Position numbers and translations under genes: made by a program. Under the pieces are notes generated by a model, which did no database searches, had not been told where the DNA came from, and was given only the letters and a program-made list of their open reading frames with translations. A stretch of 64,000 nt of DNA from Vulcanimicrobiota bacterium (GTDB taxonomy: Bacteria; Vulcanimicrobiota; Xenobia; Xenobiales; JADMJV01): assembly GCA_050250895.1 (NCBI GenBank), contig JBFWNU010000001.1, positions 1,416,008 to 1,480,007 of the forward strand. Reading direction: 5' to 3'. Positions within the stretch are counted from its first letter, which is position 1. Every line of letters begins with the position of its first letter. Positions 1 through 64,000 of the stretch are shown one piece after another.

Positions 1-142
1 CCAACAACGGTTCGGCCACCTCGGCCACCTGATCGTAGCGACGAGAGCGCAACATCTCCTTGACCACGTGAGCCCGCAGGGGAACGTTGTCGGGGGAATG
101 ACTCAGCGCTTCGAGCAGGGCCTGGAGAGCTTCGTTGTCCAT
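1..142 (-). CDS. 5' part of a TPR-containing protein, probably a TPR-AAA ATPase; runs off the window
   Basis: Manual translation from ATG 142: MDNEALQALLEALSHSPDNVPLRAHVVKEMLRSRRYDQVAEVAEPLL. SPDNVPLR resembles the N-terminal TPR of bacterial AAA ATPases. Confidence 0.55.
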   Translation of the reverse strand, partial: MDNEALQALLEALSHSPDNVPLRAHVVKEMLRSRRYDQVAEVAEPLL

Positions 143-190
143 GGCGCCAAGACTTCGTTTCTGGCTTGGGCGGAGCCTTCCGGTCTAATT

Positions 191-234
191 GTTAATCCGT
201 CGTTCATAAGCCGGTCAACGAGGCGGAGTATGTT
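191..234 (+). promoter_or_regulatory. Phased-repeat promoter of the S8 protease
   Basis: GTTAAT(191), GTTCAT(202), GGTCAA(213) at 11-bp period; -10 TATGTT at 229, 38 nt after the first box; GGAGG RBS before ATG 261. Confidence 0.6.
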
Positions 235-260
235 TAGGCGAACAAATCGGAGGAACCGTC

Positions 261-2504
261 ATGATTTCACCTTTGCGTGCCAACCAGGTCGCACCCTATG
301 CCCGTCCCGCCGTGGCTCGGGCATCCGCTGCCGAGCCCGCTCCCGCGGCCGATCAGGCCAGTCTGTCGGGTGGCTCGAACCTGCAGAGTCTGCTCGAAGC
401 CACCGCCCCCGAGGCGGCCTCGCTGGCCGGCAAGCTCGGTCCCCACGAGCCCGGCGAAGTGTTGGTCAAGCTTAGAGGCAGCGCCGGTCTCGAACAGGGC
501 GGCTTCCTGGAAGACTTCGGCGCCAAGGTCATCCACCAGTTCGAGATTCCTCAACAGATCTTTCAGAGCTTTGACGGACAATTGGTGCAGTTGAAGCTGC
601 CGGCCGGCATGTCGACGGCCCAGGCCGTGGCCGCCATGAGCAAAGACGCGCGGGTCGCCTATGTCACCCCCAACGACATCTACCAGCTCGACGAGGGCGC
701 TCAGGTGACTCCCAACGACCTCAATCCCAATCTGTGGTCGCTCAACAACACCGGCCAGAACAGCGGCACCGCCGACGCCGATATCGATGCTCCTGAAGCG
801 TGGGCCATCACCACCGGCAAAGGCGCGGCCGCCGGCGGCCCGGTCATCGCTATCATCGACAGCGGCATCGACTATAACCACCCCGACCTCAAAGACAACG
901 TCTGGACCAATCCCCGCGAGACCGCCGACGGCACCGACACCGACGGCAACGGCATCGTCGACGACCTGCACGGCTACAACGCGTATGCCCAGACCGGCGA
1001 CCCTCTCGATGGTCACTCCCACGGGACTCACGTGTCGGGCACTGTGGCGGCCCGCGGCAACAACGAGCAAGGTGTAGTCGGAGTCAACTGGGACGCCCAG
1101 CTGATGGGAGTCAAGATCTTCTCCGACACCGGTAACACCAACGCCGCCGCCATCGTGCGCGGTATCCTCTATGCCACCGCCAACGGGGCCCGCATCACCT
1201 CGAACTCGTGGGGCGGCGGAGCCTTCAACGAGGCCATTCGCGACGCCTTCGCCACCTCGCCGGCCCTGCACATCATGGCGGCCGGCAACTCGGGCACCGA
1301 CAACGACGCGGCCCCTCACTATCCTTCCAGCTACGACCTGCCCAACATCCTGGCCGTGGCTTCCACCGACCGCAACGACCAGCGCTCGAGCTTCTCGTCT
1401 TATGGCGCCAACTCGGTCGATCTGGCCGCGCCTGGCTCGGACATCTACTCGACCATGCCCAACGGTCAGTATGGCGTCAAGAGCGGCACCTCGATGGCCA
1501 CCCCCCATGTGACCGGAGTGGCCGGCCTGATCGCCAGCTACTATCCTGAGGCTACCAACGACGAGATCAAAGCTCGCATCCTGCGCGGTGCCGACAAGTT
1601 TCCCGGCCTCGAGGGCCTGGTGGCTTCGGGGGGCCGCCTCAACGCGGCCAACGCTCTCGACAACGACAGCTTGCCCCCGGCCGCTCCCAACGACTTCGCC
1701 GCCAACGCCTCGGGCTCGCGCCAGGTCAACCTGAGCTGGACGGCTACCGGGGATGACGGCTGGTGTGGCCAGGCCGCCGCCTACGATGTGCGCGTGTCGG
1801 ACCGACCCATCGTGCTCGGTGAGGCCAGCGACGGCCAGGTGAGCTTCGACGAGGCTCAGCCCGTGGCCGCCCTTCGCCCCAGTCAGACCGGCACCGTCGA
1901 GAACGTGGCCATCTCGCTGGTTCCCTCCAGCTCCGAGCGCCACCAGTTCTATGCAATGCGGGTGCTCGACAATGTCGGCAACGCCTCGGAACTGCGCGCC
2001 GCCGAGGTGACCGTGCCGGCCGCCAACCTGGCTTTCGAAGACACCATGGACGGTGGAGCCGAGAAGTGGACCGCCGACGCTGGCTGGGCCCAGGTCGAAG
2101 TGGCCGGGCGCGGTAAGGTCTGGACCGACAGTCCTGACGGGCAGTATGGCAACAACGCCAACACCTCGCTGACCTCCCAGCCGATTTCGCTGGCGCACTA
2201 CACCGGCGCTACCCTGATGTTCGAGGCCAAACACGACCTCGAAACCCGCTATGACAACCTCTATGTCGAGGCCAGCTCCGACGGTCAGAACTGGAGCCGC
2301 TTGCAGGGCTTCACCGGCCGCTCCGACTGGGCCAGCCACCAGCTGGATCTGTCGGCCTTCGACGGCCAGAATCTACAGCTTCGCTTCCGCCTTACCAGCG
2401 ATGGTTCGGTCAATGGCGACGGCTTCCACCTCGATAACGTGGTCATCGCCGGCGACTATCATCCGCCCCAGCCGCCCCCTCAGGACCCCCCTCAGCAGGG
2501 CTAA
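261..2504 (+). CDS. S8 subtilisin-like serine protease (prodomain, catalytic, Fn3-like, C-terminal jelly-roll), no Sec signal peptide
   Basis: Catalytic motifs IIDSG, HGTHVSG, AAGNSG, GTSMATP; WTATGDD Fn3-like segment; Ala/Pro-rich N-terminus with no hydrophobic h-region. Confidence 0.95.
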   Translation: MISPLRANQVAPYARPAVARASAAEPAPAADQASLSGGSNLQSLLEATAPEAASLAGKLGPHEPGEVLVKLRGSAGLEQGGFLEDFGAKVIHQFEIPQQIFQSFDGQLVQLKLPAGMSTAQAVAAMSKDARVAYVTPNDIYQLDEGAQVTPNDLNPNLWSLNNTGQNSGTADADIDAPEAWAITTGKGAAAGGPVIAIIDSGIDYNHPDLKDNVWTNPRETADGTDTDGNGIVDDLHGYNAYAQTGDPLDGHSHGTHVSGTVAARGNNEQGVVGVNWDAQLMGVKIFSDTGNTNAAAIVRGILYATANGARITSNSWGGGAFNEAIRDAFATSPALHIMAAGNSGTDNDAAPHYPSSYDLPNILAVASTDRNDQRSSFSSYGANSVDLAAPGSDIYSTMPNGQYGVKSGTSMATPHVTGVAGLIASYYPEATNDEIKARILRGADKFPGLEGLVASGGRLNAANALDNDSLPPAAPNDFAANASGSRQVNLSWTATGDDGWCGQAAAYDVRVSDRPIVLGEASDGQVSFDEAQPVAALRPSQTGTVENVAISLVPSSSERHQFYAMRVLDNVGNASELRAAEVTVPAANLAFEDTMDGGAEKWTADAGWAQVEVAGRGKVWTDSPDGQYGNNANTSLTSQPISLAHYTGATLMFEAKHDLETRYDNLYVEASSDGQNWSRLQGFTGRSDWASHQLDLSAFDGQNLQLRFRLTSDGSVNGDGFHLDNVVIAGDYHPPQPPPQDPPQQG

Positions 2505-2871
2505 ACCCATCGGGGTTAAAGTCGAGGCTGGCCGAGTTGATGCAAAAGCGGCGCCCGGTGGGACTCTCGTCATCGTCAAAGACGTGGCCGAGGTGACCAC
2601 CGCAGGCGCCGCAAATCACTTCCAGTCGATGCATGCCGCAGATGGGGTCGTCGCGATAGCCGAGCTGCTCTTCGAGCCCGGCGAAAAAGCTCGGCCACCC
2701 GGTGCCCGAGTCGTACTTGTGAGTGGATTCGAACAACCGCGACCGGCAATCGGCGCAATGATAGCTGCCGGGGACAAAGTGGTAGAGATAGGCCCCCGAC
2801 CCGCCCGGCTCGGTCTGGCCTTCGCGCAAGACCGCTCGCTGCAAAGGGGTCAGGTGAGCAGATGAGGACAT
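2443..2871 (-). CDS. msrB: Peptide-methionine (R)-S-oxide reductase
   Basis: CADC and CGAC Zn ligands, KYDSGTGWPSF, HLGHVF, RFCINS. Confidence 0.95.
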   Translation of the reverse strand: MSSSAHLTPLQRAVLREGQTEPGGSGAYLYHFVPGSYHCADCRSRLFESTHKYDSGTGWPSFFAGLEEQLGYRDDPICGMHRLEVICGACGGHLGHVFDDDESPTGRRFCINSASLDFNPDGFSPAEGGPEGAAGADDSRRR

Positions 2872-3671
2872 GTCTGGTGACTGGAGGTTCGTCTGGCCTC
2901 GGCTATGCCACCTGCCAGGGGTTGGTCCAACACGGTTTTCGAGTGGTGCTCACCAGCCGTGATCCCGACCGGGCCGCCGCGGCCGCGCGTCGCCTGGGTG
3001 CCGAAGGTATGCAACTCGATCTGGCCAGCCTGGCTTCGGTGCGGACCTTTGTTGCCGCCTTTCTCGAGCGCTACTCGAGGCTGGATGTGCTCATCCACAA
3101 CGCCGGCACGGTCGAACCCCGGCGCAGGGTGACCGAAGATGGCTTCGAGACACAGTTTCAGGTCACTTATCTGGCTCCGTTTCTGCTCGACCACCTGCTC
3201 TTGCAGGCGGTTCGACCGGAGCGAATCATCAACGTCGCCTCGGACCTTCATCGCGGCGTCGAACTGGTCTGGGACGACCTTCAGAGCGAGCGCGACTACC
3301 AGTTCGTCAAGGCTTACGGGCGAGCCGAATTGGCCCGCATTCTCTACACCTATGAGTTGGCTCGCCGCTGCCCCGACCTGACCGTCAACTGCCTGCACCC
3401 GGGCGGCGTGCGAACCAGGCTTTTTCGTAACTTTCGCGGACCCCTGGCCTGGCTGCTCTGGCTTTCGGACTGGCTCAAGCAGAGCCCCACTCGCGGGGCC
3501 GCCACCAGCCTGTATCTGGCCACCGCCGACCCCATCGGTAGCGGCGGCTATTACGTAGCCCGCCGCCTGCGCCCGTCTTCGCCCGCCAGTCGAGACCTCG
3601 ACTCGGCCCTGCGTCTGTGGGAACTCAGCTGCCAACTGCTGTCGATTCAGCGGCCCGACTCGGAGTTGTAG
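2862..3671 (+). CDS. SDR family oxidoreductase (retinol dehydrogenase-like)
   Basis: TGGSSGLG, HNAG, TEDGFE, HPGGVRT; catalytic motif reads YGRAE instead of YxxxK. Confidence 0.85.
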   Translation: MRTCLVTGGSSGLGYATCQGLVQHGFRVVLTSRDPDRAAAAARRLGAEGMQLDLASLASVRTFVAAFLERYSRLDVLIHNAGTVEPRRRVTEDGFETQFQVTYLAPFLLDHLLLQAVRPERIINVASDLHRGVELVWDDLQSERDYQFVKAYGRAELARILYTYELARRCPDLTVNCLHPGGVRTRLFRNFRGPLAWLLWLSDWLKQSPTRGAATSLYLATADPIGSGGYYVARRLRPSSPASRDLDSALRLWELSCQLLSIQRPDSEL

Positions 3672-4048
3672 ACCGAGATTTTCTCGGCCGAGGTAGCCAG
3701 CCCCGGAGCCGACACCACGGCCTTGACCTCGAAGCTACCGGTGGCGGCGAGTTGGGCCAGATAAACGTTGTTTTCATCGAAGAAATCGCGCGAGACGCGA
3801 AAACCCCGTTGGAGCTTGGTGATGTTGTTCCAGCTCTTGATCTTTTGCCAGCCCTCGTTCTCGTTGGGCCGAGCGTAAAGCTCCACCACGACCGGGCCCC
3901 GTTGGGTCGAAGAGCCGGGGTTTTTGACGGTCACGCGGATGTTGACGTTGTCGTCTTTGCGACGAACCAGAAGGTCCTCGACCACGACCTCGGCCGTGGC
4001 CGGAAGGTGAGCAAATACAAGCAAAAGAGCCACAATCAGATTTCGCAT
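3647..4048 (-). CDS. Secreted hypothetical protein, beta-rich Ig/CARDB-like
   Basis: Signal peptide MRNLIVALLLVFAHLPATA; VTVKNPG and VVVELY beta-strand pattern. Confidence 0.7.
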   Translation of the reverse strand: MRNLIVALLLVFAHLPATAEVVVEDLLVRRKDDNVNIRVTVKNPGSSTQRGPVVVELYARPNENEGWQKIKSWNNITKLQRGFRVSRDFFDENNVYLAQLAATGSFEVKAVVSAPGLATSAEKISVYNSESGR

Positions 4049-4304
4049 GGGGCTAGAGTTCCTCACCTGCCCGGGGACGACCTTCGAGCCTTTGTTCGCG
4101 AGGAAGACCGGGCCGAGGCTAGAATGGGGGCCGCATGGATAGCAACGACCGTCTCAGAGTTCAAGGCTTTCTTCGTTCTTTCTCTCGTTGGCTGACCTCG
4201 GCCGAAGGCCGCGCGGCCAGCCGCCGGCTCTCCGGCTATCGCCTCTCGGATGTCGACACGGCCAAAGTCCTGATGCGTCACTACCGCCAGCTCCAACGCG
4301 GAGC

Positions 4305-4796
4305 TTAGTGATAGTAGACCCAGGCGAAGCTGCCCAGGGCCGTGAGGGTGGCGGTCACCAGCGTGACCGCGAAGAAAAGGATGTTGACGGCCGTCAAGCC
4401 TAGATAGCGAGCCGCGTTCTTGAGTTCGTTCTTGCAGTTGGTGGTGAAGTCGCCCGGCAACTTCGAGGCGCGGTAGGCGGCCTGCAGCCCGAAGAGTGGC
4501 AAAATCCAGGCCCAGACCGGAGCGAACATGGCCACGATCGATAAGCCCACCACCAGAGAAGCGCGGCTGGTCACCCATTTGTCGACTTCGTGCTCGACCC
4601 CCTCGGGAGCGTCTTCGAGTTCGGCCATGCGAGGCGGGAAAGAGGCCTTGAAATAGAGCCACCACGAGGCGGCGAAGGTGGGCACGACCACCAGCATACC
4701 CCAGTAGCCAAGGCTGGTGGCCAGTTGGGTCGAGAGGATTGAAGCGGCCAGAAGCACCGAGCCGAGGACTAACCAGAGTACGCGCATGGTTGACAT
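4305..4796 (-). CDS. Hypothetical membrane protein (about 4 TM)
   Basis: Several hydrophobic segments; fills the gap divergent from malQ. Confidence 0.65.
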   Translation of the reverse strand: MSTMRVLWLVLGSVLLAASILSTQLATSLGYWGMLVVVPTFAASWWLYFKASFPPRMAELEDAPEGVEHEVDKWVTSRASLVVGLSIVAMFAPVWAWILPLFGLQAAYRASKLPGDFTTNCKNELKNAARYLGLTAVNILFFAVTLVTATLTALGSFAWVYYH

Positions 4797-4842
4797 TATA
4801 CACCTTGGAAGGAACCAGAATCAAAGCTTGGAATCGAGCAGC

Positions 4843-6342
<1,500 letters not shown>

Positions 6343-7500
6343 ATGAGACTGGTCCTGGACCGGGCCAGTCTGCTCTTTGATCAGCATCCGCAGCTCAAAG
6401 CCGAAGGGCTTCCGGCTCGTTGCGAGGTGCGGCTGCGAGCGACCATGGCCGACGATGCTGGCGTGGTATGGGCCTCTGAGGCGACCTTTCTCAGCGACGA
6501 GGCGGGCCAGGTGGATCTTGACCGCGATCCTCCTCTGGGAGGCACCTATTTTGGCCTGAGCCCCCGGGGGCTATTCTGGTCGATGGCTCGACCAGACGAG
6601 TCCAAGCTGGCCTTTGCCCGCAGTTGCCTCGACCCCCTGGTGACTCGCTTCGAGCTGTCTATCGAAGGCGAGACGGTGGCGACGGCCGAGCTCACACGCC
6701 ATGTGTCGCTCGAAGGGCTGAGCCGGCGCCAGACCGAGCATGGGGTGGTCTTCGAGCCAGTCTCACCGCGAGCAGGGTTGGTGCTGATCGGTAGCGGGAT
6801 GGAGGGTTTTCACGAGGATGGGGCCGCTTTGCTGGCCTCGCACGGCTACGCCACCTTGATGCTGCCCCGCCAGCCAGAGCTTGACCTGGTTCTGGCCGCT
6901 CTCGACTGGCCTCATCCGCGCCGACTGTTTCTGGTGGGAAGCGGGCGAGGCGGTGAACAGGCTCTGCTGGTCGCGACCCGCCGACCAGGTCTGGCCGGAG
7001 TGGTGAGTTTCTGCGGCAGCGGCCTGGTCTTTCCCGGCTGGACCGAGCACGGGAAGCCTCTGGATGGGGTGCCGCTAGACCACAGCCTGGCCGTGCCGCG
7101 CGAGCCGCTCTCGACTCGCAAGGTCTATGCCGAGGCGGTGGTGGACCGCCGGGCACGGGATCGGGGGCGCATCCCGGTGGAAAAGTGCGAGGCCCCTTTG
7201 CTGCTGATTTCGGCCGTTGACGATCAGGTCTGGCCATCCTCGGCCTTCTCTGAACTGGTCAATCAGCGGCTGCTCAAGCTCGGTTACGACCACCCCTTCG
7301 CCCACCTGACTTTCGACGGCGCCGGCCACCTGCTGGGACCAGAGGCGGGCTACCCGCATCGACCCACCTCGGGCCTGCTGGGTCGCGACTCGACCACCCG
7401 CATGCGGCTGGCTTACGGTGGCAATCCCAGTCGCCAGGCCCACGCCCAACGCGAGTCGTGGCAGGCTTTTCTAGCCTTTCTCGAGACCCACTCGGCCTGA
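6343..7500 (+). CDS. Acyl-CoA thioester hydrolase/BAAT family alpha/beta hydrolase with atypical nucleophile elbow
   Basis: N-terminal GTY..GLFWSM domain, DDQVWPS, GAGH; elbow reads GSGRGGE. Confidence 0.85.
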   Translation: MRLVLDRASLLFDQHPQLKAEGLPARCEVRLRATMADDAGVVWASEATFLSDEAGQVDLDRDPPLGGTYFGLSPRGLFWSMARPDESKLAFARSCLDPLVTRFELSIEGETVATAELTRHVSLEGLSRRQTEHGVVFEPVSPRAGLVLIGSGMEGFHEDGAALLASHGYATLMLPRQPELDLVLAALDWPHPRRLFLVGSGRGGEQALLVATRRPGLAGVVSFCGSGLVFPGWTEHGKPLDGVPLDHSLAVPREPLSTRKVYAEAVVDRRARDRGRIPVEKCEAPLLLISAVDDQVWPSSAFSELVNQRLLKLGYDHPFAHLTFDGAGHLLGPEAGYPHRPTSGLLGRDSTTRMRLAYGGNPSRQAHAQRESWQAFLAFLETHSA

Positions 7501-7605
7501 CTGCAACTTTTCCTTAGGTGAGCGGTTTCTCTTACAGAGATCTAACATAGGAAAAGCGTGGCTCGTACACCATTCGGGTATGGTGGAGTAGAAAGAGGTG
7601 TTCCC

Positions 7606-8358
7606 ATGAAGTGGAATTGGCATATAGGAAAGATTCTGAATATTGATGTGAAGGTCCATTTGACCTTCCTCTTCTTGCTAGCCTGGATCGCCTTTTCGAA
7701 CCTGATCTCGGGCGGTCCGCTGGGCTCCATGGTCGGGGTGGTGCTCGCTCTGGTGGTGTTTGGCATCGTGCTCCTACACGAGTTGGGCCACGCCATTGCG
7801 GCCCGCTTTCACGGCATCGGAGTCAAGGACATCACGCTCCTGCCCATCGGTGGGGTAGCGCGCCTCGAGCGTATGCCCACCGAGCCCCGGGTCGAGTTGA
7901 TCGTCGCCGCCGCCGGACCGGCTGTGAACCTGGTGCTGGCCGGGCTCGGCGCTCTGCTTCTGTGGGCTCTGCCCGGTGGTATTGTGGCCGTCTTGACCCA
8001 GTGGTTCATCGGGATCAACGTAGCTCTGCTGCTGTTCAACCTGATTCCGGCCTTCCCGATGGACGGCGGACGTATCCTGCGCGCGCTCTTGACGCGTCGC
8101 TACGGGCTGCTGAAGGCTACCGAGAAAGCCACCACGGTGGCTCGTTATGCGGCCGTAGGCCTGGGTCTGCTGGGTCTGGTCACCTTCCGCCTGGGACTCG
8201 TGCTCATCGCCCTGTTCGTCTACTTTTCGTCGGGGATGGAGCTGGCGATTCTGCGCTGGCGCTCGCGGGGAATGTTCACCTTCGACCCGGGCGTCGAGCC
8301 GATGGGCCGCGGCTTTGGTGGCCCCAACCCGATCTTCGTCGTGCGCCGCTGGCGCTAA
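7606..8358 (+). CDS. Site-2 protease, M50 family (no CBS domains)
   Basis: HELGH, LLPIGGVA, NLIPAFPMDGG; GAGGTG RBS before ATG 7606. Confidence 0.93.
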   Translation: MKWNWHIGKILNIDVKVHLTFLFLLAWIAFSNLISGGPLGSMVGVVLALVVFGIVLLHELGHAIAARFHGIGVKDITLLPIGGVARLERMPTEPRVELIVAAAGPAVNLVLAGLGALLLWALPGGIVAVLTQWFIGINVALLLFNLIPAFPMDGGRILRALLTRRYGLLKATEKATTVARYAAVGLGLLGLVTFRLGLVLIALFVYFSSGMELAILRWRSRGMFTFDPGVEPMGRGFGGPNPIFVVRRWR

Positions 8359-8366
8359 CCCCTCTC

Positions 8367-8480
8367 CGGCGCTACGCGCCGGCCGCGGCCAACGGAAATG
8401 TTGGGAACGCACGGCCTGTAGCCGAAACTGGTAGGGGAGCGACGTTCCCCCCATTTCCTACGGCGCTACGCGCCGGCCGC
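8367..8480. repeat. 20-bp direct repeats enclosing a 16-bp imperfect inverted repeat
   Basis: CGGCGCTACGCGCCGGCCGC at 8367-8386 and 8461-8480; GGAAATGTTGGGAACG (8394-8409) pairs 14/16 with CGTTCCCCCCATTTCC (8443-8458). Confidence 0.8.
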
Positions 8481-9371
8481 TGGCGCTGACTGGCCCCAGA
8501 GGCGGGTGCGCAGGTCGGCCAGGGCCTGGGACTGGGTCCAGACGACCCGGTCGAGCGAGAAGAGTGTGGGCGCTTGTTTCACCTGTTCGGGTGACACGGA
8601 GCCCTTCTGGATCTGGGCGAAAAGGTGTCCAAAGGCTTCCACCGGCGCTTTGGGGGCCGGGCCGTCGTGGCGGGGGGCCAGGCTAGTGCGAGACAGGGCC
8701 GCCGCCAGATCGAAGACGTAGGTGTAGCCCTCTCTGAGGGTTTTGCCACGTCCCAGGGTCAGCTCGCCTTCCAGCAGTTGCTGGCGGCCTTCCTCGAGTT
8801 TCTCCAGTTGGGCCCAGACGGCTCGAGCGCTGTCGAGGCCGAGCTTCTTCGAGCGCACGCCGACAAAGAAGGCATGAAAGGCGCGGTCGCGAGGCTTGTC
8901 GAGGCTGGATAGTTCAGACGAGGCCAGGGCCGCCCCGGCCTTGTCCAGCAGTTTGCGATAGCCAGCCACCAGCGTGCCTAGAAGGCTATTGTAGCGCGTT
9001 TCTTCGGCCGGCGACTCGAGCACCCACTCGACGGCGTCCAGAAAGTCGTCTAGTTCGAACGGCTTGTAAAGATAGTCCTCGGCTTCGACCTCGATGGCCC
9101 GGGTGGGGGCGTCTTCGCTGGCGTATCCGGTCATCACGATGCTGCGAGCGCGAGGCTGCATGCGCCGAATGCGGGCCAGGCATTCGAGCCCGTCGATGGC
9201 CCCCAGACGGACATCGGCGATGACCAGATCCAGGGACTTGCTCTTGGCCACCTGCAAGGCCTGCTCGGCAGCGGCGGCCTCGAACACTTCGTAGTCTTCT
9301 TCCCGTAGGGCCCGGGCCAGCGAGGGGCGCAGAAAGTCATCGTCTTCGATGATCAGGATCCGTGAGGTCAC
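8466..9371 (-). CDS. Response regulator with uncharacterised helical output domain
   Basis: ILIIEDD, IADVRL, MTGY, YKPF receiver motifs. Confidence 0.9.
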   Translation of the reverse strand: MTSRILIIEDDDFLRPSLARALREEDYEVFEAAAAEQALQVAKSKSLDLVIADVRLGAIDGLECLARIRRMQPRARSIVMTGYASEDAPTRAIEVEAEDYLYKPFELDDFLDAVEWVLESPAEETRYNSLLGTLVAGYRKLLDKAGAALASSELSSLDKPRDRAFHAFFVGVRSKKLGLDSARAVWAQLEKLEEGRQQLLEGELTLGRGKTLREGYTYVFDLAAALSRTSLAPRHDGPAPKAPVEAFGHLFAQIQKGSVSPEQVKQAPTLFSLDRVVWTQSQALADLRTRLWGQSAPAAGA

Positions 9372-11338
9372 TCGCCTCGATTGTCCGCCCGCGAGAGGGA
9401 ATCCTGCGCCGGCAGTCGTACGGTGAAGCGGGCGCCCTGCGGCAGCGATTCGGCCGAGAGATGGCCGCCGTGGCGCTCGACGATCTTGTGGCTGATGGAC
9501 AAGCCCAGCCCCGTGCCCTGCCCCACCGGACGAGTCGTGAAGAACGGCTCGAACATTCGCTCACCCACTTCCTGGCTAAAGCCGGGACCACGATCTTCCA
9601 CGATGACCGCCACCTCGCTGCCCCGCCGCTCGGTAGAAACCCACAGCTCGGGGGCCCGGGCGCCATCCGATAGAACGGCATCGCGGGCGTTGAGGATCAG
9701 GTTGGTCACGACCTGTTGCAACTCACCCGCGTTGGCCAGCACCGGTGGCACCGGCTGCAGCCGCCGTTCGATGGTGACGCCGTCAAGATGCAGTTGAGCC
9801 TGGGTCAAGACCAGAGCGTTGGTCACCACGGCCGTCACATCGACAGGCTCGCGAGCATCCGGGGCCGGACGCGAATAGTCGAGCAACTGAGCGATGATGA
9901 CTTTGGCACTTTGCGAGGCCCCCTCGGCGAGTTCGAGTTTATCGTCGACCTTGTCGGTCTTGCCCTTGCGCAGGTTGCGACGGGCCAATTGCAGATTGAG
10001 CAGCACAGCCCCCAGCGGAGAGTTGATTTCGTGGGCGACTCCGGCAGCCAGTTGGCCGACAGCGGCCAGCTTGCTGGTGCGAATCAGCTCCTCCTGGGAA
10101 GCCTGCAGTTCGCTATGAGCCTTGACCAGGCTCTGGTGAGCCAGTTGCAGCTCGTCGAGGCGGCGGGCAGCCAAAAGTGCCGGAATGGTCTGATCGGCGG
10201 CCAGGGCCAGCAAATGCAACTCCCGCCGGCTGTAGCGTACCGGCTCGGTCTGGCCGACGTAGAGCACTCCGAAATTGGCCAGCGGCAGGGCCACCGCCGA
10301 CTGTTCGCCGAGCAACAGTCTTTGACCGTGGATATGGTGGGGCTGGCTGAGCAAGAGCTTGCGGGTCTTCCAGGCTTCCTCCACGATCGGCTCGCTGACC
10401 GCCGGCCTGGCCAACCGGTCGTTCTGGGGCGAGGACCAGCGCACCGGTCGCAACTGGTCGTCGACCAGAAAGAAGACCACGCTGGTGCAGGGCAAGAGCC
10501 GGGCGATCGAGTCGATGGCCAGGTCCAGGGTGCCGGTCAGATCGGGCGCCTGGGCGAAGTCTCGACTCAGCTGCTCGAGCAGGGTCCGCTCTTCGACCTT
10601 GGTGTGCAGTTCTTCGCGAACCCGTTCGAGCCGGCTGTTGAGCTGTTTGACCTCGGCCTCGGTGCGGTGGCTGCGTTCCACCCCGGCCAGGTCCTGGTGG
10701 GCCTGATACCGGCCTTCGGTCAGCCATCCGACCTGGCTGACGGCCCATAGCATGGGCATCCAGAACAGGCCCAGCCAGGGTGAATCAGACGAGAGCAGCC
10801 AGGCAAAGGCGGGACTGGCCAACCCGGCCACGAGACGGGTGGCCGCCAGGCTGCGAGTAACTTCGCTTTCCTTGCGACCGAGCCAACGGGGTGCGAGGCG
10901 GACCAGAGGGACGTAGACCAGAAGGGCAGCCAGCATCGCCATCCTGGGCTCGGTCAGCAGGGCCAGCATGGCCAGGGCGGCCGTGCAAGGCCAGGCTTCT
11001 TCCAGGGCTTCGGTCACCCGCTCCACCGGCGGGCCCGAACTCCAAAGCCCGCGAACCAGCAGGCTCACCGCCAGGATGAGGGTGGCCGCCCGTGGACCAA
11101 GCGTGGCGGTCATGCCGGCAGCCAGGTAGAGAGCCGCGGCGCCGCTTGCATGACCAGTCTGGACGCGCTCGGCCAGCCCCTCCAGCGCCAGCGCGGCCAG
11201 GCCCACGGCCACAGCCAATAGCGGAGCGCTGGGAGCACCCCCCAGGGCCAGGCTGAGGCCGGCCAATGACATGACCACCAGCAAAGGTATCCAGGGCATT
11301 GTATTGGATACGCAACTCGGGGGCTGGTATTCCTCCAC
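9368..11338 (-). CDS. Membrane sensor histidine kinase (multi-TM, GAF, HisKA, HATPase)
   Basis: AHEINSPL, NLILNARDA, EDRGPG, FEPFFTT, GTGLGL. Confidence 0.93.
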   Translation of the reverse strand: MEEYQPPSCVSNTMPWIPLLVVMSLAGLSLALGGAPSAPLLAVAVGLAALALEGLAERVQTGHASGAAALYLAAGMTATLGPRAATLILAVSLLVRGLWSSGPPVERVTEALEEAWPCTAALAMLALLTEPRMAMLAALLVYVPLVRLAPRWLGRKESEVTRSLAATRLVAGLASPAFAWLLSSDSPWLGLFWMPMLWAVSQVGWLTEGRYQAHQDLAGVERSHRTEAEVKQLNSRLERVREELHTKVEERTLLEQLSRDFAQAPDLTGTLDLAIDSIARLLPCTSVVFFLVDDQLRPVRWSSPQNDRLARPAVSEPIVEEAWKTRKLLLSQPHHIHGQRLLLGEQSAVALPLANFGVLYVGQTEPVRYSRRELHLLALAADQTIPALLAARRLDELQLAHQSLVKAHSELQASQEELIRTSKLAAVGQLAAGVAHEINSPLGAVLLNLQLARRNLRKGKTDKVDDKLELAEGASQSAKVIIAQLLDYSRPAPDAREPVDVTAVVTNALVLTQAQLHLDGVTIERRLQPVPPVLANAGELQQVVTNLILNARDAVLSDGARAPELWVSTERRGSEVAVIVEDRGPGFSQEVGERMFEPFFTTRPVGQGTGLGLSISHKIVERHGGHLSAESLPQGARFTVRLPAQDSLSRADNRGE

Positions 11339-11372
11339 AGGTCTGCAGCCGGCCGTGCCGAATTCCAGAGCG

Positions 11373-12650
11373 ATGTTGTTCTCCTACAAATGCACCGACG
11401 GAGACGGCAACTTCTTTGATGGAGTGGTCAACGAGGATTCTCTCGAAGCTGCTCGCGCCATGCTCGAGTCCAAAGGATGGCAAGTCCTGCGTCTGCAACC
11501 TCGCGGCAAGCGTGGTGAGCGGCCCCCCCGGCGCGAGCCTGCGCCGATTCAGGCCGCGGCCCCCAAAGGCCGGTCTCGGCGCAGTCAGGTGGTGGGGGTG
11601 GAAGAGAACTCGCTGCGCCTGAGTCTTGACCAGTGCAGACTGTTCACGGTGCAATTATCGGTCCTTCTGGGCGCGGGGGTGCCCCTGGCCCGGGCCCTCG
11701 AGTCGCTGTGCCGGGCCGAGATGAACGCTCTTCGCGAGGCAGCTGAGGTCCTCTACGAGCGGGTGACCGCGGGGCACATGCTCAGCCAGGCGATGCGGAG
11801 GTTGCCCCGGGCGTTTGACCGCCCCTATGTGGCCATGATCGAGGCCGGAGAAAAGTCGGGTCAATTGCAGTCTTGCCTGACCGCCCTGGCTCACCGCCTC
11901 GAGACCCGCCAGGCCCTGGTCGGCCGCATCCGGCAAGCGCTGGCTTATCCGGCCGCGGTCACCCTGACCAGCCTGTTGATGCTGGGGTTCTTGTTGTACT
12001 ATATGTTTCCTCGCTTTGTGGAGGTCTTCGCCCAGAGCGGATTGGATTTGCCGCTCTTGACCCGGGTGGTGATGGCGCTCTCGTCGAACGTTCTCGTGCC
12101 TCTGGTGACCCTGGTGGTATTGATAGAGACGGTGGTCATCTTGTTGAGCGACTCCACCGGCGGACGCCTCTCGGGGCTGCGCTCGTGGTTGCTCTACCAG
12201 ACGCCGGTGCTAGGAGCCCTCAATCGTAAGGCCAGTTTGGCCCAAACCTGTCAGGATCTGGGAGGGTTGGTCGAGGCCGGGGTTCCGCTTTCGAACGCCC
12301 TGGATTTCGTGGCCCGCCAACCTCGCTCGGATCTGGCGCTCAGCGCGGCCCTGAGCCGGGTCCAGGAAGGGGTGGTGGGCGGCGACTCGCTGGCCTCGTC
12401 TTTTGGGCAGGAGCCTGTTTTTCCGCTGCTTTTGACCTCATCGGTGGCAGTGGCCGAGGAGAGTGGCGAACTGCCGATGTGGCTAGACCGGGTGCGGCGC
12501 AACCTGGCCCTGGAGGTGGATCTGGGAGTGGCCTTCTTGATGGAGCTGGTCGAGCCGTTGACGCTGGGGCTACTCGGCATCGGCGTGGCCATTATCGTGC
12601 TGGCCGCATTTTTGCCCATCTATCAGATGGTCACTGTCAACCTCGGCTAG
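11373..12650 (+). CDS. pilC: Type IV pilus/T2SS platform protein (PilC/GspF family)
   Basis: LLGAGVPL, MIEAGEKSGQL, ALAYP, VAEESGEL, EP..AFLPIY; start at MLFSYKC. Confidence 0.9.
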   Translation: MLFSYKCTDGDGNFFDGVVNEDSLEAARAMLESKGWQVLRLQPRGKRGERPPRREPAPIQAAAPKGRSRRSQVVGVEENSLRLSLDQCRLFTVQLSVLLGAGVPLARALESLCRAEMNALREAAEVLYERVTAGHMLSQAMRRLPRAFDRPYVAMIEAGEKSGQLQSCLTALAHRLETRQALVGRIRQALAYPAAVTLTSLLMLGFLLYYMFPRFVEVFAQSGLDLPLLTRVVMALSSNVLVPLVTLVVLIETVVILLSDSTGGRLSGLRSWLLYQTPVLGALNRKASLAQTCQDLGGLVEAGVPLSNALDFVARQPRSDLALSAALSRVQEGVVGGDSLASSFGQEPVFPLLLTSSVAVAEESGELPMWLDRVRRNLALEVDLGVAFLMELVEPLTLGLLGIGVAIIVLAAFLPIYQMVTVNLG

Positions 12651-12656
12651 ATTTGC

Positions 12657-12662
12657 TATAAT
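12657..12662 (+). promoter_or_regulatory. -10 element of a leaderless transcript
   Basis: TATAAT followed by 6 nt then ATG 12669, no Shine-Dalgarno. Confidence 0.7.
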
Positions 12663-12668
12663 CTCTTT

Positions 12669-14255
12669 ATGCGAAGGGCCCGGATACGAGGAGCAGCCAT
12701 TCTCGTGGCTTTGTTCTTTGTTTTGGTGGCCTTCTTCCTGGTCACGGCCATCACCGCCAATACTCAGCGCGAACTGACCCTTACGCGACGCGCGGCCGTC
12801 GAGACCCAACGTGTCTACCTGGCTCTGGGAGCGGTCAACGAGGCCATCGCACTTTTAGCCGAGGGTCAGGCCTGGGAGACCTATCCGGCCGACTCGCCGC
12901 TGCGGCTTGACCGCGACGGTGTTCAGATCGAAGCGTTTTACGTCGAGGATGAGATCAATCCTGGTCTACTCCACGTCACGGCCCGGGTCTTTCCGGCCGG
13001 CCAGCCCAATCAAGCGGTGTGGCGGACGCGGGTGGTGCGCAAGGCCTCCGAACCTCAGGGCGCGGTTTACTCTATGCATTGGGGCTCGGGCGCTCAAGAG
13101 ATCCCGTCGGTCATGACCCGCACCAGTCAGGGGGGCGACTGGAAGCTGCTGCCAAATCCCGGCAGCAAGCGGATGCTCGGCATCGCGGCCGGCAACAATA
13201 CGGTCTACGCGGCCGCCTTCCAGTTGCCGCCTCTGTTCGATGCCATCGGCCTGCAGATGTTTCGTGATAGCATCGTGGGCCAGGTCGACGGCATCGCCAC
13301 CTGGGATAGGGTTTTCACCGGACTCATCATGGAAGATGCCGAAGCTCAGGCCCTTTTCAACTTTCCCCTAGACTGGAGTATCTCGCGCTATGACGTGACC
13401 AGCAACAGTTGGCGCGAAGTGCTCTCGTTGGGCTCGGGCGAGATCGGCGGGCGGCCGTGCCCCACTGACGACGGGGTCTATATGCCCACGGTCGGTCGCA
13501 GCGGCGGGGGCAAGATTTATCACTATTCCGAGAACTCCGGTACCACCACCCAGATCCCGGCGCCACCCGCTCAGGTGTATACCAGCGATGGCAGTCTGGG
13601 CAGCGGCGGAAAGGGCGGCATCACCGCCCTGGGCGAGCGGGACGGGACGCTTTTCGCGTCGGCGACCTATGAGAACGGCTCGGCTGTCTACCAGCAGAAC
13701 GAGCAGGGCGGTTGGGATCGGCTCCCACCCGTACCGCGCATGGCTTATCTGGACGGGCAGGTGGTCACCAAGCCAGGAGTCGCCCATTACGCCGACCTGG
13801 TGGGGGTGACCACCGAGGGAGAACCGGTGGTCGTCTATAAAGGCGGCCTCGAGCAGTATGTCGCCACCAACCGGGCCCTCTATTCCGACCCTGACGGAAT
13901 GATGGTCTTGCGTAACGGGCAGTGGGAGTTGCTGACGCCGCCTCCGGCCGGCACCTATGACTCGGCCGGCAACTACACGCCGGGGCAGGGCCATTTCAAC
14001 CAGTACCACTCGGTCTCGGTGGACGTCGAAGGACGCATCGTCGCCAGTCTCGACGGGCCGGTCCTCGATGTCCTGCAGGTTTATGACAAAGGCGAGTGGT
14101 CGGTGATGCCACCGGCTCCTCGCGAGTACAACCAGCGGGTGGGCGGCTCGCGCACGGTCGAGGGGCAGTTCCAGCCGGATACGCTCGAGTTGAGCGCCGG
14201 CGGGGTGTTCGACCCTTCCAACCTCAATCGCTATTCCCCCGTCAGCACCTATTGA
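12669..14255 (+). CDS. PilX-like minor pilin fused to a Kelch/beta-propeller-like repeat domain (putative tip adhesin)
   Basis: RRARIRG|AAILVALFF pilin-like N-terminus without E5; repeated WxxLPxP units. Confidence 0.65.
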   Translation: MRRARIRGAAILVALFFVLVAFFLVTAITANTQRELTLTRRAAVETQRVYLALGAVNEAIALLAEGQAWETYPADSPLRLDRDGVQIEAFYVEDEINPGLLHVTARVFPAGQPNQAVWRTRVVRKASEPQGAVYSMHWGSGAQEIPSVMTRTSQGGDWKLLPNPGSKRMLGIAAGNNTVYAAAFQLPPLFDAIGLQMFRDSIVGQVDGIATWDRVFTGLIMEDAEAQALFNFPLDWSISRYDVTSNSWREVLSLGSGEIGGRPCPTDDGVYMPTVGRSGGGKIYHYSENSGTTTQIPAPPAQVYTSDGSLGSGGKGGITALGERDGTLFASATYENGSAVYQQNEQGGWDRLPPVPRMAYLDGQVVTKPGVAHYADLVGVTTEGEPVVVYKGGLEQYVATNRALYSDPDGMMVLRNGQWELLTPPPAGTYDSAGNYTPGQGHFNQYHSVSVDVEGRIVASLDGPVLDVLQVYDKGEWSVMPPAPREYNQRVGGSRTVEGQFQPDTLELSAGGVFDPSNLNRYSPVSTY

Positions 14256-14764
14256 TTGGGCAGGTGGAAGCGCCTCACCACCCGGTAGCGCCCGCGCTCC
14301 TGGCGTTCCCCGGCAAAATCGGTGTCGAGACTGACCTCGAGCAGACCGGGGGCCACGATTTCGAAAGCGATCCCCCCGTCGCCGACCGCCGCCAGCGGTC
14401 GCTCGGCCCCTCCTGAGTCGATACTGAGCAGATGACCATTGGTGACCCTGACCGTCACACTCTGGCTAAACACCGGCTGGCCGGCGGTGGTCACGACCAA
14501 TTGTTCGCCATTGATGTCGGGCAGATCGATCTCGAGTTCGGTGACCAACCCGTCGCTCTCGGCCAGGTTGACGTGAGCCCCGCGCAGTAGGCGAGCCAGA
14601 TGCTCGATCCCCAGCATGGCGTTGCGTTGAGCCAACTCGTTGACATCCGAATGGCGGCGGGCGTCGACACTGACCATGTAGGCCTGAACCGTAAACACGG
14701 CCAGTAGCGCCATCACGCCAGCGGCCACCAGGACCTCGACCAGCGAGAGGCCTTGACGCCTCAT
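14249..14764 (-). CDS. Prepilin-type protein (PilW-like minor pilin)
   Basis: MRRQG|LSLVEVLVA class III signal. Confidence 0.85.
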   Translation of the reverse strand: MRRQGLSLVEVLVAAGVMALLAVFTVQAYMVSVDARRHSDVNELAQRNAMLGIEHLARLLRGAHVNLAESDGLVTELEIDLPDINGEQLVVTTAGQPVFSQSVTVRVTNGHLLSIDSGGAERPLAAVGDGGIAFEIVAPGLLEVSLDTDFAGERQERGRYRVVRRFHLPNQ

Positions 14765-15138
14765 TTCTTGACCACCTTGGTGCTGACCGTGTAGTGGTGT
14801 TCGCCGTCACGGTCGGTCCAGTAGACGATCACCTCTAGTTGCTTGAGCAGCGCGCTGGCCGGGTCTGGCTCAGCAGTGCGCTCGTACTCAAAGCCCGTCA
14901 CCGAAGCTGCCTGGCGTGCCTGATCGACATCGGCAGCGAAATCGGTTTCGAGGGTGTTGATGGCCTCATCGATCAGGCTGCTGGCCAGCACGCTGGCGGT
15001 ATGGCGTTCGCTGGCGCCTTGCTGGCTCCGCAAGGCGTAAATCTGTAAGGCGATCAGGGCGAACAGGGCAATGCTGACCACCAACAAGGCTGCCATGACT
15101 TCAGCCAGCGCGAAGGCTGCTTTCCCCCGATACGACAC
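14761..15138 (-). CDS. Prepilin-type protein (PilV-like minor pilin)
   Basis: RGKAA|FALAEVMAALL; GTG 15138 lies 6 nt after TATAAT (15150-15145). Confidence 0.82.
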   Translation of the reverse strand: MSYRGKAAFALAEVMAALLVVSIALFALIALQIYALRSQQGASERHTASVLASSLIDEAINTLETDFAADVDQARQAASVTGFEYERTAEPDPASALLKQLEVIVYWTDRDGEHHYTVSTKVVKK

Positions 15139-15164
15139 CTTCCGATTATAACATGGCCAGGGCC

Positions 15165-16028
15165 TCATGGCTCGACGGCGTTGACCAGCGCCTCGAGAAC
15201 GCTTTGGTGGGCTGGCTCGAGGGGGCGAAGCGGGGAGCGGGGCGGGCCTCCGACCAGGCCTCGCAGACTCATGGCGTATTTGAGACCGGCCAGGCCGTAG
15301 CCGGCCGAGGCGCCGATGGCGCGGTTGAGCGGGATCAGCCGAGCGGCCAGTTGGCGGGCTGGCTCGAATTGTCCTAGCTTGAACAGGTCGAACACACGCA
15401 CACAGGCCTCGGGCAACACGTTGGCCAGGGCCAGAATTCCGCCGCTGGCTCCTACCATCAAGCCCGGCAGTAGCACCCCGGCGGCACCCAGCAGATAGTC
15501 GAACCCTTCGGGCCGGCTGGCCATGATCTCTTGCAGGCAGGCCAGATCGCCGGCGCTGTCCTTGATCCCCACGATGCGCGGATGCGAGGCCACCTCGAGG
15601 AGCAACTCTGACGGGAGCTTGATGCCGGTGTATTGCGGGATCTGATAGACTACCAGCGGCAGGGGCGAATGCTGGGCAAGTTCTAGATAATAGCCAAGCT
15701 GATCGGCCTGCGAGCCGAAATAGGCGGGGGTTCGCACCAGACCGTAGTCTGCTCCCAGTCTGGCAGCCTCTTCCAGCCCTTTGAGCGTGCCCGCGGTCGA
15801 TTCGTGGGCGACCCCGGCCAGCAGCCGGCGGCGGGTCGCCTGGCGAGCCAGCTCCAGCAGGCGCCGCCCTTCGGCCGGCGTCAACAGCGGACTCTCGGCC
15901 GAGCTGCCCAGGATCAGATAGCCGACCAATCCCGTCTGCTCGTAGTAGGCCAGATTGGCCACAAAGGCTTGCTCGTCGAGCTGCTGGTCGCGAAAAGGGG
16001 TGGTCAAAGGGGCGTAGATGCCTTGCAT
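15165..16028 (-). CDS. DapA/NAL-family aldolase (HOGA-like)
   Basis: GIYAPLTTPF, GSSAE, YQIP, GIKDS. Confidence 0.9.
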   Translation of the reverse strand: MQGIYAPLTTPFRDQQLDEQAFVANLAYYEQTGLVGYLILGSSAESPLLTPAEGRRLLELARQATRRRLLAGVAHESTAGTLKGLEEAARLGADYGLVRTPAYFGSQADQLGYYLELAQHSPLPLVVYQIPQYTGIKLPSELLLEVASHPRIVGIKDSAGDLACLQEIMASRPEGFDYLLGAAGVLLPGLMVGASGGILALANVLPEACVRVFDLFKLGQFEPARQLAARLIPLNRAIGASAGYGLAGLKYAMSLRGLVGGPPRSPLRPLEPAHQSVLEALVNAVEP

Positions 16029-16077
16029 GAGGCCGTTTTTGACAAATCTAGAGGGTCGCCTGTCCAGACGAAAGAAC

Positions 16078-17022
16078 ATGGCCCCCTTGAGCGGACTGTG
16101 GTCAGAGTTCACCAGTTGGATCAGCCAGGAGCACCTGACGCGGGCTGGCGAGACGGGCATTGTTTTCCTGACTTATCTAGGCCTGCGCGTCTTTTTGGGC
16201 CGTTCGGCCCAGACGCTGGTCAAGCAGGTCGATCGCCGTTTTCGTTTTCTCAAGAACGCCAACTTCGCCCTCAACGTCGTCCTGGTGCTATGTCTTTATC
16301 AGCTCTGGCTCAGCCGCGGCCTGGGGGTAGCTTCCTTCGTGGGTCTGCTCTCGGCCGGGTTGGCTTTTGTCTTTCGCGAGCCCTTGCTGAATCTGGCCGG
16401 CTGGGTTTTCATCGTGACCCGACATCCCTTTTCGCTCGGGGATCGCATCCAGGTGGGCAACCTCCATGCCGGCGACGTTATCGACATCGGGGTTTACGAT
16501 TTCACCCTGATGGAGATCGGCAACTGGGTCGACGCCGATCAGAGCACGGGTCGCATCATTCACGTTCCCAATGGTCTGGTCTTCAATCAGGCCATAGCCA
16601 ATTATAATCAGGGGTTTCCCTTTCTCTGGCATGAGCTCAAGGTGGTGCTGACCTACGAGAGCGACTGGCGCAAAGCCAGCACTTTGCTGCAAGAGGTGGC
16701 CGACAAAAATTCCGAGGTGGACCGCGAGGAACGCGATGCCACCATCGCCGAGTTGCAGCGACAAGAGAACTACCTGATCTACTTCAAGCATCTCACGCCG
16801 ATCGTGTATGTGTCCAAGGCCGACTCGGGAGTGCTATTGACTCTCCGTTACCTGTGCCAGCCGAGGCGCCGCCGGGCCACCGAGAACCGGCTCTGGCAGG
16901 ACATTCTCGACTCTTTCGGCCAGCACGAAGACATCACGTTTGCCTATCAGACCCAGAGGGTCAGGCATGATCCTTTCATGGAGTCAACCACCCAAATGGG
17001 TGAGAGGGAGTTTCGAGCCTGA
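16078..17022 (+). CDS. Small-conductance mechanosensitive channel family protein
   Basis: PFSLGDRIQVG, GDVIDI, QSTGRIIHVPN. Confidence 0.9.
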   Translation: MAPLSGLWSEFTSWISQEHLTRAGETGIVFLTYLGLRVFLGRSAQTLVKQVDRRFRFLKNANFALNVVLVLCLYQLWLSRGLGVASFVGLLSAGLAFVFREPLLNLAGWVFIVTRHPFSLGDRIQVGNLHAGDVIDIGVYDFTLMEIGNWVDADQSTGRIIHVPNGLVFNQAIANYNQGFPFLWHELKVVLTYESDWRKASTLLQEVADKNSEVDREERDATIAELQRQENYLIYFKHLTPIVYVSKADSGVLLTLRYLCQPRRRRATENRLWQDILDSFGQHEDITFAYQTQRVRHDPFMESTTQMGEREFRA

Positions 17023-17043
17023 TTCGAACTTTGGGTGTTCGAG

Positions 17044-18501
17044 ATGTCGGCAAGCGATTGGAAGATGTCCCCTCTGTTTGAGGACTATACAGTGGGCGCG
17101 GCCTACGATGAGATGGTGGACCCCCAGCGCGGGCTGCGGGGAGCCTATCAAGAGCTGTACGCCCATCTGGCCGCCCTGCCTTTCGAAGAGATCAACAATC
17201 GCCAGAAGACCGCCGACCTGCACTTTCTCAATCAAGGCATCACCTTCACTGTCTATGGTCGGGACGACGAAGGCGAGCGGATCTTCCCCTACGATCTGAT
17301 TCCCAGAGTGATCACCGCCCGTGACTGGGATAAGCTGGCTCGCGGGCTCGAACAACGGATTACCGCTCTCAATCTTTTCCTCAAAGACATCTACGGCAAC
17401 GCCCAGATCTTGTCCGACAAGGTCGTCCCCCGCGAGTTGATCTATAGTTGCAAGCACTACCGGCGCGAGATGCGAGGCATTCGCGTGCCCCGCGACATCT
17501 ACGTCTCGATCGTGGGCACCGACCTGGTCTGCGTCGACGGCAGCTTTGCGGTGCTCGAAGACAACCTGCGGGTGCCCAGCGGGGTTTCCTACATGCTGGC
17601 CAACCGCCAGGTCATGAAGCGCATTTTCCCGCTGCTCTTCCGCAATTACGGAGTGCGTTCCATCGACAATTACGGGCGGGCTTTGCTGACCACCCTGCGC
17701 GACCTGGCCCCGGCCGGTCGCCCTGACCCGACAGTGGTCTTGCTCACTCCCGGCGTCTACAACTCGGCCTACTTCGAGCACGCCTTTCTGGCCCGCCTGA
17801 TGGGTATTCCCCTGGTGGAAGGTCGCGACCTCATGGTTCACAACAACGTGGTTTATCAGCGTTCGACCGCCGGCCTCAAGCGGGTCGACGTGATCTATCG
17901 TCGCATCGATGACGATTTCATCGACCCCCTGGCCTTTCGCAAAGACTCGGTCCTGGGCGTTCCCGGTCTTTTCAACGCTTATCGTCACGGCAATATCTCG
18001 CTGGCCAACGCCATCGGCACCGGGGTGGCCGACGACAAGGCCCTCTACGCGTACGTGCCCGAGATCATCCGCTACTATCTCGATAGCGATCCCATTATCG
18101 ACAACGTCGAAACGTATTTGCTCACCGACTCGGCCCAGCGCGACCATGTGCTGGGACGGCTCGACCAGTTAGTGGTCAAAGCCGTGGGCGAATCGGGGGG
18201 CTACGGAATGCTGATCGGCCCTCACAGCACCCAGGCCGAGCGCGACAAGTTTCGCCAGTTGATTCTCGACAACCCGCGCAACTACATCGCTCAGCCCACC
18301 CTGCAGCTGTCGTGCGCGCCCTGCTTTTGCGACGGCAAAGTCGAGCCCCGCCACGTCGATCTGCGGCCCTACATCCTTAACGGGCAGTCTTTCAACATCG
18401 TGCCCGGCGGCCTGACCCGGGTGGCTCTGACCAAGGGCTCGCTGGTGGTCAACTCGTCGCAGGGCGGCGGCAGCAAGGATACCTGGGTGCTCGACGACTG
18501 A
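17044..18501 (+). CDS. Circularly permuted type 2 ATP-grasp protein
   Basis: [47 protein letters not shown]; exact start uncertain. Confidence 0.95.
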
Positions 18502-19463
18502 TGCTTTCTCGGGTGGCTGATAACCTTTTCTGGATGGGCCGCTACCTGGCCCGGGCCGAGCACACCGCGCGCGTGCTCGACGTGCAGCTCGACATGGCCC
18601 TCGACCGGGCCCCCGAAGAGGCGCGCAAGCGCTGGTCGCGAGTCCTTGACACGCTCTCGCTCGAGTTGGATCCCGATGATCTCTTGGACAACTACCGGAT
18701 CGTCCAGAAAGTCACCTTTGACGCCCAGCAGTTATCCTCGTTGCGAGGTTCGGTGCGGGCCGCTCGCGAGAACGCCCGCCAGATCCGAGAGCTGATCAGC
18801 TCCGAGATGTGGGAGATGCTCAACCGGCTCTATCTCGGGGTGGAAGAGACCCGCAAGAATCGGCGCTGGATCGAAGAACCGCACGCCTTTTTTCGTGAGG
18901 TCAAACAGCAGATTCACCTGTTTTGCGGGGTTACCGACTCGACCATGACCCGGGGCCAGGGTTGGCAGTTCATTACCGCCGGCCGCAGCATCGAGCGTGC
19001 TCAAGCCGTGAGTTCGCTATTGCGGGTGACGCTGGCGCCCAGTCTCGACAGTCACGAGCCCATGGTCGACGAATACCTCGAACTGGTGGCCACTCTTCGT
19101 TCCTGCACCGCCTTCGAGGCCTTTTGCAAGGTTCATAGCGCCGATTTGCGGCCCGACCCCATCGCCGAGTTCTTGCTCAAGAACGGGGGCTTTCCACACT
19201 CGGTGCGCTTCTCGGTCGAGACCCTTTGCCAGGCGCTGGCGGCGATCGCCGCCGAGACCGGGGTCAGCGCCAGCGATTTCGAGCACCTGGCCCGACGCAC
19301 CAGGGCTTCGCTCGAGTTTCGACCGCTCAGCGAGATTCTCGAACGGGGATTGGGCAGTTTCTTGAGCTGGATCGAGTCGAACCTCCATGAGGTCCACGCC
19401 GGGATCTATAACGTCTATATCTCCAACCCGCTGCGACTGGCTCAGGAGTGGGAGATCGGCTGA
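18501..19463 (+). CDS. Alpha-E domain protein
   Basis: [32 protein letters not shown]; coupled to the ATP-grasp gene. Confidence 0.93.
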   Translation: MLSRVADNLFWMGRYLARAEHTARVLDVQLDMALDRAPEEARKRWSRVLDTLSLELDPDDLLDNYRIVQKVTFDAQQLSSLRGSVRAARENARQIRELISSEMWEMLNRLYLGVEETRKNRRWIEEPHAFFREVKQQIHLFCGVTDSTMTRGQGWQFITAGRSIERAQAVSSLLRVTLAPSLDSHEPMVDEYLELVATLRSCTAFEAFCKVHSADLRPDPIAEFLLKNGGFPHSVRFSVETLCQALAAIAAETGVSASDFEHLARRTRASLEFRPLSEILERGLGSFLSWIESNLHEVHAGIYNVYISNPLRLAQEWEIG

Positions 19464-20335
19464 TGTTCTATTCGGTTCGCGATATCACCATTCTCGAATA
19501 CGACGAGCCCGTCCGCGAGCACGTGGTCGAAGTGCGCAAAAAGCCGCGGGACGACGAGCGCCAGCGCTGCCTGCACTACGACCTCGAGCTGAGCCACGAT
19601 GCCCGGCTTTATCACTATACCGACTATCTGGGCAACGTGGTGGATCACTTCGATGTGCCCCAGGCCCTCAAAGAGTTAACCATCGAGGCTCACTCCATGG
19701 TCGAGTTGCTGCAGTTGCCCTATGTGTTGCTCGAGTCCGAGTGGGACGAGGTCGATTCGATGCTGGAAGCCTTTGGAGGCCACGAGATGCTGCTGACCAG
19801 TCCGGCTATCCCCGACACGCCTGAGTTGCGCGAGTTCGAGGCCAGCCTGAGGCTGGGCTCGTCCGAGGGACCTCTGGAATACGTCTTGCGCCTTTCCAAG
19901 GCTATTTACGAACGCTTCGAAGTGGGCGACAACGGCGATTTGAGCGCCGCCCTCAAGAACGGGCGCACCTGCTCGAGGACTTTCGCCCATACCTTGATCG
20001 GTCTATCTCGTCGGGCCGGGCTACCGGGTCGAGTGTGCCGAGGCTATCTTTTCCCCGACCCCGAACTCTTTCGGGTGCCCGCGGCCTCTCCTCATTTTTG
20101 GCCCGAGGTGTGCCTGCCGCGCCTGGGTTGGGTGGGCTTTGATCCGGCCAACGGGGTGATGGCCGAAGAGAAGCACATCTGCGTCTCGCTGGGCCGCGAC
20201 GCCGAAGATGTCGAGCATTTTCGCTGTGTGCACCAGGGGCAGGCTAAGTGCGTGACCCGCTGGGCCATCGACGTGCATCGGGCCGAAGAGCGGGGCCCGA
20301 CCTCAATCGAGGGCTTGCTTCAAACCGCGGAGTAG
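19463..20335 (+). CDS. Transglutaminase-like protein with degenerate active site
   Basis: DYLGN N-terminal domain, GWVGFDPAN, GRD; TCSRTFAH in place of GVCQDFAH. Confidence 0.85.
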   Translation: MFYSVRDITILEYDEPVREHVVEVRKKPRDDERQRCLHYDLELSHDARLYHYTDYLGNVVDHFDVPQALKELTIEAHSMVELLQLPYVLLESEWDEVDSMLEAFGGHEMLLTSPAIPDTPELREFEASLRLGSSEGPLEYVLRLSKAIYERFEVGDNGDLSAALKNGRTCSRTFAHTLIGLSRRAGLPGRVCRGYLFPDPELFRVPAASPHFWPEVCLPRLGWVGFDPANGVMAEEKHICVSLGRDAEDVEHFRCVHQGQAKCVTRWAIDVHRAEERGPTSIEGLLQTAE

Positions 20336-21199
20336 TCTTTCAAAGTTCTGTTCGCGGGCCTCGCCGGTGCGCAGTTTGGTCTCGGCTTCGAGGTGGATGA
20401 ACTCGCTCCGGGGCACCAGATGGGCCGCCTCCATCTGGTCGCGTTGCACGTTGGTGACCGCGCTCAGACGGCTGTTGCCCGGCGAGTCGAAAGTTACGAT
20501 GCTGGTGTCGAATCCCTGGTCGACCAGACTCTGGTGCAGGGCCTTGAGGCGGGGTGGGTCGCGGTCGTCGTCGGCGCCGTCGCTGAGCACCACTTGCCGG
20601 CTCAGGGGAAAGTCGGGTGCCTCCTGGTGGCCTTTCCAGGCCGAAAACCCGTGCAGTTGCAGCACGTTTTGACCGGGCTCGGTCAACCCCTCGTGAAAGG
20701 CCTGAAAGGCGGTCTGGCGGGTGTGGGTCATGTCGCTGATGGGGCGACCTGCGACATCGGGCGAAGGGTCGTGCCGGTTGTTGCGATGCGCTCCGGCCAG
20801 GATATAGGCCTGAGCGTCGAGTTCTTGAAAGGCGCGCAATCCGAGCTCAGGGGTGGATTTGTCGGCCACCGGGTGGGGCACTTCCACAATCCAGTGGCTG
20901 GCCGGGCGTTGTCTGAGCAAGACTTTGCCCCAGCCACGCTCGGGGCCGGCCTCTTCGAGCAACCAGAATTTCTCGCCCTCGAGTTCGATCTGGTCGACTC
21001 GATAACCGACCTGCCCGGCCGTCTGGCGAGCTTCTTCCAGATGCCCACCACGGGTTAACTCGACCGCATCCCGCAACTGGCGGCACTGCTCGGCCGTGGG
21101 GGATACGTAGTTTTCGTGGTCGCGATCGAACTGTTGCTTGATCGCGGCCTCCCAGCGGTCACCGAGGCCCTGGAAGCGTCCAGACGGATGGATGAGCAT
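20303..21199 (-). CDS. Hypothetical metallo-amidohydrolase-like protein
   Basis: EVPHPVAD, QLHGF, FIHLE resemble Zn-carboxypeptidase/N-formylglutamate amidohydrolase-type ligands; no signal peptide. Confidence 0.55.
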   Translation of the reverse strand: MLIHPSGRFQGLGDRWEAAIKQQFDRDHENYVSPTAEQCRQLRDAVELTRGGHLEEARQTAGQVGYRVDQIELEGEKFWLLEEAGPERGWGKVLLRQRPASHWIVEVPHPVADKSTPELGLRAFQELDAQAYILAGAHRNNRHDPSPDVAGRPISDMTHTRQTAFQAFHEGLTEPGQNVLQLHGFSAWKGHQEAPDFPLSRQVVLSDGADDDRDPPRLKALHQSLVDQGFDTSIVTFDSPGNSRLSAVTNVQRDQMEAAHLVPRSEFIHLEAETKLRTGEAREQNFERLLRGLKQALD

Positions 21200-21255
21200 A
21201 GCCTCAGCCTAGCCGGGCAGGGTGAAAAGAAGTTGAAATGGGTAAGACTGGGTGG

Positions 21256-22365
21256 ATGCGCTATTGGTGGTTGGTCGTGATCATCTTGTGTGGCTGCGGA
21301 CCCGCACGAGAACAGAAGCTGTCTGAGTTCGGCCAGCAGTTTGCCCATGCGATCAATCAGAACCAGCCCGAAAAAGCTGTTGCCGAGCTCGATTTCGAGC
21401 GCTACTTCGCGCGGGTGACTAAAGACTCCAGGCTGAGCGAACCAGAGCTCGCCGCTCTCAAAAAGCGCTATGGCCAGGCCTGGCGTCGCGGAGGCGGTAT
21501 TCTCGAGAGCACCCGCGGCGAAGTGTGGCGACTGGTCAAGGTCGAGTTGCCCAACCAGTTGCTCTTTCGCGTGCAGCGGGTCGACGGTACCCTCGATTAT
21601 CGGCGGGCGCTGGTCAGCGATACTGATGAGGGCCCGCGTATTGTGGACCTCTATGTCTTTCGTTCGGGCGCCTGGCAGGCCGAGACGGCCAGCCAGTTGC
21701 TCGGTGTGCTCGGTTCTGACGATTCGTTCGAGCAGCGCCGCCTACGCGAGATTCTCGAGCAGTTCTATCGCCTGTTGCAAGAAGGACGTTATGCGGACGT
21801 AGTGGCTGCCTACAACGAGTTGCCGGCCGAACTGCGAGAGCAAAAGCCGGTGCTTATCGCTTACGTGACCTCTGCTTCGACCTTGGAGCCCGAGGTTCAC
21901 CAGAAGGCGGTCGAGCGTTTCGCCAGCCTCTTTCCCGAGGATCCGGCCGTGGCGCTGCTGGCTTACGACGAGGCGCTGGCCCGAGGCCGTGGGGAAGAGG
22001 CCCTGGCCGCGGTAGAAGCGTTACGCAAACAAGTTGGCTTCGATGATGCTTATCTCGACTACCTGCGAGCCGAGTGTGCCGCTCTGCGCGAGCAGCCTGA
22101 CGTAGTTCGCACCTGTCTCGAGAAATGCGTCGCCGCCGAACCCGACACCGAGTTTTTTCATTGGGCCTTGTTAGAACGGTTGGAGCGCGAAGGCAAATTT
22201 ACCGAAGTCAGTAAGCGGCTGGCGGCCCTGGAAACTCTCTACCCCGACCACGCTGCCCTGGTCGAGGCCATGGAAATGATGCATCGCCTCGAGGATTTTC
22301 GGGCTTCAGAAGCGGGCGTGAAATGGTTGTCCGTACAAAAAAAGAGCCCCGGAGAACCGGGGTGA
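21256..22365 (+). CDS. Lipoprotein with TPR-like helical C-terminus
   Basis: MRYWWLVVIILCG|C lipobox; helical repeats. Confidence 0.75.
   Translation: MRYWWLVVIILCGCGPAREQKLSEFGQQFAHAINQNQPEKAVAELDFERYFARVTKDSRLSEPELAALKKRYGQAWRRGGGILESTRGEVWRLVKVELPNQLLFRVQRVDGTLDYRRALVSDTDEGPRIVDLYVFRSGAWQAETASQLLGVLGSDDSFEQRRLREILEQFYRLLQEGRYADVVAAYNELPAELREQKPVLIAYVTSASTLEPEVHQKAVERFASLFPEDPAVALLAYDEALARGRGEEALAAVEALRKQVGFDDAYLDYLRAECAALREQPDVVRTCLEKCVAAEPDTEFFHWALLERLEREGKFTEVSKRLAALETLYPDHAALVEAMEMMHRLEDFRASEAGVKWLSVQKKSPGEPG
22337..22362 (-). terminator. Intrinsic terminator
   Basis: CCCCGG-TTCT-CCGGGG-CTC-TTTTTTT on the minus strand. Confidence 0.8.
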
Positions 22366-22389
22366 TGTCCAACCAATGCTCATCTCAAC
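22337..22389 (-). ncRNA. Candidate ~53-nt small RNA
   Basis: Minus-strand -10 TATTAT (22401-22396) and intrinsic terminator about 30 nt downstream, with no complete ORF between them. Confidence 0.6.
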
Positions 22390-22395
22390 AACCAC

Positions 22396-22497
22396 ATAAT
22401 ACTATGCTCAGCCTCGTCATTTGTTACAAATTTGTTAACTTTTTTAACATGACATGAACTGTATTGCCTGGATGTTGCCGTAGCTTTTTGCTAGACT
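22396..22497. promoter_or_regulatory. Divergent phased-repeat promoters
   Basis: Minus: GTTAAC(22439), TGTAAC(22428), -10 TATTAT(22401). Plus: TTTAAC(22443), ATGAAC(22454), -10 TAGACT(22492), 6 nt, ATG 22504. Confidence 0.6.
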
Positions 22498-22503
22498 TTA
22501 GTG

Positions 22504-22977
22504 ATGAAGCGCATCTGGGAACTGTTGGGGCTGGTGATCTTATGTTCTGCGGTCGCTTTCTGGATGACCCGCACCCCGGCGGCGCCACCTTCCCCACCGC
22601 CCGAGCAACCAGAGCGGCTGTCGTTTAATGGTATCTTTCTGGGACAGGCCCGGACCGAACTCGAGCAGCGGTTGGGCCCCCCCAACTATCACCTCCAGCC
22701 CTGGTTGCTGCAGTGGGAAAAGGAGCGCGGTAACTTCACTCGGGTCGCCTTCGACGAGCAAGACCGGGTGAAAGGGGTGGAAGGAGTGGGCCAGCTCTTG
22801 CGCGGTCCTCGAGTGCTCACCGCCTTCGGCCGGCCCCGGGCAGAAATGCTGGCCAATCTCGGTGAGCCCATCCATGCCGAAGGCGATGTCTATCGCTACA
22901 ATGGCATCACCATTTCTTGCTCTGAGCTGGTGGGAATGATCACCTTGGGGGATGTTTCCCCACCCTCCGATGGCTAG
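22504..22977 (+). CDS. Membrane-anchored hypothetical protein with two SmpA/BamE-like repeats
   Basis: N-terminal TM, Pro linker, GQARTELEQRLGPP and GRPRAEMLANLGEP. Confidence 0.65.
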   Translation: MKRIWELLGLVILCSAVAFWMTRTPAAPPSPPPEQPERLSFNGIFLGQARTELEQRLGPPNYHLQPWLLQWEKERGNFTRVAFDEQDRVKGVEGVGQLLRGPRVLTAFGRPRAEMLANLGEPIHAEGDVYRYNGITISCSELVGMITLGDVSPPSDG

Positions 22978-23174
22978 ACCGAATCTGTTGGAGCAGACGC
23001 TCGTCGAAGTGGAGGCCCCGGCTGGCCAGCCGTCCCCGGTGGCCCTCGTGGGTGAGCACCTCGTGTAGTCATCGAGCTGATGGAACGAGTCCATGGGAAT
23101 GGATTCGGCCCTGGACCCGACCAGCCTTCGCTACCGCAGGTATGGTCGGGCCGCAACGGTGGAATAATCCGGCC

Positions 23175-23960
23175 ATGAGAAGATTGCTTGTCTGCCTGGT
23201 GGTGTCGGTTTGGGCCACCGCTATCGCCCAGCAGAGCTACATCCCCGGGGTCTACACCAATCCGGTCTTTCGCAATATCTATGACCGCCAGTTCATGACC
23301 AACATCGCCGTCAACGGCGCCATGCGCTCGCAGATGCTTCGCGACGCCACGAGTGGGAAGGGGAAGGCCGTCAGGCCGGCCAACGACCCTCTGGTTTTCA
23401 AAGCCACCGGGGTACCCGTCATCTCGGACCAAGAATTAGCCACCCTTGGCACCAAAGAAGAGGTCGAGGCTTTCGAAAGGATGGCTAACGGGCTGTTGTC
23501 GGCCTATATTCAAGAGTCGCGTGCCAACTCGCTTATTCCCAATGACGTGGGGGTGGCCTTCACCTACTTCGCCGTCAAGAACTATATGGTCTATAAGAAC
23601 GCCCTGGTGGACTACAAAGGCTATCAGAACCGCGGTATTCTCATCACCAACCAGATTCCCAACTATGTCGATTCGACCCAGGAGCAGAAGGTCTATCAGC
23701 AGTTCAGAACGGTGCTGTTGGCTGACCCGTCGCTGGTCAAGCAGAGCGATGCCGACAAAGAGAGACTCACCGGCGTGCTGGCCTTGATGGGTGGGCTGAC
23801 CTGGAAGCTCTATGACGAAGCCATCACGACCGGCGACGAGGCGGGGATAGAGCGGGCTCGCGCCATGGCTCGCCAGAACCTCGAGAACTTCTTCAAGACT
23901 CCGGCCGACCAGGTGAGCATCGGCTCCCGCGGACTGGCGGTGGGTCCAGCCGGCCGATAG
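23175..23960 (+). CDS. Secreted helical hypothetical protein
   Basis: Signal peptide MRRLLVCLVVSVWATAIA. Confidence 0.7.
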   Translation: MRRLLVCLVVSVWATAIAQQSYIPGVYTNPVFRNIYDRQFMTNIAVNGAMRSQMLRDATSGKGKAVRPANDPLVFKATGVPVISDQELATLGTKEEVEAFERMANGLLSAYIQESRANSLIPNDVGVAFTYFAVKNYMVYKNALVDYKGYQNRGILITNQIPNYVDSTQEQKVYQQFRTVLLADPSLVKQSDADKERLTGVLALMGGLTWKLYDEAITTGDEAGIERARAMARQNLENFFKTPADQVSIGSRGLAVGPAGR

Positions 23961-23992
23961 GAGCCCGGCCGGGCCGGCCAGAAAGCCCTGAA

Positions 23993-24832
23993 ATGCCACC
24001 ATTTCAGGGTTCTGCTGGGCGAAGTTGGGAAGAGGTGGCGGGCGCCTGGGAGGCCGCTTGGGCTCGCCGCACGCGTCGGGACTACCCCGTGGGCGTGCTC
24101 TGTCGCGAAGATTGGCTTCCCGAGGGAGGGCTCGACCCCATCCTCGAAATCGCCGAGTGCCTGCTCGAGACCGGCTCGCGGCCCGTGCTGGTCAGTTCCT
24201 CTCGCCGGCCCGCCTGCCGGGCCCTGGTGGTGCCGGGCGGCGCCGATGTCGATCCGAGCTTCTATGGTCAGAAGCCGGGGCCGGGGATGGAGGGTCGAGA
24301 ACTCATCCCCGAGTTCGACCGCTTCTGTCTGGGCACTATCCGCCTGGCTCTTTACAGCGCGATGCCAATGCTGGCCATCTGCCGCGGCATGCAGTTGCTC
24401 AACGTGGCCCTGGGGGGCAGCCTGATTCAACACCTGAGCGAGGCGCGAGGGCACCAGCCCGACTGGGTGGCGGCCGATTGGCGCCTCTGGGTGCGACCCG
24501 CCCATTCACTTTTTGTCGAGCGCGATTCGCTGATGTTCGACTTGTTCGGGGTGGGCCGCCTCGAGGTCAATTCTTGTCATCATCAGGGGCTTGACCGCCT
24601 GGCCAACCGTCTGCGGGTGACCGGACGTTCAGGCGATGGTCTGGTCGAGGCGGTGGAGGTGCGAGGGGCGCGGCGGCAATACGGAGTGCAGTATCACCCC
24701 GAGGCACTCCGCCACACCGACCCTCGTCAGCTGGCTTTGTTCGCGGCCCTGAGAGCCTGCGGCATGGACACCATCACCAGCAGCAGACAGACGATGGCCG
24801 CGCCTCCTTTAGCGGCCAGCTCTCTGGCATAG
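23993..24832 (+). CDS. Gamma-glutamyl hydrolase-like class I glutamine amidotransferase (peptidase C26)
   Basis: PGGADVDP, AICRGMQLLNVALGG, VNSCHHQ, GVQYHPE. Confidence 0.9.
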   Translation: MPPFQGSAGRSWEEVAGAWEAAWARRTRRDYPVGVLCREDWLPEGGLDPILEIAECLLETGSRPVLVSSSRRPACRALVVPGGADVDPSFYGQKPGPGMEGRELIPEFDRFCLGTIRLALYSAMPMLAICRGMQLLNVALGGSLIQHLSEARGHQPDWVAADWRLWVRPAHSLFVERDSLMFDLFGVGRLEVNSCHHQGLDRLANRLRVTGRSGDGLVEAVEVRGARRQYGVQYHPEALRHTDPRQLALFAALRACGMDTITSSRQTMAAPPLAASSLA

Positions 24833-25143
24833 GGCCGGTGCCCCTGCAGGGTGGAATACTGAGGTTCGTCGGGCAGAAAGACCACGGTCACGGTTTGGCC
24901 GGGCCGGTAGGCCGAGTACTGATGGGCAGGCGGGTGGATGGTGCCTCGCCAGCGCTTACCGGCGACCTCATAGTCAAAGACCAGCTGACTGACAGAACCC
25001 GTGGTCTGATTGGACACGATCTCGCCGGTAGTGAGAGACTCTTCGCCAACCAGACCGAGATCCAGGGACCAGACCTGAAAGGTCAGAACCCCCAGCCCGA
25101 GCGTCAGGACCAACGAGACCACCAGGAAAATTCGCCAGCCCAC
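24727..25143 (-). CDS. DUF3592-like membrane protein
   Basis: TM, YEVAG..GQTVTVVFLPDEP, TM. Confidence 0.7.
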   Translation of the reverse strand: MGWRIFLVVSLVLTLGLGVLTFQVWSLDLGLVGEESLTTGEIVSNQTTGSVSQLVFDYEVAGKRWRGTIHPPAHQYSAYRPGQTVTVVFLPDEPQYSTLQGHRPYARELAAKGGAAIVCLLLVMVSMPQALRAANKAS

Positions 25144-25144
25144 G

Positions 25145-25993
25145 CTAGACCTCCAGCACGTCGACCCCGACGGTCACTTTCTGCTCGCCTCCTCCCAAGA
25201 CCACGCCGCGCACCGGACAGACATCGTGATAGTCGCGGCCCCAAGCCAGGGTTACGTGGTCGGTAGCCACCAGCATGTTGTTGGTAGGGTCGAGATCGAC
25301 CCAGCCCCAGCCCGGGACCATCAAGGCCACCCAGGCGTGAGAGGCGTCGGCCCCTTCCAGGCGTGGTTTGCCTGGCGGCGGCTTGGTTCGGATGTAACCG
25401 CTCACGTAGCGGGCCGAGAGCCCCAGCGAGCGTAAGGCCGCAATCATCAGGTGGGCAAAATCCTGGCACACGCCTTTGCGTTTTTCAAAAACCTCGTCGA
25501 CGGGCGTGGACACGTTGGTGGCAGCCGGATCGAAAGTGAACTCCTTGAAGATGCGGCCATTGAGATCGACCGCGGCGGCCAGCAGGGGGCGACCGGCCGG
25601 GAACGACTCGAGAGCGTAGTGTCGCAAGGCGGTCGAGCGCGGGCAAAGGCCGGATGGAAACGAAAAGGCGAGGTCCTCGACCGGCATATCGGCGGGCGCG
25701 TCCCAGGCCGGGGTCGACTCCGGCTCGGGATATTTTGGCGGCTTGAGCAGGACCGAAAAGCGGGTGACCACTTCGAGGCGCAGATGAGGCTCCTGGATGG
25801 CGAAGAAAGTGGCCTGATTGCCGAAGTAGTCGTGGTGGCGGGTGAGCACGGCCGGCTCGGGGGTGATCGACAACTCGCCCCCGATGCATTCCTGGCCTGG
25901 GAGCACCCGGGGAGCGAAGTAGCCATGGCTGTGGCTGAGAAAGACCCGGGTTTGATAGTCGTAGATGGTCCTATGAGAGACGGTGTATTTCAT
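25145..25993 (-). CDS. Transglutaminase-like protein, intact Cys-His-Asp triad
   Basis: GVCQDFAH, ARYVSGY, ASHAW, DPTN, GRDY. Confidence 0.95.
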   Translation of the reverse strand: MKYTVSHRTIYDYQTRVFLSHSHGYFAPRVLPGQECIGGELSITPEPAVLTRHHDYFGNQATFFAIQEPHLRLEVVTRFSVLLKPPKYPEPESTPAWDAPADMPVEDLAFSFPSGLCPRSTALRHYALESFPAGRPLLAAAVDLNGRIFKEFTFDPAATNVSTPVDEVFEKRKGVCQDFAHLMIAALRSLGLSARYVSGYIRTKPPPGKPRLEGADASHAWVALMVPGWGWVDLDPTNNMLVATDHVTLAWGRDYHDVCPVRGVVLGGGEQKVTVGVDVLEV

Positions 25994-28389
25994 TGCCGGC
26001 TGGCGTCCAGGTGAGTCAGATAGCCGCGATTGATAGCCTCGGACATCTGCAGCAAGCGGGCGCTCAGCCCGCTGGTCAGCTCCAGCAGGTGGCTGCGACG
26101 ATTGGATTGACCGATCGGTTGGCAGAGGTGGACCACATCGGCCAGCCGGATGTCGGTCAGGCAGCCGAGCAGCAACTTGGCCTCGGGGTTGGCCCAGGTC
26201 CGCTCGTGATCGTTGGGAAGCTGCGCCAGCAAGTTCTCGAGTTCAGCCAGTTGGAAAGCCACCGAACGCGGGTTGGTCTCGTCGGCCAGAACCAGATCCA
26301 GGGCCGCCTGGGTGCTCAGCCCCCCAGGGTAGCGCTGACGGTAAGCGCGCATGCTGTCGAGCATCTCGAGCAGAGCTTCGAGCAACCGTTCCTCCGAAGA
26401 GTGACGCACTCCCAGTGTGCGCGACAACAAAGACGAGATGCGGACGGCTCGCTCGAGGCGTTTACCGATACGCAAGAAGCGCCAGTCGTGGCTGCGGGTC
26501 ATGGTCTCGTTGCTCATGCCCCAGAACGAGGCCAGTCCGCTCAATAGCAACTCTAGAAATTGCTGCGATTCGAACTCGGTGGCGTCGCGGGGGGTAGCCA
26601 GGGCGTGCAGCACTCTCCAGCTGTCTTTGGAAAGACGATCGCGCACCAGGCCGGCCAGCCGCTCGATGTTGTTGAGGGTGCTCAACAGCTCGGAGAGATG
26701 GTCCGAACCTCCGGCCAGCACCTCGATTTCGTGGGCCTCGGCGTTCTCTAGCCGGCGCAGTAAGCAGACGCGTCGCAAGCGGGCCAGATTCTCGGCCCGT
26801 TCGGTGTAGCGGCCCAGCCAGAAGAGGTTGTCGGCGACCCGACTCGGTAGGCCCAGATTCTTGCGTGACAGGCGCACCACGCTCCGCTGGGGCGAGAACT
26901 CCATTGAATCGAAGTGGGCGGGGTTGGGCCGGTCGGGGCCCAGCACCCAGGTGTCTTTGGAGCGGCCCCCGCGGGCGGCCGAGACTTCGAAGCTGTCGAG
27001 GCTGGGCGATACCCGCGACAGGCCGCCTGGCAGCACGAAGTGCTGATCGCCCACCGAGACCGAAAAGACTCGTAAGACCAGGTGGCGCGGAACCAACCTG
27101 CCATCGCTCCAAACCGGTGTTGTAGAAAGAGGCAGTAGCTCCTGGGCGACATAGTTGGAGGGGTTGTCCCGGATGCGGGTGGCCAGGTCGTCGAGGTCGC
27201 ACTGGCTGGCGAACACGGGTTGGCCCCGGTTGCCCGAAAAGGTTGGTCGCAGCAGCATTCGCTCGAGGTTGGCCAGTACATGCGCGCAGCCGTCAGGCTC
27301 GCCGCACCACCAGCTCTTCACGTCGGGCAACTCCATACTCTCGCCCAGGAAGAAGTGGCAGAGATCCTCAAGGTAAGGCGATAGGGCCGGAGTGCTGGCC
27401 CAACTCGAGCCCAGAGCGTTGGCCACCACCACGTTGCCGTGGCGAACGGCCTGGACCAGACCGGGTAGGCCCGCCAGGCCCGGGGTGGGTAATTCGAGCG
27501 GGTCGCACTCGGCGTCGGCCAGCCAGCGAAAGAGCACGTGGACCGGCTGTAAACCGTCGAGCAGTTTGACGTAGACGCGGTTGTCGCGCACCGTCATGTC
27601 GGCGGACTCCACCAGCGGGCAGCCCAGAAACTGGGCCAGGTAGGCCTGTTCGAAAAAGGTCTCGTCGCTGCGGCCGGGCGTCCACAGGACCACCCGCGGT
27701 TCGTCCTGGTTGGCCGAGAAGCTGTTGAGGCCTCGTCGCATGGCCTCGAAAAAGGGAGTCAGCCGACGCACCCGGGCGGTCTTGAAGAATTCGGGCAGCA
27801 TGCGTGCGATGAGCAGCCGGTTCTCGAGGGCATAGCCACAACCCCAGGGAGCGTGCGGGTTGTGATGGAGTACGTGCCAACGGCCATCGGGTCCCCGGCC
27901 CAGGTCCAGGCTGAGCACGAAAGGGCGGCTTGAGTTGGGCACGCGCAGCTCGACGCAGGGGCGCAGAAAGTCGGGGCTGGCGAAAAGCAGCTCGGGGGGA
28001 ACCCAGCGCTGGGCCAGCAGGATGCGGTCCTGGTAGAGGTCTTCCAGGATGCAGCGCAACAGCCGGCTACGCTGAATCAGCCCGCTCTCGATGATGTCCC
28101 ACTCGTCTTCTTCGAGCACCAGCGGCAAGGGGTCGAGTTCCCACGGCCGGTCCAGGCCCGAAGGGTCTCCGTGCAGATTGAAAGTGACCCCGTTTTCGCT
28201 CAGCAACTGGCGAACGCGGGTCCAACGTTGCCCCATTTTCAGAGGGCCAAGGCGATCCAGCGTTTCCACCAGCGAACGCCATTGCGGTCGCAACTGACGG
28301 TCGGGGGTGAGCATCTCGTCCCAGCAGTCCTTAGGCGGGGCGTAATCCTCTTTGAGGCTGGTGGTCATCACGCCATCTTCGGAGTTCAC
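25990..28389 (-). CDS. Circularly permuted ATP-grasp plus alpha-E fusion protein
   Basis: RPWELDPLP, GYALENR, CDPLEL, PGGLSRV, SKDTWV, LPSRVADNLFWLGRYTERAE, NPRS. Confidence 0.93.
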   Translation of the reverse strand: MNSEDGVMTTSLKEDYAPPKDCWDEMLTPDRQLRPQWRSLVETLDRLGPLKMGQRWTRVRQLLSENGVTFNLHGDPSGLDRPWELDPLPLVLEEDEWDIIESGLIQRSRLLRCILEDLYQDRILLAQRWVPPELLFASPDFLRPCVELRVPNSSRPFVLSLDLGRGPDGRWHVLHHNPHAPWGCGYALENRLLIARMLPEFFKTARVRRLTPFFEAMRRGLNSFSANQDEPRVVLWTPGRSDETFFEQAYLAQFLGCPLVESADMTVRDNRVYVKLLDGLQPVHVLFRWLADAECDPLELPTPGLAGLPGLVQAVRHGNVVVANALGSSWASTPALSPYLEDLCHFFLGESMELPDVKSWWCGEPDGCAHVLANLERMLLRPTFSGNRGQPVFASQCDLDDLATRIRDNPSNYVAQELLPLSTTPVWSDGRLVPRHLVLRVFSVSVGDQHFVLPGGLSRVSPSLDSFEVSAARGGRSKDTWVLGPDRPNPAHFDSMEFSPQRSVVRLSRKNLGLPSRVADNLFWLGRYTERAENLARLRRVCLLRRLENAEAHEIEVLAGGSDHLSELLSTLNNIERLAGLVRDRLSKDSWRVLHALATPRDATEFESQQFLELLLSGLASFWGMSNETMTRSHDWRFLRIGKRLERAVRISSLLSRTLGVRHSSEERLLEALLEMLDSMRAYRQRYPGGLSTQAALDLVLADETNPRSVAFQLAELENLLAQLPNDHERTWANPEAKLLLGCLTDIRLADVVHLCQPIGQSNRRSHLLELTSGLSARLLQMSEAINRGYLTHLDASRQ

Positions 28390-28456
28390 CGAAGCTCAGT
28401 CTTCCCCTTCGAAAGGAAGACAGCCGGCGGAACGGAAGACAAGCTGGGGAGGACGC

Positions 28457-29566
28457 GTGTTCGGAAAAGTATTTCCAGAGGGACAGAAAACCGGCATATT
28501 GTGCGTTCTGGAGGTTGCCGGCGACACCGTGACCGCCAACGAGAAGAAGCCTCCGACTCCGGAGGATGCTCGCACTTTCACGTTTTCTCTGCGCCAGTCT
28601 CAGCTGACTTTCGGCGGTACCGACGACTGTAAGGTGGTGCTTAGCCAGTCGGGTCACAGCCTCTACGCCGAACGCAGCGACCTGGAGCCGGTGCTGGCGC
28701 GCTCGGGCTTGCTGGAGGTCTCGCGGGCGCTCGAAGGCGAGCGTCAAAAGGTGACCGTCAAACGCCGTTGGAACCGCGCTTTGACCCTGTCTGTGCTGGT
28801 GGGATTGGTGCTGCTGGCGGTGGGCTTGAACTTTCTGCTCGACGTCGCCGTCGGGCGCGTGGTCGCCACCGTCCCCGTCGCCTGGGAAGAGAAGCTGGGC
28901 GAGTTGGCTTTTGCCGGCCAGGACTGGAAGGTCATTGAAGACCCGGTGGTGGTGGAAGGCGTCCAGAAGATGGTCGACCGGCTGTTGGCGCACACCGGGT
29001 CCTCACCCTACAAGTTCAAGGTCAAGGTGGTCGACGACGAAATGGTCAACGCCTTCGCGGCCCCTGGGGGCCAGGTGGTGGTGATGTCGGGGTTGCTCAA
29101 GAAAGCCGAGAGTCCCGAAGAGGTAACCGGTGTGCTGGCCCACGAGCTCCAACATGTGCTTCATCGGCACAGCATCCGTCAACTGGCCGACCGGCTCAAG
29201 TGGCACCTGGTGATGGCTTTGCTGATCGGTGACGTTGGTTCGGTGCAAGAGGCGGTCATGGCCAATGCCCCGCTTTTTTTGCAGCTCTCCTTCTCTCGCT
29301 CGATGGAGACAGAGGCCGATACGACAGGGGTCGAGCTGTTGGTGAAGAGTAAAGTAGATCCGCGAGGGCTGAGGAGCTTTTTCGAGCGTCTTCAGAATCA
29401 ACAGGGAGCTGACCCCAAAATCTTGAAAATTATTTCAACACACCCCGCTACGGCGGATAGAATCGAGTATTTGAACGAATTGATCGAAGCTAACGCAGAC
29501 AAAGAATTCGAGCCGGTCGAGGTCGATTGGAAAGAACTCCAGGCTCATTTGAAGGGGGACGAATAG
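28457..29566 (+). CDS. M48 family metallopeptidase
   Basis: NAFAAPGG, AHELQH, FSRSMETEAD, STHP; GGAGG RBS before GTG 28457. Confidence 0.92.
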   Translation: MFGKVFPEGQKTGILCVLEVAGDTVTANEKKPPTPEDARTFTFSLRQSQLTFGGTDDCKVVLSQSGHSLYAERSDLEPVLARSGLLEVSRALEGERQKVTVKRRWNRALTLSVLVGLVLLAVGLNFLLDVAVGRVVATVPVAWEEKLGELAFAGQDWKVIEDPVVVEGVQKMVDRLLAHTGSSPYKFKVKVVDDEMVNAFAAPGGQVVVMSGLLKKAESPEEVTGVLAHELQHVLHRHSIRQLADRLKWHLVMALLIGDVGSVQEAVMANAPLFLQLSFSRSMETEADTTGVELLVKSKVDPRGLRSFFERLQNQQGADPKILKIISTHPATADRIEYLNELIEANADKEFEPVEVDWKELQAHLKGDE

Positions 29567-30229
29567 ATGGAGACGGAGCTGGCGGGAAACCCCGACTTCG
29601 GTCATATAAAGTTTCGTCTCGACTCTGGGGATAAGATTCTCGTAGAGTCGGGAGCGATGGCCGTGATGGATACCCACGTCGCGGTCGAGTCGAAGATGAT
29701 GGGCGGCTTCGTGCCGGCGGTCATGCGCAAATTGTTGGCTGGCGAGAGCCTGATGGTGGGCGAGTATTCCTCGAGTCAGGCGGGCCAGCGCCTGCAGATC
29801 TCGCCGGCGATCCCCGGCCAGGTATTGCATCGCAACTTGCAGGGCGAGACGCTCATGATGCAAGCCGGATCGTTTCTGGCCTGCACGCCCGGGGTGAATG
29901 TGAGCACCGTCTTTGGCGGTATCAAAGCCCTCTTTTCCGGAGAAGGCATGTTCTTTCTCAAGATTACCGGCCAGGGAGACCTTTGGTTTAACGCCTACGG
30001 CTCGGTGGTCGAACACGAGATGAGCGGCGATTTCATTGTCGATACCGGTCACGTCGTAGGCTGGGAACCCTCGGTCAACTGGGAGATCACCGGCATGGGC
30101 AACCTGATGTCGACGATCTTTTCGGGCGAGGGTCTGGTCATTCGCTTCTCGGGCAGCGGCAAAGTATGGCTTCAAACGCGATCGATGGGCGGCCTTTCGG
30201 GCTGGCTGTCGGGATATTGTAGGGGGTAG
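29567..30229 (+). CDS. AIM24/TIGR00266 family protein
   Basis: ESGAM, GEGMF, VDTGHVV, QTR. Confidence 0.92.
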   Translation: METELAGNPDFGHIKFRLDSGDKILVESGAMAVMDTHVAVESKMMGGFVPAVMRKLLAGESLMVGEYSSSQAGQRLQISPAIPGQVLHRNLQGETLMMQAGSFLACTPGVNVSTVFGGIKALFSGEGMFFLKITGQGDLWFNAYGSVVEHEMSGDFIVDTGHVVGWEPSVNWEITGMGNLMSTIFSGEGLVIRFSGSGKVWLQTRSMGGLSGWLSGYCRG

Positions 30230-30231
30230 CG

Positions 30232-30912
30232 ATGCGCACCGAAATTATTGGTCACCACGCCTTTCAGAGTTGCCGCGTGGTCATGGAGCAGGGCGAGCAC
30301 TTCATCAGCGAAGCTGGCAAGATGGTGCGAATGTCGGCCGAGATCGATGTCGACGTCACCACCAAGAAAAATAGCGGCGGCCTGTTGGGCGGGCTCAAGC
30401 GCCTGATGGGCGGCGACTCGTTCTTCTTTTCGACCTACACCGCCCGGGCCAACGATGTCGAGGTGGTGCTGGGTCCTGTCTTGCCCGGCAACATCGGCCT
30501 GCTCGAGTTAGACGGTTCGAGCGGCTGGTATTCGGCGGGTGGCTCCTACATGGCCTCGGGCCCCAACATTCAAACCGAGCCGAAGTGGCAGGGCATGAAG
30601 GGGCTTTTTAGCGGTGAGAACCTGGTCTTCGTGCACTGCACCGGCACCGGGCCGGTGGTGCTCGACGCCTTTGGTGTCATCTGGGAAGAGCAGGTCAACG
30701 GCACCTTCATCGTCGACACTGGCCACGTGGTGGCCTTCGAGGACACACTCGAGTACGAGATCACCAAGGTTGGCGGGTCGTGGCTGACCTCTTTCCTGGC
30801 GGGCGAGGGGTTCGTCATCAACTTCAAAGGCACCGGACGCGTGATGGTGCAGTCTCACAACCGCAACGAGTTCGGGCGCTCCCTGGGCCCGATGCTTCCA
30901 CCGAGGGCTTAA
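30232..30912 (+). CDS. AIM24/TIGR00266 family protein
   Basis: EAGKM, VDTGHVVAF, GEG, QS. Confidence 0.92.
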   Translation: MRTEIIGHHAFQSCRVVMEQGEHFISEAGKMVRMSAEIDVDVTTKKNSGGLLGGLKRLMGGDSFFFSTYTARANDVEVVLGPVLPGNIGLLELDGSSGWYSAGGSYMASGPNIQTEPKWQGMKGLFSGENLVFVHCTGTGPVVLDAFGVIWEEQVNGTFIVDTGHVVAFEDTLEYEITKVGGSWLTSFLAGEGFVINFKGTGRVMVQSHNRNEFGRSLGPMLPPRA

Positions 30913-30914
30913 AG

Positions 30915-31586
30915 ATGGAATACAACATTATTTGTGAAGGCAGTTATCCCGCACTGGAGGTGACCCTCAATCCGGGCGAAACGTTGGTCTCCGAGGCCGG
31001 CGCGATGGCCTGGATGGACACTTCCATCCAGGCCAAGACCTCGGCCCGCGGAGGGATCGGCGGGGCGCTCAAGCGCGGTATCCTGGGCGGCGAGAGTTTC
31101 TTTCAGAACGAATACACCACCACCCAGGCTGGGGCCAGGATCACGCTGGTTTCGGGTCAGCCGGGTTACATTCGGGCCACCGACATGGAGGGCGAGAACC
31201 TCATGCTCGAGCGTGGAGCCTACCTCGCCTCGACCCCCGATGTGGTGGTCGACTCCAAGTTCCAGGGCTTAAAGAAGATGTTCGCCGAGGGCATGTTCGT
31301 GCTCACCGCCAGCGGCTCGGGAACTCTCTTCTGGAACGCCTATGGCGATATCCAGCAGATCGACGTGGCCGGCGAATACATTGTCGACAACGGCTACGCC
31401 GTAGCCTGGGATGCCAGCCTCGACTATGACGTCACTCGCAGCGGGCGCAAGATCAGGGCGTTCTTGTTCGGCGACCAGCTCGTGATGAAATTTCGCGGCC
31501 ACGGCCGGGTCTGGGTGCAATCTCGCTCGGCCCGCGCCTTAGCCAGCTGGATCCATCCCTACCGCCGAGTCCAGAACAAGGGCTAG
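30915..31586 (+). CDS. AIM24/TIGR00266 family protein
   Basis: EAGAM, GESFF, VDNGYAVAW, VQSR; start at MEYNII. Confidence 0.92.
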   Translation: MEYNIICEGSYPALEVTLNPGETLVSEAGAMAWMDTSIQAKTSARGGIGGALKRGILGGESFFQNEYTTTQAGARITLVSGQPGYIRATDMEGENLMLERGAYLASTPDVVVDSKFQGLKKMFAEGMFVLTASGSGTLFWNAYGDIQQIDVAGEYIVDNGYAVAWDASLDYDVTRSGRKIRAFLFGDQLVMKFRGHGRVWVQSRSARALASWIHPYRRVQNKG

Positions 31587-31598
31587 TCCCTGTCCTGA

Positions 31599-33302
31599 CT
31601 AACCCGAGAGGGGTTCGTATTCGACCTGTTGCTGGCTGTCAGGCTGGAGGGGAGCCTTGACCGCTGGGAAGTCGTCGATGTCGGTGGTAAAGTCGGGCGG
31701 CACCGTCCGGAGCAGGTCTTTGAGCTCGAAGGTCGTTTGATTGTCCAGTTGCCTGAGCAGCTTGTGCAAATTCTCGGCCGAAGGGTCATCGCTCATCCCC
31801 GAACGGGCCTCCAGGAAAGCGGGCCCGAACTTCTCCCACAGCGGTCCGTCGGTCTGGCGGCCCCGCGAGAGTTGGACCAGGTCGCGAATGACATCCCGCC
31901 AATAGGCCGCCGCATGGGTTCGAGTAGCTCCCATCTCGTCGGCCTGAGCCTCGTTGATGGTGGTCAACAGCAAGGGCTTTTCGTAATAGACGTTGTTATC
32001 GGGGTGAAGGTGGGCGTAGAAAACCGCCGTGAAAGACGACTTCTTGCCGTTCGAGTCGGTGACCACCACCTTGCCGGTCCGAAAACCGTCGGGCTCTAGC
32101 TTCATCTGGTGACACAGGGGGCAGGCCTGGTGATAGAGGGCGTTGAGGCGTCCGGTCACATAGGAGGCCCGCTCTGAGGCGGTTAGGCCAAACCCGTCGG
32201 TGAGGGTCAGCAGGCCGATCTCTTCGCCCAGGGTCACGATCGATCGCGCCTCTTCGTCGCGGTGGCTGAAGATGTTGCCGGTAAAGCCGGTGTCCTGGTC
32301 TAGCGGTACGGGTTTAGGTCGAGCAAAATAGGCCCCGGCCACCAGCGCCACCAACAGCAGGGAGATGACTAGCCAGCGCTTGAGGGAGGCCTTCCGCGCG
32401 GTCTCGGGCTCGGAAACAGTGGGTGGCGTCGCTGGGGCCTCGGTTTTATGCTCGGGGCGTAGCTGCTGGCGCAACTCGGCCATGCTCTGTTGGCGGTTGT
32501 CTGGCTTGAACTCGAGGGCCTGCATCACGATAGCCTCGGTCTTTTCGCTGACCGCCGGGTTGATTTCTCGGACCGGAGCGAATTGAAAGGCTCCCATCCG
32601 TTTGCGCTTGCCGCCGGTGAGCAGGTCGTAGAGGGTGGCTCCCAAGGTATAGATGTCCGACCGCACGTCGGTCTGGGTGCCTCCATAGTGCTCGGGCGAG
32701 GCGGTGGTGACGCTGCCCATCAACTGGGTGTCCGACTTTCGGTCCTCCTTGTGAAGGCGCGCGATACCGAAGTCGATCAGCCGCAGCCGGTCGCCCTGGA
32801 GCAAGAGATTCTCTGGCTTAAGATCGCGGTAGATAATGGGAGGCTTCTGGTTGTGCAGGTATTCGAAGATGTCGCACAGCTGCACCCCCCAGTCGAGCAC
32901 GGTTCCTTCTTTGGAGGGGCCGCGCGCCATGACCTTGTGGAGGGGCTCGCCGTCGATACACTCCAGGGCCAGATAGTAGTATCCATTTTCTTCGAAGAGC
33001 CCTTCGTAAGCAACGATACCAGGATGGTTCAGGCGTTCGAGCAGGCCCTTTTCCTGCGTCAGCGCCAGTACGTGTTGAGGCTCGCTCGAGGGCACCTCTT
33101 TGAGCACGTAGACCTGGCCGTTCTTCTCGGCCTTGTAGACGACGCTCATACCTCCCGAACCCAGATAAGTGACCTTATAGTCCCCGACGCTACTTCCCGG
33201 CTTGAGCACCAGGGCTCCGGTGCCGCGGTCTGGGGCCGGTATGCGCGCAGTCGACACGGTTCTACTTCCGACGAATTCCGGCCAGGTAGGTGGCTTCGAC
33301 AC
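31599..33302 (-). CDS. Membrane Ser/Thr protein kinase with extracytoplasmic domain
   Basis: LGSGGMSVVY, VLKE, YRDLKPEN, DFG, SPE; TM WLVISLLLVALVAGAYF; CPLCH in the C-terminal domain. Confidence 0.93.
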   Translation of the reverse strand: MSKPPTWPEFVGSRTVSTARIPAPDRGTGALVLKPGSSVGDYKVTYLGSGGMSVVYKAEKNGQVYVLKEVPSSEPQHVLALTQEKGLLERLNHPGIVAYEGLFEENGYYYLALECIDGEPLHKVMARGPSKEGTVLDWGVQLCDIFEYLHNQKPPIIYRDLKPENLLLQGDRLRLIDFGIARLHKEDRKSDTQLMGSVTTASPEHYGGTQTDVRSDIYTLGATLYDLLTGGKRKRMGAFQFAPVREINPAVSEKTEAIVMQALEFKPDNRQQSMAELRQQLRPEHKTEAPATPPTVSEPETARKASLKRWLVISLLLVALVAGAYFARPKPVPLDQDTGFTGNIFSHRDEEARSIVTLGEEIGLLTLTDGFGLTASERASYVTGRLNALYHQACPLCHQMKLEPDGFRTGKVVVTDSNGKKSSFTAVFYAHLHPDNNVYYEKPLLLTTINEAQADEMGATRTHAAAYWRDVIRDLVQLSRGRQTDGPLWEKFGPAFLEARSGMSDDPSAENLHKLLRQLDNQTTFELKDLLRTVPPDFTTDIDDFPAVKAPLQPDSQQQVEYEPLSG

Positions 33303-34593
33303 AGCGTTCGTCGCCCAGCAACATCAAGCCGAAGAACTGAAAGTCGGCTTCTTCGAGGGTTCGCGGCCCGCTGGCCCGGGTGCGGATGGCCAGGGTCGGG
33401 GTGCCGGCCGCGTCCAACACGACCAGGTCGGCTTCTTTGCCGGCCTCGAAGTTGCCCAACTTGTCTTCGAGATAAAGCGAATGGGCCGAGCCGAGGGTGG
33501 CCATATAGAGCCCTCGCAGAGCCGAAACCTTGAAGTCGTCGCCGCCGTGTGTGACAAATCCGAGCATGCCGACCTTGTAGGCGTCTTCCAGCGTTTTAAG
33601 CATGGACAGGCTGTTGCCGGCGCCGCTATCGCACCCCAGACCCAGGCGAACGCCGTGGCGGCGGCATAGGTCCAGGCGGAAGAGACCGCTGCCCAGAAAA
33701 AGGTTGGAGCTGGGACAGAAAGTGATGGCCGCGCCGGCCGCGGCCATGCGGGCAAACTCTCCTTCGCTGAGATGGATCGAGTGGCCGGCCGAAAAACGGG
33801 GGCCGACCAGGCCATAGCGTTCGTACACTTCGAGATAGTCAGCGGCTTCAGGATAGAAGCCCAACACGGTCTCGATTTCGACAGGATTCTCGGACAGGTG
33901 CGTGTTCACCCAGCAATCCGGAAACTCGCTCTTGAGCTGACCCGCCCGCTGCAGCTGGGCATGGGTGCTACCCAGGGCAAAGCGCGGGCAGATCGAGTAG
34001 AGATTGCGTCCCCGACCGTGGTAGCGCTCGATCAGGTCGCGGCTGCCCTCATAGAAGCTCTCGGGAGTATCGCGATAGTCGTCGGGGGCAGTGCCCTGAC
34101 GGTCGATTCCGGTCAGCCCGCAAAGGGCTCGCATCCCCAGGCGTTCGGCCACCTCGAAATAGGCCTCGACCGAACCCGGGAAGGTGGTGGCGAAGGACTG
34201 GGCGGTGGTGGTGCCGTGGGTGATCAGCAGTTCGAAGAATTCCTCGGCCACCTCCAGAGCATAATCCTTGTTGCGAAAGCGGGTCTCTTCAGGAAAGACA
34301 TAGCGAGCCAGCCAGTCGAGCAACTGGTTGCCGTAGGCCCCGATGATGCGGGTCTGAGGATAGTGGACGTGGCAGTCGATAAAGCCGGGCACGATCAGTC
34401 GATGGCGATGGTCGTCGATGGGCAGGTCGGGATGCAGGGGCGCCAGGTCTTGATAGTCGCCGAAGCTCTCGATCAGCCCATCCGAGACGATCAGCAGGCC
34501 GTCGGGTCGAAAACGAGCACACTCGCTCTGGGGCTGCGTCCAGGGGTCCCCGACGAGGTCAAGAAAGGCACCCCGAATTCCAAGACGTGGCAC
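33262..34593 (-). CDS. guaD: Guanine deaminase
   Basis: PGFIDCHVHYPQ, LLDWL, PRFA, THLSEN, CPSSNLFLGSG; GTG start inferred. Confidence 0.93.
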   Translation of the reverse strand: MPRLGIRGAFLDLVGDPWTQPQSECARFRPDGLLIVSDGLIESFGDYQDLAPLHPDLPIDDHRHRLIVPGFIDCHVHYPQTRIIGAYGNQLLDWLARYVFPEETRFRNKDYALEVAEEFFELLITHGTTTAQSFATTFPGSVEAYFEVAERLGMRALCGLTGIDRQGTAPDDYRDTPESFYEGSRDLIERYHGRGRNLYSICPRFALGSTHAQLQRAGQLKSEFPDCWVNTHLSENPVEIETVLGFYPEAADYLEVYERYGLVGPRFSAGHSIHLSEGEFARMAAAGAAITFCPSSNLFLGSGLFRLDLCRRHGVRLGLGCDSGAGNSLSMLKTLEDAYKVGMLGFVTHGGDDFKVSALRGLYMATLGSAHSLYLEDKLGNFEAGKEADLVVLDAAGTPTLAIRTRASGPRTLEEADFQFFGLMLLGDERCVEATYLAGIRRK

Positions 34594-34665
34594 CAGGTTT
34601 CCTTCCTGAATCCGGCTCGGTTTCCTGTCTGCAGGTTCCTGCCCGCTCCGCACGAATCTGGCTCG

Positions 34666-35994
34666 ATGCCGCCTAGTTTGCTCAGCAGCCGCCGCGTCCT
34701 GGTGGACGGCCGCCTCCGGCCGGCCACGCTCGCCATCGAGAATCAGACAATCACGGCCATTCTCGAGCATGATCCCGCTCGGTCGGCCGAGACTCACCAT
34801 GACTATCACGATCTGGTGGTGATGGCCGGCCTCATCGATACCCATGTGCACATCAACGAGCCGGGCCGCACCGATTGGGAAGGGTTCGAAACGGCCACGC
34901 GGGCAGCCGCTGCTGGCGGTGTCACTACTCTGGTCGACATGCCGCTCAACTCGATTCCGTCCACCGTGGACGCTGATGGTTTTCGACTCAAGATCGAGGC
35001 CGCCGCGGGCAAACTGCGGGTCGACGTGGGGCTATGGGGTGGGGCCGTGGTCGGCAACCTGACCGGCATGCGCGAGCTTCACCAGGCCGGGGTGCTGGGT
35101 TTCAAGTGTTTTCTCAGCCCCTCGGGGACCGACGAATTCACCAATCTGGACTTCGAGCAACTCGGCGAGGCCATGAAGGTGGTGGCCGAACTCGATAGCG
35201 TCCTGTTGGTGCACGCTGAAGACCCCGCGGAGCTACGTGAATTCAGCGGCGATCCCCGTAACTACGACAACTATCTGGCCACCCGCCCCTCCCGAGCCGA
35301 GGTTTCGGCCATCGAACGAGTCGTGGCCGCCGCCCGGGCCAGCGGCTGCCGGGCCCATATCGTGCACCTGGCCACCGAGGCCGGCCTGCCGGTCCTCGAG
35401 GGTAGCGGGGTGACGGTCGAGACCTGTCCCCACTATCTGACCTTCGCGGCCGAAGAGATCGAGCCGGGGGCCACAGCCTACAAGTGCGCCCCGCCGATTC
35501 GGGGCCGGGTCACTCGCGACGCGTTGTGGCAGGCGCTGGGGCGGGGGGCCATCCAACTCGTGGCGACCGACCACTCACCCAGTCCGCCTGAGCTCAAGTG
35601 CACCGATAACGGCGACTTTTCGGCGGCCTGGGGTGGCATCAGCAGTTTGCAGCTGTTGCTGCCCGCCGTCTGGACCGAGGCCGCGCGGCGTGGCTATACC
35701 ATCGAGAACCTGACCGAGTGGGTCTGCTCCGCCCCAGCTCGACTGGCCGGGCTGGACCACCTCAAGGGACGGTTGGCCCCCGGGTTGCAGGCCGATCTGG
35801 TGGTGTGGGACCCGAACGCCACCTTTGTGGTCGAACGTCTGGAACACCGTCATCCCCTCACGCCCTACCAGGGAAGGACCCTGAGAGGGGTGGTGGAAGC
35901 GACTTATCTGCGGGGCCAGCGAATTTTCTTCCAGTCGCAACACCATTCCGAGTGCCTCGGCCAGATTGTGAAGAGAGCGAGGAGCCAGGCTTGA
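34666..35994 (+). CDS. allB: Allantoinase
   Basis: DTHVHINEPGRTDWEGF, DMPLNS, ETCPHYL, KCAPPIR, TDHSP, WGGISS. Confidence 0.96.
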   Translation: MPPSLLSSRRVLVDGRLRPATLAIENQTITAILEHDPARSAETHHDYHDLVVMAGLIDTHVHINEPGRTDWEGFETATRAAAAGGVTTLVDMPLNSIPSTVDADGFRLKIEAAAGKLRVDVGLWGGAVVGNLTGMRELHQAGVLGFKCFLSPSGTDEFTNLDFEQLGEAMKVVAELDSVLLVHAEDPAELREFSGDPRNYDNYLATRPSRAEVSAIERVVAAARASGCRAHIVHLATEAGLPVLEGSGVTVETCPHYLTFAAEEIEPGATAYKCAPPIRGRVTRDALWQALGRGAIQLVATDHSPSPPELKCTDNGDFSAAWGGISSLQLLLPAVWTEAARRGYTIENLTEWVCSAPARLAGLDHLKGRLAPGLQADLVVWDPNATFVVERLEHRHPLTPYQGRTLRGVVEATYLRGQRIFFQSQHHSECLGQIVKRARSQA

Positions 35995-36497
35995 GCACCG
36001 CCCAGCAGCGTTTGCATGCTCTCAACCAGCTCGGACATGAAGAATGCGTGGCCGAGCTACGGCAGTGTTGCGCCTGCACCAGCTGGGCCGAGGCGGTGGC
36101 TGCGGCCAGGCCTTATGGCGACCCGCAAGCCTTGATGACGGCCGCCGACCAGGCCTGGGCGGCCACCGGTCCTGACCAATGGCTCGAGGCCTTCGCGGCC
36201 CACCCACGCATCGGGCAGCGTAAGCAGGGTAGCGACCAGTCGAGTCGCTGGTCAGCCCAAGAACAGGGCTCGGCCCCCGATTCTGAAGTGGCCGACCGGC
36301 TGGCCGAGGCCAACGAGGCCTATTTCGAGAAGTTCGGGTTCGTTTTCTTGATCTGCGCGACCGGTAAGACGCCGGCCGAGATGCTGGCTGCTCTCGAGCA
36401 GCGGCTCGGAAGCGAGCGCCAGACCGAGTTGAGGACAGCCGCCGCCGAGCAGGCGAAAATCACCCTTCTGAGATTGGAGAAATATCTCACCCAATGA
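35991..36497 (+). CDS. uraD: OHCU decarboxylase
   Basis: AHPRIG, SAQEQ, YFEKFGFVFLICA, EQAKIT; TTG start overlapping the allB stop. Confidence 0.93.
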   Translation: MSTAQQRLHALNQLGHEECVAELRQCCACTSWAEAVAAARPYGDPQALMTAADQAWAATGPDQWLEAFAAHPRIGQRKQGSDQSSRWSAQEQGSAPDSEVADRLAEANEAYFEKFGFVFLICATGKTPAEMLAALEQRLGSERQTELRTAAAEQAKITLLRLEKYLTQ

Positions 36498-36829
36498 GCG
36501 CCATCACTACCCATGTCTTAGATACTTCCCTGGGCCGGCCCGGGCAGCAGATCGCCGTGCGCCTGTTTCGCGAAGAACAGGGCGAGTGGCGTCAGATCGG
36601 CCAGGACAAGACCGATGACGACGGCCGAGTGAAAGGCCTGCTGGCCGGCGAGCTTCAGGCGGGGATCCACCGCATCGAGTTCGATACCGGGGAATATTTC
36701 CGCCGGACCAACCGCCAGGGCTTCTACCCTTACGTCGAGATCACTTTCGAGGTGACCAGCCCCCAAGAGCATCACCATGTTCCATTGCTGCTCAATCCAT
36801 TCGGCTTTTCCACCTACCGGGGGAGCTAG
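36494..36829 (+). CDS. uraH: 5-hydroxyisourate hydrolase
   Basis: ITTHVLD, DGR, HVPLLL, C-terminal YRGS. Confidence 0.97.
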   Translation: MSAITTHVLDTSLGRPGQQIAVRLFREEQGEWRQIGQDKTDDDGRVKGLLAGELQAGIHRIEFDTGEYFRRTNRQGFYPYVEITFEVTSPQEHHHVPLLLNPFGFSTYRGS

Positions 36830-36909
36830 CGCGTGCCGAGGGTCGAGCCGCGACAGGCGCCTGGCAACCAGCTACGAATGAATCCTCTGGGGACGCCACG
36901 GAGGTATGC

Positions 36910-38097
36910 ATGAACCCAACCGTGTTGGAATGGTCGGGCCTGCTGATTCGATGGTTCCATATGATCGCGGGCATCTGGTGGATCGGTAGTTCACTCTATT
37001 TCGTCTGGCTCGACAACAGCTTCGAGCCACCCAAAGAGGCTCGCGACGGCGTCGAGGGCGAGACCTTCATGGTCCACGGCGGCTTCTACTATCTGGTCGA
37101 GAAGCGCCTGATGCAACCGGGCAAGATGCCCGAGACGCTCCACTGGTTCAAGTGGGAGGCCACCTTCACCTGGATCTCGGGCATGCTGTTGCTGGCCGTG
37201 GTGTATTACCTCACCGGCGGCGCCTATCTGGTCGATCCTCAGGTGGCCGACATCGGTACGGGCACCGCAGTGGTCATCAGTCTGGCTACGGTGTTCTTGT
37301 CCTGGCTGGTCTACGACACCCTCTGGCAGACGCTCGGCAAGAAGAGCGTCCCCGCGGGTACTGCCATTTCTTTGAGCTTGTTGTTGGGCCTGGCTTACGG
37401 ACTTTGCCACACATTTTCTGGCCGCGCCGCGTATATCCATTTGGGGGCGATTCTGGGAACCATCATGGTGGCCAACGTCTGGATTCGCATCCTGCCGGGT
37501 CAGCAGAAGATGCTCGACGATGCCCTGGCGGGACAGACTCCAGACTACAGTCAGGGCAAGTGGGCCAAGGTCCGCTCGGTCCACAACAGCTACATGACTT
37601 TTCCGGTGCTGTTCATGATGATCAGCAATCACTACGCCCAGACCTTCGGCGACCAGCAAAACTGGATCGTACTCATTTTGCTGATGGTCTTCGGAGCCGG
37701 CATTCGCCATTACATGATCACCCACGAGCAGCATCGGCCGGCCAACTGGGTGTGGGTGCCGGTCCTGGCGTCCCTGGGCCTGATGCTCTGGATGACCGCG
37801 CCCGAGAAGCCGGCCGCTGCCGTTACCGACGGCGGCGAGCAGGTCCATTTCTCGCAGGTTCAGACGATCATTTCGGTGCGCTGTCTGCAGTGCCACTCGA
37901 GTAGCCCGAGTGATGATGTATTTACCACAGCTCCCAACGGGGTATTGTTCGAGACTCCCGAACAGATCCGTAAACTGGCCGACCGCATTAAAGTGCGAGC
38001 CGTTGATTCCAAAGCGATGCCATTGGGGAACAAGACGAACATGACCGACGAAGAAAGGGAGATTCTGGGGCGATGGCTGGCCCAGGGAGCGCCGTGA
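36910..38097 (+). CDS. puuD: Membrane urate hydroxylase with C-terminal cytochrome c
   Basis: RWFHMIAGIWWIG, HGGF, LHWFKWEA, RSVHNSY, CLQCH, MPLGN. Confidence 0.93.
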   Translation: MNPTVLEWSGLLIRWFHMIAGIWWIGSSLYFVWLDNSFEPPKEARDGVEGETFMVHGGFYYLVEKRLMQPGKMPETLHWFKWEATFTWISGMLLLAVVYYLTGGAYLVDPQVADIGTGTAVVISLATVFLSWLVYDTLWQTLGKKSVPAGTAISLSLLLGLAYGLCHTFSGRAAYIHLGAILGTIMVANVWIRILPGQQKMLDDALAGQTPDYSQGKWAKVRSVHNSYMTFPVLFMMISNHYAQTFGDQQNWIVLILLMVFGAGIRHYMITHEQHRPANWVWVPVLASLGLMLWMTAPEKPAAAVTDGGEQVHFSQVQTIISVRCLQCHSSSPSDDVFTTAPNGVLFETPEQIRKLADRIKVRAVDSKAMPLGNKTNMTDEEREILGRWLAQGAP

Positions 38098-40259
38098 CCG
38101 AGTTTAGAACCACACCGCTCGAGCGGGGGGGCGTTTTGGTCGAGTGGGGTGACCTTCACCTCCAGGTCGGTGCCTATCCTGAGACCATCAAGGACACCAT
38201 GGCGCGCGACCCCGGTGTGCCTCAGCTCTATATCTTGCCGGATCAGCTTTTTGACGTGCCGCTGGGGGTCAGCGTGGCCGAGCTGGAGTTTCCGCTCTAC
38301 TACAACTACTACATCCGCGGCCAGAAACTTCGTTTCATCTGTCGTCGCTCACAGCTGCGTCCGGTCGTTCAGGTTCTCAAAGAGGCTCTCTTCGGACCCC
38401 CTCGGTTGGACCTCGAGGCGGAGTATCCCCAGGGCGCTCGCAGCTTTGGCTTTCCCAACCTCGAAGCAGAGATGTTTCGTTATAAGCTCAAAGACGGCAA
38501 GCCCCTGCGACTGCGGGATATGATCGAGCCCATTCTGTTGAACGAGCAAGGCCAGGTCGAGGTCGACGGGGTCAACATCTGGGCCATGGGAGATAACCGA
38601 TTTCGTTTGGCCCGCGAGGGGGTGTCTCACCTGGTGGTCTTCCAGCCCGTCGAGCCTCCCCCTATTCGGGCTGACGCCGTCAATCGTTATCAACCCGTCG
38701 ATTTCGGGGTCACGGTGCTCGGGGCCGGCCACGGTTTTGATGCCGAGACGCTGACCTCGGGCTTTATCGTGTGGCTCAATGGTCGGGGGGTGCTGGTCGA
38801 TCCGCCGGTGCACTCCACCGAGTGGCTGCGTCGCAACGGTATCGACGCCCGTCTGATCGCCGACATCGTGCTGACGCACTGCCATGCCGACCATGATTCC
38901 GGAACCTTGCAGAAAGTGCTCGAAGAGGGCCGCATTCGCCTGCACACTACCCCTACCGTGATGGACAGCTTCATCCGCAAGTACCGCGCCGTGACCGGCC
39001 TGTCGGCCGACAAGTTCGGACGGCTCTTCGACTTTCACCCGGTCATGGTGGGCCAGCCTATCAACATCGCCGGCGGGCAATTTCTTTTTCGCTACAATCT
39101 GCACCCCATCCCCACCCTCGGCTTCGTGGTTCGCTTTCAAGGTCGGCGTTTCGCCTATTCTTGCGACACGCTCTACGACCCGAAGACGATCCGTGACTGG
39201 GCCGACGACGGCATTCTCAGTCCTAGCCGTAAAGAAGACCTGCTCAACTTCGATTGGGAAGCTGACCTCATCTTGCATGAGGCCGGAATCCCCCCCATTC
39301 ACACGCCGCTCGACGTGCTGGCCGAGTTGCCCGAGGTCGTCAAGCGGCGTCTTTACGTTACTCACGTTTCTCCGTCGACGGTGCCCCCGGAGACCGGGCT
39401 GCGAGTAGCCCCGACCGGCCTCGAGAACACCATCAAGCTGTTCGTCGATCCGCCCGATGTCAGTCTGGCGCACCAGATGCTCGATGTGCTGGTGCACACC
39501 GACCTGTTTCGCTCGCTGCCCATCGAGAAGTCCCTCGACTTTCTGCGCATTGCCCGTCCCAGGACGTTCCAGGCTCGTGAGCAGATTATCCGCAAGGGTG
39601 ATCTGGGCGAGTGTTTCTATGTGGTCCAGTCGGGCGAGGCCGAAGTCATCCGTGATGGCTCGGTGGTCAAGGTGCTGGGTCGCTATGACTACTTCGGCGA
39701 GATGGCCATCGTGCTCGATCAGCCTCGCTACGCCGACGTGGTGGCTCGCACCCGGGTCGAGGTCATCATGATCGATCGCCTCGACTTTTTGCAGTTCATC
39801 GCGAATACAGAGATTCCGTCCCTGCTGCGCCAGGTGGCGCGCAACAAGATGACCGACGCCTGGCCAGTCATGAGCGCAAATCGCCACTTCCGACCCCTGA
39901 CGACCTTTCAGAAGACGCAACTTCTGGCCATCCTCAACACCCGCCAGTTCGCCGAGGGAGAGGCTCTCTATCGGATCGGGGGGCTGCCCTTGCAGCTCTT
40001 TTTGATCGCCGACGGCGACGTGCTTTTGCGCGATGAGCACAACCGCAAACTCAAGGTCGGTCGGGGCACCCTGCTGGGCCGCATTCCCGAAGAGGGACAG
40101 ATGGTCACCCATCGGGTCGAGGCCACCGCGGCCTCAGCCACGGTCAGAGTCTTTCAGGCCAGTCTCAAGCAATTGGCGCGATTTTTCCAGTCCAACCCCG
40201 GCACGTTCATTCGCATTCAACGCGCCATCCGCGAGAGCCCCTTCGGCACGACGCAGTGA
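38094..40259 (+). CDS. Metallo-beta-lactamase-fold hydrolase with tandem cNMP-binding domains (putative cyclic nucleotide phosphodiesterase)
   Basis: THCHADHD, HPIP, HE; FGEMA..PRYADV cNMP cassette; second degenerate cNMP domain. Confidence 0.85.
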   Translation: MTEFRTTPLERGGVLVEWGDLHLQVGAYPETIKDTMARDPGVPQLYILPDQLFDVPLGVSVAELEFPLYYNYYIRGQKLRFICRRSQLRPVVQVLKEALFGPPRLDLEAEYPQGARSFGFPNLEAEMFRYKLKDGKPLRLRDMIEPILLNEQGQVEVDGVNIWAMGDNRFRLAREGVSHLVVFQPVEPPPIRADAVNRYQPVDFGVTVLGAGHGFDAETLTSGFIVWLNGRGVLVDPPVHSTEWLRRNGIDARLIADIVLTHCHADHDSGTLQKVLEEGRIRLHTTPTVMDSFIRKYRAVTGLSADKFGRLFDFHPVMVGQPINIAGGQFLFRYNLHPIPTLGFVVRFQGRRFAYSCDTLYDPKTIRDWADDGILSPSRKEDLLNFDWEADLILHEAGIPPIHTPLDVLAELPEVVKRRLYVTHVSPSTVPPETGLRVAPTGLENTIKLFVDPPDVSLAHQMLDVLVHTDLFRSLPIEKSLDFLRIARPRTFQAREQIIRKGDLGECFYVVQSGEAEVIRDGSVVKVLGRYDYFGEMAIVLDQPRYADVVARTRVEVIMIDRLDFLQFIANTEIPSLLRQVARNKMTDAWPVMSANRHFRPLTTFQKTQLLAILNTRQFAEGEALYRIGGLPLQLFLIADGDVLLRDEHNRKLKVGRGTLLGRIPEEGQMVTHRVEATAASATVRVFQASLKQLARFFQSNPGTFIRIQRAIRESPFGTTQ

Positions 40260-40260
40260 C

Positions 40261-40318
40261 TTGCGCGCAGATTGCGCGCAGAAATCGCGTTGACAGGTGC
40301 GCGCTCCGGCTGTAGCCT
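40261..40318 (+). promoter_or_regulatory. Sigma70 promoter with tandem operator-like repeats
   Basis: TTGACA(40290)-N17-TAGCCT(40313)-N6-ATG; TTGCGCGCAGA twice at 40261 and 40272, TGCGCGC again in the spacer. Confidence 0.75.
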
Positions 40319-40324
40319 GGAAAC

Positions 40325-41278
40325 ATGAATCCTGAAGTTCGCTTCCGCGTCCCGGCTTCGGTCTTTGAATTGGCCGAAGAAGAGGCTCTCAAGGCCGGCC
40401 TCGAATCGGGACAGGGCCGTTCCACCGGCGTTTCTCGCCTGGCCAGAGCCGCTCTTTACGCTGTGCTGGGTCTGCCGTTGCCGCGCGAGATCCATCGCCT
40501 TCAAGCCGAGCGCTTCCAAGCGGTGCGCCAGGCTCGCGATGCCTCGACATTTCGCTTCGAGGTGCATCACAAGCTCGACGACGGGTTCCGGCGCGAAGAG
40601 ATGTTGCGAACGGCCCGGCCCGTCCCGGCCCGGACTACCACGGTCTTCGAGTTCGAGGCGGGAAGCGTGCCGGATTTCCTGGCTCCGATGGTTCGACTAG
40701 CCGAGGACGGGTTGCCCCTGACCGAACTCAACTTCGAGGGAGAGTATTCCTCGCGACCCGATTGCCTGGGCGAACTGGTCACGGCCGGTGGACAGGCGAC
40801 ACTGGCCGAAGTCGAGGCCGCCGTGGCCGCTTATCAGCAGGGCCAGGCAGCCAGGGCTGTCCGCCAACGCTCGCGCCAACAACAGCGAGAGCGTGGAGCT
40901 GAGCAGTTGGAGCGCTGGCTGCGAGAACACGGCAGCGAGCTGTTGTGTGCCCGTCACCAGGAGGGGTTCGAGTGGCTTACGTTAGCCCAGCGTGAGTTCG
41001 CCGAGCAACAACTGCGAGCCAGCGGGCTCGAAGAGTTCACGCTGGTCGACGAGACGGTCGAGTTGGGGGGCGAACGGGCCTGGCTGTTCCATCTTCGACC
41101 CGCTCGCGAACCGGGCCTCGAGGCCATCACCACCCTTCGTAGCCTGCGCCAGCGACTGGACCCGTCCATCCAGACCACCCTGGTGGCCGGCGGAGAGCCT
41201 CGTCACGCCTTCGAGGCGGTGGCCATGGTGGTGCCCACTCCGCTCGGCCCTTTGCGTTTCATCAACAAGACCCTGTAA
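40325..41278 (+). CDS. Hypothetical protein with ribbon-helix-helix-like N-terminus
   Basis: EVRFRVP strand followed by two helices (VSRLARAAL). Confidence 0.6.
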   Translation: MNPEVRFRVPASVFELAEEEALKAGLESGQGRSTGVSRLARAALYAVLGLPLPREIHRLQAERFQAVRQARDASTFRFEVHHKLDDGFRREEMLRTARPVPARTTTVFEFEAGSVPDFLAPMVRLAEDGLPLTELNFEGEYSSRPDCLGELVTAGGQATLAEVEAAVAAYQQGQAARAVRQRSRQQQRERGAEQLERWLREHGSELLCARHQEGFEWLTLAQREFAEQQLRASGLEEFTLVDETVELGGERAWLFHLRPAREPGLEAITTLRSLRQRLDPSIQTTLVAGGEPRHAFEAVAMVVPTPLGPLRFINKTL

Positions 41279-41289
41279 GGAGGCTCTTT

Positions 41290-41583
41290 ATGGCTTATCG
41301 CCCCTGCCGCTTTCGTAGTTCGGTGCTGGGTGTGTTTCAGTGCGAGAAGCACATGTTCCAACACGCCTTTCCCGAGCTCTATAACGAACTCTACGAGTTC
41401 TGCCTCGAGCACGTTCCCGACCGATTCTGCGACTATCTCGACTTCGGCTTCTCGTTGGAAGGCGAGCGCCCTCGCATCTTTATCACCTGCACGCATCCTT
41501 ACCAGTCTCGGCCGCTGGCGAGTTTCCGCGACTGCATCGAGGAGTGTGATTATCCGTACAAGGAGAAAGAGTCTCTAGGCTAG
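41290..41583 (+). CDS. Small Cys-rich hypothetical protein
   Basis: 97 aa, 7 Cys, AAGGAGG RBS. Confidence 0.7.
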   Translation: MAYRPCRFRSSVLGVFQCEKHMFQHAFPELYNELYEFCLEHVPDRFCDYLDFGFSLEGERPRIFITCTHPYQSRPLASFRDCIEECDYPYKEKESLG

Positions 41584-41606
41584 AAGGGCAGGCCAGGGGG
41601 TCTATC

Positions 41607-42935
41607 GTGAATGCACGTATCGTCTGTCGTTCCTGTGAGCGAGACGTCTTCGTCGAGGCCGCTACTGCTCTGGGATATCAGACAGGCGCCCACCATAACT
41701 GGGCAGAGCTGCTGATCCTTGATTTGCGAATCGCCGAGGCCGAAGCCCTGTGGGAAGAATATCTGAGGGCCGACCCGCCGGGTACTGTGGTGCTGCTCAC
41801 CGCTGACCGCGAGCGGTGTCTAGAGTTGCTACCGGACCTGCCCGGCAAGCCCGTGGATGTGTTGATTCCGCCCATCGAGTCCGACCGGGTCATTGCGCGT
41901 ATCGCTCGGCTGGGGCGTAGTCATCGTCCCGAGAGCTTTCTCGAGCAGTTGATCGAGCATATCCCCCACATGATTTTCGTCAAAGAGGCCAGTACGCTTC
42001 GCTTCGTCCACTTTAACGCGGCGGGCGAAAACTTGCTGGGCATTCCTCGAAGCGAACTCATCGGCAAACGCGATCAGGATTTCTTTCCCCCACACGAGAG
42101 CGATTTCTTCACCGAAAGGGATCGCGAAGTGATTGCCGGGGGTCGACCGCTAGAGATTCCCGAGGAGCCCGTCCAGACTCGCTTTGGCGAGCGCCTGTTG
42201 CGCACCATCAAGATTCCGATCCGTGATGCCCAGGGCCGTATCTGTTATCTGCTTGGCCTTTCCGAAGACATCACCGAGCAGAAACGGGCCGAAGAGGCTC
42301 TGCGCGGACTGCAAGCCCGCTTGCGTTCGGCCCAGGAGCGCGAGCGACTGTCGATCGCCCGCGAGGTTCACGACGAACTCGGCCAGCTGCTGACGGCCCT
42401 CAAGCTCGATATTGCCTGGCTCGAACGCCGATTCGAGAACGATATCGCCATTCGGGACAAGCTCGAAGGCATGACCGTGCTGGTCGACAGCACCATCGGC
42501 ACGGCCCGCCGCATCGCCCATAGCCTGCGTCCGCAGATCCTCGACGACCTGGGTCTGCTGGCCGGTCTCGACTGGTTGGTTCGCGAGATCTGCGAACGCG
42601 GTGGGGTTCGTTGTCAGGTCCATTGCGATTTTGGCGATGGTGAGCCCTCGGAGGACGTGCGAGTGGCTCTCTTTCGTATCTGCCAGGAAGCGCTGACCAA
42701 TGTGGTGCGTCATGCCCGGGCCACCCAGGCCGAAGTCACTCTCAAGGCGGTGTCGGGGTCGGTACGTCTGGTGGTAGAAGACAACGGGCAGGGGATTGCC
42801 AGCGAGAACCTCACCGGCGTCACTCTGGGTCTAGCCGGCATGCGCGAACGGGCCGAACTTTTCGGTGGCCAACTCACGATCGAGCCTGGGGCTCAGCGTG
42901 GCACCAGGCTCGAGGTCATTCTGCCTACATACTGA
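41607..42935 (+). CDS. Soluble PAS histidine kinase (HisKA_3) with degenerate N-terminal receiver
   Basis: AREVHDELGQ, LRPQILDDLGL, QEALTNVVRHA, DNGQG, GLAGMRER. Confidence 0.92.
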   Translation: MNARIVCRSCERDVFVEAATALGYQTGAHHNWAELLILDLRIAEAEALWEEYLRADPPGTVVLLTADRERCLELLPDLPGKPVDVLIPPIESDRVIARIARLGRSHRPESFLEQLIEHIPHMIFVKEASTLRFVHFNAAGENLLGIPRSELIGKRDQDFFPPHESDFFTERDREVIAGGRPLEIPEEPVQTRFGERLLRTIKIPIRDAQGRICYLLGLSEDITEQKRAEEALRGLQARLRSAQERERLSIAREVHDELGQLLTALKLDIAWLERRFENDIAIRDKLEGMTVLVDSTIGTARRIAHSLRPQILDDLGLLAGLDWLVREICERGGVRCQVHCDFGDGEPSEDVRVALFRICQEALTNVVRHARATQAEVTLKAVSGSVRLVVEDNGQGIASENLTGVTLGLAGMRERAELFGGQLTIEPGAQRGTRLEVILPTY

Positions 42936-45033
42936 CCATGGCCACCGAGTTGACGTTGACCTTCGGGGCGATTTCGTTCCAGCTGAGCAACACCAGGTTG
43001 GGGAAGGAGCGCTCGGTCAGTTTGCGCAAGGCCGGTCGCACGGGCGGCGAGGTCAGCAGAATCGGCTGCAAACCGCGCTCTTGCAGGCTTTGCACTTGAG
43101 CCGAGATAGCCTGTAGGATCTCTTGACCGACGTTGGGGTCGAGGGTCAAGAACGAGCCCTGTTCGGTTCTCTGGATAGCCGCCTGGATGGTCTGCTCGAT
43201 TCCCGGGTCGAGGGTGATGACGTTGATGGTTCCCTCGTTGTTCATGTACTCCTTGCAGATCGAGCGCGACAGCGAAACGCGGGCGAACTCGGTGAGCATC
43301 TCGGGATCCTTGGTCATGCCGACGTTGTCGGCCAGGGTTTCTAGAATCGACACCAGGTCACGGATAGAGACGCGTTCTTTGACCAGGTTCTGAAGCACCT
43401 TCTGGCATTCGCCCAGAGTAAGAGCATCGGGAATGACCTCTTTGACCACGGCCGGGTGGGTCTTCTTGATGGTGTCGATGAGAGCCTGAACTTCTTGGCG
43501 ACCCAGCAGCTCGCTGGCGTGGCTGCGAACCACCTCGGTCAACTGGGTGGCCACTACCGATACCGGGTCGAAGATCATACAACCGTAGCGCTCGGCGTCG
43601 CCGCGCTGTTCGGGCGAGATCCAGACGCCCGGCATTCCGTAGGTCGGGTCGACCGTCTTGATACCGCGCAGATTCTTGAGTTTGTCTTCAGGACCGATGG
43701 CCAGGAACTGGTTAACCTGGACCTCGCCCTGCGCGACCTCGATCTCTTTGATCTTGATGACGTAAGTGTTCGGTTTGAGCTGCAGGTTGTCGCGGAAACG
43801 CACGCCCGGAACCACGATACCGAGTTCCATGGCCACGTGACGGCGAATCGAGGTTACGCGTTCGAGCAGTTTGGCGCCCTGGTTGGGGTCCACCAGACTC
43901 AGCAGGCCACGACCGACCTCCAGCGAGATGGGGTCGACCTGCATCAATTGGACGACGCTCTCGGGCTTCTTGTTCTCTTTCTTCTTGGACTCTTGAACGT
44001 CTTGCTCGACCACTTCTTGAACGACTTCTTTGGACTTGGTCAAGACCACGCCGAAGTAGTAGAAGAATCCGCCGAGCACCAAAAAGGGGATCGGCGGGAA
44101 GGCTACCAGCCCGGTAAAGCCCAGCAGCGAGATCATGACCATAAAGCCGGCCGACAGCTTCATTACGTCGGGTCGGGCCGTGATCTGCTTGGCTAAGTCG
44201 TCACCGAGGTTGGAGTCCGAGGCGGCGCGGGATACCACCATACCCATCGAAGTCGACATCAGGAAGGCCGGCACCGTGGTCACCAGGCCGTTGCCGATGC
44301 TCAAAATAGCGTAGGTGTTAAGGGCGTCGCCGGCGCTCATTCCGTGATAGAGAATGCCGATCAAGATACCGCCCACGACGTTGACGATCATAATCACGAT
44401 CGACGCCATCGAGTCGCCTTTGACGAACTTACCGGCACCGTCCATCGAGCCGTAGAAGTCTGATTCGCGTTCGATTTGACGCCGCTTGAACTTGGCCTCG
44501 TCGGCGTTGATGGTGCCCGAGTGCAGGTCGGCGTCGATGGCCATCTGCTTACCCGGCATGGCATCGAGGGTAAAGCGGGCGGCCACCTGGGCGATACGCT
44601 CGGCACCGTTGGTGATGACCATCAGCTGAATGATGATGAGAATCAAAAACATGACGAAGCCGACTACCAGGTTGCCGCCGACCACGACCTTACCGAAGGC
44701 CGGAATCAGCCGGCCGGCACCGATGGGGTCGCCGGTTACAGGGTCTTTGATGTTACCGTAGAGCAGCACCATGCGGGTGGAAGACACGTCGAGAGCGAGT
44801 CGAAACAACGTCGCCACCAGCAACAAAGTTGGAAATACCGAGAATTCGAGAGGTTCTTCGATGTAGATCGAAATGAGGATGGTGATAATGGCCGAGGCGA
44901 TGTTGAGCACCAGCAACATGTCGAGCAGCTCGGGGGGCATCGGCACGATCAGCATGAACACGATGCCGATGACGCCGACCGCGGTGGCCACGTCCGAGAA
45001 CTTGAGTAGTTTAATTAAAGGATGGTCTTGCAC
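42925..45033 (-). CDS. flhA: Flagellar-type export gate protein
   Basis: ARFTLDAMPGKQMAIDADL, FYGSMDGAGKFVKGD, VDPTYG, ERVSIRDL. Confidence 0.97.
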   Translation of the reverse strand: MQDHPLIKLLKFSDVATAVGVIGIVFMLIVPMPPELLDMLLVLNIASAIITILISIYIEEPLEFSVFPTLLLVATLFRLALDVSSTRMVLLYGNIKDPVTGDPIGAGRLIPAFGKVVVGGNLVVGFVMFLILIIIQLMVITNGAERIAQVAARFTLDAMPGKQMAIDADLHSGTINADEAKFKRRQIERESDFYGSMDGAGKFVKGDSMASIVIMIVNVVGGILIGILYHGMSAGDALNTYAILSIGNGLVTTVPAFLMSTSMGMVVSRAASDSNLGDDLAKQITARPDVMKLSAGFMVMISLLGFTGLVAFPPIPFLVLGGFFYYFGVVLTKSKEVVQEVVEQDVQESKKKENKKPESVVQLMQVDPISLEVGRGLLSLVDPNQGAKLLERVTSIRRHVAMELGIVVPGVRFRDNLQLKPNTYVIKIKEIEVAQGEVQVNQFLAIGPEDKLKNLRGIKTVDPTYGMPGVWISPEQRGDAERYGCMIFDPVSVVATQLTEVVRSHASELLGRQEVQALIDTIKKTHPAVVKEVIPDALTLGECQKVLQNLVKERVSIRDLVSILETLADNVGMTKDPEMLTEFARVSLSRSICKEYMNNEGTINVITLDPGIEQTIQAAIQRTEQGSFLTLDPNVGQEILQAISAQVQSLQERGLQPILLTSPPVRPALRKLTERSFPNLVLLSWNEIAPKVNVNSVAMVSM

Positions 45034-45049
45034 GCTCGCTCCTTAGCCT

Positions 45050-46135
45050 CTACCGTCGTTTCTGTCTTCTCATCTGTCGTTTTCGCTTCAATTTTATGAC
45101 ATAGGCCAGAACTTCGGCCACCGCCTTGTAGAGCTCGGTGGGGATGGCCTGGCCCACTTCGCAGGCTCCGAACAGAGTTCGGGCCAGCTCGACGTTCTCT
45201 ACGATGGGCACATCGTGGTCTTCGGCCAGCACCTTGATCTGCTGGGCAATCAGCTTTTCGCCTTTGGCTACCACCGTGGGCACCGGCGATTCGTCCTTAT
45301 CGTATTTGAGCGCAATGGCCAGGTGGGTGGGGTTGGTGACCACCGCCGACGAGTTGGGAACCTCTTCCATCATGCGACCCTGCGAACCCTGGCGCATCAA
45401 CTGGCGCAGCTTGGCTTTGACCTGGGGGTTACCTTCGGTCTCTTTATACTCGTCTTTGAGTTCCTGGAAGCTCATCTTCATCTGCTTCATGAACTGCTTG
45501 TACTGAAAGGCGTAGTCGACCGCCGCGATGACGGTCATGCCGATCAAGACCTTCTTGACGATCTGCATGCAAATCGAAGTCACCAGTTGAGTGGTGGTGA
45601 GCAATTCCCAGTCGGCAGCCAGCATGAAGTTGGCCAGTTCTCCTTTGACCACCGACAGACAGATCCACCCCACGATCGTCAGCTTGGCGATCTGCTTGAA
45701 CAGCTCCATCAGCGACTTCATCGAGAAGATGCGCTTGAAGCCCTCGACCGGGTTGATCTTGTTGAGGGTGGGCTTGAGCGGCTCGAAGGTGAACAGCAGC
45801 TTGATCTGGGCCACGTTAGCGATGACTGCCATGATGAACACGCCCGCCAACAGGGGAGCCAGGGCAATAGCCACCGTGCCGACCCACCAGATCATCTCTG
45901 GCAGTAGCTCGCGCTCTTCGAAATTGTAATAAGGGATCTGCTCCCAGGCCTTTTTGGTAAAATCGGTGATGGTTTTCCACATGAAGCCACCGGCCGCATA
46001 CAGCATGCCGACGGCCGCCAGCAAGCCGGCGGTCGAAATGACCTCCTGGCTCTTCATCACCTGGCCTTTCTTGCGTTGCTCTTGAAGTTTATGTTCGGTT
46101 GGTTCTTCGGTTTTATCGCTATCCTGGCCACCCAA
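45050..46135 (-). CDS. flhB: Export switch protein
   Basis: KTEEPT, KETEGNP, intact NPTH autocleavage site. Confidence 0.97.
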   Translation of the reverse strand: MGGQDSDKTEEPTEHKLQEQRKKGQVMKSQEVISTAGLLAAVGMLYAAGGFMWKTITDFTKKAWEQIPYYNFEERELLPEMIWWVGTVAIALAPLLAGVFIMAVIANVAQIKLLFTFEPLKPTLNKINPVEGFKRIFSMKSLMELFKQIAKLTIVGWICLSVVKGELANFMLAADWELLTTTQLVTSICMQIVKKVLIGMTVIAAVDYAFQYKQFMKQMKMSFQELKDEYKETEGNPQVKAKLRQLMRQGSQGRMMEEVPNSSAVVTNPTHLAIALKYDKDESPVPTVVAKGEKLIAQQIKVLAEDHDVPIVENVELARTLFGACEVGQAIPTELYKAVAEVLAYVIKLKRKRQMRRQKRR

Positions 46136-46153
46136 AGCTGCCTCACCTCCTTT

Positions 46154-46954
46154 CTATTTTGGCGTTACTTCTCCGATAGTCCTGAAGACATCATCCAGAC
46201 AGATGTCGAACTGTTTTGTCAGCATGGTCAAAATGACCGGCAACCCGACCGAGAACATGGTCAAGCCGACGGCGATGTTGAGCGGGAAGCTCAACATGAA
46301 AACGTTCATTTGGGGGGCCACCCGGGCCAACAGCCCCAGCGCCACCTGAGTGATAAAGAGTGCGGCCAGCGCGGGCGAAGCGATCTGCAGGCCGATCACG
46401 AAGATCGAGGCGCTGATATCCACGAAGTGCGAGACCAGGTTTCCGTCGACGTTAAAGCCGGTCAGGGGCACGACCTCGAAGCTCTTGTAGATGGCGATCA
46501 TCAGCTGGTGATGGCCGTCGACCACGAGATAGAGCAGCATCGCGATGTAGAAATTCAGGCGCATCAGCAGTTTCGAGGCGCCGCCTGAGGAGGGGTCCAT
46601 GGAGGCGGCTACCGACAGACCCATCTGGATGTCCATCATTTCGCCGCCAAACTGAGCCGCCGCCATCACCGTAAACGAGGCGAACCCGATGGCCAGGCCC
46701 ACCACCAACTGAGTCAGGATGGCCAGAATAAAGCCCAGGGGCTCGGTGGGAAAATAGGCGGGAATGGGCAGATTGGGAAAGGCGACGATCGTCAACAGCG
46801 AGGCGATACCGATGCGCACCTTCGAGTTGTAGTGCTTACTACCGAAGATCGGGGCCTGAATCATCACCATCACGATGCGAGCAAAGGCTAGCAGCCCGCA
46901 CCCCAGTGCGATCCAGAGGACCTCGTTGATTTCGCGCTGTCCTGCCATGGCCAT
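46154..46954 (-). CDS. fliR: Export apparatus protein
   Basis: DIQMGL, DGHH, RVAPQMNVF. Confidence 0.95.
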   Translation of the reverse strand: MAMAGQREINEVLWIALGCGLLAFARIVMVMIQAPIFGSKHYNSKVRIGIASLLTIVAFPNLPIPAYFPTEPLGFILAILTQLVVGLAIGFASFTVMAAAQFGGEMMDIQMGLSVAASMDPSSGGASKLLMRLNFYIAMLLYLVVDGHHQLMIAIYKSFEVVPLTGFNVDGNLVSHFVDISASIFVIGLQIASPALAALFITQVALGLLARVAPQMNVFMLSFPLNIAVGLTMFSVGLPVILTMLTKQFDICLDDVFRTIGEVTPK

Positions 46955-46960
46955 CGTGCG

Positions 46961-47260
46961 TTACCCCGATGGTCCTATGCTGCCCACGTCGGTAAAGATG
47001 CGGATGGCGTAACTGCTGACCATGTTGGCAATCCAGGTTCCGCAGACCACCAGCGAGAGGAACGTGGCCACGATCTTGGGCACGAACGACAGGGTCTGTT
47101 CCTGTACCTGAGTCGTGGCTTGCAAGATACTGATAAATAGACCGACTGCCAGAGCCGACATCAACATGGGGGCAGAGAGGATCAAGATGAGATACAATGC
47201 CTCCGTACAGATCTCCATGATGTAGGCATCTGTGAACATCTCTTCAGCGAATATCAGCAT
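46961..47260 (-). CDS. fliQ: Export apparatus protein
   Basis: QATTQVQEQTLSFVPK. Confidence 0.96.
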   Translation of the reverse strand: MLIFAEEMFTDAYIMEICTEALYLILILSAPMLMSALAVGLFISILQATTQVQEQTLSFVPKIVATFLSLVVCGTWIANMVSSYAIRIFTDVGSIGPSG

Positions 47261-47305
47261 GTCGTTTCCTCCCTTCTTGAAAAATAGTCAACCAACGAGC
47301 CGCAC

Positions 47306-48106
47306 CTATGGAGGCATGTTCTCCATGTGGAAGCTCTTGACCAGGCCTTTGATGATCAGGTGCCAACCGTCGATCATGACGAACAGCAACAGTTTGAACG
47401 GCAAAGAGATGGTCATCGGGCTGAGCATGAACATACCCATCGACATCAGCACCGAGGCCACAATCATATCGATGACCAGAAATGGCAGATAGAGCAAGAA
47501 GCCGATCTCGAAGGCGGTCTTGATCTCGGAGAGCACGAAAGCCGGCAACAGAACGTAGATGGGCGCGTCGTTGCGCGACTCGACCTTCTGTTGAGACAGT
47601 TCCAGGAAGAGGATCAGGTCCTTGTCGCGGCACTGCAACAGCATGAACTGTCGGGGCGGGGTAGTCAGCTTGACCATGAACTCTGGCTGCTCCATGGTGC
47701 CGGCCAGATAGGGCTGGATGGCCTCCTTGTTCATCTTGATCCCGACCGGGGCCATGACGTACATGGTGATGAAGAGCGCCAGGCCCATCAACACCTGGGT
47801 AGACGGCACCTGTTGCGTGCCCAGGGCGGTGCGCAAGAAGCTCAGCGTGATGGTCGTCCTGATGAAGGCGGTGCTCATGATCAGGATGTACGGGGCCAAC
47901 GTCAAGGTGGTCAGGAAGAACATGACCTGCAGGAACGATGAGGTCTTGGCTCGTTCGTCCTGGTTGGCTCCGTCGATGGTGATCTTGGGCATCTCGATGC
48001 TGGGGAACTCGTTCTGGGCCTCGACCGGAGAGTAGGCGCCGATCAGACCCACCAGCACCACGGCCAGGAGGAGAATGCCCAACCAGCGGCCGGTTCGAGC
48101 GCTCAT
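47306..48106 (-). CDS. fliP: Export apparatus protein with signal peptide
   Basis: ALGTQQVP, PAFVLSEIKTAF, MGMFMLSP, LPFKLLLF. Confidence 0.97.
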   Translation of the reverse strand: MSARTGRWLGILLLAVVLVGLIGAYSPVEAQNEFPSIEMPKITIDGANQDERAKTSSFLQVMFFLTTLTLAPYILIMSTAFIRTTITLSFLRTALGTQQVPSTQVLMGLALFITMYVMAPVGIKMNKEAIQPYLAGTMEQPEFMVKLTTPPRQFMLLQCRDKDLILFLELSQQKVESRNDAPIYVLLPAFVLSEIKTAFEIGFLLYLPFLVIDMIVASVLMSMGMFMLSPMTISLPFKLLLFVMIDGWHLIIKGLVKSFHMENMPP

Positions 48107-48762
48107 TTCTTCACCCCCATGCCGGGTAGAATCGAGGCGTAGTGGCGCAAAATTTCTTTGTAAGACTGAGGCGGGTCGCCGGACTCGGTGGTGTCGACCT
48201 TGATCGGGCGAGCCGCTTCAAGCTCTTCGGTGGTCAGCTCGCAAAGGGGATTCATGGCGTGCTCGGTCATGCCCACCACCAGGATCTTGCCGGCCACCTC
48301 GACCAGGGAGATGGAATGGGTATGGCTCAGGCGCTGGGTCTCGAGCACTTTGAGGAGGGGCTCACTGGCGCTGGACTTGCCGAAGACCCCGGGGGCGATG
48401 GTGGCCAGGCCCTTCAGAGTGCCCCACACCAGCAGGCAGGTGAGGATGAGCGGCAGCATCAAAGCCCGCAGGTCGGCCAGAAAGCCGTCGTTGGGGGCCC
48501 AATCCGGATCGACTCTGGGGTTCCAGGGGTGGGCCTGACCATAGCTGGGGCCCACCTGATGCTGACTGGGGTTGAGGGCCTCACCGAAGGTTACCGGTCG
48601 CTTGTCGGTCTGGCTGTGAGCCGGCGGTGAGGCGGGCGCGTCTTTGGGCCGCGGCGTGATCCGGGCCAGGGTGAACAGCAGCAGGATGAGCATGCAGGCC
48701 ATGGCGCCCGCCACCAACGGAGAGTTACGCCCAGCCTTGTTATAACCCACACCCTGCATCAA
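48103..48762 (-). CDS. fliO: FliO-like export gate chaperone
   Basis: TM, LKVLETQRL, SISLVEVAGKILVVG; position between fliN and fliP. Confidence 0.8.
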   Translation of the reverse strand: MMQGVGYNKAGRNSPLVAGAMACMLILLLFTLARITPRPKDAPASPPAHSQTDKRPVTFGEALNPSQHQVGPSYGQAHPWNPRVDPDWAPNDGFLADLRALMLPLILTCLLVWGTLKGLATIAPGVFGKSSASEPLLKVLETQRLSHTHSISLVEVAGKILVVGMTEHAMNPLCELTTEELEAARPIKVDTTESGDPPQSYKEILRHYASILPGMGVKK

Positions 48763-49031
48763 TTCATCAATTCGGTGATCCGAACTCCGTAATTTCCCTC
48801 GATCTCTACTACTTCGCCCCTGGCGATGAGGGTCCCGTTGACCACCAGGTCGACGGGGTCGTTGCCGTCTTTGTCGAGTTCGATCACCGCTCCCTCACCG
48901 AATTTCAACACGTCACGCACGCTCTTGGTGGTTCGCCCCATCTCGGCTTCGACGATAAAAGGCACGTCGTAAAGGATGGTAAGATCTTCCCTTTTCTTGG
49001 GCCGTTGAGGCTGTGCGTTGTAATCTTCCAC
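48759..49031 (-). CDS. fliN: C-ring SPOA protein, second copy
   Basis: DVPF..EMGRT, GAVIELDK, ARGEVV, YGVRITE. Confidence 0.93.
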   Translation of the reverse strand: MEDYNAQPQRPKKREDLTILYDVPFIVEAEMGRTTKSVRDVLKFGEGAVIELDKDGNDPVDLVVNGTLIARGEVVEIEGNYGVRITELMN

Positions 49032-49333
49032 TATTTCACAATCTCCGTGATGCGAACGCCATACTGACCATCGATCTCGACCACCTCGCCCCGAGCGATG
49101 GCCTTATTGTTGACCAGAATGTCGACCGGCTCACCGATTTCCTTGTCGAGTTCGACCACCGAGCCCACCTGCAGGCGCAGAATATCCCGCACCAGGCGGC
49201 GGGTCTTGCCCAACTCAGCCTGGACTACCAGAGCGACGTCTTTGAGCAGATCGATCGTGTTGGCGTTGGCCCCCTCGGCCACGCTGCCCTCGAGCTGGCC
49301 GAATTGAACCGCTCGGGGTCCTTGATCACTCAT
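49031..49333 (-). CDS. fliN: C-ring SPOA protein, first copy
   Basis: IDLLKDV, ELGKT, GSVVELDK, ARGEVV. Confidence 0.95.
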   Translation of the reverse strand: MSDQGPRAVQFGQLEGSVAEGANANTIDLLKDVALVVQAELGKTRRLVRDILRLQVGSVVELDKEIGEPVDILVNNKAIARGEVVEIDGQYGVRITEIVK

Positions 49334-50309
49334 CGTATTCTTCGTCTCCCTCTTGCAGAACTCGGTTGATCTTGGCAGCCAGCCGACCGTCTTTGATGCC
49401 GGGCTGGCCGAGAAACTTGGTCTTGTTGTTGACCTTGATTCGCAACGGGTCGCGAATCTCTGAATCCAGGCGGATGGTGTCGCCTACCTCGATGGTTAGC
49501 AGCTCTTGAAAGAGCAGTTCGGCGCGGCCCAAACTGACAGAAACCGGCACTTTGGCATTGTGGATGTGCTCGGGAAAGATGATTTTATCATCTTTGGGCG
49601 CCTGGAAGGTGGTGGTCAGCATGAACTCGTCAAACGACCGCTTGGGGATCATCTCTTTGAGATAGCGGAAAGGCACGCAGACGTTGATCAGGCCTTGAGC
49701 CTGGGCCACATCGACCTGGAAGGCGGTCACCACCATCGTCTCGGAGGGGGCGCAGATATAGACGGCATTGGGGTTGAACTCGAGGCTTTGAAACTGGGCC
49801 TCGACCTGGCCGACATCTTTCCAGGCGTCGCCAAAAGCCGATAGCATACGGCCCAGCGGTTTCTTCAGGATGGCCTTCTCGAGATCGGTAAAATAGGGTC
49901 GCAGCTCTTCTCGCGGGGGAGCGCCCTTGCCACCCATCAAGCGCTCGAAGATGGCAAAGGAGAGGTCGAAATCGATGTCGATGAAGCCCGAGGTGTTGTC
50001 ATTGAGGCGGAAGACCAGCACCGGGGTGGGCTCGGGCAAGGAATTCAGGTAGGAGTGGTAGGGAAAGGTCTTGAGCTTGATCAGCTCCATCTGGAAACGC
50101 GACTGGAGCAGGGGAGCCAACTGGGTGACCACCGCCTCGGAAAAGCCCACGAAAATCTTCTCCAGAAAGCGGTTCTGGTCTGAGGTGAATTTTTCGGTCT
50201 GACGAAAGTCAAAGGTGCTGGCACCCTGAAACCGCTGCCGCTGAGCTGCTCTCATCGCTTGGTCGAATCTTCCGCCATTTCCCAATTTCTCTCGGCCCTC
50301 CACGGGCAA
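49326..50309 (-). CDS. fliM: C-ring protein lacking the CheY-binding peptide; exact start uncertain
   Basis: FDFR..KF, LMGGKG, FTDLE, EFNP, SPOA C-terminus; no LSQxEIDALL. Confidence 0.93.
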   Translation of the reverse strand: MPVEGREKLGNGGRFDQAMRAAQRQRFQGASTFDFRQTEKFTSDQNRFLEKIFVGFSEAVVTQLAPLLQSRFQMELIKLKTFPYHSYLNSLPEPTPVLVFRLNDNTSGFIDIDFDLSFAIFERLMGGKGAPPREELRPYFTDLEKAILKKPLGRMLSAFGDAWKDVGQVEAQFQSLEFNPNAVYICAPSETMVVTAFQVDVAQAQGLINVCVPFRYLKEMIPKRSFDEFMLTTTFQAPKDDKIIFPEHIHNAKVPVSVSLGRAELLFQELLTIEVGDTIRLDSEIRDPLRIKVNNKTKFLGQPGIKDGRLAAKINRVLQEGDEEYDE

Positions 50310-50429
50310 TCGGACCCCCGTCCGCTACCCTACGACTCCCCCATTCGTCCGGATTCGTCGAGGGAGCGAGGTACCCTGGTTTTAACTCTCGCTTTTGGGC
50401 CGACAGCGAGACCAGGTTAGAGTCAGAAG

Positions 50430-50479
50430 GCCATCCGATGAGGATGGCTCTCAAGAAGCGGGCGCCCGAGGCGCCCGCT
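50430..50479 (-). terminator. Tandem hairpins after the flgE-like gene
   Basis: AGCGGGCGCC/GGCGCCCGCT stem (50457-50479) with a short U tail, then GCCATCC/GGATGGC (50430-50448). Confidence 0.7.
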
Positions 50480-50492
50480 CGCCTTGGGAAGA

Positions 50493-51308
50493 CTATCGAA
50501 CCAGACCGAGAGCGGACTGGGTGAGCTTGTCCATAGCCCGGAAGGAGGCCATGTTGGCTTCGAAATTCTGCTTGGTCATGCCGATAGCAGCACCTTCTTG
50601 CATGAAGTCGACGTTAGAGAGTTCGAGGCTGCCGGGAGCGATGCTGCCCAGCGCACCCTGGCCGGCCACCCCGATGACGGCGCCGCCCGAATCGGCCGAC
50701 TCGACAAAGCTGGTGGTTCCCGAGCGCTCGAGCGACCCGGCGTTGGCGAATGAGGCCACGGCGGTTTGATAGATGGGAGTGGTGGTGGTGATCTGCTGCC
50801 CCGTGACGGGGTCGGTCATGGTGGCTTCACCATAGAGCTTACCGGTGTCGTCGAAGTGGAAGCCAGTGTATTTTCCGCCGTAAAGATTGGTGTTGGGATC
50901 GAGAGTCAACTCGATCGGCTTGGAGTCGCCCGAGATGTTGCCCTGCGAGTCGAGGGGGAAGCCCATCACCGACTTGCCCATCGCGTCTTTGAGCGAGCCG
51001 TCTTGCCAGGTGAAGCGACCGTCGCGGGTGTAGTGGTTCTGGAAGCCGTCGTTGACCACGAAGAACCCCTGACCGTTGATGGCCAGGTTGGTGTTGGTTT
51101 GGGTTTTGAAAATCTGGCCCTGATCGAAGGAGACGTTGTTTTTCTTGACTTTGGCGCCGCCAGCCAGGGTCGAACTCATAATGTCGTTGAACTGGACCAC
51201 TTCGGCCTTGTAGCCGGGAGTAAACTGGTTCTTGATGTTCTCGAATCGGCTCTGCAGAATCTCCTGGTTTTGAGCCATGTTGTTGGCAGCGTAGTTAAAA
51301 TCAAACAT
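50493..51308 (-). CDS. Short hook/distal-rod family axial protein (FlgE/FlgG-like, no D2 domain)
   Basis: TPGYK, NLAINGQGFF, YTRDGRF, LELSNVD; 271 aa; occupies the flgE position. Confidence 0.9.
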   Translation of the reverse strand: MFDFNYAANNMAQNQEILQSRFENIKNQFTPGYKAEVVQFNDIMSSTLAGGAKVKKNNVSFDQGQIFKTQTNTNLAINGQGFFVVNDGFQNHYTRDGRFTWQDGSLKDAMGKSVMGFPLDSQGNISGDSKPIELTLDPNTNLYGGKYTGFHFDDTGKLYGEATMTDPVTGQQITTTTPIYQTAVASFANAGSLERSGTTSFVESADSGGAVIGVAGQGALGSIAPGSLELSNVDFMQEGAAIGMTKQNFEANMASFRAMDKLTQSALGLVR

Positions 51309-51383
51309 TCGAAATGGTCCTCTCCTTATTTCAACCCTGTGGTGCGGGGCTGTCCCGCTGTTTCTTTCCTACAAAATTCCTCG

Positions 51384-51443
51384 ATTTTAGAGTAACCGAG
51401 GGCAGTTACATGGGCGTTACCGGCCTGTTAACGAAAAGTTAAC
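51384..51443 (-). promoter_or_regulatory. Internal phased-repeat promoter of the flgE-like gene
   Basis: Minus strand GTTAAC, GTTAAC, GGTAAC, TGTAAC starting at 51443, 51432, 51421, 51410; -10 TACTCT at 51394 overlapping TAAAAT at 51389. Confidence 0.75.
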
Positions 51444-51452
51444 CTACTCGAC

Positions 51453-52388
51453 TCAAACAACCTCCTCGACCAGCTTGACTCGCATCGCTTCCAGGCGAAT
51501 GCCCTTGGCTTTCACCTGGGAGAGAAGTTCTTCTTCGCTCTCTTCAAGCAGCTCGCGAGTGGCCCGCGAAGTGGTCTGGAACTCGGCCCGAATACCCTTT
51601 TCGTCGTGAACAAGCGAAATTTTGACATCGCCGAGGTACTCGGGATTGAGCTTGAGGTTGAGTTCGGTCTGGTTGGCCAGATTGCGTACCTCGACATGCG
51701 CCAGGATCTGATTCATCAGGTTCTGGCGCTGCTCAGCTCGCTGGGCTTCGCCCGTCTTGCCGGCTTCCCGGGTCTTCATCGCCTCTTCGGCCAGCATCTG
51801 CTCGAGACGACCACCGGAGTTCGTATTGCCCGAGGCGGCCAGCTGCTCGTTGCTGGTCTTTTGCTCTTTGCCGTCGGCCTCGCGCAGCAGCGAGTCGATC
51901 AGGCGCGAAAGCTGGTTGCGGTCGGTCTGATTGGTCAGCTGGGTCAACTGCGAGTAGGACAGGTCCTTGAGGTTGAGGCCCTTGCCCAGCAGCATTTTCT
52001 GCAGCTCGGAGAGGCCCACCTTGTCCATCGAAAATTCGCCCAGCTTGAAGGCCTGGCGTTCGGCCGTGGACATCGTAGAAGGGTCCTTGTAGGCCAGCGT
52101 CTCGAGATAGGCCTGGAGCTTGGCCCCACCCTTGAGTTGCTCGGGCTTGGCCTCGACTTTGGCTTCGGCCTTAGCAGCTTCTTTGGCGTCTTCTTTGCCT
52201 TTCTTGGCTTTGTCTTCTTTGTCGGGCGCAGCCTTGTCGTCGATGACGCCTTCTTTGCCGCCGCCGCCCGATTGGACCGCGTCATTCATTGCCGAGCTGA
52301 AAGCCCCGGCGTCGCCCTTGTCGGTTTTCTTGCTCGTCTCACTGGCTTTGGTCGTGCCCATGAGTGAGCCGATGACTGGGTTGTCCAC
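51453..52388 (-). CDS. fliK: Length-control ruler protein
   Basis: Disordered charged N-terminus; C-terminal T3S4 motif LKLNPEYLGDVKISL. Confidence 0.85.
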   Translation of the reverse strand: MDNPVIGSLMGTTKASETSKKTDKGDAGAFSSAMNDAVQSGGGGKEGVIDDKAAPDKEDKAKKGKEDAKEAAKAEAKVEAKPEQLKGGAKLQAYLETLAYKDPSTMSTAERQAFKLGEFSMDKVGLSELQKMLLGKGLNLKDLSYSQLTQLTNQTDRNQLSRLIDSLLREADGKEQKTSNEQLAASGNTNSGGRLEQMLAEEAMKTREAGKTGEAQRAEQRQNLMNQILAHVEVRNLANQTELNLKLNPEYLGDVKISLVHDEKGIRAEFQTTSRATRELLEESEEELLSQVKAKGIRLEAMRVKLVEEVV

Positions 52389-52396
52389 CGTGCCTC

Positions 52397-53041
52397 CTAG
52401 ATGCTCTGTCCGTGGTTGGAACTGTAGTAACGATAGTTGTCGAGAACCTTGGCTACGTAATCTTGCGTTTCTTGATAGGGAGGAACGCCGCCGTGCTTTT
52501 CGACTGCACCGGGACCGGCGTTATAACCGGCGATGACTTTGGTCAGGTTGCCGTCGAAGCGGTCCATCAATTGGCGCAGATAGAGGGTGCCGCCCATGAT
52601 GTTCTGATAGGGATCGTAGGAGTCGGTCACTCCCAGCCCGGCAGCCGTCTCGGGCATCAATTGCATCAAGCCCTGGGCGCCTACATAAGAGGTGGCCTTG
52701 GGGTTATAGGCCGACTCTTGCTTGATGACCGAGCGAATCAGGGCCTGATCCACACCGTGTTTCTTCGAGGCCTCGGCGATCATGCCATCAAAATCCTTCG
52801 AGTCGCCATTCCAACGGTTGGCGTTGAGTTTGGCCGGGCCCGAACGAGCGTCATAGCGCTGATCGTCGGCCAGAGAATTGACCAGGCTCTCGAAGGTCAC
52901 CCCTTCGTTGCCGGCCGGCGCGCCGCTGGTCAGATTGGTCTGGCCGGCGTTGGACTGAAATCCGGCTCGCCCTCCCTCGAGTTTCGAATCGAGTTGGGCG
53001 ATCTTCTTCTCGATCGCGGCCATTCTATTGAATACTGACAC
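52397..53041 (-). CDS. SLT lytic transglycosylase without Sec signal
   Basis: QESAYNP, GAQGLMQLMPET, YNAGPG, ETQDYV. Confidence 0.95.
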   Translation of the reverse strand: MSVFNRMAAIEKKIAQLDSKLEGGRAGFQSNAGQTNLTSGAPAGNEGVTFESLVNSLADDQRYDARSGPAKLNANRWNGDSKDFDGMIAEASKKHGVDQALIRSVIKQESAYNPKATSYVGAQGLMQLMPETAAGLGVTDSYDPYQNIMGGTLYLRQLMDRFDGNLTKVIAGYNAGPGAVEKHGGVPPYQETQDYVAKVLDNYRYYSSNHGQSI

Positions 53042-53052
53042 GATGTTCCTCC

Positions 53053-53526
53053 CTATCGCTCTTCGGCTGCTTCGCGTGCCTCACGGGCAAACTTGATGGT
53101 CGCTAGTTCGTCGATCAGACGGGCCTCGACAGCGTCCATCTCGGCCACCCATTCCTCCTGGCACTTTTCCTTGTGTTTTTCGTAGACTTTCTTCTCTTGA
53201 GCCGCCTTCAGTAGAGCTTTCCTCTGCTCTATGATTCTAATGGCTAGCTCTCGTAGACGCAACTCCTGGCTTTTTATTTTGTTCTCTAGATTCTTGATGT
53301 GGGCGGGGTAGAAGCGTAGTTCTTCCATGTTGAGGCTGCCGCTCAGGTGCTTGGTTTTGAGCGTCAGGCGGACATCCCTCAACGTCTGTTCGAGCTGGGC
53401 TTTGACCTGCTTTTCGTAAGCCTCTTGCTCGAGCAGCTTGGCCAGCTTTTCTTTCTCTTCTTCCTCTCGCTTGACTTTGAACTCGAGTACCTTCTCGAGT
53501 CGATACTTGAACTTTTTCGGCGGCAC
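53053..53526 (-). CDS. fliJ: Export ATPase stalk
   Basis: FKYRLEKVL, coiled coil, IDELA; directly after fliI. Confidence 0.88.
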   Translation of the reverse strand: MPPKKFKYRLEKVLEFKVKREEEEKEKLAKLLEQEAYEKQVKAQLEQTLRDVRLTLKTKHLSGSLNMEELRFYPAHIKNLENKIKSQELRLRELAIRIIEQRKALLKAAQEKKVYEKHKEKCQEEWVAEMDAVEARLIDELATIKFAREAREAAEER

Positions 53527-54845
53527 TAGTCTTTGAAGATCCTTCTCAGGTGATCCATCATTTCGTCAAAGGTGCTTTGCTCGTGGATGCCTTGTTTGAG
53601 AAAGGCGGCAATGGCGTCGTTCTTGGCGATAGCATAGTCGACCTTGGGGTTGGAGCCGCGCTGGTAGGCGCCGATGTTGATCAGGTCTTCGTTCTCGCGG
53701 TAGGTGGCCATGGCGTTGCGCAGGCGCCCGGCCAGCTCTTGATGCTCTTTGGTGGCGACTTCGGTAAATACACGAGAGACCGACTGCAGCACGTCCACGG
53801 CCGGATACATATTCTTGTGGGCGATCTTACGCGACAAGACGATGTGGCCGTCGAGAATACCACGAACCGCATCGGCGATCGGCTCGTTCATGTCGTCGCC
53901 GTCGACGAGCACGGTGTAGACAGCGGTGATCGTTCCCTTGGGGGAGGTGCCGGCCCGCTCCATCAGCTTCGGCAAGAGGGCAAAGCAAGAAGGCGTATAG
54001 CCTTTGGTAGCGGGAGGCTCCCCGATGGCCAGTCCGACTTCGCGCTGAGCCATGGCAAAACGCGTCACCGAGTCCATCATCAGCATCACGTTGTAACCCT
54101 GGTCGCGGAAGAACTCAGCCACCGCCGTGCCTGTGTAGGCGGCCTTGAGGCGCACCAGGGCAGGCGTGTCGGAGGTGGCCACCGCCACCACCGAGCGCTT
54201 CATGCCTTCTTCGCCCAGGTCGCGCTCGAGAAAGTCACGCAACTCACGGCCACGCTCGCCGATGAGGGCCAGCACCGCAATGTCGGTTTCGGAAAAGCGC
54301 GCGATCATGGACAGGGTGGTCGATTTACCGACGCCCGAACCGGCGAAGATTCCTACACGTTGGCCGCGGCCGAAGGTCAGGGTCGAGTCCAGCACGCGAA
54401 TGCCCATCGAGATGCGCTCTTCGATGCGCGGTCGGGTGATCGGGTTGGGTGGCGTGTTGTAGATGGGATACTCCTCTTCGCAGTCGAGGGGACCCAGGCC
54501 ATCGATCGGTTCGCCCAGACCGTCGAGTACGCGCCCCAAGAGTCCCCAGCCCACCTTCACCATGAGCGGCTTGCCCGTCGAGCGAACCTCGCATCCCGGG
54601 CCGATGCCACCCATCTCGCCCAGGGGCATGAGCTGGACCCGGTTGGCTTTGAAGCCTACCACCTCGGACCGGATGGAGCGTCCCTCCTGGTCATAAATGT
54701 AGCATAGCTCACCCAGTCGCACGGCCGGTCCCTCGGACTCGATGGTCAGGCCGATGACCTGCACCACTCTGCCGTGCTGCTTGATAGTCTGGATGCGAGG
54801 CAATATCTTTTCGTAGCGGCTAAAATCGACGGCTAACTCAGCCAT
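53526..54845 (-). CDS. fliI: Export ATPase
   Basis: AGSGVGKST, GERGRE, DSVTRFA, LDGHIVLSR; start at MAELAVDF. Confidence 0.97.
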   Translation of the reverse strand: MAELAVDFSRYEKILPRIQTIKQHGRVVQVIGLTIESEGPAVRLGELCYIYDQEGRSIRSEVVGFKANRVQLMPLGEMGGIGPGCEVRSTGKPLMVKVGWGLLGRVLDGLGEPIDGLGPLDCEEEYPIYNTPPNPITRPRIEERISMGIRVLDSTLTFGRGQRVGIFAGSGVGKSTTLSMIARFSETDIAVLALIGERGRELRDFLERDLGEEGMKRSVVAVATSDTPALVRLKAAYTGTAVAEFFRDQGYNVMLMMDSVTRFAMAQREVGLAIGEPPATKGYTPSCFALLPKLMERAGTSPKGTITAVYTVLVDGDDMNEPIADAVRGILDGHIVLSRKIAHKNMYPAVDVLQSVSRVFTEVATKEHQELAGRLRNAMATYRENEDLINIGAYQRGSNPKVDYAIAKNDAIAAFLKQGIHEQSTFDEMMDHLRRIFKD

Positions 54846-56049
54846 TCTCTTCCTCCTGCGAGAACTCGGGCTCGGCCTCGAACTCGGGCTCGGGGGTGAA
54901 TTCTTCTTCGGGTGCAAAATCGGGCTCTTGAGGGGTAACCTCTTCGAGCCCCTGGAAGTCGGGGTCGCCGGGGACCTCGACCGGTTCGGTGGCGGCCTGG
55001 TTGGCGAGTTCTTCTTCGCGCAGTTTGGCCATCTCTTCCATGCCGTGGCGAATCGCATCGAGCTGAGTATGTAATCTGGCGTCGATGTTGCCCAGGTTGG
55101 TCTCGATGGTGCAGCCGCCCGGATCGATGGTCGGATCGGCCACCACCTCAAAGCTCTTGAGCCCTTCGACCATCCGCTCGAAGCTGGCGCGATGATCGCG
55201 TACGATCTGCACATCTTGCGGGTTGACCCGGATCGAGACCTCCTCTCGGTCCTTGATGGCGCCCAGTGCCTGGCGCACGATGGCTAGAATGACCTCGGGG
55301 TCGACCTTGATGGCTTCGCCTAGCACCCGCTCGGCGATCTTGACCGCCAACCGGGCGAGTTCGGGCTCGACCGTGGCCACGATGGCCCGCCGGGCCCGCA
55401 CGGCCTGAACATACATATCCTTGGCCTGGGCAATCCGCTCGACGAACTCGCCCACCGAGGCGTTGTAGCCCTGCTGATGGCCGGCCTGTAGGCCTTCTTG
55501 ATAACCACGCTCGCGAGCCTGCTCTTCGGCCTGCTGGGCCGCCTGCTGGGCCTGCGTGGCCGTCTGCTGCATGTAGTGCTGGGCCTGGGCCTGAGCTTCT
55601 TGCAGCATCTGCTGGGCTTTCATCCGGGCCTGCTCGAGGATCTGCTCGTCGATGGGCGGACCCTTCTGCACCTCTTCTTCGGGCTCTTCCAGGTCTTCGT
55701 CGTCAAACTCGAGTTCGATGGGATCGGGCTGGGGTGGGGCCGGCGGCCGATCGCCGCCCACGATCAGCGTCTGGGTCAGCGGATTGAGGGTGCTCGGCTT
55801 GGTCTCGACCCTCGGCTTGCCACCGATGACACGGCCGGTGCTCTCGACCCTGGGCGGGCTGACCAGCGTCTGCTCGAAGGGAGGCTCCGGCTCGGGTTCG
55901 GGTTCTTCGTCGTCGCGCTCGAGCTGGGTGGGATGCATGGGAGCAAAGCTCTGCCCCTCGGCGTTGTCACGGTGCCGATACAGGTTCGACGAGGGAGCGG
56001 CGGGTTTTTGCTCTACGCTTTCTCCCTTTTTGCGCTTGATGAGTGCCAC
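54838..56049 (-). CDS. fliH: ATPase regulator with long acidic Pro-rich extensions
   Basis: GYQEGLQAGHQQG repeats, IRVNPQD, GGCTIETNLGNIDA. Confidence 0.9.
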   Translation of the reverse strand: MALIKRKKGESVEQKPAAPSSNLYRHRDNAEGQSFAPMHPTQLERDDEEPEPEPEPPFEQTLVSPPRVESTGRVIGGKPRVETKPSTLNPLTQTLIVGGDRPPAPPQPDPIELEFDDEDLEEPEEEVQKGPPIDEQILEQARMKAQQMLQEAQAQAQHYMQQTATQAQQAAQQAEEQARERGYQEGLQAGHQQGYNASVGEFVERIAQAKDMYVQAVRARRAIVATVEPELARLAVKIAERVLGEAIKVDPEVILAIVRQALGAIKDREEVSIRVNPQDVQIVRDHRASFERMVEGLKSFEVVADPTIDPGGCTIETNLGNIDARLHTQLDAIRHGMEEMAKLREEELANQAATEPVEVPGDPDFQGLEEVTPQEPDFAPEEEFTPEPEFEAEPEFSQEEENG

Positions 56050-56058
56050 AAGCGGCTC

Positions 56059-57060
56059 CTATTTGAACTTGATCTTGCCCAGGGTCACCAACCCCCTGAG
56101 GATGTTGCGAATCTGCTGTTGGGCGGCCTTGGTTTCGTCGAAGGGCACCTGGCCCAGACTCTCGACATCGTCGCGCAGAGCCTTGGCCACCTCGGGCGAG
56201 AGGAAGCGATAAATGCGCTCGGCCAGGTCCTTGTTGGCACCCTTGAGGGCCAGCACCAGGTCGCGAAAGTCGGTCAACCGCAGCACCTGCTGCAGCGAGT
56301 TGTCGTCAATATTGTTGAGGTCTTCGAAGTCACACAGCTTGGTCTTGATGTCGCTGGCCAGCCGCGGGCTCTTCTGAGTCAGCCCGGAGAGCACGCTGGC
56401 TTCGGTGCCGCGGTCCGCCTGGTTGAGAATCTGCAGCAACGTTTCCTTGCCATCGCTATGGCTTTGGAAGCCCTCCTCGAGCGCCTTGTGCAGGCGGCCC
56501 TCGAGAATCTTCTCGAGTTCAGAGACTACCTCGCTCGAAACGTGGCCAAGCTCGGCCAACCGCTTGGCCACCTCGGTCTGGGTGGTCGGCGTGAGTTCGC
56601 CGAGCACCGCCGAGGCCTGGTTGGAGTCTAGATAAGACAAGACCACGGCGATGGTCTGCGGGTGCTCTTTGCGGATCAGATGGATCAGTTGGCGCGGATC
56701 GACTTTGCGTAAGAAGCCCAGCGGACGATTGGCCGCCGCACCGGGCGGGCCGCCCATGGTCGGCGGCATCGACTTGCTGCCCATCATGGGCTGGGTGAAA
56801 GCTGCGTGGGCCGGAGCGGTCGGCGCCGAGCCGCCTCCGCCGGAGGACTGAAGAAATTCTTCGATGACTTGAGCTCGGATCTCGGGGGAGATCTGAGGCA
56901 GCTTCGAGATCTCGAGAGTGATGGCCTGAACTTCTTCGGGGCCGAGTTCTCGAAACAGTTGCGCCGAGACCTCGGGAGGGAGCGACATCAGCAAGATAGC
57001 CGCTTTCTGCTTAGGAGGCAGGTTGCTGGTCGAAATGGCCTTCCACTTTCCTTTCTGCAT
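56059..57060 (-). CDS. fliG: Rotor/C-ring protein with degenerate torque helix
   Basis: KAAILL, EHPQ, LALKG; NMSxR replaced by FLSPE, GPVR by GQVP, MFxF by LCDF. Confidence 0.95.
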   Translation of the reverse strand: MQKGKWKAISTSNLPPKQKAAILLMSLPPEVSAQLFRELGPEEVQAITLEISKLPQISPEIRAQVIEEFLQSSGGGGSAPTAPAHAAFTQPMMGSKSMPPTMGGPPGAAANRPLGFLRKVDPRQLIHLIRKEHPQTIAVVLSYLDSNQASAVLGELTPTTQTEVAKRLAELGHVSSEVVSELEKILEGRLHKALEEGFQSHSDGKETLLQILNQADRGTEASVLSGLTQKSPRLASDIKTKLCDFEDLNNIDDNSLQQVLRLTDFRDLVLALKGANKDLAERIYRFLSPEVAKALRDDVESLGQVPFDETKAAQQQIRNILRGLVTLGKIKFK

Positions 57061-57116
57061 GGTTGCGCCCCGGGACAGGCCCGAGGCGCAATTCCATCAT
57101 ATCGAAGTCTGGTCGA

Positions 57117-58790
57117 CTAGGACAGCCAGGTGCTCTTGAGCATCTCGGCCACTTTGGTGGGACGCTCTTTGGCCAGCTGTTCTAGCTGCTCGTTGGTGTT
57201 GACTTTGGTCTCGCCAGCGCTCGGAGGAGCGGTCGACTTGCCCGACTTCTCGTTGAGCAGGTCGGCGATGTCGGTCGAGGTGGCGCCCGAGGTGCCGCCC
57301 AGGACCAGTTTGCCCTGGTTGACCTGGACCGAGTGCTGCTTGACCATGAAGGTCAGAATCAGACCCAGGAAGACCAGCGCCACAGCCGTGCCAGCGATGG
57401 TCAGGTGGCGAGCGGTCAAGCCGCCGCCGCCGGCCGTCTCGCCGAAGCCGGGGGGAGGGGTGATGGCCAGATCAGTGCCACCAACCGCCGGACGATAGAT
57501 AGGCATGCTCTCGACCACGACGCTGTCGCCGCGGGCTTCGTCGATACCGATAGCGTTGCGCACGATACCGGCAATCTTGGCCACCTGGTCTTCTTTGAGG
57601 TTGTCAACGACCACCGAAGCGGTCTTGCGTTTGACGCGATAACTCTTGTCTACGGTGCGGGACACGGTCTTGCTGGTGTCGATCTTGACCGACTCGACCT
57701 CGTGCACATAGTTGTTGTTGCTGGTCCCGCCGGATGAAGCCTGTTCGACATCGGTGGACAACTGGCGGGCGTTGGAGCTGCCGCCGGCGTTAGGATCCTT
57801 CGAGTAGCTCTCGACCTTCTTCTGGCGGCCCACTACGACGGTGCCCTGGTCAGCCGGTCCGCCCACCACCGAACGGGTTACTTCGTTTTGGGAGAAGTCG
57901 AGTTCGGCATTCACGGTGGCCACGGCTTTGCCCGGGCCGAGAACTTTGTCGAGCTGGTCTTGAACCTTTTGGGTTAGCTCTTTTTCAATACCCAGCTGGG
58001 TCTCTTGTTGGGTGCCAGCGACTTGCGCGCCGTCGGGGCCCTGAGGCAACTGGGCGGTCAGGTCCATTCCCATGGTGTCCACGATTTTGACGTGCTCGGG
58101 CAAGAGTTCAGGCACCGAGAAAGAGACCAGATGGACGATGCCAGCGATCTGCTCGCGGGTCAGCTTGGCGCTCGGCTCGAGTTTGACCAGCACCGTGGCG
58201 GTGGTCGGGCGCGAGTCGTCGCGGAAGTAGGTCTGCTCGGGAATGGCCAGCTTGATGTAAGCGTCGGCCACGCCTTCAACCTGGCGAACGGTTTCGGTCA
58301 GTTCGCCCTCCAGCATCCGCTGGCGTAAAGCTTTCTGTTCGGCCTGAGTCTTGGCCTGAATGCCACCTTCGGGGGTATTGTAGGGGGTGGTGATAGCGTG
58401 CCGGGGCAGGCCTTTGGCAGCCAGGGCCACCTGGGCACGAGCTTTGGTTTTGGGAGAGACCAGAATGCCGTCGAGCAAGTCCACATTGTGGGGGATGCCC
58501 AGGCTGGTGAGTTCCATCGCCACGGCCTTGGTGTCTTCGTCGTTAAGCTTCGTGGTGTAGAGAGGCACGTAGGCGTTGGCCGTGTTGGAGTGGACCACGA
58601 AGGCCGTTCCCAAAATGGCGATCACCAGAAATGCCGAAAGAGCGATCTTGGTACCTTTGCCAAGTCCCTCCCACATTTCTTTGATTTTTCCCAGGGGCCC
58701 GCCTCCGCCGGCTGGACCTTTCCCGATTGCGGAGCGTCCTGTTGCCAGGCGACTGCCGCTTTTCATCCCCGTTTGGATCCCGGTGGCCAT
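57117..58790 (-). CDS. fliF: MS-ring protein
   Basis: Two TMs, LEGEL, VNAELDF, AIGIDEARGD. Confidence 0.95.
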   Translation of the reverse strand: MATGIQTGMKSGSRLATGRSAIGKGPAGGGGPLGKIKEMWEGLGKGTKIALSAFLVIAILGTAFVVHSNTANAYVPLYTTKLNDEDTKAVAMELTSLGIPHNVDLLDGILVSPKTKARAQVALAAKGLPRHAITTPYNTPEGGIQAKTQAEQKALRQRMLEGELTETVRQVEGVADAYIKLAIPEQTYFRDDSRPTTATVLVKLEPSAKLTREQIAGIVHLVSFSVPELLPEHVKIVDTMGMDLTAQLPQGPDGAQVAGTQQETQLGIEKELTQKVQDQLDKVLGPGKAVATVNAELDFSQNEVTRSVVGGPADQGTVVVGRQKKVESYSKDPNAGGSSNARQLSTDVEQASSGGTSNNNYVHEVESVKIDTSKTVSRTVDKSYRVKRKTASVVVDNLKEDQVAKIAGIVRNAIGIDEARGDSVVVESMPIYRPAVGGTDLAITPPPGFGETAGGGGLTARHLTIAGTAVALVFLGLILTFMVKQHSVQVNQGKLVLGGTSGATSTDIADLLNEKSGKSTAPPSAGETKVNTNEQLEQLAKERPTKVAEMLKSTWLS

Positions 58791-58865
58791 AGTTTCTCCT
58801 CTCCTACCTACCGGCGCTCTCTCTCTGTTTTAGCGAGCGCCGCTCCTTACCCCTCGCGAACTTTC

Positions 58866-59216
58866 TTAGAGCTGCATCTGGAACAGCTGAGTGGTGGCTT
58901 GGGCCATCTTGCCCACCACGGTGGTGGTCAGCTTCATCATCACCTCGGCCTTGGCGCCGGCGATGGTCATCTCGTGCAGGCCGTCCATGTTGCCGCTCAA
59001 CAGGTTGTTGGTCGACTTGATGGAGCCGTCGATGGTCGTGTTGACGGTGTTGAGGCTCTCAGCCAGCACGGCGCCGAAGGCTTTACCGTTTTCTTCGGAC
59101 TGACCGGGCTGCTCGATCATTTTCGGCATGCCGATGCCGGAGATCGGGGAACCGGTGGTTCCGATGCCGCTTACGCCGGAAGTGATACCCTGAATGGATT
59201 GAAAGGGGGACTGCAT
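58866..59216 (-). CDS. fliE: Basal body adaptor
   Basis: FGAVL, LHEMTIAGAKAE, C-terminal MQL. Confidence 0.9.
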   Translation of the reverse strand: MQSPFQSIQGITSGVSGIGTTGSPISGIGMPKMIEQPGQSEENGKAFGAVLAESLNTVNTTIDGSIKSTNNLLSGNMDGLHEMTIAGAKAEVMMKLTTTVVGKMAQATTQLFQMQL

Positions 59217-59227
59217 AATCTTACTCC

Positions 59228-59710
59228 TTAGCCTTTACCGATCTCGAGAGCTTTCATCGCCATCGCTTTCGCCGATTCGATGGTGGTTGCGTTAGCCTCG
59301 TAGGCGCGACTGGCGGCCATCATCGAGGTCATTTCTTGAATGATGTTGACGTTGGGCATCGCGACGTAGCCTTTGCGATCACCCTCCTTTTCGGCGTTGG
59401 GATTGGTGGGGTCGTAGACCCAGCGGAAGTCGCTATTGTCTTCCATAATCCCGTTGACGCCGACACCGCCGCCCGAGAAGTTGACTTTGTTGTTGAAGTC
59501 GAACTCGCCGTCCATCGAGGCAGTGGTGAACGCCTGGTCGAACATCTCGGCCTGCTTGGCATTGATCACGGCAACCTGACGGCGGTAAGGATCTCCGTCT
59601 TCGGTTTTCGAGGTGTTCGCGTTGGCGATGTTGTTGGACACCACATCCATACGGAACTGCTCGGCGCGCATTCCGCTGGCTGCAATATCGAAGGTCTGGA
59701 AGAATTTCAT
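59228..59710 (-). CDS. flgC: Proximal rod protein
   Basis: SNNIANANT, PYRRQ, GYVAMPNV, ASRAYEAN. Confidence 0.97.
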   Translation of the reverse strand: MKFFQTFDIAASGMRAEQFRMDVVSNNIANANTSKTEDGDPYRRQVAVINAKQAEMFDQAFTTASMDGEFDFNNKVNFSGGGVGVNGIMEDNSDFRWVYDPTNPNAEKEGDRKGYVAMPNVNIIQEMTSMMAASRAYEANATTIESAKAMAMKALEIGKG

Positions 59711-59729
59711 CTAGTCTGCCTCTCTCGTC

Positions 59730-60149
59730 TTATCGACCGCTGTTTTCGACAACCCACTTCAGGGAGCCGTAGATGCCCGAGATCTTCGAAGCCAGAGCGT
59801 TATACATAATCTGGTTCTTGGCCAGACTGGCCATCTCGGAGTTGACATCCACCTTACCGCCCACATCTTCGATGGTGGGCTGCAGGCTGGCTTTGGTCCA
59901 ACCGCCGGCGCCATCAATGGCGAACTCGGGGTCGACTACTCCGGCGGGGCTGAAATCGGTGTCAGAGCCGGCGGCCTCGTCATTGTCCATCGCTTCGCGC
60001 AGATGATTCTCGAAAGCAACGGTCTGGGCTGTGTAGCCCTCGGTATTGACATTGGCCATGTTGTTCGAGATGACTTGCTGGCGCAGCGTGGCCGCACCGA
60101 TAGCCTTCTCTAACAGCGTTGTGTCAACAAGTTGAAACGGCTTCCCCAA
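59730..60149 (-). CDS. flgB: Proximal rod protein
   Basis: RQQVISNNMANVNTEGY, VDVNSEM, NQIMY; AGGAGG RBS and TTG start. Confidence 0.95.
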   Translation of the reverse strand: MGKPFQLVDTTLLEKAIGAATLRQQVISNNMANVNTEGYTAQTVAFENHLREAMDNDEAAGSDTDFSPAGVVDPEFAIDGAGGWTKASLQPTIEDVGGKVDVNSEMASLAKNQIMYNALASKISGIYGSLKWVVENSGR

Positions 60150-60241
60150 CGTTTCGCTCCTCCTAGTAATCGGTCAGGTCGTCATTCGACCCTGTTTATT
60201 TCGGCGATGTCCAAATAAATTTCGGCTCTTTTCGCACTCTC

Positions 60242-60296
60242 AGTTTACCGGCGCGGTGTTTCTGTTATGTTGAGTCCATGTTAACAGCGTGTTAAC
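60242..60296 (-). promoter_or_regulatory. Phased-repeat promoter of the flgB operon
   Basis: Minus strand GTTAAC(60296), GTTAAC(60285), CTCAAC(60274), AGAAAC(60263); -10 TAAACT at 60247. Confidence 0.75.
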
Positions 60297-60352
60297 ACAG
60301 TTCACCGAAAGTTGCGCTACCCCTTTCGAAATCAGCATTTGCATGACGAGGA

Positions 60353-60415
60353 CCTGTCCGGGCTACGCCCGGACAGGGGAGCGGAGGCGGCGAAGCCGCG
60401 GGGAGGCTTCCCCCG
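60353..60415. repeat. REP-like cluster of GC hairpins
   Basis: CCTGTCCGGGC-TAC-GCCCGGACAGG followed by GCGGC-GAA-GCCGC. Confidence 0.6.
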
Positions 60416-60502
60416 CCCGGTCCCTCTAGACAAAAGGCAGGAGAATCGGGATAAGGTAGGGGAAGATCCTTTCACACGTCCAGGAAAGTTGGTAGCGCGG
60501 AG

Positions 60503-60958
60503 TTGATGCCTTCAGGACCGGGCGGCCCCACCGGGCCGATTCCCGGCGCGAACATACCCCTAACAGAAGAGTGGTTCAAAGCTCAGAAGAAGCTCATGAA
60601 AGAGGGGGGGATCAAGGAGGCCACCGAGTCCTCGGATGTCTTCACTCCCAGCGAAGCGGCCCAGAAGCTTCCCTCCACCGAAGACGAGCGCTTTCTGGCC
60701 AGCGTCAAGCCCGAGATCTTGTCGCTCGACCCTGACTCCGAGACGTTTCTGGACGAGGCCACCGAGAAGCTGGTTGGCTCGGTGATCGAGCAAGAATACG
60801 GCGAACACATGGCGCGCAACCCGGCCTATCCGCAAATGCAAGAGAAGATTACCCGGACCATCCTCGAGAATCCCCAGTATCGCGAGATGGTGGCCGACTT
60901 TCTCGACATCATGCTCATGACGGCCCCTCAGGCCGAAGAAGCTCCGTCCCAGGAATAG
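60503..60958 (+). CDS. Small acidic hypothetical protein divergent from flgB
   Basis: Gly/Pro-rich N-terminus, helical acidic C-terminus. Confidence 0.75.
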   Translation: MMPSGPGGPTGPIPGANIPLTEEWFKAQKKLMKEGGIKEATESSDVFTPSEAAQKLPSTEDERFLASVKPEILSLDPDSETFLDEATEKLVGSVIEQEYGEHMARNPAYPQMQEKITRTILENPQYREMVADFLDIMLMTAPQAEEAPSQE

Positions 60959-60985
60959 TCTGGGCCGGTTGCGAACCGGCGGCGA

Positions 60986-62056
60986 ATGAGCAACCTGACT
61001 GTTGAAGCCGTCCACGAGGCCCTTAAGGGGGTCGCACATCCCGATGTTCCTTTCTCTATCGAGGAACTCAAGATGGTCAAGAATGTGGTCGTCGATGGCA
61101 ACCTGGTGCGTCTGACCGTCGAGCATCTGACCCACGACCGTTTCCACCGTGACGCTCTCGAAGCCGCGATCAAGGCGGCTGTGAGGGCCACGGTCGAGGT
61201 GGACCACCAATTTCGTCAGCGCTCGACCCAGCCTGCTCTGGGAGGTGGACCGCTCAGTCAGGTCAAGAACATCCTGGCCGTGGCCAGCGGCAAAGGCGGG
61301 GTAGGCAAATCGACGGTGGCTACCAATGTGGCGGCGGCGCTGGCCAGGCAAGGTGCCAAGGTGGGGTTGCTCGATGCCGATGTTTACGGTCCGAGCGTGC
61401 CGGCCTTGCTGGGAATCGATCGTTCCAGTCTAAGGGTCGAGGACAAGCGGATCCTTCCGGTGGAGAAGTTTGGCCTCGAGGTCATGTCGATGGGGCTCTT
61501 GATGAAGCCGGGCGACTCGGTCATCTGGCGCGGCCCGATGCTACACGGCATGATGAACCAGTTTTGCCGCGATGTGGCCTGGTCCGAACTCGACTACCTG
61601 GTCATCGACCTGCCTCCGGGCACCGGCGATGTCTCCTTGTCGCTGTCACAGCTGATTCCGATTGGCGGGGCTGTGATCGTGTCCACGCCTCAGGATGTGG
61701 CTCTGGGCGTGGCCACCAAAGCCGTCAACATGTTCGAGAAATTGAACGTGCCGGTGATTGGACTAATCGAGAACATGAGCTTCTATTGCTGCCCCAACTG
61801 TAACCATCGCGACGAGCTATTCGGTCACGGTGGGGCTCAGAAGGCGGCCAACGAACGGGGGTTGCCGTTCCTGGGCGAGGTGCCCCTCAACGGGTTGATT
61901 CGTCAAGCCGGTGATGCGGGTGAGCCGGTGGTGCTGGCCCACCCCGATTCGGCGCCGGCCAAAGCTCTGGCCGAGGTCGCCCGGCGCGCCGCGGCCCTGT
62001 TGGCGGTCGCCTCGGAGCTGGGGCACGAGGCTATTCTTTCACCTGCTCGAGCATAG
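60986..62056 (+). CDS. apbC: Mrp/ApbC/NBP35 Fe-S carrier ATPase
   Basis: SGKGGVGKST, DADVYGPS, WRGPM, DLPPGTGD, ENMS..CPNC. Confidence 0.95.
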   Translation: MSNLTVEAVHEALKGVAHPDVPFSIEELKMVKNVVVDGNLVRLTVEHLTHDRFHRDALEAAIKAAVRATVEVDHQFRQRSTQPALGGGPLSQVKNILAVASGKGGVGKSTVATNVAAALARQGAKVGLLDADVYGPSVPALLGIDRSSLRVEDKRILPVEKFGLEVMSMGLLMKPGDSVIWRGPMLHGMMNQFCRDVAWSELDYLVIDLPPGTGDVSLSLSQLIPIGGAVIVSTPQDVALGVATKAVNMFEKLNVPVIGLIENMSFYCCPNCNHRDELFGHGGAQKAANERGLPFLGEVPLNGLIRQAGDAGEPVVLAHPDSAPAKALAEVARRAAALLAVASELGHEAILSPARA

Positions 62057-63164
62057 GCTGGCCGTACATCCCGAGCCGCCAGGGCTCCATCCCGTCGACC
62101 TTCTTGAGCTGATCGAGATTGGCGGGCAGTTGGCGAGCCACGGCTTTGAGTAGCCGGTTGGTGGCCACCCGGTCGGGTTCGACGCCCCGCTGCTCGCTCT
62201 CTTCATTGCGCCAGCTGCGAAGCCGGTTATAGGCTCGCTGTTGGCGGGGCGTGAGGTCTTCCTTGCGGCCTTTCTTGCGCAGGGGCAAGTCGATGACGCC
62301 GGCGTCGAGCCCGATATTGATGGCGTCGAGCAGTTCGTCAGTGTAGCGGCGGGCGCTGCCGTGACGGGCCCAGGCCAGCAGTTTGTCGCGATTGCGGGGA
62401 GCTTTGCGAGCCAGGCCAAAGAGAAAGTGGTCGGGGGCGACCCGAAAACTGGCCTCGTCGAGTTCTTGGGCCTTCTGTTCGCGCCAGAGGTAGAGCTCGC
62501 GCAGTACGGCTCGCCGGTCGGCGGCCAGTTCTCTCACCCCTTTGAGCTTGGCCCAACTGTCGGGGTCGAATTCCTTTTCCCGCATCTCCGCATGCACGAT
62601 GCGTTCGCATTCGCTACGCGCCTCTTCCAGGCGATCTTCGTCGGCCAGGCGCTCAAGCAAGATTTCCCGTAACTCGGGCAGGTGACGGGTGTCCAGCCGG
62701 GCGTACTCGGCCTGATCGGGGGGCAGGGGCCGCACCCGCCAGTCAGCCCTTTGAAATCGCTTGTCCAGTTCGACCTCGAAAAACTCCGAGAGCAGGCCAG
62801 CCAGGCTGGCGGTCGGCAGGGCCAGGATGCGAGCGGCCAGGTGCGTGTCGAAGACGTTGACGAACTCAAGACCGCAGAACTTCTTGAAATAGGGGATGTC
62901 GTTTTCGCCGGCGTGAAAGACCTTGACTTGCTCGGCGTTGGCGGTGGCTTGATTGAGCACCGACAGGTCGAGGCCGACCAGGGGGTCGACCAGCCAATCC
63001 GCCTCGACCGTCGAGATCTGCACCAGACATAGTTTGGTGTAGTAACTATAGTAAGAATCCATCTCGGCGTCGAAAGCGATCACAGGTTGCCCCTCGAGAT
63101 GGCTGCACAGCTTTTGGAGGCTCTTGTCATTATCGACCAGCGGGGGGCACTTGCGGGCTGTCAT
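62031..63164 (-). CDS. rnd: Ribonuclease D with HRDC domains
   Basis: FDAE, LVQIS, FHAGEND, FDT, DWRVRPL, YARLD; start at MTARKCPP. Confidence 0.92.
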   Translation of the reverse strand: MTARKCPPLVDNDKSLQKLCSHLEGQPVIAFDAEMDSYYSYYTKLCLVQISTVEADWLVDPLVGLDLSVLNQATANAEQVKVFHAGENDIPYFKKFCGLEFVNVFDTHLAARILALPTASLAGLLSEFFEVELDKRFQRADWRVRPLPPDQAEYARLDTRHLPELREILLERLADEDRLEEARSECERIVHAEMREKEFDPDSWAKLKGVRELAADRRAVLRELYLWREQKAQELDEASFRVAPDHFLFGLARKAPRNRDKLLAWARHGSARRYTDELLDAINIGLDAGVIDLPLRKKGRKEDLTPRQQRAYNRLRSWRNEESEQRGVEPDRVATNRLLKAVARQLPANLDQLKKVDGMEPWRLGMYGQPMLEQVKE

Positions 63165-63186
63165 CAAGCCTTCTTCCTGGCTCGTG

Positions 63187-63214
63187 TTGACAACCCTCCG
63201 CGGTTTGCTATAAT
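63187..63214 (+). promoter_or_regulatory. Consensus sigma70 promoter of tRNA-Leu
   Basis: TTGACA-N16-TATAAT. Confidence 0.85.
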
Positions 63215-63279
63215 GCTCGGGAGCTAATTCGAAGTAGCCCAACAACGGCCCCCAGCCGACCCTCGGGCACAAACCTCAT

Positions 63280-63366
63280 GCGGAGGTGGCGGAATTGGCA
63301 GACGCGCACGGTTGAGGGCCGTGTGGGAGTAATCCCATGGGGGTTCGAGTCCCCCCCTCCGCACCA
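63280..63366 (+). tRNA. tRNA-Leu(GAG)
   Basis: GCGGAGG acceptor stem, anticodon arm CACGG-TTGAGGG-CCGTG, long variable arm, GTTCGA, encoded CCA. Confidence 0.97.
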
Positions 63367-63442
63367 GCTCTCCCCCCTCTCTTGTCCAAATGGGACGATC
63401 GACCCAAGGAAATTTTCCGTTTCGCACAAATCCTCTGAATAG

Positions 63443-64000
63443 ATGAATGACAAAGACGTCTGTCCGGTCAATGGTGAGACCCGGGCCGAAGAGTACGTAA
63501 GCGCTCTCACCCACGGTCTTGGACTCGTCCTGAGCGTCATTGGAATCGCCGTCATCCTGGTGGTCTGTTGGCGTCGGGGGGGACCCCTGCATCTGACCGC
63601 GCACAGCGTTTACGGGCTGGGCTTGGTCCTTTGCTATCTTAGCTCGACTCTTTATCACGCTTGTACGAACGTGGAGTGGAAGCATCGTTTGCGGGTGCTG
63701 GACCACGCCGCCATTTTCGTCGTGATTGCCGCCACCTATACTCCTTTCATGATGATCTCGCTGGGCAATCGGCTGGGCTACAGTGTGTTGGGGATCGTCT
63801 GGGTGATGGCGGCGCTGGGAGTGCTGTTCAAGTTCTACTCCAAGAGCGCTTACAGCGGGGTCACCGTGCTGGCCTATCTGGCGATGGGCTGGATGGTGCT
63901 GGTGGTCGCCGGACCGCTGGCGGCGAGTTTGCCAGGCCAGGGGATGGCCTGGCTGGTATCCGGGGGCGTCGCCTACACGGCCGGAATCGGTTTTTATGCC
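63443..64000 (+). CDS. Hemolysin III (PAQR) family membrane protein, truncated by the window end
   Basis: Manual translation: EEYVSALTHGLG, STLYH, LDHAAIFVVIAATYTPF, YLAMGW. Confidence 0.92.
   Translation, partial: MNDKDVCPVNGETRAEEYVSALTHGLGLVLSVIGIAVILVVCWRRGGPLHLTAHSVYGLGLVLCYLSSTLYHACTNVEWKHRLRVLDHAAIFVVIAATYTPFMMISLGNRLGYSVLGIVWVMAALGVLFKFYSKSAYSGVTVLAYLAMGWMVLVVAGPLAASLPGQGMAWLVSGGVAYTAGIGFYA

Follow-up and report, generated by a model that had tools for sequence, protein, structure and literature searches.

A phased promoter box shared by a flagellum-derived export cluster and leader-bearing enzyme genes in Vulcanimicrobiota

A promoter-type pattern, here called box A, is confirmed as genuine in the window, a stretch of 64,000 nucleotides from a Vulcanimicrobiota bacterium (genome G000), and box A is conserved before flgB across the phylum. 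It marks the flagellar export cluster F2 and not the separate motility flagellum. In these uncultured bacteria, a filament-less, motor-less machine of flagellar origin, together with many box-linked enzymes without a signal peptide, suggests a protein secretion system that has not been described before. The whole is best explained, with a probability that we put at about 0.58 from sequence evidence, by box A being the site of an OmpR-family activator that would switch on F2 and many of its substrates. The lineage is known almost only from assembled genomes, and the promoter box offers a read-out of gene membership in an uncharacterised machine. It separates a conserved filament-less export system from a patchy motility flagellum, which annotation pipelines merge, and supplies a list of candidate substrates as well as a candidate regulator. 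No published account of the box A motif or of F2 was found in the portions of the open-access literature available to us, and a term search of the accessible text of PMC13277936 gave no mention of the phylum Vulcanimicrobiota.

Box A promoters in the window, the genome and the phylum

Box A is a GTTAAC-type half-site in an 11-bp repeat, followed by a -10 hexamer TAnnnT at +38 or +39. All twelve hexamers named in the sequence-only reading were found at their coordinates and strands. The promoter at 191..234 (+ strand), with half-sites at 191 and 202 and a -10 at 229-234, precedes an S8 subtilase (261..2504, +) in which Pfam recognises a prodomain, the S8 domain and a MAM-like domain. A candidate small RNA is served by the promoter at 22396..22439 (- strand; half-sites 22439 and 22428, -10 at 22401). 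Both promoters of F2 lie on the - strand and have four half-sites: the flgB operon promoter (60242..60296) at 60296, 60285, 60274 and 60263 with its -10 at 60247, and the internal promoter (51389..51443) at 51443, 51432, 51421 and 51410 with its -10 at 51394. The exact spacing of 38 nt claimed earlier holds for 191 to 229, 22439 to 22401, 51432 to 51394 and 60285 to 60247, counted from the second half-site at the flgB and axial-gene promoters; genome-wide the spacing is 38 or 39.

Following 1091 GTTAAY matches in the genome, TAnnnT occurs 41 times at +38 and 29 times at +39; the median for any other spacing is about 6, and lesser peaks stand at 47-49, 58-59 and 12-13. The distance to a second half-site is most often 11, 22 or 33 nt (45, 20 and 13 cases), and direct repeats with the 11-bp period number 39 vs 0.8 in shuffles. 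The pattern exceeds the shuffled background by far: 57 intergenic patterns with the 38/39 spacing were counted vs 4.1±1.8 (maximum 8) in 30 dinucleotide shuffles of 3621 intergenic regions. A hold-out matrix, trained only on the 38 sites outside contig C1, was applied to the 7.9 million positions of C1, among which the four sites ranked 1st (small RNA), 7th (flgB), 34th (axial gene) and 46th (S8 protease). The small-RNA site also scores highest in the whole genome. Weakest of the four is the S8 site, whose held-out score of 18.8 is matched by 15 control-spacing positions. The possible fifth site, before gene 22504 (22443..22486, +), has a score of 12.9, a level reached by 164 positions vs 90 controls, and the product of this gene carries a hydrophobic segment at its N-terminus.

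ATG codons are most frequent 12 nt downstream of the first base of the hexamer (25/197 sites vs 1-4 at offsets 6-11), which would fit leaderless transcripts that begin some 7 nt beyond a genuine -10. This test supersedes an earlier one on 70 strict sites, where the counts were 6/70 vs 13/313 at other spacings. We infer the transcription start sites of box A promoters from such positions, and that of the flgB operon is predicted near 60235. RNA-library contigs from a 90-99% identical relative (four runs of one study) span F2 and end at 60221-60277; contigs cannot show starts and may include DNA, and so were not counted.

In the phylum, the box is recognisable by eye before flgB in the 28/30 loci with upstream sequence, being degenerate in family f3. 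Scores above 15 were obtained before flgB in 6/7 loci of relatives and before the axial gene in 14/22 (8/22 without), most of them from distant families. The strict box plus -10 pattern is present in 31/121 genomes of the phylum and in 0/52 of families f15, f20 and f21, from which the axial gene is also absent. The exact GTTAAC pattern showed no excess over a reversed-pattern control in G002 (37 vs 38), G012 (26 vs 40) and G019 (19 vs 86). Among 62 genes in motility-flagellum regions, none has a box scoring above 15.

The F2 cluster and its kinship

F2 holds the genes of an export gate, ATPase, MS-ring, C-ring and rod, all on the - strand of the window and identified from Pfam, NCBIfam and gene order. 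The basal body and ATPase genes (flgB, flgC, fliE, fliF, fliG, fliH, fliI and fliJ) occupy 51453..60149, a block that also includes a lytic transglycosylase and a fliK-like gene, and the gate and C-ring genes (fliM, two fliN, fliO, fliP, fliQ, fliR, flhB and flhA) occupy 42925..50309. The gate passes the FlhA model (802, cut-off 772) and does not pass the SctV model (615, cut-off 692). F2 FlgC was found in 40/41 genomes, with flagellin in 8/41, the hook cap FlgD in 8/41 (the identical eight genomes) and a MotB plug in 10/41.

Between the two blocks, at the position of flgE, lies a gene for an axial subunit of 271 aa (50493..51308, -), which had been read as flgE-like. Its predicted fold instead resembles the rod protein FlgG, with a TM score of 0.81 to distal-rod chains of FlgG size, and it has no outer domain of the hook type. 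A fold of the same protein made without an alignment had a pLDDT of 34 and was rejected. Upstream of flgB, the divergent gene of unknown function (60503..60958, +) is a neighbour of flgB in relatives too; the palindromic half-sites of flgB can be scored as its box as well (+60280), and only unnamed clusters were retrieved for it in the Atlas. The cells are diderm, with Omp85 in 5/5. The two secretins of G000 sit in type II secretion and pilus operons, neither with a box, and none is linked to F2, so that no outer-membrane exit was identified for F2.

Trees of FlhA and of FliPQR place F2 adjoining the injectisomes (support 96/93 and 98), the nearest branch being that of the Myxococcales type III systems together with other injectisomes. 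The alternative grouping of injectisomes with Gracilicutes flagella was not rejected by the AU test (p=0.134). The flagellar rows in these trees are no designed sample, because a scan of genome contigs with FlhA gave one close relative among the 80 loci listed; a plasmid search for further gate proteins gave two records, which were not used. F2 may be near kin of the injection needles of pathogens. According to the accessible text of Abby and Rocha 2012 (PMC3459982), the non-flagellar systems of Myxococcales are, like F2, derived from the flagellum and possess neither a stator nor a linked secretin, and protein translocation was proposed for these early-branching systems. They are without FlgB, FlgC, FliE and FliG, whereas F2 retains all four and is therefore nearer to the flagellum. 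The injectisome regulons of HrpG/HrpX and HrpL also use a single motif at a fixed distance from the -10 to mark machine and substrates, and these substrates have polar, acid-poor N-termini, as do the leader proteins. In contrast to them, F2 has a different motif and a flagellar gene set (FlgB, FlgC, FliE, FlgF and FlgG).

If the tree position holds, F2 would be a surviving example of the step from flagellum to injectisome with rod proteins still present, and a long-debated evolutionary question would be open to structure and biochemistry. A bolder reading can be offered only tentatively, and we hold it for doubtful on balance: F2 would be a living intermediate and the sister lineage of all injectisomes. 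Having lost its filament, hook cap and motor but kept a tube of rod type, it would export more than 100 enzymes that bear a leader, extra SecA copies among them. A master OmpR regulator would control this export, which would probably serve the attack on other cells or their digestion.

Leader proteins, the candidate reader and competing explanations

Candidate cargo was defined by a leader rule that uses the protein only, was drafted after the box genes had been seen, and depends on gene starts called in this analysis. Boxes scoring above 15 precede 63/235 leader genes, so defined, vs 250/7973 others (odds ratio 11), which makes box A genes about 10-fold enriched for the leader, and these 250 box genes fail the rule; held out on C1, the counts are 17/92 among leader genes vs 71/3352. 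By this rule the S8 subtilase has a type-III-like N-terminal leader without a hydrophobic signal and is a candidate cargo. Hydrophobic N-termini are depleted among box genes (9/170 vs 1438/7624), and the third residue is Ile or Val in 47% of the box A proteins. A second motif, similar to D-x-V-x-L-S/G, which may resemble the N-termini of FlgM, is present in 23/170 box genes vs 209/7624 others. The system described in 2022 (PMC8983047, accessible part) likewise has a small non-polar residue at the extreme N-terminus and a second hydrophobic motif 30-40 residues on; its second motif differs from that of box A proteins. The expected enrichment of the motif at signal-less hydrolases and toxins held for hydrolases (17 of the 27 with a Pfam assignment, among 60 scanned), while recognised toxin families were found in 0/60. 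From these sequence features, leader proteins are probably exported by F2, and we infer their destination.

An activator-type promoter is thus common to the small RNA, the S8 protease and both the export operon and the axial subunit of F2, and it recurs in a genome-wide set enriched in signal-less hydrolases. The idea of a single master regulator for all cargo is nevertheless only half right, because a second element, box B (a TTTCAG direct repeat), marks a separate leader-gene set: 63 leader genes have box A only, 56 box B only, none both and 116 neither.

As to the reader, the 11-bp repeats and the fixed position at or upstream of -35 favour the OmpR/PhoB-type activator proposed earlier, and an OmpR-family protein is the best candidate. 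Three OmpR regulators are left in the 2.4-Mb genomes G017 and G026. One of these conserved proteins, encoded in G000 at C4:483019-483717 beside a kinase gene, has orthologues (72-100% identity) in 63/69 genomes of F2-bearing families and in 0/52 others; the survey covered the C4 regulator only, and this co-distribution amounts to one single clade contrast. Its best models are YycF/WalR and MtrA, both below their curated cut-offs (291/340 and 269/300), and the adjoining kinase, 348 aa as called and short, does not pass the WalK model (212/725). The regulator gene is unlinked to F2 and has no box upstream. Judging by conservation and co-distribution, the C4 protein is a likely reader of box A. 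The MtrA and WalR consensuses, as given in the accessible parts of PMC3353115 and PMC4168254, are both 11-bp direct repeats similar in sequence to box A, and where MtrA acts as an activator its sites are located upstream of -35 (PMC3353115). Although MtrA (Corynebacterium, Mycobacterium) and WalR/YycF (Bacillota) provide the best models and the closest solved structure of the C4 regulator, here it is a type III export cluster and enzymes with leaders that make up the conserved targets. The resemblance of box A to these consensuses is at least as good as to that of CtrA, which had also been invoked. CtrA of Caulobacter shares the TTAA-N7-TTAA spacing and controls flagellar genes (PMC4287350, as far as accessible), but its full motif begins near -35/-39, whereas the first half-site of box A would begin near -50. 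Scanned with the CtrA model NF045991, the three conserved OmpR proteins, out of 19, fell far below the cut-off of 350: two scored 155 and 160, and for the best candidate this model was not among the top 25.

In the mechanism that we propose, an OmpR-family dimer would occupy a pair of half-sites spaced by one helical turn, covering the -35 and the DNA immediately before it, and would recruit the housekeeping polymerase to the TAnnnT -10, strong promoters having up to four phased half-sites. The WalR/MtrA-like C4 regulator would in this way switch on F2 and many of its substrates. F2 would act as a type III export apparatus in which gate, ATPase, C-ring and MS-ring are combined with a tube built from rod-type subunits, with no dedicated filament, hook cap or stator. 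Its substrates would be proteases, lipases, cell-wall hydrolases and unknown proteins in which a non-hydrophobic leader replaces the Sec signal, and box B would control another leader-gene set.

Alternatively, an essential regulator of WalR/MtrA type could use box A to govern a broad regulon for envelope or lifestyle, in which F2 and the leader proteins are under common control while the latter leave by a different route, for example through an accessory SecA or through Sec and type II secretion. The second SecA of G000 has a box A score of 31.3, among the highest, plus a box B, and the C4 regulator is 93-100% identical over the larger genomes of the order, as is typical of essential regulators. 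The number of extra SecA copies, however, ranges from 0 to 5 among genomes, and none was found in G005, G007 and 9/9 informative g5 genomes; box and leader genes persist in the three of these that were inspected, G005, G007 and G017, each with one SecA (in G005 at targeted loci, with none in a 320-kb sample). The extra SecA starts, by eye, with a leader-like extension and therefore looks like cargo itself. Some leader proteins do have a later hydrophobic segment, but no more commonly than the background (26/170 vs 1059/7624, p=0.58), and no box lies at the type II secretion or pilus operons, so we consider this exit rather unlikely. It seems unlikely indeed that the promoter class marks F2 and its cargo but has a reader other than the C4 protein, whether a different OmpR protein, a factor of some other family or an alternative sigma. 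Two further OmpR regulators are retained in the reduced genomes, yet they are less conserved (47-80% identity); from box B it is clear that there is more than one reader; and the second F2 operon includes a gene for a FliA/WhiG-like sigma. Against an alternative sigma, the -10 in AT-rich relatives is the canonical TATAAT, which fits the housekeeping sigma. A sigma-28 consensus matches five genes, none with a leader. Phased 11-bp repeats of up to four units also suit tandem winged-helix binding.

Such repeats are typical of PhoB/PhoP- and GlnR-type regulators as well, and a phosphate- or nitrogen-starvation regulon inducing scavenging enzymes would agree with the phytase-like and histidine-phosphatase genes in the set and with PhoB as third-best model and RegX3 as second-best solved relative of the C4 regulator. 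We give it very little credence, since a search of G000 for PhoU came out negative, blastp gave no match to PstS, PstA and PhoU of E. coli, glutamine-synthetase-like and ammonium-transporter-like genes (picked by motif) have no box, and the most conserved box A targets are F2 genes. It is hardly credible that the pattern is AT-rich intergenic background, as the modest S8 site taken alone might suggest, because the shuffles and the hold-out test contradict it. The same applies to the view of F2 as a copy of the motility flagellum that is decaying or serves as a helper, which the database label FlgE of the axial gene would favour: F2 gene order and 60-80% FlhA identity are kept over many families, and F2 FlgC occurs in 32/33 flagellin-less genomes.

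A box B promoter and a candidate small RNA in the window

A box B promoter overlooked by the sequence-only reading lies at 21206..21238 (- strand), with half-sites at 21238 and 21227, a -10 at 21211 and a score of 25.0. The ATG follows 39 nt after the box and opens a gene for a 298-aa protein (20303..21199, -) that starts with M-L-I-H, has no Pfam family and is a leaderless member of the box B class.

The candidate small RNA, of about 53 nt (22337..22389, -), consists of a 20-nt seed, a terminator hairpin at 22347-22362 and a U-run. At Rfam gathering thresholds the whole window gave one tRNA only and no family match for this RNA. Pairing of the seed with start codons is weak, at -11.9 vs -11.3 kcal/mol for leader genes (p=0.004) and with p=0.12 for box genes, and shuffled seeds did as well in 2/100 cases. 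The seed occurs in 12 copies in G000, and the box A of the small RNA is kept at the same spacing in genome G001.

A phased promoter element in the genome and its relatives

The window spans C1:1416008-1480007 of a genome (G000) that is 9.5 Mb in size and 99.6% complete, and its gene set of 8208 genes comes from our own calling script with approximate gene starts. The sequence-only reading described a GTTAAY direct repeat with an 11-bp period, followed by a TAnnnT hexamer, before an S8 protease gene (191), an sRNA (22439), an axial gene (51443) and flgB (60296). Every one of its hexamers is present where it was placed, and, scored with a matrix trained off contig C1, none of the four sites of this element, here box A, ranks lower than 46th among 7.9 million positions. 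A fifth, weaker site proposed before gene 22504 has a score under the same matrix that is inseparable from controls. Genome-wide in G000, TAnnnT follows GTTAAY at +38 (n=41) or +39 (n=29) versus a median of about 6, and further half-sites lie 11, 22 and 33 nt after GTTAAY. Against shuffled background, 57 intergenic sites were found versus 4.1±1.8 in 30 shuffles, and an iterated matrix scored 97 sites over 23 with the 38/39 spacing versus 16 with the control spacing 34/35. The sequence-only reading is thereby confirmed on this point, and the pattern reaches further than it described. The ATG peaks 12 nt past the start of the hexamer (25 of 197 sites) and the hexamer is mostly TATAAT-like in AT-rich relatives; both features are compatible with a true -10, which the hexamer would fit. 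Taken as the -10, it puts the half-sites at about -50 and -39, a placement typical of an activator.

By eye, the repeat before flgB is recognisable in 28 of 30 related loci, which are all those with upstream sequence, and in the same 28 regions four phased half-sites keep a constant distance to the -10. Among additional loci, mostly from distant families, box A above 15 precedes flgB in 6/7 and the axial gene in 14/22. Of 121 phylum genomes, 31 carry the strict pattern, none of them among the 52 from families f15, f20 and f21. In several genomes, most of them from family f3 with its drifted half-sites, a looser exact pattern showed no excess over its reversed control.

In the window, the best-scoring box A site precedes a predicted, terminator-bearing sRNA unit of roughly 53 nt. 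Its 20-nt seed has 12 copies in G000 and 13 in G001, and was found in 0 of 39 other genomes. The remaining eleven G000 copies are dispersed 90-nt cassettes (C1:1327856, C1:1378110, C1:1611406, C1:3040098, C1:3180204, C2:292982, C3:107338, C3:433249, C8:237405, C8:368553 and C9:17064) with the same seed, their own promoter, in which the direct repeat differs and lies at -27/-16, and their own terminators, which are species-specific. Among the G001 copies, the counterpart of the window's copy is the only one whose flank maps next to a copy in G000. By base complementarity the seed matches an AUG-CUC-AUC-UC start and might perhaps target leader mRNAs, for which a targeting test gave a weak signal.

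Leader genes, their boxes and candidate regulators

A rule that looks at nothing but the protein sequence (an Ile or Val early on, few acidic residues, polar character and no hydrophobic core, followed by D-x-hydrophobic-x-hydrophobic) flags 235 G000 genes with a type-III-like, non-hydrophobic N-terminal leader. Box A above 15 lies upstream of 63 of these and of 250 of the 7973 others (odds ratio 11), a comparison not fully independent of box A since the rule was drawn up after viewing box A genes; with a held-out matrix the counts are 17/92 and 71/3352. Enrichment upstream of signal-less hydrolases, which the sequence-only reading put forward as a check, was borne out. Hydrophobic N-termini are rare in box A genes (9/170 versus 1438/7624), and a Pfam scan of 60 box A genes, drawn from the strict list and from the 197 best-scoring sites, assigned a family to 27, of which 17 are hydrolases: 11 peptidases and six others (lipase-like, amidase plus transglycosylase, phosphatases, glycosidase), beside 10 other proteins. 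One blastp family comprises 13 box A genes, subtilases among them. In a distant family (G045), genes behind box A often have, by eye, similar N-termini. Leader density per ORFs is 15/699 in G000, 5/334 in G017 and 5/297 in G005, against 1/309 in G050, which has no F2 (the flagellum-derived export gene cluster that includes the window's flgB-flhA operon), and 7/1428 in other phyla, all small numbers.

The leader proteins could instead be served by a second SecA rather than F2. Extra SecA copies (800-1500 aa in relatives) number 0 to 5 per genome and were not found in G005, G007 and 9/9 informative g5 genomes; G005, G007 and G017 nonetheless have genes with both box A and a leader. The extra SecA of G000 (1194 aa; L145:5315-8896 = C12:63314-66898) carries a leader-like extension, its start being leader-like by eye, and both boxes, A (31.3) and B, and so appears to behave like cargo itself. 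As for control, a single master regulator of apparatus and cargo, as originally claimed, is only partly upheld: box A joins F2 to 63 of the 235 leader genes, but another 56 carry only a second element, box B, none carries both under this count, and 116 carry neither. Box B emerged as an enrichment of TTTCAG-N5-TTT in leader genes without box A. Its 356 sites have a -10 at exactly +27 in 86 cases, its matrix gives 235 sites above 18 versus 5 controls genome-wide in G000, and the ATG lies 12 nt past the hexamer start at 66 sites, often leaderless. The window's one member is the promoter at 21206-21238 (-) of gene 21199-20303. Families f1 and f2 are rich in box B and f3 is poor in it, a distribution paralleled by the OmpR genes C8:295619 and C1:347561, which have orthologues in G020 and G040 and none among the matches of G017, G026 and G033.

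Full OmpR-type DNA-binding domains number 19 in G000 and 3 in the 2.4-Mb genomes G017 and G026. Among the 69 genomes of F2-bearing families, 63 have an orthologue (72-100% identity) of the most conserved regulator, C4:483019, and no relative above 56% identity was found in the other 52 genomes; this co-distribution with F2 amounts to a single clade contrast. The YycF/WalR and MtrA models fit this regulator best, each with a score under its cut-off, and among solved structures MtrA is the nearest to it. The published sites of MtrA and WalR are direct repeats with an 11-bp period and resemble box A. We infer that C4:483019 is the putative box A regulator. An activator of the OmpR/PhoB family is thus favoured in part, by the 11-bp repeats, the activator position and this conserved candidate. 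The comparison with CtrA failed: box A has the TTAA spacing in common with CtrA, but CtrA, in the accounts consulted, acts nearer the -35, and none of the three conserved OmpR regulators is a CtrA orthologue. PhoU was not found in G000, nor was a clear PstS or PstA.

The F2 export machine

Two flagellar gene sets are present in G000. F1, the motility flagellum (C1:545-594 kb and 121-128 kb), includes genes for flagellin, caps, hook and stators; box A above 15 was found at none of 62 genes in its regions. The first part of F2 is the flgB-flhA operon; the second (C1:1290089-1294728; box A 19.5) encodes FliK-like, FlhB-like, FlgF, FlgG, FlgJ-like and FliA-like proteins. Gene order in F2 is constant across families. 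The 271-aa axial gene occurs in 62 of 121 genomes, in one of these via a longer paralogue only, and is absent from all f15, f20 and f21 genomes in that search; homologues of its protein come from assembled genomes labelled Vulcanimicrobiota or Eremiobacteraeota and in some cases Armatimonadetes, Chloroflexi or others. The gene's promoter site stands, but the hook-type identity implied by "flgE-like" does not, as the best matches of the structural model (pLDDT 86) are distal-rod chains (TM 0.81). Of 41 genomes, 40 have F2 FlgC, against 8 with flagellin, the same 8 with FlgD and 10 with a MotB plug; with the rod-like axial protein, this means that F2 by itself is unable to assemble a motile flagellum. 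The cells are diderm, and the secretins of G000 lie inside type II secretion and pilus operons, which are without box A. According to Paoli et al. 2022 (PMC9259500), marine relatives are motile and probably predators, with a wealth of degradative enzymes; tables in that paper list separate flhA loci, and its consulted sections do not single out a non-motile system.

Longer paralogues of the axial protein (frames of 470-530 aa; G002:C9:66126, G008:C81:13406, G010:C62:97945, G004:C27:47449; P0110) are possibly axial subunits fused to another domain. At L224 (G025:C71) an additional 476-aa open frame lies between the axial gene and fliM of the F2 operon. Gene 60503-60958 (+) stands head-to-head with flgB across families, shares its palindromic half-sites, and may encode a chaperone or a regulator. 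Several proteins made up of the cytoplasmic FlhA domain alone, and a third FliF-like gene, have no clear box; the loci of this set are C6:529281, C1:2013805, C7:117220 and C1:2473808 of G000 and L149:5058-6560.

Place of F2 and other genes of the window

F2 FlhA clusters with six proteins passing the SctV model. Support for this grouping is SH-like 95 (82 rows), 98 (47 rows) and 96/93 (LG+C20, 30 of about 100 rows), in unrooted trees where both stems are long. A FliP-FliQ-FliR concatenation gave the identical split (SH-aLRT 98; quick search, 31 rows), and an AU test on FlhA did not reject the alternative of injectisomes with Gracilicutes flagella (p=0.134). In the sections consulted, Abby and Rocha (PMC3459982) inferred an intermediate that had already lost motility and translocated proteins; F2 fits this yet keeps rod genes. 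Our main reading, with a probability of about 0.6, is that an OmpR-type regulon would link a flagellar export machine lacking a filament with some of the cargo it exports. That F2 is a living flagellum-injectisome intermediate, sister to all injectisomes and exporting leader enzymes under a master OmpR regulator, is a tentative idea that we rather doubt. As regulation, the box A regulon is a variant of what is known; the surprise for specialists is the F2 machine itself and its possible place beside the injectisomes.

Elsewhere in the window, two ATP-grasp / alpha-E / transglutaminase-like operons (17035-20335 (+) and 25145-28389 (-)) are circularly permuted and 5 kb apart. An M48 peptidase gene is followed by three AIM24-family genes in tandem (28352-31586 (+)). 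Allantoinase-like, HIU hydrolase and urate oxidase genes precede 38073-40259 (+), which encodes a metallo-beta-lactamase-fold protein fused to cyclic-nucleotide-binding domains.

Follow-up and report, generated by a model that had tools for sequence, protein, structure and literature searches.

The window, a 64,000-nucleotide stretch of a 9.5 Mb genome, carries a compact flagellar gene set that probably does something other than swimming, because it comes without a propeller, a motor, or a steering input. Our leading reading, to which we give a probability of about 0.6, is that these genes specify a second machine derived from the flagellum, a static basal body with a type III export apparatus, separate from the genome's ordinary flagellum. 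The original prediction had proposed a motor-less, chemotaxis-blind apparatus; the gene content that it described is confirmed, and its interpretation holds in part. The cluster indeed has no stator, filament, or hook cap, and the idea is strengthened by the genomes that hold the cluster without flagellin (33 of 41 relatives; 44 of 64 cluster-bearing genomes of the phylum).

A Compact and Intact Gene Cluster

Twenty intact genes run from flgB to flhA on the minus strand of the window (positions 42925-60149; Table 1) in the order of the Bacillus fla/che operon. Pfam gives the order FlgB FlgC FliE FliF FliG FliH FliI FliJ SLT FliK, followed by an FlgE/F/G-type protein (271 aa), FliM, two FliN, FliO, FliP, FliQ, FliR, FlhB, and FlhA; this agrees for all 20 with the order first read from the sequence, and no ORF contains an internal stop. 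As also claimed at the outset, flgD, fliL, and flhF/flhG are missing, as is cheY. Two intergenic gaps are long, one of 144 bp between fliK and the flgE-like gene and one of 237 bp between the flgE-like gene and fliM (the rest are ≤75 bp); neither is roomy enough for flgD or fliL.

The SLT-family protein, encoded between fliJ and fliK, has no hydrophobic N terminus by hydropathy and matches NF047373 (flagellar assembly lytic transglycosylase) at the domain level, below the cut-off. The FlgE-like protein scores above the TIGR03506 cut-off, and FlgE chains are its best solved relatives. The conserved ORF divergent from flgB has no family in Pfam or NCBIfam; it lies in the same place in relatives G017 and G040 and has 15 relatives in a collection of 5.8 billion proteins. 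The repeat GTTAAC-N5-GTTAAC occurs in 8 copies in the genome versus 0.017 expected, and G040 also has it in its fliK/flgE-like gap.

Table 1. Features of the cluster, its surroundings, and related loci of the same genome (positions in the window unless a contig is given)
Feature	Position	Strand	Evidence
flgB, proximal rod, 139 aa	59730..60149	-	PF00460
flgC, proximal rod, 160 aa	59228..59710	-	PF00460 + PF06429
fliE, 116 aa	58866..59216	-	PF02049
fliF, MS ring, 557 aa	57117..58790	-	PF01514 + PF08345
fliG, 333 aa, N + M + C domains; E and P at E. coli R281, R297	56059..57060	-	Pfam, alignment
fliH, 403 aa, long Pro/Glu-rich N terminus	54838..56049	-	PF02108, sequence
fliI ATPase, P-loop GSGVGKS; start likely residue 124 of 562-aa ORF	53526..54845	-	Pfam, sequence
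fliJ, 157 aa	53053..53526	-	PF02050
SLT-family lytic transglycosylase, 214 aa	52397..53041	-	PF01464
fliK, hook-length control, C-terminal Flg_hook domain, 311 aa	51453..52388	-	PF02120
GTTAAC-N5-GTTAAC repeat in fliK/flgE-like gap, adjoining GCCGGTAA element	51427..51443	.	
Terminator-like hairpin after fliK, in fliK/flgE-like gap	51379..51401	-	
FlgE-like axial protein, short, 271 aa, D1 + C-terminal rod/hook domains	50493..51308	-	PF22692 + PF06429
fliM; start likely residue 19 of listed ORF; no CheY-binding N-terminal peptide	49326..50255	-	Pfam, alignment
fliN copy 1, 100 aa	49031..49333	-	PF01052
fliN copy 2, 90 aa	48759..49031	-	PF01052
fliO, 219 aa	48103..48762	-	PF04347
fliP	47306..48106	-	PF00813
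fliQ	46961..47260	-	PF01313
fliR	46154..46954	-	PF01311
flhB, NPTH at residue 268	45050..46135	-	PF01312
flhA, 702 aa	42925..45033	-	PF00771
GTTAAC-N5-GTTAAC repeat upstream of flgB, divergent promoter region	60280..60296	.	
Conserved 151-aa ORF, divergent from flgB	60503..60958	+	no family assigned
Canonical flagellar set	G000:C1:120-130 kb + 545-595 kb		
Conserved second locus of cluster system: FliK-like, FlgF, FlgG, FliA/WhiG sigma factor	G000:C1:1289951-1294728		

Export, Torque, and Switch Residues

The export motifs had been described as canonical, and the NPTH of FlhB and the P-loop of FliI are both in place. FlhA is unchanged at the positions of E. coli D208, D456, and T490 and has Y in place of F459, a region that we take to be the chaperone-docking site. 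For FliG, we compared five charges of the torque helix, which we take to be K264, R281, D288, D289, and R297 in E. coli numbering. The cluster protein has replaced two (R281 by E and R297 by P) and kept three, so the claim that exactly the torque residues had been lost holds for R281 and R297 and fails for the others. All 25 window-type FliG examined have D or E at position 281 and S or P at 297; all 25 retain K264 and D289, and D288 is often kept.

The predicted loss of switching input was borne out in FliM. An LSQxEIDxL-type CheY-binding N-terminal motif is found in 0 of 24 window-type FliM; an LSQxEIDALL-type N terminus is present in E. coli, B. velezensis, and the other FliM of the same genome, which, like the other FliG, is canonical. 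Judged by its sequence, the cluster FliM cannot receive CheY-P via the usual peptide.

A Complete Flagellum in the Same Genome

The genome also encodes a separate, complete flagellar set with flagellin, FlgD, FlgH, FlgI, and two MotB, together with its own FlhA, FlhB, FliF, FliG, FliM, FliN, FliP, FliQ, and FliR. A complete set elsewhere with no second canonical fliG had been named as evidence against the original prediction; the set found here brings its own canonical fliG. The prediction had also placed the system within the window. The cluster is there, but a conserved second locus (FliK-like, FlgF, FlgG, and sigma factor) lies outside it. Separately, we observed a family of soluble FlhA_C paralogues, some of them fused to FliG_N, FlhB_C, or HTH domains.

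Distribution in Relatives and across the Phylum

We sampled 41 relatives and, for the phylum (probably Eremiobacterota, a name taken from the source labels of RpoB relatives), 151 genomes; absences are those of HMM searches in mostly draft genomes, several of them 96 to 98% complete. Window-type FlhA (at least 71% identity) is present in 40 of the 41 relatives, the best match in G010 being 63%. Flagellin is found in 8 relatives and FlgD in exactly those 8, to which a second full-length FlhA (43 to 46% identity) is also confined; MotB_plug (E ≤ 1e-11) is found in the same 8, with two weak matches besides. Flagellin, FlgD, and strong MotB matches are all missing in 33 of 41 relatives; in this genome, the full set lies elsewhere. 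Exactly four Flg_bbr_C proteins (FlgC, FlgE-like, FlgF, and FlgG) are encoded by 27 of the 33 flagellin-less relatives. Five of these (G017, G019, G021, G023, and G002) yielded no FlgI (0/5) and neither FliD nor FliS above the cut-off (0/5 each). Most flagellin-less genomes encode one to three MotA_ExbB proteins of ExbB/TolQ size; in G017 (96% complete), the search found no MotA/ExbB-family gene.

Across the phylum, the flgE-like gene marks the cluster in 64 of 151 genomes. Flagellin and strong MotB_plug matches occur in the same 20 of these; among the 44 flagellin-less genomes, MotB_plug is absent in 41 and weak (27 to 29 bits) in 3. Within genus g20, G053 (with flagellin) has two full-length FlhA and G047 (without) the window type only. 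Gene order is identical in the distant relatives G017, G040, G053, and G047 and is therefore not due to chance; it recurs across families spanning 41 to 61% GC. Of the two flagellar systems, it is the window-type cluster that is widespread, being shared by most of the families sampled in the phylum.

Selection, Expression, and FlhA Phylogeny

Strong purifying selection acts on the cluster genes (dN/dS 0.00 to 0.28 in five genome pairs), also in many genomes without any stator, filament, filament cap, junction, hook cap, FliS, L/P ring, FliL, or FlhF/G. FliK has the highest value (≤0.28); the others include 0.038 for flhA (versus G001) and, over five pairs, 0.016 to 0.054 for fliM, 0.00 to 0.06 for the flgE-like gene, and 0.018 to 0.075 for fliG. 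RNA-library contigs from all four runs of one study match 20 to 27 of the 30 bins of window positions 42000-61000 at 95 to 99%; coming from a relative at that identity, and from libraries of a kind in which DNA can be present, they hint at expression. That the cluster is the decaying, now functionless relic of a flagellum since lost is strongly disfavored and highly improbable. Many flagellar genes are missing, and PMC7688988 reports remnant flagellar genes in non-flagellated bacteria, but all 20 ORFs are intact, their order is held across the 41 to 61% GC range, dN/dS is low in all five pairs, and a complete flagellum accompanies the cluster in 20 genomes.

Within FliG, constraint is tightest in the C-terminal domain (last 110 codons, dN/dS 0.012 to 0.042, five pairs). 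From this constraint and the retention of K264, D289, and often D288, we infer that the domain must still bind something, perhaps an unrecognized force generator. Such constraint, with K264 and D289 in 25/25 orthologues, would also suit an organelle still used for motility or force, its basal body rotated or moved by a non-MotAB stator and bearing an unrecognized filament or a periplasmic hook-like fiber; the full rod, hook-like protein, and FliK rulers are all kept, and ExbB/TolQ-size proteins are at hand in most flagellin-less genomes. We consider this improbable, given that G017 bears the cluster with no MotA/ExbB-family gene found at 96% completeness, that flagellin, FliD, FliS, FlgD, FlgI, and the junction proteins are all unfound together, that all 25 FliG have the charge of R281 reversed and R297 lost, and that FliM gives no CheY input.

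The FlhA phylogeny, a quick LG+G4 search with long-branch warnings that included four SctV, unites 12 window-type FlhA in one clade of their own and places it on the flagellar side of the split from SctV, with support 100 for both clade and split; that the clade falls outside the remaining 81 FlhA could be artefactual. Identity as an injectisome, which the original prediction had also denied, was rejected: no injectisome family reaches its Pfam cut-off in the 20 ORFs, and FlhA is split from the four SctV. Among the families searched in these ORFs, secretin, SctD, an SctJ-only ring, and the needle SctF have no match above the cut-off, and SctI, YscO, and HpaP give only sub-threshold matches beside stronger flagellar assignments.

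A Proposed Static Export Apparatus

Together, the cluster and the second locus supply an MS ring (FliF), a C ring (FliG, FliM, and two FliN), an export gate (FliOPQR, FlhB, and FlhA), an ATPase complex (FliHIJ), and a full rod (FliE, FlgB, FlgC, FlgF, and FlgG), along with a lytic transglycosylase without signal peptide, two FliK-type rulers, and a short FlgE-like tip protein. The system itself lacks a stator, the hook cap, the junction, the filament and its cap, FliS, the L/P ring, FliL, and FlhF/G. It would assemble like a flagellar basal body, would not rotate, and would function as a type III export apparatus. Since FliK, the FlhB NPTH cleavage site, the presumed FlhA docking residues, and a sigma-28-type factor are kept, the early-to-late substrate switch would be retained, and late substrates would then be other than flagellins. 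We identified neither a secreted substrate nor a chaperone nor a conduit through the outer membrane, so secretion is something that we infer; contact, predation, and host interaction are likewise possible roles. With FlgD and the L/P rings missing, the FlgE-like protein may or may not polymerize; the structure may end in the periplasm, with nothing leaving it, or may cross the outer membrane.

We regard it as rather unlikely that the machine exports nothing beyond its rod and tip components and serves in structure or regulation instead of secretion, for example as a landmark at a pole or in the envelope or by regulating type IV pili; the FliK T3S4-type domain, FlhB NPTH, FlhA docking residues, and FliA/WhiG sigma factor fit late-substrate switching and so speak indirectly against it. 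In its favor, no cargo was found for the cluster, the soluble FlhA_C paralogues (HTH fusion included) hint at signaling, and FT3SS components of Lysobacter enzymogenes are reported to control twitching motility (PMC7688988).

The static export apparatus that we prefer may also be read more boldly and tentatively, as a third type III lineage: an old and independent conversion, conserved across the phylum, of a flagellum into a static apparatus for export or contact that retains FliG, the entire rod, and a tip resembling a hook and has its own accessories. If true, those gained would be the lytic transglycosylase within the operon, a sigma-28-type factor dedicated to the system, an operator made of GTTAAC repeats, and the soluble FlhA C-domain paralogues, whose fusions to FliG_N, FlhB_C, and HTH could be cargo-sorting or feedback modules.

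Comparison with Known Systems

The annotated record of Bacillus velezensis (NZ_CP083716.1) matches the reference order claimed originally: flgB flgC fliE fliF fliG fliH fliI fliJ, a MotE-family gene, fliK flgD flgG (hook position), then flbD fliL fliM fliY cheY fliZ fliP fliQ fliR flhB flhA flhF minD/parA cheB cheA. The cluster resembles it in the order from flgB to flhA, in core families that are flagellar by Pfam, in an FlhA on the flagellar side, and in having FliG, rod proteins, and FliK. It differs in lacking flgD, flbD, fliL, cheY, flhF, flhG, and che genes; in having SLT at the MotE-family position and two FliN in place of FliY; and in its FliG (R281 and R297 replaced) and FliM (no CheY-binding peptide). 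The Bacillus operon has a 258-aa gene in its hook position, so shortness at this point does not by itself signify reduction. With the flagellum, the system shares a flagellar-type export gate and ATPase, MS ring, C ring, and rod; it lacks the filament with cap FliD, FliS, and junction, MotAB with matching FliG charges, the FlgD hook cap, and CheY-P input via FliM, nor does any flagellin, cap, junction, or stator track with the cluster.

Like an injectisome, it has a flagellum-derived type III export core and an associated SLT-family enzyme but no flagellin filament or motor; unlike one, it retains FliG, FliE, FlgB, FlgC, FlgF, and FlgG. Buchnera makes basal bodies without filament, proposed to be exporters, as a reductive endosymbiont remnant, whereas the cluster is widely found among free-living lineages whose genomes are large, sometimes alongside a working flagellum.

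In its retained genes, the system also resembles the FT3SS of Lysobacter enzymogenes OH11, a non-flagellated predator that keeps flagellar export genes without functional flagellin and for which FliI-dependent secretion of non-flagellar proteins is reported (PMC7688988). Intact export genes without flagellin are likewise found in 33/41 relatives and 44/64 phylum genomes. Lysobacter is reported to keep and secrete FlgD, which was not found in the flagellin-less cluster genomes among the 41 relatives. Known from its genes alone, the present system differs further in being a streamlined operon, shared by most sampled families of the phylum, with fixed FliG and FliM changes and, in some genomes, a full flagellum alongside.

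Gene content and order of the cluster

Twenty ORFs free of stop codons run from 60149 to 42925 on the minus strand of the window. Pfam assigns them, in order, to FlgB, FlgC, FliE, FliF, FliG, FliH, FliI, FliJ, SLT, FliK, a FlgE/F/G-type protein (271 aa; herein FlgE-like), FliM, FliN, FliN, FliO, FliP, FliQ, FliR, FlhB, and FlhA; the intact ORFs and these assignments confirm the 20-gene cluster of the original prediction. Neighboring genes mostly abut or overlap; gaps longer than 75 bp occur at two places only, 5′ of the FlgE-like gene (144 bp) and 5′ of fliM (237 bp). The operon order used as a reference in that prediction is borne out by an annotated Bacillus velezensis record, which holds a MotE-family gene, flgD, flbD, fliL, fliY, cheY, flhF, a MinD/ParA gene, and che genes; in the window cluster, these positions are empty or otherwise filled. 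Bacillus has a 258-aa gene at the operon position of the FlgE-like gene, but its product is only 29% identical to the window protein. Among solved structures, the FlgE-like protein matches FlgE chains best (1.8e-14), with FlgG (6e-9) and FlgF behind.

The NPTH motif is present in the window FlhB and the P-loop in the window FliI. In FlhA, the residues opposite Escherichia coli D208, D456, and T490 are retained, and F459 is replaced by Y; the functional labels of these four positions are those we presume. Because the SLT lytic enzyme lacks a hydrophobic N terminus, it is probably exported through the cluster's own machine; FlgJ, which we take to be exported by the flagellar machine itself, is a precedent for such an enzyme. 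A regex scan of the window for the sigma-28 consensus gave zero matches, and Atlas look-ups returned generic FliM clusters and unnamed clusters only. Other genes of the window are included in the table.

A second flagellar set in the same genome

The source genome (G000; 9.5 Mb, 99.6% complete) carries the window on a 3.9 Mb contig that also includes a second flagellar set with a flagellin, a FlgL-like gene, two MotB genes, a 599-aa FlgE, FlgG, and the only FlgD, FlgH, and FlgI of the genome. This set has its own FlhA, FlhB, FliR, FliQ, FliP, FliI, FliF, FliG, FliM, FliN, and FlgC, which are 24 to 52% identical to their window homologs. FliL was not found anywhere in the genome. In the second-set FliG, all five torque-helix charges are intact (K264, R281, D288, D289, and R297, in what we take to be E. 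coli numbering), and its FliM has the N-terminal LSQxEIDALL-type peptide. The window FliG has E for R281 and P for R297, its alignment places LCDF opposite the E. coli MFLF motif, and the window FliM is without the peptide. Counterevidence named in the original prediction was a complete set elsewhere unaccompanied by another canonical fliG. The complete set found here brings its own canonical fliG and so does not count against the prediction; the genome carries two separate flagellar-type systems. Lone FliF- and FliG-family proteins were also observed elsewhere in the genome (see table).

Coordinates of features in the window and in the source genome (G000)
Feature	Position	Locus
Second flagellar set	same contig as window, ~120-130 kb and 545-595 kb	
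MotB genes of second set	G000:C1:128227 and C1:578375	
GTTAAC-N5-GTTAAC, two promoter regions of the cluster	window 60280-60296 and 51427-51443	
GTTAAC-N5-GTTAAC, other six copies	G000 C1:1894643, C1:2117777, C1:2798242, C3:51389, C4:760431, C5:258874	
885-aa protein 3′ of one repeat copy	G000:C5:258942-261599	L131
FlhA cytoplasmic domain only, soluble type, 461 aa	G000:C6:529281-530666	L106
FlhA cytoplasmic domain only	G000:C1:2473604-2476609	L107
FlhA cytoplasmic domain only	G000:C1:1126937-1128244	L108
FlhA cytoplasmic domain only	G000:C1:2013805-2014935	L109
FlhA cytoplasmic domain only		L110-L112
Third full FliF, lone, 527 aa	G000:C2:554979-556562	L114
YscJ/FliF-family protein, 203 aa, hydrophobic N terminus	G000:C1:1835144-1835755	L115
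FliG_N-only protein, 137 aa	G000:C2:81306-81719	L113
FliG_C-like ORF, 127 aa	G000:C12:101379-101762	
Subtilase with MAM-like domain	window 261-2504	
T2SS-F/PilC-like protein, then 528-aa ORF without family	window 11271-12650	
Circularly permuted ATP-grasp/Alpha-E fusion	window 25990-28389	
Metallo-beta-lactamase-fold protein with cNMP-binding domain	window 38073-40259	

Distribution and synteny of the window-type system

A window-type FlhA (71 to 100% identity, some copies being cut at contig ends) occurs in 40 of 41 genomes of the same class; the best match in the remaining genome, G010, is 63% identical. Flagellin is found in 8 of the 41, and FlgD, MotB_plug at E ≤ 1e-11, and a second full-length FlhA (43 to 46% identity) occur in those same 8; weak MotB_plug matches were seen in two more (G035 and G039). 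In the 19 genomes of family f3 (1.9 to 4.7 Mb), the window type is the sole full-length FlhA. Exactly four Flg_bbr_C proteins are present in 27 of the 33 flagellin-less relatives, corresponding by size and position to two proteins of the cluster (FlgC and FlgE-like) and a FlgF/FlgG pair elsewhere, and most flagellin-less relatives have a single FliG_C. FlgI, FliD, and FliS were not found above cut-off in five flagellin-less genomes searched, and one flagellin-less genome, G017 (96% complete, 20 contigs), has zero MotA/ExbB-family genes.

The pattern extends to a phylum sample of 151 genomes, 64 of which have the FlgE-like gene. Flagellin is present in 20 of these 64, and strong MotB_plug matches fall in exactly those 20; among the 44 without flagellin, MotB_plug is absent in 41 and gives matches of 27 to 29 bits in 3 (G060, G064, and G067). 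Within family f12 (41 to 42% GC), G053 has flagellins and two full-length FlhA proteins, and its congener G047 has no flagellin and no FlhA other than the window type. From this co-occurrence, the genes for filament, hook cap, and stator accompany the other system and not the window type. The interpretation given in the original prediction holds on its negative side (absence of motor, filament, and chemotaxis input, and distinctness from the injectisome), and this distribution strengthens it considerably. The FlgE-like gene is found in 0 of 71 genomes of family f15. Cultured Vulcanimicrobium, presumed to belong to f15 and reported to have no flagella and no flagellin (PMC9758169), is thus not an example of the system.

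Source databases name the relatives of the FlgE-like protein Eremiobacteraeota, Vulcanimicrobiota, or Armatimonadetes, and the named proteins nearest to the G000 RpoB come from Candidatus Eremiobacterota and Candidatus Xenobia (75%) and from Candidatus Bruticola (67%). Judged by such source names, the phylum is presumably Eremiobacterota. A search for related loci listed 80 of >600 candidates, all <50% identical except L018 (71%, on a partial contig); these 80 omit close relatives and are uninformative on the range of the cluster.

Cluster order is identical in G017, G040, G053, and G047, with SLT between fliJ and fliK and the FlgE-like gene immediately 3′ of fliK. The FlgF/FlgG pair lies in a conserved operon, present in G000 and in the flagellin-less G017, together with a FliK-like protein of 485 to 523 aa and a sigma factor that scores above cut-off for TIGR02479 (FliA/WhiG family). 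G000, G017, and G040 also share a 151-aa ORF of no known family, divergent from flgB. It has 15 relatives in a large protein collection, and hhalign lends no support to kinship of this family with E. coli FlgM or FlgN (probability 0.1).

Members of genus g2 (G002, G004, G008, G010, and G012) have a further full-length FlhA, 62 to 66% identical to that of the window, and FlgE-like paralogs in frames of 469 to 501 aa; the reduced system may exist there in a second copy, either duplicated or variant. Within the cluster of G032, two adjoining FliG_C matches in frames of 335 to 340 aa (G032:C41:9213-11387) form an apparent tandem fliG duplication.

Phylogeny of FlhA

The comparison of FlhA with flagellar and injectisome homologs that the original prediction had proposed was run on 98 rows: 12 window-type proteins, the other FlhA of G000, 79 from named genomes, E. 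coli, B. velezensis, and four SctV proteins (quick search, LG+G4, SH-aLRT support only). Of the 90 loci, 89 reached ≥600 aa, and the tree omits L018 (partial, <600 aa) and L088 (the locus of the window itself). The four SctV proteins lie on one side of a branch with support 100, and window-type FlhA lies on the other. Window-type FlhA proteins group in a single clade (support 100, stem 0.5); the other 81 FlhA proteins form a clade of their own (support 96) that excludes it. As the tree carries a long-branch warning, we limit the claim to window-type FlhA being flagellar, distinct, and not SctV.

Sequence conservation and possible transcription

In all 25 window-type FliG proteins compared, from five families, K264 is kept, an acidic residue (D or E) occupies both position 281 and position 289, and S or P occupies position 297; residue 288 is variable (D 12, N 5, E 3, A 3, T 1, G 1). 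The CheY-binding motif was found in 0 of 24 window-type FliM proteins. For flhA, dN/dS between G000 and G001 is 0.038. Across five genome pairs, in four of which one or both genomes lack flagellin, and with several dS values close to saturation, dN/dS is 0.018 to 0.075 for fliG, 0.012 to 0.042 for its last 110 codons, 0.016 to 0.054 for fliM, 0.00 to 0.06 for the FlgE-like gene, and ≤0.28 for fliK. Residue conservation and low dN/dS together exclude a decaying remnant, and the constraint on the last fliG codons shows, at the level of sequence, that the FliG C-terminal domain retains a constrained job.

Four RNA-library runs from one study contain contigs 95 to 99% identical to the cluster. They cover 20 to 27 of 30 bins, the uncovered bins (e.g., 42634-43267) carrying no meaning, and the longest (2486 nt) spans fliK, SLT, and fliJ. 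Because these are assembled contigs from a close relative, with no silent control, they give a weak hint of transcription. The shares of the sequencing runs are small (0.05 to 0.18), and so no habitat is assigned.

The GTTAAC repeat and FlhA-domain paralogs

The element GTTAAC-N5-GTTAAC occurs 8 times in the 9.5 Mb genome, vs. 0.017 expected, and other spacings occur 0 to 2 times; G040 has the repeat as well, and G017 has a degenerate version. Downstream of copies outside the cluster lie unknown proteins of 462, 129 + 508, and 885 aa, and another copy precedes a 109-aa protein in which Pfam weakly matches a secretin-N0-like domain. Unknown proteins downstream of repeat copies (L126, L127/L128, and L131) are candidates for cargo or components of the system. 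The 885-aa protein has no Pfam family and is present in 38 of 41 relatives, small genomes included.

At least seven proteins of G000 have the FlhA cytoplasmic domain (FlhA_C) and no other part of FlhA, and fusions join this domain to FliG_N (1001 aa), to FlhB_C, and to an XRE-type HTH domain. A soluble type of 461 aa has no TM-like N-terminal segment, its only hydrophobic stretch lying inside FlhA_C; at least 59 of the 151 genomes have a full-length relative of it, each of these genomes belonging to a cluster-bearing family, and, among the matches listed, none is in f15, f20, or f21. Relatives in family f13 have up to 15 FHIPEP matches. The FlhA_C paralogs and the GTTAAC repeat may belong to the window-type system.

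Discussion

By sequence, the window-type system has all components required to build a flagellar basal body with export gate, ATPase complex, and rod, together with a lytic enzyme, rulers, and a tip protein, and comparison finds no stator, filament, caps, junction, L or P ring, or CheY input with them. L and P rings belong to the other system of G000, so the cell has an outer membrane. We infer a static basal body that would first export its own axial parts and would then switch to late substrates beyond them, the switch being suggested by the joint retention of FliK, NPTH, the presumed FlhA docking residues, and a sigma-28-type factor. The predicted apparatus may serve in secretion or contact.

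The injectisome is the textbook case of a flagellum turned into a secretion machine. If our reading is true, the window-type system would be a second, independent, and less derived conversion, showing which steps are repeatable (candidates are the gain of a lytic transglycosylase and the disappearance of stator, filament, and chemotaxis input) and giving a natural intermediate to study. Annotation is also affected. Rule-based tools such as TXSScan, as we understand them, need no more than core genes to report a flagellum and would accordingly class these organisms as flagellated or motile, though most are without flagellin and stators.

The lineage includes large-genome members proposed to be predatory (PMC9259500), as well as small-genome relatives, and an unrecognized export or contact organelle could therefore matter for its ecology. 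We found no description of a window-type system in the literature searched, though TXSScan results for Ca. Eudoremicrobiaceae (PMC9259500) may already include the cluster; for Armatimonadota, two reports concern ordinary flagella (PMC5629041, PMC10290634). The closest precedent is the FT3SS of non-flagellated Lysobacter (PMC7688988).

Follow-up and report, generated by a model that had tools for sequence, protein, structure and literature searches.

The injectisome and a handful of recent reductions (Buchnera, Lysobacter) account for most of what is known about flagella exapted as secretion systems. The SctF needle and the Hrp pilus are built from helical-hairpin subunits of about 80 aa, the flagellar hook of Salmonella needs FlgD for its polymerisation, and in Bacillus the partners of the hook include FlgD, FlgK/L and flagellin. 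According to PMC3459982, the flagellar core was exapted for export and motility parts were lost both in the injectisome and in the Myxococcales 'Myxo' form (Abby and Rocha 2012). PMC7688988 and PMC3459982 describe the basal bodies of Buchnera aphidicola and the FT3SS of Lysobacter enzymogenes OH11 as flagellar type III systems kept without fliC, for which other export was proposed or shown; OH11 retains flgD, flgE, flgH and flgI (PMC7688988).

Here we analysed a 64,000-nt window (the whole stretch of Vulcanimicrobiota DNA under study), whose flagellar gene cluster encodes a 271-aa axial protein, X271, which an initial annotation had put forward as a filament or needle protein polymerising in place of flagellin or SctF. 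In our preferred reading, to which we give a probability of about 60%, X271 instead forms the terminal tube, equivalent to a hook and measured by FliK, of a type III export apparatus that Xenobia-type bacteria derived from the flagellum and that does not rotate. No description of this system was found among the matches listed in the literature on Eremiobacterota/Xenobia flagella and secretion systems, and the strings 'flagell', 'motil' and 'secretion' do not occur in PMC11484240.

Table 1. Features of the X271 cluster, with positions in the window
Feature	Position	Strand	Basis or remark
flhA, flhB, fliR, fliQ, fliP, fliO and two fliN	42925..49333	-	Pfam
fliM	49326..50309	-	Pfam, sequence comparison; no N-terminal CheY-binding peptide
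Two G+C-rich stem-loops 3' of the X271 stop	50430..50479	-	50458-50479 and 50430-50448
X271	50493..51308	-	ORF, profiles, model; 271 aa, FlgE-derived axial protein, D0-Dc-D1, no D2
Ribosome-binding site AAGGAGAGGA	51318..51327	-	9 nt before the X271 ATG
5'-UTR hairpin GCGGG/CCCGC	51344..51358	-	No counterpart seen in relatives
Stem-loop with T-rich tail	51379..51401	-	Sequence; directly after fliK
Four GTTAAC-like boxes	51405..51443	.	Starts 51405, 51416, 51427, 51438; exact 11-bp period
fliK	51453..52388	-	Pfam; 311 aa, predicted ruler and switch protein with PF02120 (T3S4) at residues 236-305
SLT lytic transglycosylase	52397..53041	-	Pfam/NCBIfam
fliJ	53053-53526	-	Pfam
fliI	53526-55214	-	ORF; the real start is probably internal to it
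fliH	54838-56049	-	Pfam
fliG	56059-57060	-	Two torque-helix Arg replaced
fliF, fliE, flgC, flgB	57117..60149	-	Pfam/NCBIfam
Exact GTTAAC-N5-GTTAAC pair	60280..60296	.	About 130 nt upstream of flgB

The start codon of X271 is backed by the family alignment, in which M1, F2 and D3 are near-invariant. Its membership of the FlgE/F/G superfamily was established by TIGR03506 (128 bits, cut-off 70.25), and the C-terminal D0 and the D1 domains were both recognised by Pfam (PF06429, 23.8 bits, cut-off 23; PF22692, 32.3 bits, cut-off 27; genome scan, 27 bits). The AlphaFold model (pLDDT 85.7) consists of helices at residues 4-26 and 235-270 and a beta-rich D1; the D2 domain is absent from the model and PF07559 was not matched in the sequence. 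Profiles and model thus agree with the initial annotation that X271 comprises D0 and D1 alone. The N-terminal rod motif PF00460 (ANNLAN-type) had no match in X271 at E<=0.01, whereas it matched FlgB (28.4 bits) and FlgC (37.6 bits) of the same cluster, so the D0 motif of X271 is truly diverged, as had been read from the letters; the family consensus at this place is FxNLQNQFTPGYK.

Against the hook FlgE equivalogs (NF004238, NF004241 and others) X271 reached at best 118.1 bits, below the cut-off of 400, with nothing but the N- and C-terminal thirds aligned, and it likewise fell below the cut-offs of the distal rod model TIGR02488 (78 bits against 252.75) and of the short Bacillus-type hook model NF009278; the flagellin domain PF00669 was not matched. 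On Salmonella proteins the X271 profile scored FlgE (110.6 bits) above FlgG (90.7) and FlgF (50.4), the FlgE value being the best PDB sequence match. X271 aligned to FlgE residues 3-120 without the insert of about 20 residues found in FlgG; since its residues 11-115 align to FlgG 12-137, this FlgG-specific Dc insert is missing from X271. Foldseek returned a TM of 0.81 to a D0-D1 FlgE chain and 0.75-0.77 to FlgG chains, all of the top matches being FlgE, FlgG or FlgF. These folds, the length of 271 aa and the beta-rich D1 do not fit a subunit of the SctF or Hrp pilin type. In a tree whose references included FlgG/FlgE loci of other phyla, X271 formed its own clade (100/100, stem 1.48), which falls among FlgE-type proteins and not within the FlgG+FlgF clade (100/98); its placement on the side of short D2-less hook proteins is weak (77/64). 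Judged by these comparisons, X271 is a short, strongly diverged hook-type protein.

A contig search for relatives of X271 listed 80 loci, which were ordinary FlgG/FlgE of other phyla and one 39%-identical paralogue; no close relative was among them. In five named genomes to which these loci led (one Eremiobacteraeota-labelled, one Vampirovibrionales, two Armatimonadota and one Fimbriimonadales) the best match had just 30% identity (E 1e-14), indicating that no X271 orthologue is present in them.

All of the core genes of the cluster (Table 1) were called flagellar by both Pfam and NCBIfam, and X271 is its sole FlgE/F/G-type gene besides flgB and flgC, which bears out its description as the only distal axial gene there. 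The order flgB…fliK-X271-fliM…flhA is identical in genomes of two other families (G003 and G010), with X271 after fliK, where flgE sits. The short FliK noted initially does carry a T3S4 domain, and the FlhB of the cluster has NPTH at residue 268. The flgF and flgG paralogues that the initial annotation had proposed to search for were found elsewhere as a pair in G000, G003 and G010, the FlgG copies being true members of TIGR02488 (305-310 bits, cut-off 252.75). Alongside the pair are genes for a FliA/WhiG sigma factor (200-215 bits against 189.6), a rod-binding protein of FlgJ type and another FliK-like protein.

The presence of a FlgJ-like rod-binding protein and an SLT enzyme in a system without FlgD, the restriction of X271 to D0-D1 as in rod proteins and the Foldseek matches to FlgG chains would also suit an extra distal rod segment, laid down under a FlgJ-type cap and lengthening the rod across the periplasm, and forming no hook or needle. 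This we consider unlikely, because X271 lacks the FlgG-type insert, scores FlgE above FlgG and FlgF, branches outside the FlgG+FlgF clade and stands at the flgE place beside a retained FliK.

The four boxes upstream of X271 read GTTACA, GTTACC, GTTAAC and GTTAAC, the last two together forming TTAA-N7-TTAAC, and two or more hexamers of this kind, spaced by 11 bp, were read by eye in 12 of the 14 orthologous loci (L111 and L030 were degenerate), confirming the phased operator boxes of the initial annotation. The exact pair GTTAAC-N5-GTTAAC occurs eight times in the genome, where base composition alone predicts 0.13. Most genes beside the eight exact and 34 one-mismatch sites had no Pfam family, and no clear functional theme was seen among them, save for flgB, X271, a gene of the YIR family described below and a FliG_N paralogue operon. 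A fifth box, off-phase, lies at 51392-51397 inside the post-fliK stem-loop region, which is possibly the terminator of the upstream transcript.

Other regulatory elements fared unevenly. The AAGGAG-type ribosome-binding site is in place; a -10-like TAAAAT was located at 51384-51389, but it is weak and has no -35, and a sigma-70 scan of 50250-51500 returned 0 sites; the 5' hairpin exists, but no counterpart was seen in the orthologous loci of relatives. The two downstream stem-loops are also present, and the 96 nt that hold them fold at -43.6 kcal/mol (z = -2.8); a terminator scan did not call them, their U-tracts being too weak, but a strong hairpin right after the stop was found in 14/14 orthologous loci, followed in most by a U run. 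The conserved operator array and post-stop hairpin support the claim that X271 is a separately regulated unit. Five wastewater metatranscriptome runs contain part of 49300-53100, and contigs of a relative with about 96% identity span 50550-51229 and 51200-53100 (two of the four runs mapped, both from one study). Contigs of this kind neither reveal a transcript nor allow genes to be ranked, and they speak neither for nor against the high expression suggested initially.

Pairwise dN/dS of X271 was 0.008-0.059 (five within-clade pairs with dS<1.6), by which measure the gene is under strong purifying selection. Together with intact reading frames, the same gene order across families, conserved promoter boxes and a sigma factor of its own, this leaves hardly any room for the cluster as a decaying relic of a lost flagellum, which the missing outer parts could otherwise suggest.

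The source genome carries, elsewhere on contig C1, a second and complete flagellar set (system 1) with flgD, a 419-aa flgE, flgK/L, fliC and fliD. The genome has a single FlgD match (C1:125746-126159), in line with the statement that no flgD is adjacent to X271, and its flagellin PF00669 matches over the cut-off lie at C1:571330 and C1:556403, and at no other place. The initial annotation had set the occurrence of flgD and flagellin elsewhere against its own proposal; both were found, but in a separate complete set, of which no marker was found in a same-genus genome (G088, 98% complete) that has the X271 system, so they do not bear on that system.

X271 was matched in 62 genomes of the phylum, 33 of which had one full-length FlhA (27 of these at least 90% complete). 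Flagellin, FlgD, FlgK, FlgI and FliD were over the Pfam cut-off in none of the 33, as assessed with Pfam models on six-frame searches of mostly metagenome-assembled genomes, and marginal MotB_plug matches (25.6-29.2 bits) appeared in four. This distribution supports the initial view of an apparatus working without flagellin and FlgD. Six genomes had a second FlhA but no outer parts; in one of them (G050) the extra FlhA, a full-length paralogue, was an orphan lacking further type III neighbours for about 17 kb, and was rejected as a second system.

That one genome carries both sets raises the question of an alternative hook subunit for the system-1 flagellum. We regard this role for X271 as very improbable, since system 1 has its own FlgD, a 419-aa FlgE with D2 and an 899-aa FliK, while the 33 one-FlhA genomes had none of the five system-1 markers over the cut-off and the same-genus genome showed none either.

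The motor and switch parts of the cluster are remodelled. Its FliG has E/D and P/S in place of two torque-helix arginines of the T. maritima and system-1 FliG, and its FliM is without the CheY-binding LSQxEIDALL that the system-1 FliM has. LpxC was present in all five genomes tested, indicating that these X271 bearers are diderms; FlgH was not found in four genomes (G003, G010, G017 and G088), and no L- or P-ring protein was found that would provide a route through the outer membrane. The tube may end in the periplasm. By gene content, the machine appears to have no stators, CheY input, L/P rings, hook cap, junction proteins, flagellin or filament cap, from which we infer that it would not rotate or swim and would serve export. 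It looks like a flagellum re-used for something other than swimming.

The same observations bear on the claim that X271 itself builds an outer filament or needle, long and abundant, which extends beyond the cell in the place of flagellin or SctF. No other distal axial protein can be recognised, the gene is flanked by an operator array and a post-stop hairpin of its own, and flagellin was not found where the system stands alone; these points are outweighed by the retained FliK and FlhB, a putative ruler and switch that would imply a short, measured structure, by the derivation of X271 from FlgE, unlike flagellin or SctF, and by the outer membrane of these diderms, for which neither an L/P ring nor another passage was found. 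The major-filament role is therefore improbable, and we do not follow the initial annotation on it.

In the hook-equivalent reading, the apparatus would have its export gate, ATPase complex, MS ring and C ring complete, and a rod of FliE, FlgB, FlgC, FlgF and FlgG. X271 would leave as an early export substrate and polymerise on the FlgG distal rod as a thin D0-D1 tube, the length of which would be measured by FliK; FliK would then flip FlhB to late substrates. Against this reading, no hook cap that would assemble the tube was found, and Salmonella hooks depend on FlgD.

Foremost among the candidate late substrates are the small YIR proteins, which form a new multi-copy family, together with their small partner protein. 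In relatives, YIR genes adjoin flhA (G003, G010, G017, G088, G046, G054 and G048), lying directly downstream of it, and in the source genome they are located at C1:870-874 kb; GTTAAC boxes are common to YIR genes and X271. Of 151 genomes of the phylum, 53 had YIR genes; there were none in the 82 genomes of three families (f15, f20 and f21) that are also without X271, and 14 genomes had X271 without a YIR match. YIR had no match in Pfam, NCBIfam or PDB sequences, and hhalign showed no similarity to the X271 family, flagellin or FlgM. The YIR domain is also found at the C-terminus of RHS-repeat and VgrG-labelled proteins elsewhere, which fits an effector domain and carries no tie to type III export. 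Separately, Atlas look-alikes of YIR comprised HrpA_pilin clusters (0.90) and an HrpE-like cluster (0.88), which we record as a lead.

A wider interpretation, which we put forward tentatively and hold to be somewhat doubtful, is that the X271 cluster represents a second, independent exaptation of the flagellum to a nanomachine for effector export, in parallel with that which gave rise to the injectisome, and fixed across Xenobia-type Vulcanimicrobiota (Eremiobacterota), gut-associated lineages included. X271 would then be the needle-equivalent, the YIR-domain proteins the dedicated cargo, each with a small partner, and the system would possess a sigma-28 and a master operator (GTTAAC repeats) of its own.

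What is described here is a streamlined flagellar derivative, conserved and under purifying selection across numerous families of a diderm phylum that has hardly been cultured, with a full rod and C ring yet no stator, CheY input, L/P rings, hook cap or filament detected. It offers a natural setting in which to ask what flagellar parts export by itself requires, how a FlgE-type tube is assembled without FlgD and what the substrates of such machinery are. A further caution is that a 'flagellar assembly' call for a genome of this phylum should not be equated with motility.

With Salmonella-type FlgE (PDB 6JZT/3A69), X271 shares the D0 helices, the D1 fold, a short Dc that does not carry the FlgG insert and the gene position after fliK, and its cluster also encodes a FliK and an FlhB with NPTH, but it is without D2 and the PF00460 motif, scores 118 bits against the equivalog cut-off of 400 and is unaccompanied by FlgD, FlgK and FlgL. 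The short D2-less hooks of Bacillota and others (NF009278, about 263 aa) are of the same D0-D1-only hook type and of similar length, and hook-type proteins of 269-337 aa were found in Lysinibacillus, Clostridiales, Verrucomicrobiota and Planctomycetota records; in contrast, X271 stands on its very long stem and reaches 79.4 bits with NF009278 (cut-off 350), where a Lysinibacillus protein reaches 406.6.

Whereas OH11 keeps flgD, flgE, flgH and flgI, FlgD and FlgI were not found in the 33 one-FlhA genomes, nor FlgH in the four searched. Unlike the Buchnera and Lysobacter systems, the X271 trait spans many families of its phylum, and its system has a remodelled FliG and FliM and an attached small-protein module. 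From the injectisome it differs in keeping FliG, FliE, FlgB, FlgC, FlgF and FlgG and in a FlgE-type tube in place of SctF, while the two would have in common a ruler (FliK/SctP type), a switch (FlhB/SctU type) and, as we propose for X271, a short, measured distal tube.

X271, the 271-aa FlgE/F/G-superfamily protein under study, passed the NCBIfam subfamily model TIGR03506 (128 bits vs a cut-off of 70.25) and reached no NCBIfam equivalog cut-off: FlgE equivalogs scored at most 118 bits (cut-off 400) and the FlgG equivalog 78 bits (cut-off 252.75); NF009278, the Bacillus-type short hook, gave 79 bits (cut-off 350). The Pfam model for D1 matched X271 and the one for the C-terminal D0 segment did so narrowly, whereas the N-terminal rod motif, matched in FlgB and FlgC of the same cluster, was not matched in X271, supporting the divergence of the N-terminal D0 motif proposed in the initial annotation. 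The D0 plus D1 architecture proposed there was likewise borne out by an AlphaFold model (39 family members as input, mean pLDDT 85.7), in which residues 4-26 and 235-270 form terminal helices, D1 is rich in beta structure and D2 is absent. The top Foldseek matches of this model were a D0-D1 FlgE chain (8z5u_D, TM 0.81) and FlgG chains (TM 0.75-0.77). Against Salmonella axial proteins the X271-family profile scored 110.6 bits for FlgE, 90.7 for FlgG and 50.4 for FlgF. FlgE residues 3-120 aligned one to one with the profile and FlgG was about 20 residues longer over the equivalent stretch; X271 therefore lacks the FlgG insert, which is said, from Salmonella polyrod work, to stiffen FlgG. Maximum-likelihood phylogenetic analysis of 55 proteins recovered the X271 family as a single clade (support 100/100), which had a very long stem (1.48), was excluded from the FlgG and FlgF clade (100/98) and was placed weakly with FlgE-type proteins (77/64). 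X271 is real and conserved, an unusual protein derived from FlgE.

The four phased operator boxes described upstream of X271 were exact, and the array was kept in non-coding DNA of relatives spanning 44% to 61% G+C. Exact GTTAAC-N5-GTTAAC pairs occurred eight times in the genome holding the window (G000), against 0.13 expected, and in G010, a relative from another family, box pairs preceded flgB, X271 and the flgF/flgG cluster. A strong hairpin just past the X271 stop codon was present in all 14 orthologous loci examined, with a U run in most; the U runs at the downstream hairpins were weak in G000. The conservation of array and hairpin indicates that X271 really is laid out as a gene under its own control within the cluster. 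The proposed -10 fared worse, being weak, and no promoter was returned by a sigma-70 scan. The stem-loop directly after fliK may be the terminator of the upstream transcript. X271, fliK and the lytic transglycosylase (SLT) gene were covered by metatranscriptome contigs of a ~96%-identical relative, which cannot rank gene expression. Genome-wide, TGTTAAC direct repeats of 11-bp period (TTAA-N7-TTAAC; 8 exact and 34 one-mismatch pairs in G000) mostly preceded genes without known family, a FliG_N-paralogue operon at C2:81-83 kb among them.

Positions of the features discussed (bare coordinates, window; C, contigs of G000 unless another genome is named; L, extracted loci)
Feature	Position	Strand	Details
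X271	50493-51308	minus	271 aa; sole gene within 50430-51443
Window flagellar cluster (Pfam)	42925-60149	minus	flgB flgC fliE fliF fliG fliH fliI fliJ SLT fliK X271 fliM fliN fliN fliO fliP fliQ fliR flhB flhA
Operator boxes	starts 51405, 51416, 51427, 51438		GTTACA, GTTACC, GTTAAC, GTTAAC; upstream of X271
Exact GTTAAC-N5-GTTAAC pair	60280-60296		upstream of flgB
TTAA-N7-TTAAC copies in window	51427-51443; 60280-60296
Stem-loop, T-rich tail	51379-51401		directly after fliK
Second set, block 1	C1:121-130 kb		fliI, 899-aa fliK, flgD, 419-aa flgE with D2, motA, motB, fliP (L013-L016 cover both blocks)
Second set, block 2	C1:545-593 kb		fliN, fliM, cheX, flgM, flgK, flgL, fliW, csrA, flgF, flgG, flgA, flgH, flgI, 617-aa flagellin, fliD, sigma factor, flhA, flhB, fliR, flgC, fliF, fliG, fliH
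Third FliF-like gene	C2:554980-556563 (L018:8980-10563)		527 aa; YscJ_FliF and its C-terminal domain
FlhA cytoplasmic-domain paralogues	C1:2013.8-2014.9 kb (L126:7306-8436); C1:2473.6-2476.6 kb (L130:1105-4110); C1:1126.9-1128.2 kb (L131:1938-3245); C6:529.3-530.7 kb (L132:1782-3167)		without membrane part
Orphan FlhA	G050:C21:61644-63740 (L142)		full-length
X271 paralogue	G050:C9:66126-66776 (L144)		not adjacent to other type III genes
YIR module	C1:870-874 kb (L133: 7175-7471, 7647-7910, 8056-9024)
Further YIR copies	C1:1511063-1511341; C1:1600703-1601110; C5:258539-258826; C3:129530-130135		C5 copy: exact box pair 184 nt upstream
Circularly permuted ATP-grasp / Alpha-E / transglutaminase gene set, copy 1	17035-20335	plus	5 kb from copy 2
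Same gene set, copy 2	25145-28389	minus

No flagellar genes were found in the window outside this cluster, and a second, complete flagellar set lies in two blocks on contig C1. An ordinary flgD plus flagellin elsewhere, which the initial annotation had named as refuting its proposal, is present in G000, so that, formally, this test goes against the proposal; the ordinary set was not found in the same-genus genome G088. The two sets were compared for parts connected with rotation. In an alignment to Thermotoga maritima FliG (PDB 1LKV), two torque-helix arginines (R281 and R297 in E. coli numbering) were replaced, one by E/D and the other by P/S, in the X271-system FliG of G000, G010 and G003, a relative of the same order; the second-set FliG kept both. 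The LSQxEIDALL peptide of FliM, which has a role in CheY binding, was present in the second-set protein and missing from that of the X271 system. Stator genes were not found in most genomes with a single FlhA. These are signs, read from gene content and residues, of a machine that would be non-rotating. The third FliF-like gene lies away from the type III clusters, between genes for a ClpB-like ATPase and a PAS-SpoIIE phosphatase. In G000 the FlhA cytoplasmic-domain paralogues are fused to an HTH, FlhB_C-like or FliG_N-like domain (the last in a 1001-aa protein); FlhA_C-only paralogues were also found in all five small relatives checked.

A search of 5.8 billion proteins yielded 204 X271 homologues (E<=0.001), most of 270-274 aa, and those named were labelled as Eremiobacteraeota, Vulcanimicrobiota, Armatimonadetes or Chloroflexi MAGs. 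Within the phylum, 62 of 151 genomes had a match at E<=1e-49, all from families f1-f14 and f16-f19. The best matches of G096 and G090 were paralogous or cut off, and families f15, f20 and f21 (82 genomes, including unpublished G127) gave weak FlgE/G-level matches only. Models for full-length FlhA, flagellin, FlgD, MotB_plug, FlgK_D1, FlgI and FliD_C were run over the 62 genomes. Among the 33 with one FlhA (27 at least 90% complete; G088, 98% complete, included), none had flagellin, FlgD, FlgK, FlgI or FliD over the cut-off, and MotB_plug gave four marginal matches (25.6-29.2 bits). Among the 27 with two or more FlhA, each of these five proteins occurred in 19-20 genomes and MotB_plug in 20, the outer parts being absent from six. 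One of the six, G050, was looked at more closely: its additional FlhA is an orphan with 62% identity to the FlhA of the window, and its surroundings hold no other export genes within ~17 kb but do include a FliG_N/FlhA_C-like gene. Two genomes (G086 and G013, 71-75% complete) had no FlhA at threshold. Gene order around X271 was identical in G003 (56% G+C) and G010 (44% G+C). As the relatives demonstrate, the X271 cluster is a system of its own. G000, G003 and G010 have a second cluster in common, which encodes FlgF, FlgG (passing TIGR02488), a FlgJ-type rod-binding protein and a FliA/WhiG sigma factor, together with a FliK-like and a small FlhB_C-like protein. Four relatives gave no FlgH match, and three of these four are one-FlhA genomes that have the X271 system alone. 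All five genomes tested for LpxC encode it, which marks the cells as diderm. Vulcanimicrobium alpinus, the phylum's only cultured member, is reported to be Gram-negative and to lack both flagella and a flagellin gene (PMC9758169). Some relatives also carry X271 paralogues (P0110-P0121) in which a hydrophobic, signal-peptide-like N-terminus replaces the N-terminal D0 helix and the C-termini differ; none was found in G000.

In seven relatives (G003, G010, G017, G088, G046, G054 and G048) flhA is directly followed by a gene for a small conserved partner protein (79-114 aa) and then by one to three tandem genes for YIR proteins (77-113 aa), whose N-terminus is Gly-rich and variable and whose ~65-aa C-terminal domain, also found on longer variants, is highly conserved and ends in YIR(S/G/A/Q). 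Inspection by eye showed YIR genes of several genomes to have box pairs in common, together with a promoter-like motif, CTTTAC-N15/16-GnGATAAT. The family was detected in 53 of the 151 genomes, mostly in 2-9 copies, and in none of the 82 from f15, f20 and f21. An X271 match accompanied it in 48 of the 53 (the other five being 64-85% complete), and 14 X271-bearing genomes had no YIR match. No relatives were found in Pfam, NCBIfam or PDB. Among 1.84 billion representatives, a search with the family profile retrieved 492 proteins, with the domain nearly always at the very C-terminus, among them JGI-labelled RHS repeat-associated and VgrG proteins from metagenomes and TIR-domain proteins; this C-terminal spread fits a putative effector-type or delivery-related module. 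A language-model search gave, as a lead only, a small YIR protein near Hrp-pilin clusters (0.90). The YIR proteins might, with their partner, be late substrates. In flagellar systems, chaperones of late substrates bind their clients at the C-terminus, a scheme that the partner-plus-YIR pair would fit.

All listed X271 orthologues had open reading frames, and dN/dS of within-clade pairs with dS below 1.6 was 0.008-0.059. The NPTH autocleavage site of FlhB and the C-terminal domain of FliK were kept, so the early-to-late substrate switch should still work. Judged by its coding sequences, the X271 system is functional and not decaying. The FlgE derivation of X271 argues against the long filament in place of flagellin that was proposed initially. 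On the reading with most support, X271 would form the end tube, a hook equivalent of measured length, of a flagellar-type export machine that does not rotate. Such machines are widespread in Xenobia-type Vulcanimicrobiota, a designation taken in part from the source labels of YIR homologues. Flagellin-less flagellar export is already known from Buchnera and Lysobacter (PMC7688988, PMC3459982), and with those precedents the machine of the X271 system would be a variant and not the first of its kind.

Follow-up and report, generated by a model that had tools for sequence, protein, structure and literature searches.

The FliG protein encoded at positions 56059..57060 of our window (the whole 64,000-nucleotide stretch of a Vulcanimicrobiota genome analysed here) appears to serve as the adaptor between the MS ring and the C ring of a flagellar-type III export apparatus with a rod, in a machine that is no longer a rotary motor. 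We put the probability of this reading, which draws on comparative sequence evidence, at roughly two in three. The initial annotation had proposed that FliG is kept here as a scaffold and not as a rotor, and the comparative genomics of metagenome-assembled genomes (MAGs) supports that proposal. Both motile relatives with the same substitutions and a cognate MotA with compensating charge reversals were sought, and neither search overturned it.

The 333-residue open reading frame (minus strand, as for all window features below unless stated otherwise) matches three Pfam domains (FliG_M, 112 bits; FliG_C, 109 bits; FliG_N, 98.8 bits). It scores 233.1 bits against TIGR00207, the NCBIfam fliG equivalog with a cut-off of 226.7, which marks it as a true FliG. 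The gene is flanked by fliF (57117..58790) on one side and fliH (54838..56049) on the other. EHPQ, the FliM contact (E132-H133-P134-Q135; 56656..56667), is retained in both alignment and codon translation, as had been read initially, and R167 of the EHPQR motif is likewise kept. Equivalog score, three domains, EHPQ/R motif and the position between fliF and fliH together place the protein in the FliG family; profile matches and a structural model further characterise it as a clade-specific variant.

The AF2 model, built from an alignment of 149 sequences (mean pLDDT 87.2), revealed four N-terminal helices (16-73) followed by residues 74-114 without secondary structure, where pLDDT drops under 50 at 83-87 and 92-105. 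Prediction was confident for the M and C domains, and the torque helix, for which the initial annotation had suggested a structure prediction, is kept at residues 289-301 with a pLDDT of ~98. A Foldseek search of this model against the PDB returned only FliG among its top matches. In the sequence comparison, the nearest relatives with solved structures were the FliGs of T. maritima, Aquifex and Salmonella. The C domain superimposed on 1qc7 (T. maritima FliG_C) with an rmsd of 1.3 Å over 91 columns and on 8ucs_H (FliG_C bound to MotAB) with 1.7 Å over 82 columns, and the N domain on 5tdy_D with 0.9 Å over 61 columns. In the predicted structure, the FliG fold is intact and the change is confined to the chemistry at the sites named below.

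A low-complexity linker (residues 74-111; 56728..56841) stands in place of the distal half of FliG_N and the N-M helix. Such a replacement had been suspected at the outset, and it is borne out by the Pfam FliG_N profile, which is covered at positions 2-61 of 104 only, and by the disorder in the AF2 model; in composition the linker is of a Gly/Ser/Ala/Pro type. Among 120 orthologs, taken as the closest database proteins (58-100% identity to the variant FliG), linker length ranges from 34 to 62 residues, with G at 23%, S at 13%, A at 11%, P at 10% and T at 10%.

Residues were mapped against E. coli K-12 FliG (NC_000913.3; L011:3881-4876) with MAFFT and against T. maritima FliG (1lkv) with HMMER; the two alignments agree on one residue mapping, and codon translation confirms the coordinates. 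Five conserved FliG charges, K264, R281, D288, D289 and R297, were reportedly defined by Lloyd and Blair. Three of them are present in both alignments, K264 as K273 (56242..56244) and D288/D289 as D297-D298 (56167..56172), the latter pair being kept in this copy. The remaining two are replaced, with E290 at the R281 site, the N-terminal end of the torque helix (56191..56193), and P306 at the R297 site (56143..56145), which leaves the torque-generating charge set incomplete. LCDF (L242-C243-D244-F245; 56326..56337) occupies the place of the MFxF hinge, which reads MF(L/V)F in the references. These replacements and retentions had all been called in the initial annotation, and each call held.

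PMC7564593 describes MotA R90 and E98 as pairing with FliG D289 and R281 in working motors. R281 and D288/D289 sit at opposite ends of the torque helix and create a periodic plus-to-minus pattern atop the C ring, and the MFLF motif braces FliG_CC, the C-terminal subdomain, according to bioRxiv 10.1101/2024.04.30.591856. The variant FliG carries an acid at both ends of the torque helix and a cysteine where the hinge aromatic stands. Since R281 and R297 are replaced and the D288 position is relaxed in the clade, the plus-to-minus pattern of the torque helix is gone.

Alignment with the 120 orthologs revealed that the R281 site is acidic in 119 (E in 76, D in 43, with one gap), and that the R297 site is mostly P (77) or S (38). 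The hinge is equally uniform, with L in 117, C in 119, and D/E and F in all 120. Position 273 is K or R in 119/120 and position 298 is D/E in 119/120, and position 297, corresponding to E. coli D288, varies across the clade with an entropy of 2.26 bits. The torque helix is strongly conserved within the clade (K273, P289, R296, D298, V305). Per-site entropy further showed that canonical FliGs are nearly fixed at N277, S279, R281 and E/D288, that the clade varies at positions 286, 288 and 297, and that it newly fixes K239, K241, C243, D244, Y284 and W307.

The outgroup consisted of 138 representatives of other FliG clusters, counted after omission of the first 13 rows (the query and its 12 best hits, which comprised clade members, fragments and one canonical FliG). 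Of these proteins, 123 have R at the R281 site and four have an acid there, 115 have a basic residue at the R297 site (R 96, K 19), and nearly all have a hinge of the form [ML]FxF. At the second hinge position, C243 is found in 119/120 orthologs versus F in 126/133 canonical FliGs. Among named MAG records, 52 distinct genes (57 rows, five loci being present twice) all carry [LM][CH][DE]F and an acid at 290, and none has R/K at 306; the records are labelled Ca. Xenobia, UBP9, Vulcanimicrobiota, Ca. Eremiobacteraeota, Ca. Bruticola, or rumen/gut bins. A FastTree phylogeny of 157 FliGs placed all signature-bearing proteins in one 51-tip clade (support 0.65), six tips of which have variant residues. 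Across these alignments, the FliG changes are a fixed clade signature, neither chance nor decay.

Compared with canonical FliG (E. coli, Salmonella, T. maritima), the variant protein shares the three-domain fold, EHPQ/R, equivalents of K264 and D289, the fliF-fliH position and the torque helix. It departs from them in R281 to E/D, R297 to P/S, the relaxed D288 site, the LC[DE]F hinge and the disordered linker.

The variant fliG lies within a 20-gene module recognised by profile matches (42925..60149) that runs, in order, flgB, flgC, fliE, fliF, fliG, fliH, fliI, fliJ, an SLT gene, fliK, a short flgE-like gene, fliM, fliN, fliN, fliO, fliP, fliQ, fliR, flhB and flhA. The SLT gene encodes a lytic transglycosylase, and the short FlgE-like protein has 271 residues. 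None of motA, motB, flgD, flgK, flgL, fliD, fliS or a flagellin gene was found within the module. The identical 20 genes occur in identical order in three relatives (G021, G023, G033). Its neighbours are unrelated to flagella (a Mrp/ParA-type ATPase, RNase D, a PAS histidine kinase and purine catabolism genes), and a 151-residue open reading frame without a Pfam family (60503..60958, plus strand), which has a homolog at the same position in G021, diverges from flgB. A second, small conserved module elsewhere encodes FliK-like, FlhB_C-like, FlgF, FlgG, FlgJ-type rod-binding, sigma-28-like and TPR proteins. We found no description of the 20-gene module in the literature; the supplements of a TXSSCAN survey covering related genomes (PMC9259500) may list it.

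Within the module, several parts of an export apparatus are conserved. FlhB keeps its NPTH site and FliI its P-loop, AGSGVGKST. The FliF gene (the MS ring component) encodes the C-terminal peptide, which in canonical motors binds FliG_N. A complex prediction for FliG 1-115 with FliF 500-557 scored 0.50 against 0.00 for the best control, a weak level of support (partner pLDDT at least 58; runs agreeing in at least 84% of contacts), and a value that may echo 5tdy and was not counted. The mark it reached was also reached by 58 of 80 solved complexes and by 2 of 110 mismatched pairs, and scores of 0.60 or below comprise only seven of the 80 solved complexes and both false passes.

FliM of the module (49326..50309) keeps the GGxG contact to FliG and lacks the N-terminal LSQxEIDALL peptide that binds CheY-P. 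The same holds for its orthologs in G021 and G033. Relative to E. coli FliM, in which the peptide is present, all three proteins begin some 25 residues further in. As encoded, FliM of the module cannot take CheY-P by the usual peptide.

The distribution of the variant FliG was surveyed in this genome (G000) and 40 relatives from 10 genera, all of them MAGs, so that absence from a bin does not prove absence and counts among such kin are not independent events. The variant type occurs in 39/41 genomes, at 58-83% identity and without internal stops. A canonical second FliG is present in eight (G000, G006, G007, G008, G009, G010, G018, G040), which are spread over five of the 10 genera, and flagellin and FlgD occur in exactly these eight. 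FlgI is found in seven genomes, all among the same eight, and MotB_plug in the eight plus G035 and G039. The latter two matches were rejected as flagellar MotB; each is a ZorB next to ZorA (with ZorC in G035) in a Zorya defence locus.

In the 31 genomes with the variant FliG alone, flagellin, flagellar MotB, FlgD and FlgI were each found in 0/31; completeness is at least 90% in 22 of these genomes and below 80% in six, and because the genomes are kin, 31/31 does not amount to 31 independent events. Five small single-system genomes each encode exactly four Flg_bbr_C proteins (FlgC, the short FlgE-like protein, FlgF and FlgG), which implies that neither FlgK nor a full-size hook protein is present in any of the five. 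CheW is found in 28/41 genomes, many of them single-system, so chemotaxis genes do not discriminate.

The carriers form a class-level group of uncultured bacteria labelled Ca. Xenobia, UBP9, Eremiobacterota or Vulcanimicrobiota. As their genomes read, the module is inherited across this group and in most genomes stands alone, without MotAB, flagellin, FlgD, a FlgK-type protein or a P ring. What defines a rotary motor, namely a co-encoded stator, the hook cap, hook-filament junction and flagellin, and the CheY-P peptide of FliM, was not found in the module's system. The absence of stator, hook and filament genes from the cluster in many relatives indicates that the machine with the variant FliG probably does not rotate.

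More distant carriers (46-51% identity) fit the same division. Three (G041, G042, G043) have a canonical second FliG, flagellin and MotB, and G045 has one FliP and neither flagellin nor MotB. G044 encodes flagellin and MotB with the variant as its only FliG; it was considered as a counter-example and rejected, its two FliP genes indicating a second system that is present but incompletely assembled. Every examined genome with the variant FliG and flagellin or MotB was found to have a second flagellar set, which answers the concern that the same substitutions might occur in motile relatives.

The second set of this 9.5-Mb genome, termed set B, is scattered over contig C1 and canonical in its residues. 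Its FliG is 31% identical to the variant and carries MFVF and E-D, with arginine at the sites of both R281 and R297; its FliM begins MSAN-LSQLEIDAL and so has the CheY-P peptide. Flagellin, a FlgL-like protein, FlgD, FlgI and two MotA/MotB pairs complete the set, both pairs of this genome being located in set-B regions. By its gene content, set B supplies motility in this genome. E98, the partner of R281, is kept in both MotA proteins, and R90 is kept in one and is S in MotA2; neither of the two carries a charge reversal that would compensate E290.

The serine at the R90 site of one MotA, together with the presence of both systems in this genome, could be taken to mean that the variant FliG has no machine of its own and in two-system genomes co-assembles with the canonical motor or regulates it, as a brake or ring modifier. 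We regard this as very unlikely, given that the variant belongs to a complete, separate module that has its own FliF, FliM and FliN, and that it is the only FliG found in 31 of the 39 carrier genomes.

An ExbB/ExbD-type 5:2 motor, a candidate driver, is present in four of the five small genomes. It is encoded by a 217-residue ExbB followed by two ExbD-like genes, the only MotA_ExbB match in those genomes (4/5), at a locus unlinked to the flagellar cluster.

The variant FliG might still be a rotor if its stator were one that the Pfam MotA_ExbB and MotB_plug profiles do not flag as such, either the ExbB with two ExbD-like proteins or a member of another family. In that case, the changed torque helix, with its greater acidity, would be suited to such a stator. 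Conservation of the torque helix and of K273/D298, the acid at 290 in 119/120 orthologs, and the ExbB-ExbD-ExbD locus in 4/5 small single-system genomes are what such a reading would predict. We nevertheless consider it unlikely: the ExbBD locus is unlinked to the cluster and lacks a peptidoglycan-binding domain of the MotB type, no such locus was found in G026 at 97% completeness, and FliM has no CheY input. There would also be nothing to rotate, with flagellin and FlgD in 0/31 genomes and no FlgK-type protein in 5/5.

Loss of filament, hook and stator genes is where the decay of a flagellum would begin, and the module might accordingly be a relic of a lost flagellum, with FliG changes that reflect neutral drift. 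This is the least probable of the readings weighed here. Four genomes from three genera carry the full set of 20 genes, intact and in synteny, FliG remains 58-83% identical and free of internal stops in 39 genomes, and the changed FliG residues are themselves fixed. Contigs from four metatranscriptome runs of one study, 97-98% identical to flgB-flgC-fliE and the 3' end of fliF and hence from a close relative, also speak against decay, weakly, given that DNA can be present in such libraries; in the same four runs, no contig covered fliG.

The lost charges, combined with the missing stator, filament and CheY input, make a static C ring the most economical reading. In the adaptor reading, FliG would connect FliF with FliM/FliN, and the type III export gate that they surround would still work. 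Once torque generation was gone, R281 and R297 would have been free to change, and S-P-[E/D] at 288-290, at the start of helix 289-301, and P/S at 306, before helix 307-326, may have been selected as helix caps. Such residues at helix starts are typical helix-capping residues, which suggests that fold stability, and not a partner, may be the reason for their retention. Export itself would persist, as suggested by the NPTH site of FlhB, the P-loop of FliI, FliK, a full rod set with a FlgJ-type protein, and a sigma-28-like factor of its own.

FliG_C nonetheless remains highly conserved and has acquired new invariants (K239, K241, C243, W307), which implies that it still does something specific. 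Injectisomes dropped FliG entirely, so a fully kept C domain is not what a pure scaffold predicts. FliG_C possibly binds a further partner.

A candidate for what the machine exports lies next to the module in a number of the relatives. In G021 and G033, three genes without a Pfam family follow flhA directly, encoding a protein of ~100 residues, one of 87-92 residues, and one of 250-320 residues that ends in the same domain as the 87-92-residue protein. The same trio occurs in this genome at G000:C1:871174-873023, and four further copies of the small gene are found elsewhere. The small family is very conserved, has only 42 database relatives, all unnamed, and is present in 35/41 genomes of our set in 1-8 copies (at least three copies in 31 of the 35); it was found in 0/6 genomes of genus g2. 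Fifteen genomes have a copy just past flhA, on the contig that carries fliG and 15-21 kb away from that gene.

The AF2 monomer of the small protein is one long helix, a shape that cannot discriminate between families. By language-model features, its nearest named clusters are the HrpA/HrpE pilins (0.90, with 172 and 177 shared features, and 0.88). Profile searches did not place the family with them: PF09589 (HrpA_pilin) matched 3/41 members (best E-value 4e-4), no better than noise since unrelated families scored as well, and no member reached the gathering score of that family. The small flhA-linked proteins resemble the pilins in being ~85 residues long, all-helical and multi-copy, and they differ from them in having no significant sequence match.

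The substrate of the machine may be these small single-helix proteins, whose multi-copy genes are linked to flhA. A further, tentative proposal, which we hold to be possible but doubtful, is that the Xenobia-type module arose from a flagellum by an ancient and independent conversion into a non-rotating type III machine that builds a needle or pilus. It would polymerise a lineage-specific single-helix subunit of ~87 residues instead of hook and filament, with FliG retuned from a receiver of torque to a static platform.

Two reports (PMC3459982; PMC8109811) describe flagella-like loci in species thought to be non-flagellate, as well as Buchnera aphidicola, which retains a flagellar T3SS and basal body without flagellin and for which protein export has been proposed. 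The module resembles the Buchnera system in keeping the flagellar T3SS and basal body without flagellin, and export is a proposal in both. Buchnera is a reduced endosymbiont, whereas the module studied here is ancient and found in free-living and gut lineages with genomes of 1.9-9.5 Mb. Unlike the Buchnera system, it can coexist with a full canonical flagellum and also lacks the hook cap. It has, in addition, fixed changes in FliG and FliM.

The non-flagellar T3SS (NF-T3SS, the injectisome), with an intermediate in Myxococcales, derives from the flagellum by loss of motility parts, as described in PMC3459982, and the module shares this kind of origin. It differs from injectisomes in retaining the rod and a C ring of FliG, FliM and FliN. 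Injectisomes are distinguished by a secretin and by the absence of FliE, FlgB, FlgC and FliG; the module has all four of these proteins and is flagellar-type by the criteria that PMC3459982 sets out.

The division of labour within FliG is where the module may be most informative. Its class-wide conservation, its coexistence with a normal flagellum in some genomes and the continued presence of FliG make it a natural experiment on which FliG residues serve torque and which serve assembly or export. To our knowledge, flagellum-derived machines that do not swim are the accepted route to injectisomes, and few natural intermediates are known. The module also offers a concrete target, the role of a stator-less C ring in never-cultured bacteria of gut, rumen, wastewater and marine habitats. 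If the small flhA-linked proteins are its substrate, the machine would be a second, independent needle-like T3SS.

Beyond the charge positions of the window FliG, residue 307 (window 56140-56142), immediately C-terminal to P306, is F, versus W in 118 of the 120 closest database orthologs. In the same flgB-to-flhA module, the window FliM (49326-50309, minus strand) lacks the N-terminal CheY-P-binding peptide that is present in both the other FliM of the source genome (G000) and E. coli FliM. The window FliH (54838-56049, minus strand) has 403 aa, with its Pfam FliH domain limited to residues 211-332 and with long, acidic, Pro/Glu-rich termini. The sole hook-like gene (50493-51308, minus strand) encodes a rod-sized FlgE/F/G-type protein of 271 aa and adjoins fliK; flgD is absent there.

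Additional FliG-type genes were observed among related genomes. Some relatives carry a tandem duplicate of the window-type FliG, and in genus g4 fliF and fliG are separated by an additional ORF of roughly 284-317 aa whose match to FliG is confined to the N and M parts; the loci of these two kinds, taken jointly, are G032:C41:9207-10202 and 10734-11717, L052:1486-2493 and 2998-4020, and G016:C87:26138-26536. Outside both flagellar gene sets, contig C2 of the source genome encodes a 527-aa FliF-like protein, the third in this genome (L027:1480-3063), and a 137-aa FliG_N-like protein that stands alone (L028:2307-2720).

Searching with the FHIPEP profile revealed eight additional G000 proteins that contain the FlhA cytoplasmic domain alone, without the membrane part, their profile coverage starting at about 260-460 and ending at about 470-657. 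Three are encoded on the plus strand of their extracted loci (L033:605-3610, L038:833-2320 and L040:612-2213) and five on the minus strand (L034:782-2167, L035:806-1936, L036:938-2245, L037:830-1930 and L039:721-2244). Among the eight are a FliG_N-FlhA_C fusion of 1001 aa, an HTH-FlhA_C fusion and an FlhB_C-FlhA_C fusion. Long ORFs in relatives also contain FliG_N-like segments.

A trio of uncharacterized proteins lies downstream of flhA in two extracted loci (L018 and L021), and in the source genome the trio occupies G000:C1:871174-873023 (L137:3175-3471, 3647-3910 and 4056-5024). One member, of ~87 aa, is multi-copy, strongly conserved and predicted to form one helix. In 15 relatives this member is linked to flhA; judged on language-model features, its closest named clusters are Hrp pilins.

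With respect to stators, the canonical flagellar set includes two MotA proteins, one of which (L004:1099-1968, G000:C1:577464-578333) has S at the site of E. coli R90 and retains E98. The weak MotB_plug matches in the relatives G035 and G039 are explained by Zorya loci: the former has ZorA-ZorB-ZorC (L138, G035:C182), the latter a short contig carrying ZorA-ZorB (L139, G039:C449).

Finally, in four metatranscriptome runs from a single study, contigs matched flgB-flgC-fliE (window 58862-60200) and the end of fliF (window 57132-57272) at 97-98% identity. A close relative therefore occurs in that sample type.
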